Source: a virus (lineage: Duplodnaviria; Caudoviricetes). From it: a DNA stretch of 29,601 bases. Below are positions 1-29,601 of the stretch, piece after piece (position 1 is the first letter of the stretch; every line of letters starts with the position of its first letter). The notes beneath the pieces were generated by a model, which did not search any database, had not been told where the DNA came from, and saw only the letters and a list, made by a program, of their open reading frames with translations. The stretch spans positions 1 through 29,601 of the IMG/VR virus record IMGVR_UViG_3300020042_003032. One strand, given 5' to 3'. The position numbers were made by a program, and so were the translations under genes.

Positions 1-2
1 AG

Positions 3-254
3 GCAGTACCAGCTACTCTAGAGGAAATCCTTACTAAAGTAATGGAATCACTACAACCTAAATTTGAAGAGTTACAAGCTAAATTTGACGAAATGGCTAT
101 CGCTCATTCAAATATGAAAGAAACTCTTTCTAGTGTATCTAAAAAAGCAACAGTACACAAACCAGCAGACACTAAAGTAAATTTAGGGAAAGCAAACACT
201 GGTAAAAACATCTCTAATACAGAGGCTAGAATAATGGCAGCATTATCAAACTAA
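3..254 (+). CDS. Capsid scaffold protein, C-terminal part (5'-truncated by the window edge)
   Basis: Frame is open from position 3 (AVPATLEEILTKVMESLQPK...). Coiled-coil, charged sequence lying directly upstream of the major capsid gene. Confidence 0.65.
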   Translation, partial: AVPATLEEILTKVMESLQPKFEELQAKFDEMAIAHSNMKETLSSVSKKATVHKPADTKVNLGKANTGKNISNTEARIMAALSN

Positions 255-288
255 TTAATTAAAAATAAACTTAAAAAAATAAAACACA

Positions 289-1200
289 ATGCCAAACCAA
301 CCAACAATTACCTCAAATTATGCCGGAGAATTTGCCGGTAAATATATCGCAGCTGCGGTATTAAGTGCGAACACAATCGCAAACAATGCAGTTACTGTAA
401 TACCAAACGTAAAATACAAAGCAACAGTTAAGAAAGCAGTTATTTCTGGTTTAGTAGCAGATGCAACTTGCGATTTTACAGATGCTGGAACAGTTACTTT
501 GTCTGACAAAGTTTTAACAGTAGCAGAAAAACAAGTTAACCTACAATTATGTAAGACTCCATTCGAGCAAGATTGGGAAGCGACATCAATGGGTTTCAGT
601 TCATTCGATGTTATGCCAGCAACTTTCTCAGATTTCTTTATTGCTAAAGTTTTAAAAGATATCGCTATCGATACAGAAACTTTCTTATGGAATGCTACTA
701 ACGGACTTGGTAAATTATTGAAAACAGACGGAGCAACAGTTATTGCTACTCCTTTGACAATTACTTCAAGTAATGTTATTGCTGAAATGGGCCGAGTAGT
801 TGACGGAATTCCAGCAGCATTATACGGAAGTGAAGACTTAAGACTTTACGTTTCTCAAAACGTTGCAAAAGCATACGTAAGAGCGTTAGGAGGTTTCTCT
901 GTAGCTGCTACTTCAAATGCGGGTGTTAACGCTGCCGGTACAACTTGGTACAATGGTGGCGAATTAACTTTCGACGGAGTTACAATCTTTGTTGCAAATG
1001 GTTTACCAGCAAACACAATGGTAGCTTCTGAAATCTCAAACTTATTTGTAGGATTCGGATTGGCTGACGATGCAAATGTTGTTAAGACGATTGATATGGC
1101 CGACATCGACGGAAGCAAAAATGTAAGATTTATTGCACGTTTCTCAAGAGGCTTACAAGTAGGTATCGGAGCAGATTCAGTTACTTACGGAATAGCATAA
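289..1200 (+). CDS. Major capsid protein
   Basis: 303 aa following the scaffold and followed by a strong terminator. N-terminus (ITSNYAGEFAGKYIAAA) and overall composition resemble capsid proteins of Bacteroidota phages. Confidence 0.85.
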   Translation: MPNQPTITSNYAGEFAGKYIAAAVLSANTIANNAVTVIPNVKYKATVKKAVISGLVADATCDFTDAGTVTLSDKVLTVAEKQVNLQLCKTPFEQDWEATSMGFSSFDVMPATFSDFFIAKVLKDIAIDTETFLWNATNGLGKLLKTDGATVIATPLTITSSNVIAEMGRVVDGIPAALYGSEDLRLYVSQNVAKAYVRALGGFSVAATSNAGVNAAGTTWYNGGELTFDGVTIFVANGLPANTMVASEISNLFVGFGLADDANVVKTIDMADIDGSKNVRFIARFSRGLQVGIGADSVTYGIA

Positions 1201-1210
1201 ATTAAAATAT

Positions 1211-1235
1211 CCGCCTAGTAAAATAGGCGGTTTTT
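1211..1235 (+). terminator. Rho-independent terminator after the capsid gene
   Basis: CCGCCTA-GTAAAA-TAGGCGG stem-loop followed by TTTTT. Confidence 0.85.
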
Positions 1236-1258
1236 ATTAACTTTTAAATAAAAAAAAT

Positions 1259-1783
1259 ATGAGTACTTGCTTAATGGCTACGGGCCGGAAGTTACCGTGT
1301 AAGGACGTAGTAGGAGGAATCAAAAACATTTGGTTTGCTGACTATGGTACACTTGGAACTTTAACAATAACAAATGGTACACTTACTGCGATAACTGGTG
1401 CTGGGACAAACTTTTACAAATACGAAGTAAAAGGAGGAAATAATTTAGAGCAGACTATTACGTCAAGTGACGAAAATGGAACTACTTTTTATGCTCAGAC
1501 ACTTACTGCGGTATTGACAAAAATAGATGTTTTAACACAAGTAGAATTGCAGAAAGCTGTATCACAAAGACCTCACATTTTTGTAGAGGATAATAACGGC
1601 AACTATTTTGCAGTTGGTTTAACTAGAGGTTGTAATATAAACGGGACAGTTTCAACTGGAACTGCATTAGGAGATATGAACGGATTCACTTTGACAATTA
1701 CTGCCGAAGAGCCAATCCTTGCACCTTTTGTAACATCAACAGTAGTAACTTCTCGTTCATCTGCAACACAGATAACACCGTAA
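1259..1783 (+). CDS. Major tail (tube) protein, putative
   Basis: 174 aa, Thr/Gly-rich and beta-prone, with motifs CKDVVGGIK and GTALGDMNGFTLT. Bounded by terminators like a highly expressed structural gene. Confidence 0.7.
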   Translation: MSTCLMATGRKLPCKDVVGGIKNIWFADYGTLGTLTITNGTLTAITGAGTNFYKYEVKGGNNLEQTITSSDENGTTFYAQTLTAVLTKIDVLTQVELQKAVSQRPHIFVEDNNGNYFAVGLTRGCNINGTVSTGTALGDMNGFTLTITAEEPILAPFVTSTVVTSRSSATQITP

Positions 1784-1815
1784 TAAAGTCAGTCTATAGA
1801 GGTTTATTCGGTAAC

Positions 1816-1847
1816 AAAAAGGGAGTGATTAGTTTCACTCCTTTTTT
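1816..1847 (+). terminator. Rho-independent terminator, possibly bidirectional
   Basis: AAAAAGGGAGTGA-TTAGTT-TCACTCCTTTTTT. Confidence 0.85.
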
Positions 1848-1869
1848 ATTTACAAAAAAAAATAAAAAT

Positions 1870-1879
1870 ACGTTATATA
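1870..1879 (+). promoter_or_regulatory. Candidate late promoter motif ACGTTATATA, copy 1
   Basis: Exact 10-mer shared with 21154 and 28674. Lies just after a terminator and 3 nt before the ATG at 1883. Confidence 0.65.
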
Positions 1880-1882
1880 ACT

Positions 1883-2236
1883 ATGACAGTAGTAAACCAA
1901 GACAACGCATCTCAAAGATTTATAACAATCCCTAGAAACTACATAGAGGGAGAAACTTTAACTTTAAAAGTCAGAGACGAGCAAAAAAATACAGTCTTTA
2001 CTTTCTCGCCTACAAATGTATTTCCAAATGTTTACGATTTAGTTTACATAGACTGCAACTTAAATTGTTTATACGAGGGAGGATTCTTTGAATTAAGCGT
2101 CTTAAATGCATCGAGTGAGGTATTATATAAGGATAGACTATTTTCGACCAACCAGAGTGCTGAAAACTACTCTATAAACAATGGTAATTTTATTACTCTG
2201 AATACAAATAACAACGATTACATCGTACTTCAATAA
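1883..2236 (+). CDS. Hypothetical virion structural protein
   Basis: 117 aa ORF between the tail gene and portal, ending 1 nt before the portal start. Confidence 0.55.
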   Translation: MTVVNQDNASQRFITIPRNYIEGETLTLKVRDEQKNTVFTFSPTNVFPNVYDLVYIDCNLNCLYEGGFFELSVLNASSEVLYKDRLFSTNQSAENYSINNGNFITLNTNNNDYIVLQ

Positions 2237-2237
2237 T

Positions 2238-4085
2238 ATGAGAAAAAAAATAGAATTAAAACCTAAAAATACTGGCATTGGAATTGTCAATCTAGCTACT
2301 TATACAAGTCCTAGAATTATAGAAGTAAGGAATCAAGATTGGGTTTCTTATGGAGACGATAATAATTACTTCGGATATATTCAAGACCGTATAAACGGAA
2401 GTCCTACAAACAACGCAATCGTAAACGGAATAAGTCAAATGATATTCGGTCAAGGATTGGATGCAAGTGACGCTCAAATTAAACCGGAAGACTACGCACA
2501 AGCGATGTTATTATTTGACGATAGTACTACCGAGAGACTTTGCTACGATTTAAAAGCTATGGGACAGTGTGCTATTCAAGTTGTTTATTCAATAGACAGA
2601 ACTAGAATAGTAGAATGTAACCACTGGCCTATTGAAACTTTAAGAAGTGGAAAATGTAACGAGGACGGAGAGGTTGAGTTTTATTTTTATGCTGACGATT
2701 GGACGAAAGTAACTAGACAGAATCCGGCAAGACCGATTTCAGCATTTGGCACAAGTGAAGAGAGCGAAGAGATACTTTACATTAAACCATATAAAACTGG
2801 ATTCTATTATTATAGTCCTCCAGATTGGCAAGGAGGATTACAATATTGCGAACTAGAGGAGGAAATAAGCAACTACCATTTAAACAATATAATGAATGGC
2901 CTTGCTCCTTCTATGTTAATCAACTTTAATAATGGAACACCAACAGAGGACGAGCAAAGAAATATTGAAAGAGCCATAACTCAAAAGTTTTCTGGTACTT
3001 CAAACGCTGGAAGGTTTATTTTATCTTTTAATGATTCAAATGATTACGGAGCTACAATAACTCCGGTACAATTAAGCGATGCACACAATCAATACCAGTT
3101 TTTAAGTGACGAAAGTATGCGTAAAATAATGGTATCTCACAGAGTTATAAGTCCTTTACTTTTGGGTATTAAAGATAACACCGGATTCGGTAGTAATGCA
3201 GACGAATTACAGACTGCTACTATCTTAATGCAAAATACAGTTATTAAACCATTCCAAAACTTAATCATTAAGGAATTAAACAACATACTAGCTTATAACG
3301 GAATCACTTTAGATTTATACTTTAAAACTTTACAACCTTTAGACGCAGTAAATGACTTAACTATTACTGAAAAATCTAACACAATTATAGACGGAATAAA
3401 CTCTTTAAGTCCTTTAGTAGCAAACAAGGTACTAGAGTCTATGACTGCTGACGAGATTAGGTCTTTAGTAGGTTTAAAAGCAGCTATTACACAAGCAGCA
3501 CCGCAGCAAACTTTATCTAATGTAGATTTATCGGAGTTTGGAGAAGAGATAGACCTAGAACAATACGAACTTATTGACTCTAGAGCAGTAGATTATGACC
3601 AAGAGGAAAAATTAGACAGTCAATTAAGCGTACATTTAAGCACCGGTAGTGCCTATGGTAACGCAAATAGTATTGAAGACAGTCCGATTTATAAAGTTCG
3701 TTACAGATATGGAGGCAATCCTAATCCAGAGAGAAAGTTTTGTAAAGAAATGATGTCGGCAAATAAGATATATCGTAAAGAGGATATAAATAGAATGAGT
3801 ACAATGAATGTTAATCCGGGATTTGGTATGAGTCCTAATCCAAATGAGCCGTATGATGTGTTTCTATGGAAGGGAGGAGGCTTACTTTCTGACGAATTTC
3901 CCAACGGAACTTGCAAACATTTTTGGATTCGAGAAACTTACGCAAGTAAAGACAGAAGTACAAAAGTAGATGTATATAGTCCTAATGCTGATATCGTTAG
4001 TCCTAGCAAATCTATTGCAGAAAACGGATTTATTCCAACAGTAAACGACCCAAGAGCGTATATTGCTCCACACGATATGAGATAA
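2238..4085 (+). CDS. Portal protein with C-terminal extension
   Basis: 615 aa. Portal-like motifs YGDDNNY, SPTNNAI, NGLAPSMLINFNNG and FSGTSNAG. The C-terminal ~140 aa carry a Cys/His/Trp module (RKFC...WKGGG...CKHFW). Confidence 0.8.
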   Translation: MRKKIELKPKNTGIGIVNLATYTSPRIIEVRNQDWVSYGDDNNYFGYIQDRINGSPTNNAIVNGISQMIFGQGLDASDAQIKPEDYAQAMLLFDDSTTERLCYDLKAMGQCAIQVVYSIDRTRIVECNHWPIETLRSGKCNEDGEVEFYFYADDWTKVTRQNPARPISAFGTSEESEEILYIKPYKTGFYYYSPPDWQGGLQYCELEEEISNYHLNNIMNGLAPSMLINFNNGTPTEDEQRNIERAITQKFSGTSNAGRFILSFNDSNDYGATITPVQLSDAHNQYQFLSDESMRKIMVSHRVISPLLLGIKDNTGFGSNADELQTATILMQNTVIKPFQNLIIKELNNILAYNGITLDLYFKTLQPLDAVNDLTITEKSNTIIDGINSLSPLVANKVLESMTADEIRSLVGLKAAITQAAPQQTLSNVDLSEFGEEIDLEQYELIDSRAVDYDQEEKLDSQLSVHLSTGSAYGNANSIEDSPIYKVRYRYGGNPNPERKFCKEMMSANKIYRKEDINRMSTMNVNPGFGMSPNPNEPYDVFLWKGGGLLSDEFPNGTCKHFWIRETYASKDRSTKVDVYSPNADIVSPSKSIAENGFIPTVNDPRAYIAPHDMR

Positions 4086-4087
4086 CT

Positions 4088-4591
4088 ATGGCAACTACAC
4101 TATTCATAACACAGACAGACCTAAAAGCAAATACTATTTTAAATGGTAATTGTGATCCGGATTTATTTATGCAGTTTATTAAAATTGCACAACAGATGCA
4201 CGTACAAAATTATTTAGGTACAAAATTATACGATGCTATTACTACTAAAATAAATGCATCTACCTTAACCGGAGATTATTTAAACTTGGTTAGGGATTAC
4301 GTCCAGCCTATGTTGATTCATTTTGCTATGATTGACTACTTACCATTTGCAAACTACCAGATCCGTAACGGAGGAGTATTTAAACATCGTAGTGAAAACT
4401 CCGAAACACCAAGTAAAGAAGAGTTAGACATATTAGTCCAAAAGCATAGAACTTTTGCAGACTTTTACGCTACTCGTTTTATAGATTATATGGGTATAAA
4501 TGCAGCAGCTAAATTTCCAGAGTACTGGACCAATAGGGATAGCGATATGTATCCAGACCAAAAAGCTAATCCTTGTAATTGGGTACTATGA
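4088..4591 (+). CDS. Head-tail adaptor/connector protein, putative
   Basis: 167 aa, predicted helical, immediately after the portal (AQQMHVQNYLGTKLY). Confidence 0.55.
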   Translation: MATTLFITQTDLKANTILNGNCDPDLFMQFIKIAQQMHVQNYLGTKLYDAITTKINASTLTGDYLNLVRDYVQPMLIHFAMIDYLPFANYQIRNGGVFKHRSENSETPSKEELDILVQKHRTFADFYATRFIDYMGINAAAKFPEYWTNRDSDMYPDQKANPCNWVL

Positions 4592-4686
4592 AAGAGCCAA
4601 AAAATAAGTTTATCGCATATAAGATAAAGAAAGAAAACTTACAGAAAGTTAAGCAATACTTAAGCAAATTAAATAAAACGAAATGA
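4588..4686 (+). CDS. Small basic hypothetical protein (32 aa), not in the ORF track
   Basis: MKEPKNKFIAYKIKKENLQKVKQYLSKLNKTK; ATGA overlaps with both neighbours. Confidence 0.55.
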   Translation: MKEPKNKFIAYKIKKENLQKVKQYLSKLNKTK

Positions 4687-5018
4687 GTTATAATTTTACA
4701 CATATAAAGGGAGATACATTCGAGGCCGTTAACTTTGCTTTGCTAAAAAATAATGTAGTTATAAATCTTACCGGTGCAACAATTAGAATGCAGCTACGAA
4801 GTGAATGCGGAGGCCTTATTGCATTATCTTTGACATCTGTAGCAAGTGCTGGTATAACAATTACTAACGCTGCTGGAGGATTATTTAAAATAAACAAACA
4901 AATCATAAATATAGCATCCGGTAACTACTTATATGATTTAGAAATCTTATTTTCAGACGGAACTATAAAGACTTGGTTAAGTGGAGAATTTTTAATTGAA
5001 TGCGATATAACTAGATAA
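4683..5018 (+). CDS. BppU-N-like / tail-fibre-associated Ig-like protein
   Basis: Pattern GDTF...NLTGATIRMQLR...GNYLYDLEI...G..KT...G typical of baseplate-upper-protein N-terminal-like domains. Confidence 0.55.
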   Translation: MSYNFTHIKGDTFEAVNFALLKNNVVINLTGATIRMQLRSECGGLIALSLTSVASAGITITNAAGGLFKINKQIINIASGNYLYDLEILFSDGTIKTWLSGEFLIECDITR

Positions 5019-5019
5019 G

Positions 5020-6159
5020 ATGCCAGATACAATAGACATAAATATAAGTCCAGTAATAGAAACGGTTGCGTTAACTATTCAACCTAACTTAACTACTATA
5101 AACGTAAACACAATTACGGGAGGAGGAGGAGCAGTTGATTCAGTAAATGCACTAACTGGAGTTGTAGTTTTAACACAAGATACTGTTTTGGATGGAAGTA
5201 CTTTTAAACAATACTCACTAACAGAAAAAAACAAACTTGCGGGAATAGCTGCCGGTGCAGAAGTAAACGTAAATGCAGACTGGAACGCAGTTAGTGGAGA
5301 CGCTCAAATACTAAACAAACCAACTATACCAGCAGCACAAGTTAATAGCGATTGGAATGCAGTTTCTGGAGTAGCTCAAATATTAAATAAGCCTAGTATA
5401 CCAGATGTATCAACTTTAGTACCTTATACTGGTGCAACTGCTAATGTTGATTTAGGTACTCATAAATTATTAGCAGAAGATTTAGATATTAATCACGCAA
5501 GTGGTAGCGGTGATGCTGCTACAATTACAAAAGGTGGAAATGGTGAGGCATTAAAAGTTGTAAAGACTTCTGGAAGTGGTAACGCTGCAAGTATTACGGG
5601 TGGAGTTACTTTACTTGATGAGTTACATTTAACAACTGATTTAGCTGATACTTACATTTCTTCTGCTCCAACTTGGAATGCTAAACAAAATGCTTTAGCA
5701 TATACACCTTATAGATTTGTTCAAACTTCACAAACTACTCATAGTGGCACAACTGCTGAAACTATTATAGCAACTGCAACTATTGCTGGTGGTACTTTTA
5801 ATAGTAGCGATGTTATGAAAGTTATTTGGCAATTAATAAGACCAAGTGGAGGGGTAAGTGCAGCTACATTTAGACTAAAAATTAATACTTCAAATACTTT
5901 AACTGGTGCTACTTTAATAGCTCAAAATACATTAACAACTGCATTATTTCAAGGAACTAGTATTAGAACATTTACTTTACAAGGTGGTAATTTAATTGGA
6001 TTTCCAACACAAAACTCATTTACAGATTTTGGAGCAAACTCTTTTAGTCCAGTTAACACAACTTATAATACTGCAAATACACTTTATGTATTTTTTACTT
6101 TACAATTAGCTACATCAAGTGATAGTGTGACTTTAACTTTAGCAAATATTACAAATTAA
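5020..6159 (+). CDS. Tail fibre / receptor-binding protein
   Basis: 379 aa, Thr/Ala/Gly-rich. Contains VDSVNALTGVVVL, EKNKLAGIAAGAEVN, two DWNAVSG.AQILNKP repeats and VPYTGATANVDLG, all typical fibre motifs. Confidence 0.75.
   Translation: MPDTIDINISPVIETVALTIQPNLTTINVNTITGGGGAVDSVNALTGVVVLTQDTVLDGSTFKQYSLTEKNKLAGIAAGAEVNVNADWNAVSGDAQILNKPTIPAAQVNSDWNAVSGVAQILNKPSIPDVSTLVPYTGATANVDLGTHKLLAEDLDINHASGSGDAATITKGGNGEALKVVKTSGSGNAASITGGVTLLDELHLTTDLADTYISSAPTWNAKQNALAYTPYRFVQTSQTTHSGTTAETIIATATIAGGTFNSSDVMKVIWQLIRPSGGVSAATFRLKINTSNTLTGATLIAQNTLTTALFQGTSIRTFTLQGGNLIGFPTQNSFTDFGANSFSPVNTTYNTANTLYVFFTLQLATSSDSVTLTLANITN
5269..5403 (+). repeat. Two degenerate 72-nt-period coding repeats in the tail fibre
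   Basis: VNADWNAVSGDAQILNKPTIP (from 5269) and VNSDWNAVSGVAQILNKPSIP (from 5341). Confidence 0.85.
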
Positions 6160-6596
6160 TGAAAACAATAATAGAAATAGAAACTAATCAAGTTATCGGA
6201 GTTACTTTAAATGATGAATGTTTAGAGACTGAAGTTTTAATAGATGAACTTTTACAAGTTGAAATGGTTAAACCTTATTTTAATTTTGATACAAGAGAGT
6301 TTTACGAAGGTGCAACACCGAAAGAAATAGAACAAGCATTTAGAGACAAAACTCCAGCAGAAGTGCAATTATGGAGATTGAGAACTATTTTAAATTTAAT
6401 GAATTTAATAGCTACAATAGAGAATGCTTTAGACCAATTACCAGAGCCAAATAAAACTGCTGCTAAAAATGTATGGAATTACGGAACAACAGTAGAAAGA
6501 AATAGTCAAACTGTTTTATTTATTCAGTCAGTTACACAAATGACAGATGATCAAGTAGACGAGATATTCCAACAAGCAGAAGCAATAGTAATATGA
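6159..6596 (+). CDS. Tail fibre assembly/chaperone-like protein
   Basis: 145 aa coupled to the fibre gene (TAATG overlap). C-terminal WNYGTTVERNS...MTDDQVDEIFQQA pattern of fibre-associated small proteins. Confidence 0.55.
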   Translation: MKTIIEIETNQVIGVTLNDECLETEVLIDELLQVEMVKPYFNFDTREFYEGATPKEIEQAFRDKTPAEVQLWRLRTILNLMNLIATIENALDQLPEPNKTAAKNVWNYGTTVERNSQTVLFIQSVTQMTDDQVDEIFQQAEAIVI

Positions 6597-6775
6597 GCAA
6601 AGAAACTTTAGATAGGTTATTGAATAAATGGATTAGCAGAAAGCTATTAGTTTTTTTTGTAGCTTGTGTAGGCTTATTTTTAACTAAAATAACATCCGGA
6701 GACTGGGTAGTAATTGCCACTGCTTATATAGGTATTCAAGGATTTACAGACATCGTAGCAAAATTAAAAACATAA
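6593..6775 (+). CDS. Holin-like membrane protein
   Basis: 60 aa, two hydrophobic segments after SRK, upstream of the endolysin. Confidence 0.6.
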   Translation: MSKETLDRLLNKWISRKLLVFFVACVGLFLTKITSGDWVVIATAYIGIQGFTDIVAKLKT

Positions 6776-6781
6776 AATAAA

Positions 6782-6949
6782 ATGATTCCTCAATCCTTTA
6801 AAATCTATACTTTGAATACTGCATCAATGCTAATTTCATTCAGTAATATAGAGCAAACATTAAAAATAACTCTATTGACTGTATCGATAGTCTATACAAT
6901 TATACAAACGATTAAACTCTTAAATAAAAAAGATGACACAAATAAGTAA
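6782..6949 (+). CDS. Second holin/antiholin-like small membrane protein (55 aa), not in the ORF track
   Basis: MIPQSFKIYTLNTASMLISFSNIEQTLKITLLTVSIVYTIIQTIKLLNKKDDTNK; hydrophobic core with charged C-tail, overlapping the endolysin start. Confidence 0.6.
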   Translation: MIPQSFKIYTLNTASMLISFSNIEQTLKITLLTVSIVYTIIQTIKLLNKKDDTNK

Positions 6950-7388
6950 ACATTTAACTCTAGAGGAGTTAACCTATTCTGCAACTGCAATTAAATTAGG
7001 AATTGTTAATGTACCTAATCAACTACAAACAGAAAATTTAAAGACATTAGCTCTAAAAGTATTCGAACCAGTAAGAGAACATTTTGGAGTGCCTATACAT
7101 ATCTCATCCGGTTATAGAATAATGAATCTTAACCAAGCATTAAACGGAAGTATTACTAGCCAACATTGTAGAGGAGAAGCTATCGACATCGATATGAAAG
7201 GCGACAAGGTTAGTAATGCTCAAATATTTCACTGGATTAAAGATAATTTAAAGTATGACCAATTAATTTGGGAGTTTGGAGATAAAAAAAATCCGGATTG
7301 GGTACACGTTTCATATACGAAAGAAAACAGACAACAAACTTTAAGAGCAATCAAAGTTAACGGTAAAACACATTACGAGAAGTTTTAA
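6933..7388 (+). CDS. Endolysin, peptidase M15 family (Zn peptidase)
   Basis: SGYR, SQHxxGEAID and WVHVS zinc-binding motifs. Confidence 0.9.
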   Translation: MTQISKHLTLEELTYSATAIKLGIVNVPNQLQTENLKTLALKVFEPVREHFGVPIHISSGYRIMNLNQALNGSITSQHCRGEAIDIDMKGDKVSNAQIFHWIKDNLKYDQLIWEFGDKKNPDWVHVSYTKENRQQTLRAIKVNGKTHYEKF

Positions 7389-7465
7389 GCCACTAAAATA
7401 CTTTTTTGGTATACTTATATAGTTTTAAAATTATTGTCCTTTAAAACGCTTTAAATTGATTAATT

Positions 7466-7666
7466 ATGATAATAGCACTTTTATTTGTATTTAGTTTATT
7501 CCTAGTAATTAATTTTGCAAACTGCGATGTTGTATTTGCACCGATTAAAGGATTGATGTTTGGAGCATTATATAACGATGAAATATTTGACGATGAGACA
7601 GAGCATACTATTCAAGTATTGCTCTTTTTTTTATCAATTAATTTTATTTGGAGTACATTCGAGTAA
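7466..7666 (+). CDS. Hypothetical membrane protein
   Basis: 66 aa with hydrophobic N- and C-terminal segments. Confidence 0.5.
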   Translation: MIIALLFVFSLFLVINFANCDVVFAPIKGLMFGALYNDEIFDDETEHTIQVLLFFLSINFIWSTFE

Positions 7667-7852
7667 TAAATTTAGTAAGAATTTTAGCACTCTGTTAAGT
7701 CCTATAAAATAAGGGATTTTTCGCTAGTTTAAAGAAAAAGAAAAAGTAAGGTAAATATACCTTTATTAAAAATTTGTTGATAAAATAGCCTTTAAAATCG
7801 ATTTTAGCGTTTTTTCTGTATACATTTACATAAAATAACTAAAAATAAAATT

Positions 7853-8689
7853 ATGTCAAAATACCAGTATTTGAATAGTAATATTTTAGAATTACTGCAG
7901 TCTAATTTTAATAATACAGACATCGCAAGGGAGTTAATTCCAGAGGGAGATTATACAGAAATTGAAAATTTACGGAAGTATATATCTAAAATTAAGAGTA
8001 AAGATTTAGAAAATTTAGATCCGTATACTTTTGGAAATCCGAATAACATTTTAATAATTGGAGACTTGCACGCTCCATTTAATTTGCCTAGTTATTTAGA
8101 ATTTTGTTTAGAGCAACAAAAAAAGTTTAAATGTGGGACAGTAGTTTTTATCGGAGACGTAATAGACAATCACTATTCAAGTTATCACGAGAGTGATCCG
8201 GATGGAATGTCTGCCGGAGACGAACTAGACATCGCAATTTGCGAATTGCAAAAGTATTACAGAGTATTTCCAGAGGCAACTGTAATTATAGGCAATCACG
8301 ATAGATTGGTTTATCGTAAAGCATTTACTGGAGGAGTTTCTAAACGTTGGATTAAAGAGTACAAAGACGTATTAAAAGTCCCTAACTGGAATTTTGTAGA
8401 GAGTCTGGACCTATTCGATGTAAATATTAATCACGGAGAGGGAGGCACTGCCAGAATGAAAATGAAAAAAGAATTACAGAGCCAGATTCAAGGACATTTA
8501 CATTCGGATTTATATGTCGATTTTATAGTAGGTAAGAACTTTAGAATCTTTGGAATGCAAGTAGGATGCGGGATTGATTTTAAGAGTTATGCTATGGCCT
8601 ATGGTAAAAACTTTAAGAAACCAGCTATCGGATGTGGAGTACTTTTAAATAAGGGAACTCTGCCAATAGTGATACCAATGCACTTATAA
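7853..8689 (+). CDS. Calcineurin-like metallophosphoesterase with N-terminal helical/HTH-like region
   Basis: All five motifs present: GDLH, GDVID, GNHD, HG, GHLH. Confidence 0.85.
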   Translation: MSKYQYLNSNILELLQSNFNNTDIARELIPEGDYTEIENLRKYISKIKSKDLENLDPYTFGNPNNILIIGDLHAPFNLPSYLEFCLEQQKKFKCGTVVFIGDVIDNHYSSYHESDPDGMSAGDELDIAICELQKYYRVFPEATVIIGNHDRLVYRKAFTGGVSKRWIKEYKDVLKVPNWNFVESLDLFDVNINHGEGGTARMKMKKELQSQIQGHLHSDLYVDFIVGKNFRIFGMQVGCGIDFKSYAMAYGKNFKKPAIGCGVLLNKGTLPIVIPMHL

Positions 8690-8735
8690 ACATTTTTAGT
8701 AAATAAGTTTATTATCGTTATTTGAAATATCTTTT

Positions 8736-8743
8736 TATATTTG
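8736..8743 (+). promoter_or_regulatory. Bacteroidota-type -7 promoter element
   Basis: TATATTTG matches TAnnTTTG. No canonical -33 TTTG at the expected spacing. Confidence 0.5.
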
Positions 8744-8746
8744 GCC

Positions 8747-8838
8747 AATCAATTAGGATGCAACCTATTGATTTAGGTTGTTGAATAATTCAAAAAATAC
8801 ACCCTATTAAGACTTGCATCCTCTTGATAGGGTTTTTT
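8747..8838 (+). ncRNA. Putative structured small RNA or attenuator with complementary loops
   Basis: Follows a -7 element. The 5' hairpin carries GGATGCAA and the 3' terminator hairpin loop CTTGCATCC is complementary to it. Confidence 0.5.
8801..8838 (+). terminator. Rho-independent terminator
   Basis: ACCCTATTAAGA / TCTTGATAGGGT 12-bp stem (one G-U) followed by a T run. Confidence 0.8.
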
Positions 8839-9141
8839 GTTACATTAACAAATCGACATAAGGAATTAAGGGGAAGATTACAACAATTTGACTTATGTTT
8901 AAAGCACTAAAATGGGCTTCTAATGGTGCAACTGTAAACGATACTGCGATAGTCTAACTAAGTAGAATTAATAACAGAGAGAGAAGGAATGATTGAAAAA
9001 TTATCATTTCTGGATTAACACGAAAGTAGTTATTCCTTAAGGCTTCCTCTGTTTACTCACCAGCTCTAGTCTTCAAAGTAGAATTAATATATAATATAAT
9101 AACTATATTAGTTTAATTAATAATTAAATATATAATATATT

Positions 9142-9483
9142 ATGAATAAAGAAAAAATTATAAAAGTATTTGATAAGCAAATTAAACAAGAATTTAATGC
9201 TGAATTAAAAAAAGCAATTAAAAGTCAAGGATTAAATTATAAAGAAATTATAAAATGGAAAGAAGACAAAAAGAATTTAGAACTTTGCGAATCATATTTT
9301 TCAAAGGAAATATTTTTAAAGTCATTTAATTTTACAATTCAAGACTGGTGTGAAGTAAGATATGGAGATTATTATAATGAGTTAAAATTAGAAGAAGGGT
9401 TAAATAAAAAAAAATATACTCTTGATAAAATAAATCAATATATTAAATTTTTAAACCTAATTAATAAACAACTAAACAAATGA
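9142..9483 (+). CDS. Hypothetical protein
   Basis: 113 aa Lys-rich ORF, ATGA overlap with the next gene. Confidence 0.55.
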   Translation: MNKEKIIKVFDKQIKQEFNAELKKAIKSQGLNYKEIIKWKEDKKNLELCESYFSKEIFLKSFNFTIQDWCEVRYGDYYNELKLEEGLNKKKYTLDKINQYIKFLNLINKQLNK

Positions 9484-9731
9484 GTGATATAGCAAAGTGT
9501 TTAGACAGTTTATGTCCAAGTAAAGATTACTGTTATAGGTATACTGCTCCGGTAAGTTTAGTTTATCAATCTTATGGAGGATTTAGTAGAGAGGCAGACG
9601 AAGACAACTGTAATATGTTTTGGCCTAACGACAAAGACCTAAACAAGTGTAAACTAAACGGAGTTAAAAGAGAGGGAGAGATATGTAATTTAAAATACTG
9701 TACTTATCCAAAATGCGTACAAGACACGTAA
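9480..9731 (+). CDS. Cys-rich hypothetical protein
   Basis: MSDIAKC...CPSKDYCYRYTAP...CNMFW, plus a second Cys cluster; probable metal-binding protein. Confidence 0.6.
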   Translation: MSDIAKCLDSLCPSKDYCYRYTAPVSLVYQSYGGFSREADEDNCNMFWPNDKDLNKCKLNGVKREGEICNLKYCTYPKCVQDT

Positions 9732-9802
9732 CTTATAAGTTACTAATCGTTTAAATATAAACCTCAATTTTTAGGGTTTTAATTGACATAAAAAGTAAAG
9801 CA

Positions 9803-9895
9803 ATGAAATGTATATTTATATTTTTAGCATATGAATTTATAAGACCAAAAGTAATTTGGTTATGGTATTACTTAATTAAAAAAGCAACAGAATGA
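9803..9895 (+). CDS. Small hydrophobic protein (30 aa), not in the ORF track
   Basis: MKCIFIFLAYEFIRPKVIWLWYYLIKKATE; ATGA overlap with the lipoprotein gene. Confidence 0.45.
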   Translation: MKCIFIFLAYEFIRPKVIWLWYYLIKKATE

Positions 9896-10404
9896 AAACA
9901 GAAAACGACAACGGAAATAATATTTTACTAATAGCTATTGTACTAGCTTTAATTACTGCAATAGTTTTAACGTCTTGCGGTAGCAGAAAGGTCCAGAAGT
10001 CACAAACCAAAGAAAGCGAGACAAATGTGGAATCGACTACCGAAAAAGTACAGAATAATTTAACAGACAATACTAAAATAATTGACAGTTCGTCAAGCGA
10101 TGAGTTAGAGATTAGTCCGGTATCTGACACAATTCCTATGGTTGTAAATGGAATAACGTACAAAAACGCTAAAATTACACGTAAAAAAACTAAAAACAAT
10201 ATAAGTATAGTAAAAGATGTAAAAGTCCAGCATAAAGCACAAAAAAGCGGTTTAAAGACGGTTAAAAAAGACTTAATAATCGAAAGGAAAGTAATAGACA
10301 GAAAACAATCATTCTGGTGGTTACTTTGGTTTTTACTTTTAATACCGGCATATTACTTATGGAGAAAGTATAATATGTCAAAATTATTTTTTTTGTTTAA
10401 ATGA
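9892..10404 (+). CDS. Lipoprotein with C-terminal transmembrane helix; unimolecular spanin-like
   Basis: Hydrophobic signal and lipobox LTS-C29, soluble middle region, C-terminal FWWLLWFLLLIPAYYLW followed by RK. Confidence 0.65.
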   Translation: MKTENDNGNNILLIAIVLALITAIVLTSCGSRKVQKSQTKESETNVESTTEKVQNNLTDNTKIIDSSSSDELEISPVSDTIPMVVNGITYKNAKITRKKTKNNISIVKDVKVQHKAQKSGLKTVKKDLIIERKVIDRKQSFWWLLWFLLLIPAYYLWRKYNMSKLFFLFK

Positions 10405-10952
10405 AAGATAAGAAGTGCAAAGTTTGTCAAACTAAATTTACTCCGGTGCAATTCGCTCAAGCAGTCTGCAATTATAAGTGTGCTATTGAACACTCAAAGA
10501 ATCTTAAACAACAAAAAGAGCAAAGAGAATGGAAAGCAGAGAAAGCCGTTTTAAGAGACAAACTTAAAACTTTAGGACAATACGAGGCAGAGGCAAAAAG
10601 ATCGTTTCAAAAGTACATTAGAATGCGAGATAATAAACAACCTTGCATAAGTTGTGGAATAGAAAACACAGAACTCTGGGACGGAGGCCATTTTAAAAAA
10701 GCAGAGATATACTCTGGAGTTATATTTGATGAGAGTAACTGCCATAAACAATGCAGAAAGTGTAACAGATTTCTAGGAGGCAATGAATTAAATTACAGAT
10801 CTGGACTTATTCAGAGATACGGAATAGAATACACAGACCAGATAGAAGAGAAAGCAAACAACACACGCAACTACAAGTTTACAAAAGAGGAACTAATCGC
10901 AAAGAAATTAAAATACGATATTTTAATAAAAGAGTTTGTCAAGTCAAAATAA
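10401..10952 (+). CDS. ninG: NinG/Rap-family recombination endonuclease
   Basis: CKVC...CNYKC zinc ribbon; YIRMRD..PCISCG, DGGHF and NCHKQCRKCN HNH-like motifs. Confidence 0.88.
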   Translation: MKDKKCKVCQTKFTPVQFAQAVCNYKCAIEHSKNLKQQKEQREWKAEKAVLRDKLKTLGQYEAEAKRSFQKYIRMRDNKQPCISCGIENTELWDGGHFKKAEIYSGVIFDESNCHKQCRKCNRFLGGNELNYRSGLIQRYGIEYTDQIEEKANNTRNYKFTKEELIAKKLKYDILIKEFVKSK

Positions 10953-10965
10953 AACACTACATTTG
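10935..10965 (+). promoter_or_regulatory. Canonical Bacteroidota primary-sigma promoter
   Basis: TTTG (10935-10938), 19-nt spacer, TACATTTG (10958-10965). Confidence 0.75.
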
Positions 10966-10969
10966 GCTA

Positions 10970-11040
10970 ATATTGTTTCATAATTATTACTTTGTTTTGG
11001 TTAAAGAATCCCAGTCTTTTATTAGGTTGGGATTTTTTTT
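10970..11040 (+). ncRNA. Putative ~70-nt antisense sRNA targeting phage translation starts
   Basis: Has its own promoter and terminator and no ORF. Body TGTTTCATAATTATTACTTTGTTTTGGTT is the reverse complement of an AACCAAAACAAA...ATTATGAAACA leader consensus. Confidence 0.6.
11007..11040 (+). terminator. Rho-independent terminator
   Basis: AATCCCAGTCT / AGGTTGGGATT stem with two G-U pairs, then a T run. Confidence 0.8.
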
Positions 11041-11095
11041 TAATCTTTTTTTAAAAATAATTACAAAAAAGTTTTTTTATTAACAAAATGTTTAT

Positions 11096-11103
11096 TAAGT
11101 TTG
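11096..11103 (+). promoter_or_regulatory. Bacteroidota-type -7 element for the early operon
   Basis: TAAGTTTG, 28 nt upstream of the first small early ORF; -33 region is T-rich but not canonical. Confidence 0.55.
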
Positions 11104-11131
11104 TCCTCGTTAAACAATTAAACCAAAACAA

Positions 11132-11218
11132 ATGAAAACATTTTTATTAAAACAAAAGTACCAAGTTTACGCAATAGGATTTATTGCTGTATATTTTTTA
11201 ACTAGATTTTTTTACTAA
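11132..11218 (+). CDS. Small membrane peptide (28 aa), not in the ORF track
   Basis: MKTFLLKQKYQVYAIGFIAVYFLTRFFY, preceded by an AAACCAAAACA leader. Confidence 0.5.
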   Translation: MKTFLLKQKYQVYAIGFIAVYFLTRFFY

Positions 11219-11228
11219 ACAAAACATT

Positions 11229-11444
11229 ATGAAAAACGCAGTACAATTTATTAAAGATTTTGGAATAGATGATAATTGGAAAGATTTAACATTAGGAGAT
11301 TTAATAAAATCCGATATTCCAGATTTAGTAATTGATAATTTTGAAATGGCTATTAAATTAGTTAAAAGAAGTGGACTTAAAAATGTTCAATTAAGACAAG
11401 ATTGCAAAATAAATGGTGGAACAATGGAATGGGATAACTTTTAA
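11229..11444 (+). CDS. Hypothetical early protein
   Basis: 71 aa with an A-rich leader. Confidence 0.6.
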   Translation: MKNAVQFIKDFGIDDNWKDLTLGDLIKSDIPDLVIDNFEMAIKLVKRSGLKNVQLRQDCKINGGTMEWDNF

Positions 11445-11465
11445 AACAAAACAAAAAAAAACATT

Positions 11466-11699
11466 ATGAAAACAATTAGCGAACAATTAGGAACTATTAT
11501 CGGATTAGGAATTGACTTGAATCATTTTTTTAGCGTAAATGTATCTAGCTCTACAGTTACTTTAATAGGCAATCATTCAGACGAAGTACAAGCATATTTA
11601 ATTACAAATGGATTTAAAGTTTATGAGTATTTATATTCTGACAATCCGGATTGGATAGAATTAATTAAGGATGGCTGCAGAGTAGCTTTAAGCAAATAA
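11466..11699 (+). CDS. Hypothetical early protein
   Basis: 77 aa with an A-rich leader. Confidence 0.6.
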   Translation: MKTISEQLGTIIGLGIDLNHFFSVNVSSSTVTLIGNHSDEVQAYLITNGFKVYEYLYSDNPDWIELIKDGCRVALSK

Positions 11700-11700
11700 G

Positions 11701-11862
11701 ATGAGAAAGTATTTATTAACTTACTGGGCAGAGCGTAGAGACGAGTGTATTGATTTAGAGAGAGTAATTGAAGCTCCAACATTACAAGACGCATTAAACT
11801 TATTTTTAAACTTGGATTTACTCTATAAAAGGATTGAATCAATAAAAGAGTTAGCTAGATGA
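11701..11862 (+). CDS. Hypothetical protein (53 aa), not in the ORF track
   Basis: MRKYLLTYWAERRDECIDLERVIEAPTLQDALNLFLNLDLLYKRIESIKELAR; fills the gap, ATGA overlap with the next gene. Confidence 0.6.
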   Translation: MRKYLLTYWAERRDECIDLERVIEAPTLQDALNLFLNLDLLYKRIESIKELAR

Positions 11863-12053
11863 GAGTAGAAGACTGGATAGAGATATACTCCGAGATGCGT
11901 AAAGTATTTGAAAGAGACAAAGAACTAACTCACATAGAACTGACATTTAACATTAAGCCGGTAGAATCGGAAAAAAAAGTAGCAAAAATTTATGTAAAAA
12001 CTTTTAAAGATGGAAATCAACGACACACGCTGGGTATTAATGGAAGAGGGTAA
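11859..12053 (+). CDS. Hypothetical protein
   Basis: 64 aa, coupled to the upstream ORF. Confidence 0.55.
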   Translation: MRVEDWIEIYSEMRKVFERDKELTHIELTFNIKPVESEKKVAKIYVKTFKDGNQRHTLGINGRG

Positions 12054-12180
12054 ACCTTATATACTTTTGCTCACAGAAAGACTAGCCAAGCAAGAGCAAA
12101 GAAAATATAGTGAGATGTATCCGCATTTGGAATATACACTATTTTATGATGAATATTACGAATTTAGTGAATACAATTAA
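12010..12180 (+). CDS. Hypothetical protein (56 aa), not in the ORF track
   Basis: MEINDTRWVLMEEGKPYILLLTERLAKQEQRKYSEMYPHLEYTLFYDEYYEFSEYN; fills the gap before 12198. Confidence 0.5.
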   Translation: MEINDTRWVLMEEGKPYILLLTERLAKQEQRKYSEMYPHLEYTLFYDEYYEFSEYN

Positions 12181-12197
12181 TTTAAAACAAAGCAAAA

Positions 12198-12416
12198 ATG
12201 AAAAACAATGAAAACTGGAGTACTAAAGAATTAGTAAATTTTTTAACTCAAAGCAACGAGGCATTAAGAATTGAAAACTTACGCTTAATGGACCAAGTTG
12301 AAAGACTAACAATGAATATCGAAGTACACAACGCAGAGATAGTTAGCGATTATTACGGATATAATCCGTACACTTACACACAATCAAATAGTAATGTAAC
12401 CTTTAAAACAAATTAA
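12198..12416 (+). CDS. Hypothetical coiled-coil protein
   Basis: 72 aa with heptad pattern NEALRIENLRLMDQVERL. Confidence 0.6.
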   Translation: MKNNENWSTKELVNFLTQSNEALRIENLRLMDQVERLTMNIEVHNAEIVSDYYGYNPYTYTQSNSNVTFKTN

Positions 12417-12417
12417 G

Positions 12418-13011
12418 ATGAAAAACAAAATTGAATTACCAGCAGTAGAAATTCCATTATGTATCGGAGAGAAACTTTGCAGAATACAACAAGAGTTTAA
12501 AGCAAAAAAAAGTAGGTTTAATTCATTCGGAAAGTATAACTTTAGAAGTGCAGAGGATATCCTAGAGGGATTAAAACCAATGAACGAAAAATACGGAGTT
12601 TACTTTACGATTAACGAGCAACTAATAAACGCAAATCCTCCGGTTATGACTTCCGTAGCTACAATCTGGGATTGCGAGAGTGGTAAAAGTATAGACTGCT
12701 CTGCGGTAGTAGGAATAGATTTAAACCAAAAAGGAATGCAAACACCTCAAGCGTTTGGAAGTGCTTCTAGCTACGCTAAAAAATACGCTCTAGGGAATCT
12801 TTTATTAATCGATGATACTGCAGACGCAGACGCTACAAATACTCACTCTAAAGAGCCAGTAAAAGTAAAAGAGATACAATCTTTGGAAATAGGTACAGAG
12901 GCATTTAATAAAGCAGTTGACTATCTAGCTGGAGGAGGAGATATTGAATTAATAGAGAAAAAATACAAATTAACTAACGAAGTAAAACAAGCACTTTTAA
13001 ACAAAAAATAA
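12418..13011 (+). CDS. erf: ERF-family single-strand annealing protein
   Basis: NSFGKYNFRSAEDIL and the ERF signature QAFGSASSYAKKYAL...DDTADAD. Confidence 0.88.
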   Translation: MKNKIELPAVEIPLCIGEKLCRIQQEFKAKKSRFNSFGKYNFRSAEDILEGLKPMNEKYGVYFTINEQLINANPPVMTSVATIWDCESGKSIDCSAVVGIDLNQKGMQTPQAFGSASSYAKKYALGNLLLIDDTADADATNTHSKEPVKVKEIQSLEIGTEAFNKAVDYLAGGGDIELIEKKYKLTNEVKQALLNKK

Positions 13012-13012
13012 A

Positions 13013-13372
13013 ATGGAAATACAAGGAGAATTAATTGTCATAGGACAAACAGAAACAATCGGAGCAAAAGGATTCAAAAAGAGACTAGCAGTTGTTAAAA
13101 CAGATGAGCAATATCCTCAGACTATACCGGTAGAATTTACACAAGACAAAACTAATTTACTAGACAGTTTTAATACTGGAGACATAGTTAAAATAGGAAT
13201 AAACTTGAGAGGTACAGAGTGGAAAGGAAAATATTTTGCAAATATTCAAGGTTGGCAAATTAGCAAAGGAGAGAAAGAGAAGTCTGCTGGAAGTTTTATG
13301 CCAGATAGACAAAGCATAAACAATATGATGGAATACGCAGAGGAACAACACGATGACGGATTACCGTTTTAA
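13013..13372 (+). CDS. ssb: Single-stranded DNA-binding protein (DUF3127-like OB fold)
   Basis: YPQTIPVEF.QDK, NLRGTEW.GKYF and acidic DDGLPF C-terminus; follows ERF. Confidence 0.8.
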   Translation: MEIQGELIVIGQTETIGAKGFKKRLAVVKTDEQYPQTIPVEFTQDKTNLLDSFNTGDIVKIGINLRGTEWKGKYFANIQGWQISKGEKEKSAGSFMPDRQSINNMMEYAEEQHDDGLPF

Positions 13373-13379
13373 TATTAAA

Positions 13380-13401
13380 GGCCGGATGTAATAGTCCGGC
13401 C
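13380..13401 (+). terminator. GC-rich hairpin between ssb and helicase (weak terminator or stabilising stem)
   Basis: GGCCGGA-N8-TCCGGCC followed only by ATTATTT. Confidence 0.5.
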
Positions 13402-13420
13402 ATTATTTAAACCAAAACAG

Positions 13421-14332
13421 ATGCTAATAGATTATAATAAACAATTAGATATACTCCGCCAGATTAGGTCTGGTAAACTCAAAGAGGGATTAAAACTAGA
13501 TATACCACAAATAGATGAGTATATAAGATTTAAACCTAGCAATTTTAATATAGTACTAGGACACGCAAACGTAGGTAAAACAACTAGCATTCTTTATTTA
13601 ATGCTTTGTTACTCTTTAAAGCACGATTTGAAATGGCTAGTTTGCAGCACAGAGAATGATTCATATTCTTTGATTAGAAAGTTAGTTGAATTCCTAGACG
13701 AGACTCCGATAAATTTAGTTTCTGAAAGCAACTTTAAAACTCACACAGATTTTATTAATAAGCATTTTAAATTTGTAGATAACGCAACAATGTACGATTA
13801 TCATTCTGCGATTGATATATTTAAAAAAGTAAAAAAAGAGTTTAACTACAATGGAATATTACTAGACCCGTACAATGCTTTGATTAAAGATAACGATTTA
13901 ATGAAAAATCTAGGAGGACACGAATACGATTATCAAGCGTGTACCGAAATGAGAATGTTTTGCAAAGAATTTAAAATTAGTCTATGGTTAAATACTCACG
14001 CAAACACAAACGCATTAAGACAAGTTTACAGAGCAGATCATCCATTCGCTGGGCATCCACTTCCACCAATGGCAAGTGACGTAGAGGGAGGAGGAAAGTT
14101 CGTAAACAGAGCAGACGATTTTATAGTAGTACACCGGTTAACTTTGCATCCACAATTATACACAACTACGATGCTGCATATACGAAAGATAAAAGAGATT
14201 GAAACCGGAGGCCGTCCTACTAGCATAGATAATCCGATTGAAATTGTAGCTTTGCAGAATAATGTAGGATTTAGTATAGACGGTAAATCAATATTGAGGA
14301 CTATAAAAGAAAGCCAACTAAATTTTTTGTAA
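13421..14332 (+). CDS. DnaB-like (SF4) replicative helicase
   Basis: Walker A GHANVGKT, STE, Walker B LLDPYN, and DVEGGGKFVNRAD motif. Confidence 0.8.
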   Translation: MLIDYNKQLDILRQIRSGKLKEGLKLDIPQIDEYIRFKPSNFNIVLGHANVGKTTSILYLMLCYSLKHDLKWLVCSTENDSYSLIRKLVEFLDETPINLVSESNFKTHTDFINKHFKFVDNATMYDYHSAIDIFKKVKKEFNYNGILLDPYNALIKDNDLMKNLGGHEYDYQACTEMRMFCKEFKISLWLNTHANTNALRQVYRADHPFAGHPLPPMASDVEGGGKFVNRADDFIVVHRLTLHPQLYTTTMLHIRKIKEIETGGRPTSIDNPIEIVALQNNVGFSIDGKSILRTIKESQLNFL

Positions 14333-14872
14333 ATGAAAATACTCGATGTCCTATTCGTAAAGCATTCCACTTGGTTAAAATACGTTAAATCATTTGGTTG
14401 CCCGGATGACATCGCAGAGGATTACGTCCAAGAGATGTACATTAAAATCTATAATTATAGTCAGACTAAAAATAACGATTTAATGTATGACGGAGAAGAG
14501 GTAAACTATTTTTTTGTATACGTCACTTTAAAAAATATGTACTTCGATGATTTACGTAAAAACAAAAAGAAAATATACGTAAACATAGAGGACATTATTC
14601 TAGTAGAAGAGGAAATCGAATACTCGGAGAATAAGTTTTATTTCCAGAAAGATTTAGTTAGTAACTGGATAAAAGAGTTAAACAACGAAATAGACTCAAT
14701 AGAAGACCATACAGAGTACAAAGCTAGTCTCTGTTATATAAAGTTCATTTATCAAAAAATATTCGTTGAGAGTTACTCTATTACAGATTTAAGCGAAGAG
14801 ACAAAATTAAGTTACTGGAGCATCCGTAACACAGTTAAAAGAATCAAAGAACAAATAAAAAATGAGACATAA
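14333..14872 (+). CDS. Phage-encoded ECF-like RNA polymerase sigma factor
   Basis: Region 2 pattern (AEDYVQEMYIK...LKNMYFDDLRK) and C-terminal region 4 HTH (YSITDLSEETKLSYWSIRNTVKR); 179 aa. Confidence 0.78.
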   Translation: MKILDVLFVKHSTWLKYVKSFGCPDDIAEDYVQEMYIKIYNYSQTKNNDLMYDGEEVNYFFVYVTLKNMYFDDLRKNKKKIYVNIEDIILVEEEIEYSENKFYFQKDLVSNWIKELNNEIDSIEDHTEYKASLCYIKFIYQKIFVESYSITDLSEETKLSYWSIRNTVKRIKEQIKNET

Positions 14873-15050
14873 TTTAAACGACCAATTTACAAGCGATTTA
14901 AGAGCCGAACTTTTATTAAGTAAATATTCAGTACCATATTTAAAAGAAGTTATAAACGGACTTATTAGAAACGCTAAAAACAAAGGAGAAATAATAGAGT
15001 TAAACTACTGGAACGAAGTAGCACTCGAAATTAAAAAAAGAATAGTATGA
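14862..15050 (+). CDS. Hypothetical protein
   Basis: 62 aa, overlapping both neighbours. Confidence 0.55.
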   Translation: MRHNLNDQFTSDLRAELLLSKYSVPYLKEVINGLIRNAKNKGEIIELNYWNEVALEIKKRIV

Positions 15051-15277
15051 CACCAAGAAAAAAAGCAACAGAATTATTTAACAAATATGAATCAACTATA
15101 ATATTAAATAGTTGGTGCGATTCAAATACAACCGAGGATGAAATTAATTCATTAATAAAACTATGTGCATTAATAGCAGTAAATGAAATTATTGATTCAT
15201 TAACAATTAAAAATTATGCACAAGCAGACAAATACGAATTTTGGAATGAAGTTAAACAAGAGATTGAGAACTTATGA
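15047..15277 (+). CDS. Hypothetical phage protein
   Basis: MTPRKKATEL...CALIAVNEI...FWNEVKQEIENL; ATGA overlaps at both ends. Confidence 0.6.
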   Translation: MTPRKKATELFNKYESTIILNSWCDSNTTEDEINSLIKLCALIAVNEIIDSLTIKNYAQADKYEFWNEVKQEIENL

Positions 15278-15408
15278 GACTAGGAGATAAACTAGAATAC
15301 TTATTTAAAGTAACCGGCATCCAGTGGATAGTAAAAAAAATATATCCTAACTGCAACTGCGATAAACGAAGAGACAAGTTAAACGAATTTAAAATTAATA
15401 GAAAATGA
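15274..15408 (+). CDS. Small CxC protein (44 aa), not in the ORF track
   Basis: MRLGDKLEYLFKVTGIQWIVKKIYPNCNCDKRRDKLNEFKINRK; ATGA overlaps at both ends. Confidence 0.65.
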   Translation: MRLGDKLEYLFKVTGIQWIVKKIYPNCNCDKRRDKLNEFKINRK

Positions 15409-15614
15409 CAAAAGAAGACTGGATCTGGTGGCAGACATTCCGAGATAATTTAAGACATACGATTAGCAACGATGAGTATTTAAAAATAAGCCAATTACAC
15501 GCTCACTATTTTGACCACAAAGTTAACTATCCTTGCAAATGCAGTCCTAAAATAATTCAAAGTTATATCGATGATTTGAATGAATTTTACATAAAAAATC
15601 AAACATCAAAATGA
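15405..15614 (+). CDS. Hypothetical protein with CxC motif
   Basis: 69 aa containing PCKCSP; coupled to both neighbours. Confidence 0.6.
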   Translation: MTKEDWIWWQTFRDNLRHTISNDEYLKISQLHAHYFDHKVNYPCKCSPKIIQSYIDDLNEFYIKNQTSK

Positions 15615-16021
15615 GTAACGAGACATCACACCACAAGTGGGAACGAGGTATTATATACTTGCTTAATTTAGACGGTTGGGATTTAGAATGGACTGGAGAA
15701 GAGTTTGAGCATTACGATGCAAGAGGCAAAACACCGAAAGGATTTGATTGCATAATTGAGTTTAAATTAAGGAATGCATATTATCCAACAAAAGTACTAG
15801 AAAAATACAAGTATGATAAGTTAATGGAAAATGATTGCTTAAAATTTTACTATGTATTTGACTATAGAGGGAACTATCTTTATTATTTAGATTCTTTAGA
15901 ACTGCCAGAGCCAAACATAATAAACTGCAAAGCAACTCAAAAATTTGAAAGAGACGAATTTGTAAACAAAATTGTTTACTTTTTGTCAGAGAGCCAAGCA
16001 TCAATAATAAATAAATACTAA
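15611..16021 (+). CDS. PD-(D/E)XK nuclease-fold protein
   Basis: E...YDARG...IIEFKLR catalytic-type pattern. Confidence 0.6.
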   Translation: MSNETSHHKWERGIIYLLNLDGWDLEWTGEEFEHYDARGKTPKGFDCIIEFKLRNAYYPTKVLEKYKYDKLMENDCLKFYYVFDYRGNYLYYLDSLELPEPNIINCKATQKFERDEFVNKIVYFLSESQASIINKY

Positions 16022-16024
16022 AAA

Positions 16025-16055
16025 TTTGTTAATAAACTAAAAAAGATTATCTTTG
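16025..16055 (+). promoter_or_regulatory. Canonical Bacteroidota primary-sigma promoter
   Basis: TTTG (16025-16028), 19-nt spacer, TATCTTTG (16048-16055). Confidence 0.75.
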
Positions 16056-16080
16056 TAAACAAACCAAAACAAAAAATAAT

Positions 16081-16197
16081 ATGAATGAATTAATCAAAAC
16101 AGAGGCACTACTCAAAGAAATAATACAAGACAGAGAAAGAGCCAAAAAAGAACTAGAGCATCAAATAGAGGAAATAACTAGACTTGTAACAATATGA
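16081..16197 (+). CDS. Small coiled-coil protein (38 aa), not in the ORF track
   Basis: MNELIKTEALLKEIIQDRERAKKELEHQIEEITRLVTI; follows the promoter and an AAACCAAAACA leader; ATGA overlap with the exonuclease. Confidence 0.6.
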   Translation: MNELIKTEALLKEIIQDRERAKKELEHQIEEITRLVTI

Positions 16198-16904
16198 TAG
16201 TATTAATTGACGCAGATAGTTTAATCTGGAGCAGTTGTTATAAGCAAAAAGAAACTCCAGAGGATACCGGTTACCATAACATCGAAGAGGCAAAAGACAA
16301 GTACAACGAAGTAGTAATGAAAATAATCAATACTATCGAACTGGATCACGAAGTCGATAAGGTTATCACATTCGCTGGTGCAAGAGGCAACTTTCGCAAA
16401 CAGATAAGCAAAACATACAAAGCAAACAGAATAGACAGAGAAATCCCTCCGATATTAAACGAACTCCAAGACTATGTAAAAGAGCAATACCAAGCCAAGC
16501 AAGGTTACGGAGTAGAGACAGACGATTTAGTAGCTACCTATTGGACTAACTTAACAGAGACATTTGGAAGAGACGAAGTTATAATAGTTTCAATAGACAA
16601 AGACTATAAGCAGTTACCTTGTATTATTTATGACTATCATTATAAAAAACAATGCTACCACAATATAACAGAGGCAGAGGCAAAGTATAATTTTTATGAG
16701 CAAATGATAATGGGAGACACAGCCGACAATGTAAACTTCTGCAAAGGATATGGCAAAGCATATTGTAAAAACGCATTTAAAGACTGTTTAAGCGATTATA
16801 ATTATATTAGAGCAGTATTTAGTCTATTTAAAAAAATATACAAGCAGAAAGCACGAGAGCGATTTATAGAATGTTACTTACTTTTAAAATTAAAAACAAA
16901 ATAA
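16194..16904 (+). CDS. 5'-3' exonuclease / flap endonuclease (PIN fold)
   Basis: LIDADS, NFRK...YKANR, ETDD, DKD and GDTADN acidic motifs. Confidence 0.88.
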   Translation: MIVLIDADSLIWSSCYKQKETPEDTGYHNIEEAKDKYNEVVMKIINTIELDHEVDKVITFAGARGNFRKQISKTYKANRIDREIPPILNELQDYVKEQYQAKQGYGVETDDLVATYWTNLTETFGRDEVIIVSIDKDYKQLPCIIYDYHYKKQCYHNITEAEAKYNFYEQMIMGDTADNVNFCKGYGKAYCKNAFKDCLSDYNYIRAVFSLFKKIYKQKARERFIECYLLLKLKTK

Positions 16905-17285
16905 ATGGAATACAAATTAATAGCCAACGAGATAAAAGATACACTAAAAGTAAATGTATTTGAGAACTCACGAAAGAGACCAATAATAGACGCAAGGAGT
17001 TTATTCTGTTACATACTACGCAAAGATTTTAATTTAACGTTACATAGTATAGCAGACATATACAAGAGCAAAGGAAAAAATTATAATCACGCAACAGTAA
17101 TTCACTCTGTTAATAATTACGAGATAGCATCCAAAGACGATAGAAGACTTGAAGAGATAAGAGCCAAAGTATTAAAACTAACTAATCCTCAAGCAGTACT
17201 TATAAATAGAATAAGAGACATATACGACATAGATAGACTACAAGGATTACACAACTTAATAGATTTCCAAGAACAACAAATCTAA
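16905..17285 (+). CDS. DnaA C-terminal-like HTH DNA-binding protein
   Basis: SRKR.IIDAR...LR...LTLHSIA...NHATVIHSV resembles DnaA domain IV. Confidence 0.7.
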   Translation: MEYKLIANEIKDTLKVNVFENSRKRPIIDARSLFCYILRKDFNLTLHSIADIYKSKGKNYNHATVIHSVNNYEIASKDDRRLEEIRAKVLKLTNPQAVLINRIRDIYDIDRLQGLHNLIDFQEQQI

Positions 17286-17291
17286 TAAAAT

Positions 17292-17678
17292 ATGGAAAGA
17301 ATATATCACAGATATGAGTATTGGGAATGTTATAAGAATGGTTTTTTTCGTAATGTTTCTGGAGAAGAAAAAAAAGAATTGTCAAAAAAAGTAATAGAAC
17401 TTTTTACAGATACAAAATTGACTGAAAAATATATGAATAAAGTTATAAATGAATGGCATTATTCGTGTGAGCATAACTTAACAAATATATCATTAAACAG
17501 AATAGCTTGGTTAGGTCAATCTGCTTGTTGTTTATATGCCAAAATACCATACAGTATAACAATGGAAAATTGGCGTTTTGTAGACGAGGAGAACAGAAAT
17601 ATAGCTTGTGAAATAGCAGACAAAATAATAAAAGAATATCAAACCAAAAACAAACAATTATGCCTAAACATTATTTAA
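17292..17678 (+). CDS. Uncharacterised protein heading the IbrAB-like cassette
   Basis: 128 aa, aromatic- and Cys-rich (YH..EYWEC...W..SCEHNLTN...NRIAWLGQSACC); overlaps the PAPS-reductase-like gene by 19 nt. Confidence 0.65.
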   Translation: MERIYHRYEYWECYKNGFFRNVSGEEKKELSKKVIELFTDTKLTEKYMNKVINEWHYSCEHNLTNISLNRIAWLGQSACCLYAKIPYSITMENWRFVDEENRNIACEIADKIIKEYQTKNKQLCLNII

Positions 17679-18874
17679 ATCAAAACGTTTGCGATGCAAG
17701 TGTTGAAAGGATAAAATATACATTTGATAATTTTGAGAAAATATACCTTTCATTTTCTGCTGGCAAAGATAGTACTGTTATGCTCCATTTAGTTATGGAC
17801 GAAGCTATAAAAAGAAATGTAAAAATAGGTTTATTAATAGTTGACTTGGAAGGTCAGTATAAATTAACAATAGACCATATGACAGAATGCGTAGAAATGT
17901 ATAAAGATAATTTAGAAGTTTATTGGGTATGTTTACCGATACATTTAAGAAATGCAGTTTCTGTATTTAAACCATTTTGGAAGTGTTGGGATAAAGAAGT
18001 AAAATCCGATTGGATTAGAGAAGTGCCTAAATTAGGCATAACAGACGAAAGTTATTTTCCATTTTTTAGAGACGGAATGGAGTTTGAAGAGTTTGTACCA
18101 GAATTTGGAGAATGGTATTCTCAAGGAAAAACTTGTGCTTGTTTAGTTGGGATTAGAGCAGACGAAAGTTTGAATAGATTTAGAACTATTGCAAGTGATA
18201 AAAAAATAACATTTAATCAAAAACAATGGACTACAAAAGTAACAGATAATGTGTTTAACGTATATCCTATTTATGATTGGAAAACAGAAGATATATGGAT
18301 TTACCATAGCAAAAACAAAGATAAAAGACACAATCATTTATACGACCTTATGCAAAAGTCTGGTTTATCTATTCATTTGCAGAGAATTTGCCAACCATAT
18401 GGAGACGACCAAAGAAGAGGTTTATATTTATTTCATTTAATAGAGCCAGAAACTTGGGCAAAAGTAGTAGCTAGAGTTGAGGGTGCTAATAGCGGTGCTT
18501 TATATGTTCAAGATACCGGAAACATAAATGGATATGGTAAAATAACAAAACCAATGCATCATACTTGGAAATCATTTTCTGAATTAATATTAAACACTTT
18601 ACCGCAAGTAACGTCTGAACATTATAAAAATAAAATATATACTTTTGTAAAATGGTGGGAAGAGAGAGGATATATAGACGGATTGCCAGACGAAGCTCCT
18701 AGCATTTTGGAAAGCGAAAGAGTAGCACCAAGTTGGAGACGTATTTGTAAATCATTATTAAGAAATGATTATTGGTGCAAAGGATTAGGTTTTACTCAAC
18801 ACAAAACAGATGCATATAATAAATACTTAAAACTAAAAAAAGAACAAAGAGAACTAAACAATTTTAAACTATAA
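17660..18874 (+). CDS. ibrA: PAPS-reductase-like PP-loop protein (DUF3440 / IbrA / YbdN family)
   Basis: PP-loop SFSAGKDS, GIRADESLNR, YPIYDW...DIW, RICQPYG and C-terminal SWRRICK...NDYWCKGLGF. Confidence 0.85.
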   Translation: MPKHYLNQNVCDASVERIKYTFDNFEKIYLSFSAGKDSTVMLHLVMDEAIKRNVKIGLLIVDLEGQYKLTIDHMTECVEMYKDNLEVYWVCLPIHLRNAVSVFKPFWKCWDKEVKSDWIREVPKLGITDESYFPFFRDGMEFEEFVPEFGEWYSQGKTCACLVGIRADESLNRFRTIASDKKITFNQKQWTTKVTDNVFNVYPIYDWKTEDIWIYHSKNKDKRHNHLYDLMQKSGLSIHLQRICQPYGDDQRRGLYLFHLIEPETWAKVVARVEGANSGALYVQDTGNINGYGKITKPMHHTWKSFSELILNTLPQVTSEHYKNKIYTFVKWWEERGYIDGLPDEAPSILESERVAPSWRRICKSLLRNDYWCKGLGFTQHKTDAYNKYLKLKKEQRELNNFKL

Positions 18875-18878
18875 TATT

Positions 18879-19529
18879 ATGACAACAAAAATTATTGAAC
18901 TGATTAACGAATTACAGTCTTTGGATATAGACAGTAGAGTAAATGCATTAAACGAAATTAAAATAGCGATGCACAATATTAGTCCTATGAAAACAGAGCC
19001 AGTAGATTGTGTTTTATGGGTAAAAAATAATAGCGTACACGCAAATGATTATAATCCAAATAGTGTTGCTCCTCCAGAAATGGAATTATTAAGACTTTCA
19101 ATTTCGGCAGACGGATACACTCAACCTATTGTATCGATGCTAGAAGATAACGGAGAAACTAGAGAAGTAATAGACGGATTCCATAGAAATAGAGTAGGCA
19201 AAGAATGCGAGGAAATACAAAAAAGAGTACACGGATATTTGCCAGTAGTAACAATTAACGAAGATAGAACAAAAATAAACGATAGAGTAGCTTCAACAAT
19301 AAGACATAATAGAGCAAGAGGTAAACACAAAATAGAAGCTATGAGTGATATTGTTATCGACCTAAAAAAAAGAAACTGGAGCGATGAAAAAATAGCTAAA
19401 AATTTAGGAATGGATAAAGACGAAGTTTTAAGACTTTGTCAAATAGGAGGCCTTGTTGAATTGTTTGCAGATAAAGAATTTAGTCAAGCGTGGGAAGCAG
19501 AAATATACGAACTTAATAACGAAATATAA
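18879..19529 (+). CDS. ibrB: ParB/Srx-like protein (IbrB / YbdM family)
   Basis: ANDYNPNSVAPPE, DGYTQPIV, IDGFHR, STIRHNRARGKH and a C-terminal HTH (WSDEKIAKNLGM). Confidence 0.88.
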   Translation: MTTKIIELINELQSLDIDSRVNALNEIKIAMHNISPMKTEPVDCVLWVKNNSVHANDYNPNSVAPPEMELLRLSISADGYTQPIVSMLEDNGETREVIDGFHRNRVGKECEEIQKRVHGYLPVVTINEDRTKINDRVASTIRHNRARGKHKIEAMSDIVIDLKKRNWSDEKIAKNLGMDKDEVLRLCQIGGLVELFADKEFSQAWEAEIYELNNEI

Positions 19530-19536
19530 AATAAAT

Positions 19537-19941
19537 ATGGGAAAGAGAAAATACATAGAGACACCAGAGAAACTATGGGAGTATTTCCAAGAGTACAAAA
19601 AAGAGACAAAGAGCAAACCTTTCCTAATTAAAGACTGGGTAGGTAAAGACGCTTTTAATGTACAAAGAGAGAAAGAAAGACCTCTCACAATAGAAGGATT
19701 CGAATGCTGGTTAGCAGACCAAGACATCATAGAGGATTTAAGCAACTATTTTGCTAATTATGATAATAAATACTCGGATTATTTGACTATCTGTTCACGT
19801 GTAAAAAAAGCAGTACGTCAAGACCAAATCGAGGGAGGGATGGCTGGAATGTATAATCCAAGTATAACTCAAAGATTAAACGGATTAGTAGAGAAAACTC
19901 AAACGGAAGTAAACGTAACCAAGTTCGAATTTGATGAGTAA
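19537..19941 (+). CDS. terS: Terminase small subunit (DNA-packaging gp3-like)
   Basis: TPEKLWEYFQEY...RPLTIEGF...QIEGGMAG.YNPSITQRLNGL; directly upstream of terL. Start moved to the ATG at 19537. Confidence 0.8.
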   Translation: MGKRKYIETPEKLWEYFQEYKKETKSKPFLIKDWVGKDAFNVQREKERPLTIEGFECWLADQDIIEDLSNYFANYDNKYSDYLTICSRVKKAVRQDQIEGGMAGMYNPSITQRLNGLVEKTQTEVNVTKFEFDE

Positions 19942-21130
19942 CATTAAAGGTTATAAGCCACATCCAAATCAAAGGCAGATACACGATTCAATTAATAATG
20001 AGCCATACAAATATTATGTATTGAATATAGGTAGACAGTTTGGTAAAACGATGCTGGCTATTAATCAAATGTTATACTGGGCGATTAATAACAGAGGATG
20101 TAACATTGCTTGGGTAACTCCGGTATATAAGCAAGGTAAAAAAGTATTTTCAGAATTAGAGAAGGCCACACGAACAAGTGGCTTTTTTGATTTTAACCAA
20201 AGTGAGTTAACAGTTAAAGGATTCGGAAGTACTATCTCTTTTTTCTCTGGAGAGAGACCGGACAATATTAGAGGAAATACATTTGACTATTTAATAATCG
20301 ATGAGGTTGCATTTACCAGAGAGGAGTTATGGAGTGAAGTACTTTCTGCAACAGTTCTAGTTAAAGGAAAAAAAGTAATATTCATATCCACACCCAAAGG
20401 AAAGAATCATTTTCATACCTTATCACTCCAGCCAAATTACGACAATAGATACAAGTACTTTCACTTTACAAGTTACGATACTCCATTTATAAATGAGCTG
20501 GATCTGGAAGAGCGAAAGAGAAGTTTACCTAGTCACATATTTAGACAAGAGTATCTAGCAGAATTCCTAGACAATTCAAGCGGACTATTTGCAAATGTCA
20601 AAGAGTGCATAGGAGAGCCGTCAAACTCAAATATATATTACGGAGGATTAGATATTGGACGAGCAGACGATTACACAGTACTGACTATAATAAACGAACA
20701 TAAACAAATAGTATATTGTGAACGCTGGAGGCACGATGAGTGGACCAGAATAATAGAAAAGGTAGGAGTAAAAATAAACGAGTACAACGCAAAGGTATAT
20801 GTCGAGGTAAACAATCAAGGAGACGTATTTTATGAGATGCTAAAAAAGATATCCGGTAAAAGAGTATATCCATTTGTCACAAGCACAAAGACCAAACCCA
20901 TAATGATTGAAGACTTGGCCGTACTATTCGAGCAGAAAGAAATCCAAATATTAAATATAAGTTGGCTAGTGGATGAGCTAGAAGCATTCACTTACATATA
21001 CAACCAAACGACAAGGAACGTTCAATATTCTGCTCCTCAAGGAGTACACGACGATAGTGTAATTAGTTTAGCATTATCTTACCAAGCAATCAAAGATTTA
21101 AAAAACAGAGGGACATACTCAATTAAATAA
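19931..21130 (+). CDS. terL: Terminase large subunit
   Basis: Walker A GRQFGKT, Walker B LIIDE, ISTPKG, and nuclease motifs GLDIG..DDYT and HDD. Confidence 0.93.
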   Translation: MMSNIKGYKPHPNQRQIHDSINNEPYKYYVLNIGRQFGKTMLAINQMLYWAINNRGCNIAWVTPVYKQGKKVFSELEKATRTSGFFDFNQSELTVKGFGSTISFFSGERPDNIRGNTFDYLIIDEVAFTREELWSEVLSATVLVKGKKVIFISTPKGKNHFHTLSLQPNYDNRYKYFHFTSYDTPFINELDLEERKRSLPSHIFRQEYLAEFLDNSSGLFANVKECIGEPSNSNIYYGGLDIGRADDYTVLTIINEHKQIVYCERWRHDEWTRIIEKVGVKINEYNAKVYVEVNNQGDVFYEMLKKISGKRVYPFVTSTKTKPIMIEDLAVLFEQKEIQILNISWLVDELEAFTYIYNQTTRNVQYSAPQGVHDDSVISLALSYQAIKDLKNRGTYSIK

Positions 21131-21153
21131 TCATTCACAAATAAATAAAACAA

Positions 21154-21163
21154 ACGTTATATA
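21154..21163 (+). promoter_or_regulatory. Candidate late promoter motif ACGTTATATA, copy 2
   Basis: Exact copy 3 nt before the ATG at 21167, heading the tail operon. Confidence 0.65.
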
Positions 21164-21166
21164 GTT

Positions 21167-21832
21167 ATGAAGTTAATAGTACCAAGTTCACTAGAGGAAA
21201 TCAGTTTAAGCAAATATCAAAGATACTTAAAAGAGTTTGAGTATAGCAAGAGCTTAAATAATCAAGAGACATATCTAGGTTTAAAAATGATTGAGATATT
21301 CTGCGAAGTAACAGAAGATCAAGCCAAGCAAATAGATTCAGACTCGGCAAACAAAGTAATTAAAATATTAGTTGATTTACTTTCATTTGAGCAACCACTT
21401 ACAGAAAGTTTTAAACTAAAAGGTATAAACTTCGGTTGGATTCCTAAATTAGATAACTTATCATTCGGAGAGTTTCTAGACTTAAACAATAATATAGATA
21501 ACTGGGAGAATATGGTTACAGCTATGGCAGTATTATACAGACCAGTAACCGGAAGAGCAGCAGACGGAAAATACTTAATTGAGAAGTACGAAGGAGATAA
21601 GTATCACGAAATATTAAAAGAGATGCCGTTAAGTGTTGTATTAGGTGCAACTGTTTTTTTTTGGAATTTAGGAGTGGATTTAGTGACATCTACCCTTTGC
21701 TCTTTGGAAGTGGAAATGAGCAAGATGAGTACTCGACAGAGAGCCAGTTTTCAAGAGAGTGGGGATGGTTTGCTAGTCTCGCTGAACTCGCTAAAAACGA
21801 TGTTACTAGAATTGAAAAGGTTACCAAATTAA
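21167..21832 (+). CDS. Tail assembly chaperone-like protein (0-frame product)
   Basis: 221 aa, first gene of the tail operon; contains a T9 slippery run at VFF. Confidence 0.55.
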   Translation: MKLIVPSSLEEISLSKYQRYLKEFEYSKSLNNQETYLGLKMIEIFCEVTEDQAKQIDSDSANKVIKILVDLLSFEQPLTESFKLKGINFGWIPKLDNLSFGEFLDLNNNIDNWENMVTAMAVLYRPVTGRAADGKYLIEKYEGDKYHEILKEMPLSVVLGATVFFWNLGVDLVTSTLCSLEVEMSKMSTRQRASFQESGDGLLVSLNSLKTMLLELKRLPN

Positions 21833-21930
21833 ATATGCATTTATGCTTGAAGTTTTTATCTTATAAAATAGACAAAGACAATTTACGAGCAAAGCAATTA
21901 GAAAAAATAAACAAACGATATGGACGATAA
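21654..21930 (+). CDS. -1 frameshift extension of the chaperone (G/GT-like fusion, ~254 aa from 21167)
   Basis: T9 at 21654-21662. The -1 frame is open from there to 21930 (LEFRSGFSDIYPLLF...WGWF) and overlaps the next gene start. Confidence 0.6.
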
Positions 21931-22390
21931 AAAAGGAGTTGAGTCATTATATAATTTAATAGATTCTTTAAACGAAGAGTTAAGCAGTAATCCATTTTGC
22001 AATACTGTAACATTCAAAAGACTAACGGAAGTAGATTTAAATAAAAATACAATCTTTCCTTTGTGTAATATCGTTTACAATTCAGTAACTCACAATGAGA
22101 ATACTTTAACATTTAATTTTACTATATTTAATCTAGATATTGTAAACATATCTAAAGAAAGTGAAATAAGCGTTTACGGCAACGATAATACTTTTTACAT
22201 ACTATCTAACCAACTCTATGTTATTAATCGTTTATTGAGCCGTTTAAAACAGTCTACAATATACAAAGACGGTTGGGAATTGGAAGGCACTCCTCAAAGC
22301 GATGTAATCGACAAGGAAATGGAAAATATGTTAACCGGTTACCAGACAGATTTTAGTATAAATGTACCTAATGACATATCGAAATGTTAA
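21920..22390 (+). CDS. Tail terminator/completion protein, putative
   Basis: 156 aa (IFPLCNI...ENMLTGY) located in the tail operon. Confidence 0.5.
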   Translation: MDDKKGVESLYNLIDSLNEELSSNPFCNTVTFKRLTEVDLNKNTIFPLCNIVYNSVTHNENTLTFNFTIFNLDIVNISKESEISVYGNDNTFYILSNQLYVINRLLSRLKQSTIYKDGWELEGTPQSDVIDKEMENMLTGYQTDFSINVPNDISKC

Positions 22391-22932
22391 ACATAAAATT
22401 TGAGCATTTAATAGATGCTATGAATGAGTTTGGCGATAAGGTTGTCGCAGACGCAAAACAGAACTTAAAAGACAAAAAGAAACTTGACACCGGTACACTA
22501 GAAAAAAGTGTAGTTAATAACGGAGTTAAGTTTATGCGTAGATCCTTTAGTTTGAATATAGGAATGTCAGACTATGGAGCATTCGTAGATAAGGGAGTCA
22601 GAGGAGTAGGAGGAGTAAGAAAAACGACAAGCACGTTTAAAAGAACAAACAACAAAGGTAAACTCTGGAAACAAAACGGAGGAGATAGTCCGTACAGTTT
22701 TAAAGAGGGACGTAAACCAAGTGTTAAACATTTTATTGACTGGAGTAACAAAAGAGGATTGAGTCCGTTTGCAGTTAGAGAGTCTGTTTATCATCAAGGT
22801 ATTAAACCAACTTACTTTTTAAGAGATGCAGTAGCAGAGAACATAAAACTAGTGCCAAATGAAATAGCAGAGGCATTCGCTCTGGATGTCAAATCAACTG
22901 TAGAATTAATAGCTAAATCAAATTTCAAATAA
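22384..22932 (+). CDS. Neck/tail component, HK97-gp10-like
   Basis: Basic protein with DTGTLEKS, YGAFVDKG and GIKPTYFL motifs. Confidence 0.6.
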   Translation: MLNIKFEHLIDAMNEFGDKVVADAKQNLKDKKKLDTGTLEKSVVNNGVKFMRRSFSLNIGMSDYGAFVDKGVRGVGGVRKTTSTFKRTNNKGKLWKQNGGDSPYSFKEGRKPSVKHFIDWSNKRGLSPFAVRESVYHQGIKPTYFLRDAVAENIKLVPNEIAEAFALDVKSTVELIAKSNFK

Positions 22933-22933
22933 T

Positions 22934-24010
22934 ATGCCGTCAATAAATTTAATATTTGCGAGAAGTCCTTACCAAGTTATTATTGATGAGGCAAACCAAA
23001 TTAAAACAAAAGTAGAGTTAAAACTTTATAATAAGGGAGACACTCCTCCAGCAAATCCAACTTACATAATGAGTGAGGGAATTGCATCTGTAACACAAAC
23101 AGAAACTAACTACAATATAGCTCCGTTAATTTTAGAATATATAGACAAATATTTTTTACAATATTCGACAAGCACAATAACAGAAGCCAATAAAAAAGAA
23201 TGGTGCATCGGTCAGTATAGTACTTATTACAGTACAGACGGGACAACTTGGATTCAAATAGACATAATAGATTTTTGTGCAGTAAATGGCTATTCGGTTG
23301 CAGAGGACGGAATTAATTTAGACCTTACTAAAACAAAGGCATATTTATTATTAGCCAATCCAAATATAAAAGTTTATTGGAATACTATTATACCTTACTA
23401 CAATTTTATATGTAATGAAAAAACAAATAATTATCAAGCTAAATGGATAGACAAAGCCGGTACTATTTTAAAGACACAAACATTTTATACTGGAGTTGAT
23501 GACTTTTTTAATTACGCAATCCCTTTAGTATATCAAACAAGCGTAACAATAGAAATATATAATATAACTACCAACGTATTACTTACAAAAGTTTTGACAG
23601 AGGAAATCTGTGAGCCAAAATATCCGGTCCAAGTATTATGGTTTTTAAATAAGTTCGGAGGTTGGAATCACTTTGCTTTTTTCAAAGCGAGTTACAATTC
23701 TATTGACATAAAAAATAGTGATTATGCTTTAATGCAAAAAGAGGTAGAATACGACTATCGTAAAGGCCAGACAAAGCCATTTAATATAAACGGAAACCAA
23801 AGTATTAAAGTTAACACCGGTTGGGTTACAGAGGACTATTTTGAGTGGGTACAAGATATGATGTTAAGTGATACTATATTACTCAATCCAGAAACACCAG
23901 TAACTATTAAAACTACTAGTATGCAAAAGAAAACAGAGTTAAAAGATAAAAATATAAACTATACTTTAGAGTTTGACTTTGCAAATAAACTAATTAATAA
24001 CATCGTATAA
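22934..24010 (+). CDS. Minor tail / distal tail-like structural protein
   Basis: 358 aa (ARSPY; FLNKFGGW; VNTGWV) coupled to the large tail gene. Confidence 0.55.
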   Translation: MPSINLIFARSPYQVIIDEANQIKTKVELKLYNKGDTPPANPTYIMSEGIASVTQTETNYNIAPLILEYIDKYFLQYSTSTITEANKKEWCIGQYSTYYSTDGTTWIQIDIIDFCAVNGYSVAEDGINLDLTKTKAYLLLANPNIKVYWNTIIPYYNFICNEKTNNYQAKWIDKAGTILKTQTFYTGVDDFFNYAIPLVYQTSVTIEIYNITTNVLLTKVLTEEICEPKYPVQVLWFLNKFGGWNHFAFFKASYNSIDIKNSDYALMQKEVEYDYRKGQTKPFNINGNQSIKVNTGWVTEDYFEWVQDMMLSDTILLNPETPVTIKTTSMQKKTELKDKNINYTLEFDFANKLINNIV

Positions 24011-26607
24011 TGAAATTAAGCGTAGAGGTTTATATTAAGAAAAATACTTTAGAGATTAGCGGAGCTTCTACTGGCACTAATGCATCGCCATTTTTTAGTA
24101 TTGAAACTAACTTAACTATGACTACAAATCAATATGTAGGGTTTTATGTTAAGATTACTACTGGCGATAGTACGGGATTAGTTAGTTGGATTTTAGCAAC
24201 CACAACAACAAGACTAACTCTAGAAACTGGAATACCAATAGCTACTGGAGATAAATTTGAAATATACAGAAGCGATTATCAAAGACTAGATTTATTCAAA
24301 GACGAAAAAATAAGCATTACTTCCCAAATTGGGAATGCAAACGACATAGGTAAATTATACACAGACTACACACAGACATTTTCAATACCAGCATCAAAGA
24401 CAAACAATCAAATTTTGTCACATTGGTACGAAAGCAGTATTGATAATGGATTCGACCACAGAATGCGTTATGATGCTTTTATTGAGGTTAATACTCACAG
24501 ATTTAGAGACGGAACTATTCAACTAGAGAAAGCAGACAAAAAAGAAGGATTTATTGAAAGTTACTCGGTTACGTTTTATGGTAACTTGGTACAGTTAAAA
24601 GATATTATTAAAGACGATAAATTAAATACTTTAGATTATACAAGTTTAAATCATACTTATAATTCGTCACAAGTAAGAGCAAGAATAGTAGCTGATTTTA
24701 ATGTTAAATATCCGTTAATAGGAAACGCATTTAAATATGAATATCAAAGTGGAAGTGCAACAAAAGATATAACATTAAGTACTGGAGCAATTAAATGGAA
24801 TGACTTATTTCCAGCAATTACTTTAGTTTCTATTTTTTCTTTTATTCAAGCAAAATACGGAGTTAAATTTACTGGTAGTTTTTTTAATTTAAACCAATGG
24901 ACGAAATTACATCTTTATTTAAAACCGGCATTGTCGATGTCTGAAATAACACAAAGAATACAATTAAATTTCACAACCATAATCAGTGGTACATTTCCAG
25001 AATTAAATTTAGTAACGGATATATTAACAACAAATTGGAATTTTCCTACAGCAGATGCAGTAGGAGATCCTAGAATAAATATAACTTTAAGAGTAACTCC
25101 AGAAGTAGGATTTACAACAATTCCTTATAATTTATTTATATATCGTGATAATGAATTATATCGAACATTTACTAATTTAGTAGGAACACAAATAGTAACC
25201 GCAGAAGATATTTCAAGAAGTGTAGATGCATCTCAACACAGATACACCTTTAAATTTTCATCACAATTAACTATGAATTTTAAAGTAAGAGTAATTTTAA
25301 GTAAATATTATAATCGTATAATATCTGGAAATATTGCTCAAATAACAATTCAAGAATTTGCAGAGACTTCTGTTATGTCAAGTATTCAAAATATTGATAT
25401 TGTAAACTATATTCCAGACATAAAAACAATAGATTTTTTAAACGGTATAATAAAAGCATTTAATTTAATGATAATACCAAGAGCAAATAATACTTATGAG
25501 TTTTTACCACTTGAAATGTTTTATAATGCTGGTAAAACTTTGGATATAACAGAGTACACTTATGAAAATGAGATGAGCATAAATAAGCCAAAGTTATTCA
25601 AGAGTATAAATTTTATGTATGAGGAAAGTAAGAACATATTAAATGACCAATTTAAAAGTTTATACGGAAATGCTTACGGAGATTTAATTTACAATTCAAA
25701 TAGGATTACAGAAAATGCAACTTACGATATTAAACTACCTTTTGAAAACGTATTATTTGAATTAGTAAAGCAGTTAAAATTATTCCAAACTGCTACTTTG
25801 ATTGACAAAAATTCACAACCATATATTCCAAAGCCAATGCTTATTTATTGTAACGGATTGGTAACTCCATTAACTGGAAATGATAGGATTTATATAACAC
25901 AAGATACTGCCTCGCCAATCCAAATGGCAAATTATCAAAGATTTTCTAACGAATACGATAATATGCCAACAGATGTAACGCATTCTCAATTAATGACTAT
26001 GAACTTTGGAAATGAGCAGTCAAGTTGGTTAAATGTATTAGCACCTCAAGGACTGTATTACAGACACTATAAAAACTTTATTGATAATCTATATAATATT
26101 AAAACTAGATTAATAAAAGTCAAAGCATTATTACCGGCAAGTTTGTTGGGAAGTACTGTTACAAATGGATTCGGTATTCCTCTAGGAATTGCGTTAAATG
26201 ATAGGTTAGTTATAAGAAATAAAAGATACTTAATTAATTCTTTTACTACAGATTTAACAACTGGAGAAACTGACTTGGAACTATTGTCAGATTATAGAGG
26301 AGTAAACGCAGCTAGTACTGTTGGCTATAGATATTCAAGTATGGATAACATACAAACAGACAAAGAGGCACTAGTATTTGATTTAGAAATATACTTGAAT
26401 GATTACGAAGCCTTTAGTATAAAAGCACCTATTAGCTTCTTATCATATACTCACACAAGTAACAATAAAACGGATGTACTATTAACTGTTACTGTACCGG
26501 CAAACTCAACCGGAGTAGATAGAACAGACGTAATTATATTAGAATATAAATTAAACGGAGCAACTGCCAAAACAGAATATATAACAGTAATACAAACGGG
26601 TATATGA
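24010..26607 (+). CDS. Large tail tip / baseplate hub protein
   Basis: 865 aa, beta-rich; RLDLFKDEKISIT...DYTQTFSIPASKTNN N-terminal motif; precedes the tape measure gene. Confidence 0.65.
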   Translation: MKLSVEVYIKKNTLEISGASTGTNASPFFSIETNLTMTTNQYVGFYVKITTGDSTGLVSWILATTTTRLTLETGIPIATGDKFEIYRSDYQRLDLFKDEKISITSQIGNANDIGKLYTDYTQTFSIPASKTNNQILSHWYESSIDNGFDHRMRYDAFIEVNTHRFRDGTIQLEKADKKEGFIESYSVTFYGNLVQLKDIIKDDKLNTLDYTSLNHTYNSSQVRARIVADFNVKYPLIGNAFKYEYQSGSATKDITLSTGAIKWNDLFPAITLVSIFSFIQAKYGVKFTGSFFNLNQWTKLHLYLKPALSMSEITQRIQLNFTTIISGTFPELNLVTDILTTNWNFPTADAVGDPRINITLRVTPEVGFTTIPYNLFIYRDNELYRTFTNLVGTQIVTAEDISRSVDASQHRYTFKFSSQLTMNFKVRVILSKYYNRIISGNIAQITIQEFAETSVMSSIQNIDIVNYIPDIKTIDFLNGIIKAFNLMIIPRANNTYEFLPLEMFYNAGKTLDITEYTYENEMSINKPKLFKSINFMYEESKNILNDQFKSLYGNAYGDLIYNSNRITENATYDIKLPFENVLFELVKQLKLFQTATLIDKNSQPYIPKPMLIYCNGLVTPLTGNDRIYITQDTASPIQMANYQRFSNEYDNMPTDVTHSQLMTMNFGNEQSSWLNVLAPQGLYYRHYKNFIDNLYNIKTRLIKVKALLPASLLGSTVTNGFGIPLGIALNDRLVIRNKRYLINSFTTDLTTGETDLELLSDYRGVNAASTVGYRYSSMDNIQTDKEALVFDLEIYLNDYEAFSIKAPISFLSYTHTSNNKTDVLLTVTVPANSTGVDRTDVIILEYKLNGATAKTEYITVIQTGI

Positions 26608-26756
26608 TAGAGCAAATATTAAACTTACTAAAAGCATCAAGCCATTACGGACAAAGTGAATTGATAGAAATAGCAAAAGGAAAAAACAAACATCCAGAAA
26701 CTTGGCTGGAAGCATTTAAACAACATCAAAGACTACTCAAATGGCACAAGAAATAG
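26604..26756 (+). CDS. Small hypothetical protein (50 aa), not in the ORF track
   Basis: MIEQILNLLKASSHYGQSELIEIAKGKNKHPETWLEAFKQHQRLLKWHKK; overlaps both neighbours. Confidence 0.6.
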   Translation: MIEQILNLLKASSHYGQSELIEIAKGKNKHPETWLEAFKQHQRLLKWHKK

Positions 26757-28669
26757 ACATTAATTTAAACGTAAACGCAGAACAAGCGGACAAGTCTTTA
26801 GGTAGTTTAAAAAGTCAGTTAAGGGAAGCACAACAAGACGTACAAACGTTAGCCGATAAGTTTGGAGCAACTTCAAAAGAGGCAGTAGAAGCAGCTAAAA
26901 GAGCAGCAGAACTTAAAGACAGAATAGGAGACGCTAAAGCATTAACTGATGCATTCAATCCCGATGCAAAATTCAAGGCTTTAAGTGCATCATTAACTGG
27001 AGTGGCTGGAGGATTTTCAGTTGTTACTGGTGCTATGGGTGCGTTTGGAGGAGAAAGTAAAGTAGTAGAGCAAAGTCTTTTAAAAGTTCAGTCTGCTATG
27101 GCTATGGCTTCGGGACTTCAAGCAGTAGGAGAAAGTATAGACTCATTTAAACAATTAGGTGCGGTTGTAAAATCTTTTACAATAGTCCAAAGGATTAGCA
27201 CAGTAGCACAAACAATTTACAATGCAGTTATGGCTGCCAATCCAATAGGTGCTATTGTCGTTGCAGTTACCGCTTTAATAGCTGCCGGATATGCTTTGAT
27301 AAAAATGTTTCAAGCTAGTAGCGATGCAACACAAAAAGCAGAACAAGCAAACAAAGCATTAAACAAAGAATTAGATAATCAAGTTAAAAGTCAAAAGGCA
27401 GCATCACAAGAGTCAGACTTGGCTAGGGATGCTCAACTAGGAATGGCGAAAGCATCTGGTAAAAGTGCAGCAGAGGTCAGAAAATTAGCAGTAGAATTAG
27501 CAAACCAAGAAGTTCAACAAAAATTAACAAATGCTCAAACTTTAAGAGCAATAGCAATAGAGGCAATTAGAGTAGCTGGTTTAGAGGATGCAACAGATGC
27601 AGAGAAAGAAACGGCAAAGAGAGCATTAAAAGAATTTAACGAGGCAAACGATTCATTAAAAACATCCGTATTAAATAGACGGAAACTATTAATTGAAAAT
27701 AAAATAGCAGAAACTCAAGAGCAAACAGATGCAAGTAAAAAAGCAAATGATGAGGCAAAAGCAAAAAGAGATGAAGCCACTAAAAAAGAATTAGAGGCTA
27801 TAAAAAAAGCAAATGATGATAAGTTAGCAGAAGAAAAAAGATTAAAAGAGGAAAGACGAAAGCTATTTTTAGATGCTATAAAAGCCGCTGACGATTTAGA
27901 AAAAAGTTTAAAAGAAAGTGTTGAAACTCCAGCAGAAAAAGAAAACAGAGAGTATCTAGAAAAGAAAAAAATACTTGAGGATAACTATCGTTCAACTGAA
28001 TTATTAGATAAGCAACACAAAGAAAAATTACAAGAGATATCAAACGAATCATTTGCCGCTGATGCCAAGGCAGCAATGGAAAGAGATGCAAAGAAAAAAG
28101 AAGAGGAGGATAAAAAGGCAGCAGAGGACGTAGATAGAGAACAAAAAAGAACTGCTGCTATTCAATCATTCAAAGAAAATTTAAATAATATTATTTCTGG
28201 AATTGAGGCAAGTGGAATAGCAAAATCAAAAGCCGGTCAAGCATTATCTAAAACTTTAGCACTTACTCAAATTGGAATTGATACGGCAGTCGCTATTGGT
28301 AACGCAAGTAAATTAGCAACAGCAGAGGGAGCAAAAGCAGCGGCAGTAGGAGGACCGGGAGCTGGTACGATTGCTAGGATAGTTTCTTATGCATCCAGTT
28401 ACGCACAAGTATTAACTAATTTTATGAGAGCTAAAACTATGTTATCTAGTGGAGGAAGTGGAGGCGGTGGAGGAGCAGCCGGAGGTGGTGGAGGAGCAGA
28501 AGCAGCAGCACCAAGTTTCAACGTAGTAGGACCGAGTGGAGCGAATCAAATAGCTGAAAGTATAGGAGCAAGAGAAAGCCAACCTTTAAAAGCATTCGTA
28601 GTAGGAGGAGACGTAAGTACTCAACAAGGTCTTAATCGTTCAATCGTACAAAATGCAACTTTGGGATAA
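26741..28669 (+). CDS. Tape measure protein
   Basis: 642 aa Ala/Lys/Glu-rich coiled coil, ANPIGAIVVAVTALIAAG hydrophobic segment, Gly-rich linker near the C-terminus. Confidence 0.8.
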   Translation: MAQEIDINLNVNAEQADKSLGSLKSQLREAQQDVQTLADKFGATSKEAVEAAKRAAELKDRIGDAKALTDAFNPDAKFKALSASLTGVAGGFSVVTGAMGAFGGESKVVEQSLLKVQSAMAMASGLQAVGESIDSFKQLGAVVKSFTIVQRISTVAQTIYNAVMAANPIGAIVVAVTALIAAGYALIKMFQASSDATQKAEQANKALNKELDNQVKSQKAASQESDLARDAQLGMAKASGKSAAEVRKLAVELANQEVQQKLTNAQTLRAIAIEAIRVAGLEDATDAEKETAKRALKEFNEANDSLKTSVLNRRKLLIENKIAETQEQTDASKKANDEAKAKRDEATKKELEAIKKANDDKLAEEKRLKEERRKLFLDAIKAADDLEKSLKESVETPAEKENREYLEKKKILEDNYRSTELLDKQHKEKLQEISNESFAADAKAAMERDAKKKEEEDKKAAEDVDREQKRTAAIQSFKENLNNIISGIEASGIAKSKAGQALSKTLALTQIGIDTAVAIGNASKLATAEGAKAAAVGGPGAGTIARIVSYASSYAQVLTNFMRAKTMLSSGGSGGGGGAAGGGGGAEAAAPSFNVVGPSGANQIAESIGARESQPLKAFVVGGDVSTQQGLNRSIVQNATLG

Positions 28670-28673
28670 ATAA

Positions 28674-28683
28674 ACGTTATATA
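28674..28683 (+). promoter_or_regulatory. Candidate late promoter motif ACGTTATATA, copy 3
   Basis: Exact copy 14 nt before the ATG at 28698, heading the head operon. Confidence 0.65.
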
Positions 28684-28697
28684 AAAAAATAATTAAT

Positions 28698-29601
28698 ATG
28701 AAATTAATCGAGTTAATAATTGACGAGGAAATGGAGTTGTCCGGTATTGATGCAATCAGTATCGTAGAATCTCCAGCCATAGAGGAAGATTTTATCGCTT
28801 TAAAAACAGAGCAAAAAGAATACAAGTTTGCCGAAGTAGACAAAGAGAAAAAAATCATTATGGGTGCTATGTTAGTACCAGATAAACCAATTTACAGAAG
28901 AGACGAAAACGAAGGAGAGTATTATATTTATTTTAGTAAAGATACAATCCGTAAAGCTATGGAGTTATTCTTTGTAAATGGGAATCAGTCAAACGCAACC
29001 TTTGAGCATATGGAATCTATTACCGGTTTAACTATGGTAGAGAGTTGGATAGTAGAAGACACAGACAAAGACAAATCTAAACTTTACGAATTAAACGTCC
29101 CGGTAGGAACTTGGATGGGTACGATTAAAGTAAACAACGATAAGATCTGGAATGACTTTATTAAAACTGGCAAGGTTAAGGGATTCTCTATTGAGGGATA
29201 TTTTGCAGACAAAGCAAAGACTCCACTTTCAAAAGTTGATGAGACAGAAGAGCAAATACTAGCCGGATTAGAATTGTTATCTATAAGATATCACATTCAA
29301 GATTTTGAAAAAAAAACTCTACTAGAGACTTATAATGACTATCCAAAAGAGGCATCTGAAAACGCAAAAATAGCTTTAAGATATGCCGAAGAGAATGGAT
29401 GGGGAAGTTGTGGAACACCGGTAGGAAAACAAAGAGCAAATCAATTAGCAAACGGAGAAAACATAAGTGAGGAAACTATCTCACGAATGGCAAGTTTTAA
29501 AAGACACAAACAAAATAGCCAAAAAGAATTAGGAGACGGATGCGGTAGATTAATGTGGTTAGCTTGGGGTGGCGATGCTGGTATTGAATGGGCAAGTAAT
29601 A
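28698..29601 (+). CDS. Prohead serine protease (XkdF-like), 3'-truncated by the window edge; not in the ORF track
   Basis: Open to the end of the window: MKLIELIIDEE...AISIVESPAIEEDF...EH...VESWI...GTW...GKVKGFSIEG, followed by an extra YNDYP...WGGDAG module. Confidence 0.8.
   Translation, partial: MKLIELIIDEEMELSGIDAISIVESPAIEEDFIALKTEQKEYKFAEVDKEKKIIMGAMLVPDKPIYRRDENEGEYYIYFSKDTIRKAMELFFVNGNQSNATFEHMESITGLTMVESWIVEDTDKDKSKLYELNVPVGTWMGTIKVNNDKIWNDFIKTGKVKGFSIEGYFADKAKTPLSKVDETEEQILAGLELLSIRYHIQDFEKKTLLETYNDYPKEASENAKIALRYAEENGWGSCGTPVGKQRANQLANGENISEETISRMASFKRHKQNSQKELGDGCGRLMWLAWGGDAGIEWASN

Follow-up and report, generated by a model that had tools for sequence, protein, structure and literature searches.

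Several viruses turn a sequence-selective nuclease on host DNA and must then spare their own genome. In T4 endonuclease II and the chlorovirus CviAII (CATG) restriction-modification (R-M) system, the nuclease is encoded by the virus and directed at the DNA of the host; T4 is protected by modified cytosine, chloroviruses by a methylase. Small single domains that read sequence include I-Ssp6803I, NhoI and PvuII, and Hjc, which is structure-specific, gives for that reason no cause to purge a word. Phages also lose sites to host Type II enzymes; in Rusinov et al. 2018 (PMC6286503), this avoidance concerns almost only palindromes, and CATG, CGCG, GATC and CCNGG are listed as known Flavobacterium sites. 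The viral DNA analysed here (29,601 bp, hereafter the window) resembles those cases in the complete loss of a short site by silent substitution, but its strongest hole is an asymmetric 4-mer that is absent from the site table of that paper and tracks an allele of a phage gene. Neither CAGG/CCTG nor CCAG was found in that table, in which control sites were found. We consider it probable that the phage purged these words because of its own 136-aa PD-(D/E)xK-fold protein, a predicted site-specific CAKG/CMTG nuclease. Unlike T4 and the chloroviruses, the phage would then be protected by site loss alone, with the target switched by allele.

Exact counting found no CATG, CAGG or CCTG in the window, where a Markov model predicts 54.3, 52.0 and 23.3, whereas CAAG occurs 182 times and CACG 34 times; on the coding strand alone, CAGG stands at 0/52 and CCTG at 0/23 (observed/expected). 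In 300 synonymous-codon shuffles of the 27,117 coding bases, CAGG plus CCTG averaged 86.7 (minimum 71, observed 0) and CATG 41.9 (minimum 30, observed 0), the Markov and codon-shuffled nulls being those that the preliminary description of this DNA had proposed as a check. Codon usage fits the purge: histidine ahead of a G-starting codon is always CAC (22/22; elsewhere CAT 65, CAC 39), glutamine ahead of G is always CAA (94/94), CCT for proline ahead of G is never used (0/71, against 70/179 in other contexts), and ACA, GCA, CCA and TCA do not occur ahead of glycine in the window's coding sequence. These results bear out the absence, the abundance of CAAG and CACG and the codon pattern as first described, and support selection against a short asymmetric site; the host defence then named as its source is now a rival to our leading explanation.

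Additional words, absent from the preliminary description, are also avoided in the window (observed/expected): GCGC 0/12, CGCG 0/9, CTNAG 4/92, CCNGG 4/21, CAATTG 0/13, AAGCTT 0/13 and, leakily, GATC 15/62; CCGG is over-represented (58/34). Avoidance of GATC, GCGC, CGCG, CCNGG and CTNAG is likely ordinary host restriction-site avoidance. We infer that the host class is Flavobacteriia: the SSB relatives are mostly Flavobacterium phages, the nearest cultured capsid is that of Nonlabens phage P12024S (32%), and GTDB genomes held no prophage with this capsid.

Table 1. Features of the window discussed in the text.
Feature	Position	Strand	Basis or remark
Absence of CATG and CAGG/CCTG, both orientations, genome-wide	1..29601	.	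via synonymous codons
Peptidase M15 endolysin	6933..7388	+	K107 (7251-7253) tracks CAGG purging, marks a host-group confound
NinG-family protein	10401..10952	+	PF05766, E 1.5e-39; bears on a resolvase role for the 136-aa protein
Candidate site-specific nuclease (CAKG predicted), stand-alone 136-aa ORF of PD-(D/E)xK fold	15611..16021	+	fold model, invariant residues
Strand-loop-strand, residues 102-125, with Q110-K111 (codons 15938-15943)	15914..15985	+	putative DNA reading
Cassette: 128-aa ORF, IbrA-like (PAPS reductase/DUF3440), ParB-like	17292..19529	+	accessory, not causal

The best predictor of the purge is the gene for the 136-aa protein, missed in the preliminary description. Its AlphaFold model (pLDDT 87.8) and fold matches show the alpha-beta core with E...D...E-x-K of the PD-(D/E)xK superfamily, and the putative catalytic residues E11, D36, E50 and K52 are invariant in 121/121 close sequences and in a 50-row alignment. 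The best fold match is Hjc (1gef, Z 11.3, rmsd 3.0, 104 aligned), indicating an Hjc-like fold; the protein shares the minimal fold and size of Hjc/Hje (1gef, 2wcw, 1ob8; Z 10-11 over ~100 residues) but is only 11-16% identical to them, and its segment 102-125, in which modelled strands 102-107 and 117-125 flank a lower-confidence loop, varies with the purged word. This association of allele and word counts indirectly against a pure four-way-junction specificity. Site-specific enzymes of the same fold and similar size rank below the resolvases (I-Ssp6803I Z 7.8, NhoI 7.3, PvuII 6.3); they differ in having no detectable sequence similarity to the window protein, whose predicted specificity is read from genome words, and no cognate methylase or intron was found in the window. 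No relevant match emerged from PADLOC, Pfam, NCBIfam or PDB sequences, and restriction endonucleases diverge beyond detection. The family comprises 831 clusters at 50% identity; the window nuclease itself has no match among cultured phage records, and there is one longer homologue. A Type II R-M system would have its cognate methyltransferase in the same genome; in the window record, whose prohead-protease gene has a short internal gap, we found no methylase domain in 25 ORFs (Pfam) and no methylase motif in ORFs of at least 90 aa.

Presence of the gene goes with loss of CATG, which is purged in 59/59 loci carrying a homologue (one site in total), compared with 256/586 classifiable loci overall. 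Among records at least 90% complete, 19/19 with the gene and 10/51 without it are CATG-purged, the relatives not being independent. Every non-K homologue, down to ~21-30% identity, sits in DNA free of CATG, and this suggests CATG as the basic target of the family. In two 45%-GC records that share no window ORF (E<1e-10), a distant non-K homologue accompanies CATG counts of 0/134 and 0/129 and normal CAGG, their support being weakened by the fact that they also purge GATC, AGCT, CCGG and GGCC. The sole CATG keeper among 80 capsid relatives, G025 (29/55), has no copy of the gene at the syntenic position. Presence or absence of the nuclease is confounded with kinship, and an exonuclease family also scores 49/50 for CATG. 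Hosts alone can purge CATG, since 10 of the 51 gene-less records are purged and G028 remains at 0/108 despite a degenerate nuclease copy.

Loss of CAGG/CCTG tracks an allele of the nuclease gene. Lys111 occurs in 14/14 CAGG-purged sequences and 0/30 others, a separation matched within the protein by T5, and among 26 genes tested the nuclease alone combines representation in all 18 genomes with an invariant column that separates the two groups. The CAGG-purged label requires nine changes on a 79-row capsid tree and five on a 44-row nuclease tree, where 13 of the 14 purged rows fall within one 20-row group. Nine K-allele genomes together have CATG 1/794, CAGG 4/692, GATC 120/745 and CCGG 496/328; eight non-K genomes have CATG 0/450 and CAGG 456/625. 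Kin with 96-97% identical DnaB and a 74-77% identical non-K nuclease hold CAGG at partial levels, and the G028 nuclease, which groups with K-allele rows and has lost D36 and E50, accompanies a CAGG count of 72/84. Out of sample, four of five new nucleases fit the allele rule; G019 (T-Y allele, yet CAGG 0/55) and G005 (K-allele gene interrupted close to its 5' end, CAGG nonetheless 0/41) are misfits. CATG is purged with normal CAGG in 33/80 capsid relatives, formally the independent depletion that the preliminary description had set against its single CAKG specificity; that specificity is still the best reading for the window genome, and a phage gene with two alleles accounts for the split better than a pair of host systems does.

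With a predicted nuclease in the window but no methylase detected there, only the deletion of every site would let the phage survive. The enzyme would cleave duplex DNA, presumably that of the host or a competitor; T110-x alleles would cut CATG, and the K111 allele would also accept CAGG/CCTG. The abundance of CCGG suggests that the CAKG site would be read in one direction and not as a pair of relaxed half-sites. More speculatively, the widened K allele might still cut hosts that methylate CATG.

A second small nuclease type, resembling PF24579 (PDDEXK_14, a phage putative PD-(D/E)xK endonuclease), associates here with CCAG rather than CATG/CAGG. The 136-aa protein is close to that Pfam family in language-model features (0.96), yet in G001, G009, G013, G020, G023 and G030 the window-type gene gave no PF24579 match. 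Three of 50 records have a PF24579 match, each below the family cut-off, and all three are purged of CCAG/CTGG: G028 (0/92), where the second ORF grouped with PDDEXK_14 by features and structure, G550 (0/64), and the unrelated podovirus MW202828 (4/294), found by protein similarity before words were counted. G458 and G547 are near-complete and CCAG-depleted with no PF24579 match. An analogous palindrome-plus-one-mismatch pattern, CYAG, at first appeared nested (16/16) and was ruled out by 11 loci with CCAG purged and CTAG normal; these loci show that purely asymmetric purges occur.

The main rival has host restriction impose both losses: an ordinary Type II enzyme for CATG, present in almost every host, would act together with an uncatalogued asymmetric enzyme for CAGG/CCTG (or CAKG) that one group of hosts carries, the nuclease allele and endolysin K107 being host-group markers and the protein a junction resolvase. 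We hold this to be unlikely. In its favour, Flavobacterium aquatile has the CATG enzymes FaeI, FatI and FatII, CATG R-M systems exist in Gillisia and Leeuwenhoekiella, several further avoided words are Flavobacterium sites, and asymmetric 4-bp Type II sites are known (CCTC/GAGG, CCGC/GCGG). Avoidance of CAGG and of CCGG is anticorrelated (rho -0.70), as differing host repertoires would predict, G019 breaks the allele rule, and the top fold match favours a resolvase. Endolysin K107 co-varies with the CAGG purge (K, 19 purged and 3 normal; non-K, 1 purged and 23 not), and since it predicts purging almost as well, K-allele phages may share a host group. However, G028 combines endolysin K107 and a degenerate nuclease with normal CAGG, an unrelated podovirus that carries the second nuclease type shows the CCAG purge again, and G025, without the gene, keeps CATG and still avoids GGCC (0/18) and CCGG (4/26). 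CAGG/CCTG is also missing from the searched site table, and the phage already encodes a protein of the NinG family, whose lambda member NinG/Rap is a junction resolvase. Host self-avoidance is neutral between the explanations: none of 401 genomes from the family around one Flavobacteriaceae MAG is purged of ACAGGA, the lowest ratio being ~0.9 of the reversed control. A host Type III target was rejected because no strand bias was found: the window has no site in either orientation, and eight further purged genomes have 0-2; so was protection of CAGG by a beta-class phage methylase, which is present in five intermediate close loci, absent from three others and present in purged L357. Its relation to CAGG status is confounded with lineage, and no informative solved relative of it was found. 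Less probable again is a mixed origin, in which hosts purged CATG and the K-allele nuclease cuts only CAGG/CCTG, leaving no single CAKG motif. It would accommodate the zero CATG of G028, the asymmetric CCAG purges, and L012 and G010, which have CAGG at sites unshared with kin while CATG is zero (the contigs of both do not include the nuclease allele), but the CATG-free surroundings of every non-K homologue and the CATG of G025, which lacks the gene, argue against it.

Other origins have little to recommend them. Mutational decay through deamination of methyl-cytosine, filtering at the mRNA level and faulty assembly are together very improbable: where relatives have CAGG sites, the window shows 20 A>T, 19 G>A, 16 A>C and 4 C>G replacements but just 3 of C>T, both orientations are gone from the coding strand, and the purge recurs in dozens of separately assembled contigs. 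A link to the IbrAB-like cassette was raised at the outset; in such a reading the cassette would drive the purge by modifying DNA at CAKG. This draws on a weak similarity of the IbrA PAPS-reductase domain to DndC (E 2.6e-6, far below cut-off) and can be almost wholly discounted. Close relatives that lack the cassette between the dnaA-HTH gene and terS (L161-L165, L168, L170 and L187) are purged to the same degree; IbrA is carried by 0/49 related records (in a search run without a positive control), and 1/80 IbrA-defined loci is CAGG-purged. The cassette is itself purged, its homologues' CAGG/CCTG sites being replaced in the window. None of the phosphorothioate (Dnd, BREX type 4) or Dpd motifs compared (ACTC/CCTC/TCTC, GAAG, GACG, GAGC, GAAC, GATC, GGCC; CxGCxG) equals CAGG/CCTG or CAKG, and other alleles may exist. 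In Blow 2016 Table S4, cctg, cakg and cmtg had no match, and the 'cagg' matches inspected (2/10) were locus tags. A search of mainly open-access literature on CAKG, CAGG/CCTG R-M and methylomes, Flavobacterium methylomes, phosphorothioate, site avoidance, Dpd and site-specific phage nucleases against host DNA found neither the motif nor the mechanism described.

Words missing from phages are usually read as a footprint of host restriction; if the phage's own enzyme is responsible, that reading needs correction, and k-mer holes would become a means of inferring targets for hundreds of phage nucleases that lack annotation. Were hosts responsible after all, two uncatalogued asymmetric restriction sites would be predicted in Flavobacteriia. 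If our preferred explanation is true, the 136-aa scaffold would contribute two 4-bp specificities outside the searched site table (CAKG and CCAG) and a two-residue candidate specificity switch. In a wider reading, which we regard as evenly poised, small Hjc-sized PD-(D/E)xK phage proteins (the 831 clusters and PDDEXK_14) would be widespread methylase-free restriction nucleases against non-self DNA, self-protected only by target erasure, with a few residues of the loop switching the target (here from CATG to CAKG; CCAG in the second family) and the specificity readable from genome word holes.

Exact counts across the 29,601 bp of the window (0, 0 and 0 sites against 54, 52 and 23 expected) bore out the preliminary description, which had noted an apparent total lack of CATG, CAGG and CCTG and whose quoted codon choices are correct in the window coding sequence. 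Synonymous-codon shuffling (300 runs) gave minima of 71 CAGG plus CCTG and 30 CATG sites. Coding lies nearly wholly on the + strand, yet both the CAGG and CCTG orientations are absent, indicating that the filter works on double-stranded DNA. Where CAGG or CCTG is present in a relative (84 window positions), the window's substitutions are varied and C>T is rare, which rules out deamination as the cause; the genome-wide word loss is a real feature and a product of selection.

The window gene set (portal, terminase, ERF, DUF3127 SSB, DnaB-like, NinG and M15 endolysin) is that of a tailed phage, with a capsid 32% identical to that of Nonlabens phage P12024S and an SSB whose relatives are mostly from Flavobacterium phages, from which we infer a host in Flavobacteriia. 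Further words avoided by the window are GCGC, CGCG, CTNAG, CCNGG and, leakily, GATC. Flavobacteriaceae restriction or methylation sites in Blow 2016 (Table S4) and Rusinov 2018 (Additional file 4) include CGCG, CCNGG, GATC and CATG. The latter file contained the positive controls CATG, CCTC/GAGG, CCGC/GCGG and CTGA/TCAG, and none of CAGG/CCTG, CCAG, CAKG or CMTG. GATC stands at 15/62 in the window, at sites scattered from 4154 to 29144, against 0–3 per 45 in most of its closest kin, which suggests a recent relaxation. The record begins and finishes within the prohead protease/scaffold region (28698–29601 and 1–254), so that a small piece of sequence seems to be absent from it.

Of the 80 loci defined by their capsid, 79 are purged of CATG; for CAGG, 36 are purged, 11 intermediate and 33 normal, and the CAGG-purged state changes nine times on the capsid tree. 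In a redundant set of 596 loci, each 4 kb or longer, none combines purged CAGG with normal CATG, a nesting that is weak evidence because purged CAGG is confined there to the window's capsid family. Two relatives (L012 and G010) carry CAGG at sites that their kin do not share, with CATG still zero. The window's IbrAB cassette, raised earlier as a possible cause, was rejected as the driver, since close relatives without it are also purged and 79/80 IbrA loci keep CAGG. The cassette lies in an accessory-gene hot spot (window 16194–19519, between terS and the candidate nuclease gene discussed below); the corresponding region is a hot spot too in G001, G003, G009, G013, G016, G020, G022 and G023, orphan N6/N4, D12 or C5 methylases being found there in relatives. 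In the 62.6-kb record G015 (L273–L275), CAGG/CCTG is almost missing from the first 30 kb and normal thereafter, as though two phages had been fused in it. GACC/GGTC makes a third asymmetric 4-mer hole, seen in L497 (0/16), L498 (0/10), L500 (0/13) and L507 (0/13).

The small candidate nuclease gene of the window (15611–16021) has no sequence match in Pfam, PHROG, NCBIfam, PADLOC or PDB. Its predicted structure (pLDDT 87.8) resembles PD-(D/E)xK folds, with Hjc as the best match (Z 11.3), then RecU-type (7.9), I-Ssp6803I (7.8) and NhoI (7.3). Residues E11, D36, E50 and K52 are invariant, and the family comprises 831 clusters at 50% identity. Between the window and G004 copies, 23 codons differ silently and 9 by replacement. 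In G005 (14236–14645, L634), a gene of the window's allele is split close to its 5' end into two frames that overlap, through a real break or an assembly error.

Predicted small nuclease genes in the window and in other phage records
Feature	Location	Remark
Nuclease ORF	window 15611–16021	placed among replication genes
PDDEXK_14-like small nuclease	G028 7660–8070 (L259)	phage without CCAG/CTGG
PDDEXK_14-like small nuclease	G550 16079–16459 (L650)	phage without CCAG/CTGG
PDDEXK_14-like small nuclease	MW202828 1–411 (L646)	CCAG/CTGG nearly gone, four residual sites

Wherever a homologue of the window nuclease is present, CATG is purged (59/59 loci, one CATG site in total). Among records at least 90% complete, CATG is purged in 19/19 with the gene against 10/51 without it, the counts coming chiefly from 10–21-kb loci and three less complete gene-bearing records being excluded; kinship inflates this association, since an exonuclease family scores similarly. 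More telling are G025, the sole capsid relative with CATG (29/55), where the gene is missing from its usual site, and a pair of unrelated records (45% GC) that carry a distant homologue; in these, CATG is at 0/134 and 0/129, and four other palindromes are purged as well. The 39-kb, 45%-GC phage records OX376641.1 and OX376640.1 (L644, L645) have exactly zero AGCT, CATG, CCGG, GATC and GGCC.

Loss of CAGG follows the nuclease allele. A single 20-row group of the nuclease tree holds 13 of the 14 CAGG-purged rows and takes in phages with capsids just 69–70% identical to the window's, and T5 and K111 (the K allele) mark 14/14 purged rows against 0/30 others. CAGG/CCTG number 4 of 692 expected in nine K-allele genomes and 456 of 625 in eight non-K genomes, and close kin with DnaB 96–97% identical but a non-K nuclease have CAGG at partial levels. 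Across 26 genes compared, the nuclease alone shows a separating column that is invariant and covers all 18 genomes. Four of five nucleases found later fit the rule; the miss, G019 (T-Y allele, CAGG 0/55), has a nuclease gene about 76% identical to that of G020 against 84–93% in the structural region, and could possibly reflect a recent nuclease swap. A distant clade with a T-Q loop in the same nuclease (L365, L366, L374, L391, L394, L410, L419, L421 and L438) lies in loci partly depleted in CCAG (2/35 to 28/61), more so than the T-Y loop loci L392, L400 and L422, and possibly has a third specificity.

Two host systems could also lie behind the purge. Endolysin residue K107 (window 7251–7253) predicts CAGG loss almost as well as the nuclease allele, over more loci and across divergent capsid lineages, so that purged phages may belong to a common host group that K107 may mark. 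The only case separating these readings is G028, which combines K107 with normal CAGG (72/84) and a nuclease copy that falls within the K group but has lost D36 and E50; it favours the nuclease, and we regard two host systems as rather unlikely and a mixed model as quite improbable. CATG is at 0/108 in G028 despite the degenerate nuclease, so another source is needed, probably a host enzyme.

Along with the degenerate gene, G028 carries another small predicted nuclease, which is of PDDEXK_14 type, and its CCAG/CTGG stands at 0/92. The only relative of this second protein in public phage records is in a podovirus (MW202828, CCAG 4/294). The family was searched for in 50 records (some 20 of them selected as CCAG-depleted, and mostly fragments); the three that matched, each below cut-off, are all CCAG-purged and include G550 (0/64); two near-complete CCAG-depleted records in this set gave no match. 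All four residual sites in MW202828 lie inside CCWGG, as if protected by host Dcm-type methylation. CTAG is additionally missing in G028, and CCGG in G550 and MW202828.

The explanation that we think probable is a solitary site-specific nuclease, predicted to cut non-self DNA, that the phage would escape because its own genome carries no sites. The predicted target is CATG for the T alleles and CAKG for the K allele; the single CAKG motif of the preliminary description is probably right for this genome, whereas its source is probably not the one proposed. Were the nuclease a symmetric, relaxed dimer, CCGG would be expected among its targets, yet this word is over-represented in the nine K-allele genomes (496/328), which points to a nuclease that would read its target directionally. 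No report of a CAGG/CAKG motif or of such self-avoidance was found in the openly searchable literature; Rusinov 2018 (PMC6286503) describes the avoidance of sites, with few exceptions, for orthodox Type II systems of the host. The window protein, with neither a methylase nor a sequence link found, is not a member of Type II restriction-modification; it has its fold in common with Hjc, whose junction specificity it could share. The predicted nuclease would act like a restriction enzyme, but turned on the host.

Follow-up and report, generated by a model that had tools for sequence, protein, structure and literature searches.

The window analysed here is a virus record of 29.6 kb, in which every long open reading frame (ORF) lies on the plus strand. 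The genes follow the order head, lysis, ninG, then small early ORFs, Erf, SSB, helicase, exonuclease, an IbrA/ParB-like pair, and terminase. Judging from the TAnnTTTG promoter boxes and the A-rich leaders, we infer that the host belongs to the Bacteroidota. Cultured phages include no close relative (best helicase identity, 29%), and they gave no meaningful DNA match to the unit that is the subject of this report, a short promoter-to-terminator element located immediately downstream of ninG. The genes and the hairpin most relevant to this unit are:

10401..10952, plus strand: ninG/Rap endonuclease (PHROG 171, E 5.9e-54), the final gene ahead of the unit, with the -33 box of the unit inside its 3' end
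13380..13401, no strand assigned: hairpin between SSB and helicase, with a similar hairpin in most relatives displayed
13421..14332, plus strand: DnaB-like/primase-helicase (PHROG 18375, E 7e-34)
14333..14872, plus strand: ECF-like sigma factor, its ATG immediately 3' of the helicase stop (TIGR02937, E 2.4e-6, under the curated cut-off)

The ECF-like sigma ORF had no Pfam hit and no match in PDB sequence searches; 574 homologues were found, and all of the 83 aligned homologues match TIGR02937. From the junction of the two genes, we infer that helicase and sigma factor are translationally coupled. A DnaA C-terminal-type HTH protein (16905-17285; PF08299, E 5.6e-7, slightly under the cut-off) is a further candidate transcription regulator. 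The initial annotation of this DNA had described a phage with no recognisable protein repressor, a description that needs correcting, since both the ECF-like sigma factor and the DnaA_C-type HTH protein are regulator-like. The check for lysogeny genes covered two families in five near-complete relatives (30.7-33.6 kb, 94-100% complete), and neither the PF00589 integrase (0/5) nor the PF01381 HTH domain (0/5) was found.

The unit (10935-11041) and the predicted promoters of the early genes consist of the following elements:

10935..10938, plus strand: -33 element TTTG, 19 nt 5' of the -7 box
10958..10965, plus strand: -7 element TAnnTTTG, here TACATTTG, of the Bacteroidota sigma-A type; predicted transcription start near 10970
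10970..11006, plus strand: U-rich pairing region, with an anti-ATG (CAT) at 10979-10981 and the anti-leader core TTTGTTTTGGTT at 10991-11002
11007..11041, plus strand: intrinsic terminator, hairpin at 11007-11034 and T run up to 11041
11096..11103, plus strand: -7 box of the predicted first early promoter, between the terminator and the first early ATG
16025..16055, plus strand: predicted second early promoter TTTG-19-TATCTTTG

A promoter and a terminator enclosing a non-coding tract had been noted previously, and all of the coordinates hold: TTTG-19-TACATTTG and the terminator flank 10970-11006, whose complement looks like a leader followed by ATG. The -7 box of F. psychrophilum is described as located at -12 to -5 (PMC9723704), which would place the start near 10970 and leave ~70 nt to the T run. 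Because the -7 box by itself is frequent in the window (65 matches vs 47 expected), the promoter call is based on the -33 box together with the conserved position; a sigma-70 promoter scan is uninformative for a Bacteroidota-type promoter. The terminator is positioned such that it could also end the upstream late/ninG transcript. The predicted fold of the unit, a single terminator hairpin plus a weak 5' hairpin, beats 199/200 shuffles (z -3.2), chiefly owing to the terminator. The tract between promoter and terminator had been called unstructured, which is not entirely accurate: the weak hairpin is predicted across the seed, with an unpaired probability of about 0.2-0.3. No Rfam family reached the gathering score in the window, and the only weak matches in 8600-11300 were VrrA (E 0.73) and NsiR1 (E 4.1). 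An intergenic position with its own promoter and intrinsic terminator, as expected of a trans-encoded sRNA, is thus seen at the level of sequence and conservation.

A quasi-palindrome, TTTRTTRRYAAA, occurs at 11076-11087, 16025-16036, and 7773-7784, 5' of predicted promoters and overlapping the -33 position; we did not adopt it as an operator at the two early promoters. A second promoter-RNA-terminator unit of about 90 nt lies at 8736-8837 (plus strand), with the conserved core CCTATTGATTTAGG and no Rfam match. Complementarity links its 5' loop region to the loop of the terminator, and the two change together (mean 8.0 nt within own sequences vs 3.75 in cross combinations; 17 sequences, 15 distinct 5' loops); the arrangement resembles that of a kissing-loop or pseudoknot RNA. 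Several relatives share yet another unit, about 100 nt long and made up of promoter, hairpin, and T run, in their terminase-head region (L016 ~10442, L023 ~18800, L043 ~11977).

Relatives were collected by three routes. The ninG route yielded 40 loci, of which 20 are syntenic (L001-L018, L023, and L024); in these the -7 box stands right after the ninG stop and is followed by a U-rich tract, and the terminator is present where the contig reaches far enough. The remaining 20 carry ninG in other contexts. Helicase and Erf scans enlarged the set to 189 loci, which were merged with the window into 143 stretches, and a script called the anti-leader unit in 88 of them. The calls were curated by dropping three miscalls (L002, L055, and L169), re-picking three (L156, L158, and L185), and shortening the pairing region by hand in 12, and the analysis set consists of 50 genomes, each with a distinct unit and no fewer than 12 early starts. 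Because the scripted call selected for promoter and hairpin, independent evidence for both comes only from the 20 syntenic ninG loci; genes were called by a simple ORF script, and some of the starts are bound to be incorrect. Among the 64 related contig groups whose helicase is >50% identical and whose upstream DNA extends for 2.3 kb or more, the unit was called in 57, and a relaxed look added three. In three of the stretches still without a unit, about 1.4 kb precedes Erf; these may be truncated contigs. L102 (4560-5330) is a true miss: an anti-leader unit is lacking behind its ninG, and the ATG of its helicase and the stop of its SSB overlap; in this one case, both the unit and a free helicase leader are missing. 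The -7 box occurs in eight variants at its nn positions, and the terminator stem varies in sequence while the hairpin itself is kept.

The antisense tract might function solely as the 3' end of the late/ninG mRNA, either intact or processed, and the -7 box might be incidental; the same pairing would then be strictly late. The terminator does share its strand with ninG and lies 3' of it, TAnnTTTG occurs often in the window, and a TTG-containing box at the -33 position is found in only 29/50 relatives. This reading is nevertheless improbable, because the -7 box stands just after the ninG stop in 20/20 syntenic loci while its two free positions vary, and because in unrelated phages the box sits at the end of different upstream genes. 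It is extremely improbable that the unit is the start of a leftward gene or its relic, an idea suggested by the resemblance of the minus strand to a leader plus ATG. CAT is missing in 14/50 units and the others give 1-37 codons with no common length, the T run is on the plus-strand side, and between the terminator and the first early ATG a rightward box is present in 34/50 relatives and a leftward -7 box in 1/50. The earlier statement that this is not a reverse gene start is therefore borne out, in that there is no conserved leftward ORF.

The predicted targets of the unit in the window are:

11121..11134, plus strand: leader and ATG of the first early ORF (11132-11218); 12-nt perfect complement
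13409..13435, plus strand: helicase start region; 10-nt perfect complement, -16.5 to -17.0 kcal/mol
16062..16095, plus strand: start region (leader with ATG) of ORF 16081, which precedes the exonuclease; perfect complement of 12 nt at -20.1 kcal/mol, the best-pairing early start
17642..17662, plus strand: leader of the IbrA-like PAPS-reductase/DUF3440 gene, a weaker target; 8-nt run, -14.6 kcal/mol

Full or partial copies of a 12-mer leader motif had been reported before several early starts. Sense AACCAAAAC was indeed found at 11121, 13410, and 16062, with a one-mismatch copy at 17642; the exact motif occurs four times in the window, once antisense in the unit and three times ahead of early starts, whereas 100 shuffles gave 0.58 copies on average and never as many as four. 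The partial matches claimed before 11229, 11466, 12198, and 12418 are not significant alone, the one-mismatch motif being at chance (15 vs 14.6). The core had not been noticed before structural genes; ACCAAAA stands before 4/23 early and 0/30 late starts (Fisher p=0.03). The best-pairing early starts are 16081, 11466, 13421, and 11132, and the helicase start is the most conserved pairing site among related phages. Raw pairing energy is unspecific: a duplex-energy scan of 1971 windows put 16081 first and the helicase start fourth, yet many coding windows score alike.

Across the 50 genomes, a perfect complement of at least 9 nt was found at 232/1126 early vs 48/582 late starts, and at 146/275 early vs 25/214 late starts when only free leaders were considered; these counts include related genomes, and their p-values are therefore inflated. 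The expectation that pairing would exceed that of shuffled controls was borne out in part, with 35/50 units beating dinucleotide shuffles at z<-2 and early leaders scoring above late ones, while 15/50 units miss z<-2. Single mismatches compatible with G-U pairing were not in excess (0.15 at cognate sites vs 0.21 at late and 0.19 at shuffled sites), so that pairing as RNA is without direct support from wobble.

The initial annotation had named covariation between the element and the leader motifs of related phages as a check, and such covariation was observed: seed and early leaders change together across relatives. Genomes whose units carry TTTTGGT have ACCAAAA in 18/147 early leaders vs 8/979 for units without that complement; those with TTTAGTG have CACTAAA in 105/496 vs 8/630 otherwise, and those with CATTGTTT have AAACAATG at 10/48 starts vs 14/1078 otherwise. 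Other candidate seeds match few leaders (ATAACAAA 6/173, AAACAAAG 2/118, AGAACAGA 0/92). L008 has a helicase 97% identical to that of the window, yet it carries an AGTG seed, six ACTAAAA leaders, and no ACCAAAA leader. The CC/CT switch in the freshwater clade corresponds to about one event on the tree, and on the helicase tree the GGTT seed itself has about one origin. GGTT units scored -18.8 against genomes of their own type and -15.6 against AGTG genomes, and AGTG units -16.3 and -14.7; these scores do not support a one-sided cross-silencing between seed types.

When 43 distinct units were compared in a cross-matrix, the advantage of the own genome amounted to -4.56 kcal/mol at the start following SSB (usually the helicase; 0/10,000 permutations), a target picked by eye before the test and thus post hoc. 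It was -3.89 kcal/mol at the helicase start and -3.35 kcal/mol at the first early gene (0/10,000 permutations each), with a small effect also at the gene after the helicase (-0.77, p 0.019). Control starts showed no own-genome preference (SSB +0.63; ninG -0.36, n=30). When six lineages (<70% helicase identity) were each represented by one genome, the own RNA ranked first at the post-SSB start in 6/6 (p 0.0018), vs p 0.50-0.68 at the control starts. Short imperfect complementarity to distant targets, kept by covariation as in trans-encoded sRNAs, was thus found, and by these comparisons the most conserved predicted target is the start after SSB, usually that of the helicase, which adjoins the sigma-factor gene.

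Alternatively, the tag might work as DNA, be it as a protein-binding site, as an inverted leader copy whose likeness is maintained by recombination between repeated leaders, or as a 12-bp inverted repeat (10991-11002/11121-11132) that inverts the early promoter. The match crosses the start codon in register, and deep lineages without repeated leaders show a lineage-specific, split match to the helicase start, neither of which favours a DNA-level role. The invertible segment in particular was rejected, as no inverted form was found among the 64 contigs (seven without a called unit, the other 57 in the same orientation) and no tyrosine recombinase (PF00589) was found in the five near-complete relatives. 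On the other side stand the lack of a wobble signature, the repeated leaders flanking exchangeable small early genes, and the presence of an HTH gene; on balance, we regard a DNA-level role as quite improbable.

Bacteroidota starts are described as generally A-rich (PMC7797042) and a U-rich RNA pairs widely, so the RNA could be aimed mainly at host mRNAs with A-rich leaders devoid of a Shine-Dalgarno (SD) sequence, or at an RNA-binding protein, the phage leaders matching simply as typical strong leaders. The tag before ATG was not enriched in five Flavobacteriaceae genomes, which may not include the host (AAACCAAAAC..ATG 12, 25, 39, 22, and 21 vs 13, 34, 44, 21, and 25 for the reversed control). 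Moreover, the seed follows the phage's own leaders and spares the late ones, which makes this reading very improbable. A pattern scan of bacterial genomes returned mostly noise, with a hairpin in 11/120 returned loci (6/64 parts scanned). Units that join a -7 box and a TTTTAGTG tract to a hairpin with T run occur in four bacterial genome records, L202 (~2500) and L239 (Flavobacterium) as well as L253 and L290; the hairpin is common to L202 and L239. These units may be host sRNAs or 3' UTRs of like type.

The same scan of viral sequences, in which the pattern comprised the -7 box, TTTTGGTTA, and a T run and specified neither CAT nor a hairpin, returned 120 of ~250 estimated loci. A real hairpin is present in 51 of these 120, and apart from one family member, the helicases of the 51 loci are ~30% identical or absent. 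Among the non-redundant hairpin-bearing units in unrelated phages, the anti-ATG was found in 22/26 vs 5.7 expected, mostly 15-21 nt from the core, which equals the tag-to-ATG distance of real leaders; in units without a hairpin, it was found in 16/50 vs 15.0 expected. When the own-genome comparison was applied to 16 unrelated phages (12-kb windows, shared seed), it did not reach significance (p 0.17). Two loci of a distant phage group (L340 and L375) have as best-pairing start a 209-codon gene, by position just 5' of a helicase-like gene.

Taken together, the comparisons indicate that the unit is a real, conserved element with comparative support for a putative anti-leader RNA. We consider it likely that the unit makes a ~70-nt trans-acting RNA that would repress translation of early genes, mainly the helicase and the ECF-like sigma factor, as a feedback timer. 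The anti-leader sRNA proposed in the initial annotation is accordingly upheld in part: covariation, stronger pairing with early than with late starts, and the advantage of the real sequence over shuffles speak for it, and the raw duplex energy, being unspecific, does not. The host sigma-A factor would initiate the RNA at about 10970, and late transcripts through ninG would stop at the same terminator and supply additional RNA. The RNA would pair in trans with the tag common to early start regions, above all at the helicase start, its 9-12-nt core covering target positions from about -12 to -1 and its anti-AUG lengthening the duplex. In Flavobacterium, initiation is described as independent of a Shine-Dalgarno sequence and dependent instead on low structure and on adenines at -3, -6, -12, and -13 (PMC7797042). 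Since the predicted duplex extends over these adenine positions and the AUG, occlusion of the ribosome is the likely effect. Since the sigma ORF begins right after the helicase stop, repression at the helicase start would probably lower the sigma factor too. With genome copy number and late transcription, the RNA would accumulate and damp the early proteins, among them the helicase and the sigma factor encoded next to it, the outcome being a negative-feedback timer that closes the early phase; such a timer is suggested by the host-type promoter and by the position of the terminator, which is also 3' of ninG.

A more far-reaching reading, which we regard as unlikely, makes the RNA a master repressor that silences the helicase-sigma operon and the tagged early starts, governs the level of replication or a dormant carrier state, and shuts out co-infecting relatives, in a Bacteroidota phage family of roughly 31 kb in which no integrase or CI-like protein was found. 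If so, seed and leader tags would diverge jointly as RNA-defined immunity groups, and the family would be one case of a wider strategy of Bacteroidota phages, whose SD-less leaders are free to carry a private tag read by an anti-leader RNA. With the present unit, a single RNA appears to be directed at an entire class of early genes of its own phage by means of a common leader tag, and this tag has been rewritten along with the RNA in several lineages. Confirmation would establish a protein-free early shut-off or replication control in Bacteroidota phages and point to a function for leaders that lack an SD sequence; the seed-leader pairs found in nature already amount to compensatory mutants. 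In the literature, we found no description of such an anti-leader unit in Bacteroidota phages; supplementary tables could hold one.

Dose-dependent repression of a replication gene is known from the plasmid copy-number antisense RNAs CopA and RNAI, which are cis-encoded and have one target. The CI RNA of P4 provides RNA-based immunity and causes transcription termination, and T4 RegA, which shuts off many early starts, is a protein. The present unit is not a cis-encoded antisense RNA of the sar, OOP, or CopA type, because it lies on the same strand as all genes, does not overlap its targets, and has a longest perfect complement of 12 nt instead of full complementarity. P22 sar, lambda OOP, and aQ are phage RNAs that repress a phage gene by pairing, but they act on one gene each and are described as antisense-encoded (PMC12197685), whereas the unit stands apart from several targets. 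SviR of the Vibrio phage satellite PLE is a trans-acting multi-target sRNA that lowers translation of viral genes; as described, it serves a conflict between satellite and helper and uses distinct seed regions (bioRxiv 10.1101/2022.04.08.487710), while one tract of the unit mirrors the tag common to the phage's own early starts.

A close parallel is the c4 RNA of P1/P7 (Rfam C4), a phage-encoded RNA of about 70-77 nt that acts in trans near ribosome-binding sites of the phage's own mRNA and whose specificity shifts through covariation of RNA and target (PMC5320573). The c4 RNA folds into three stem-loops, is released from its precursor by RNase P, and forms part of a lysogeny immunity system. 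The unit differs in its one terminator hairpin, its linear U-rich tract, and its several dispersed early targets including the helicase, and the five relatives checked gave no integrase (PF00589) or HTH_3 repressor (PF01381). Neither an Rfam C4 match nor three stem-loops with the pairing loops a' and b' were found, and the unit was rejected as a C4 RNA; by analogy, it would work like the c4 RNA of P1 but is not a C4 RNA. As far as they are described in the sources cited, the self-regulating phage RNAs that we found each control one gene or a lysogeny switch, in contrast to the class-wide target proposed here.
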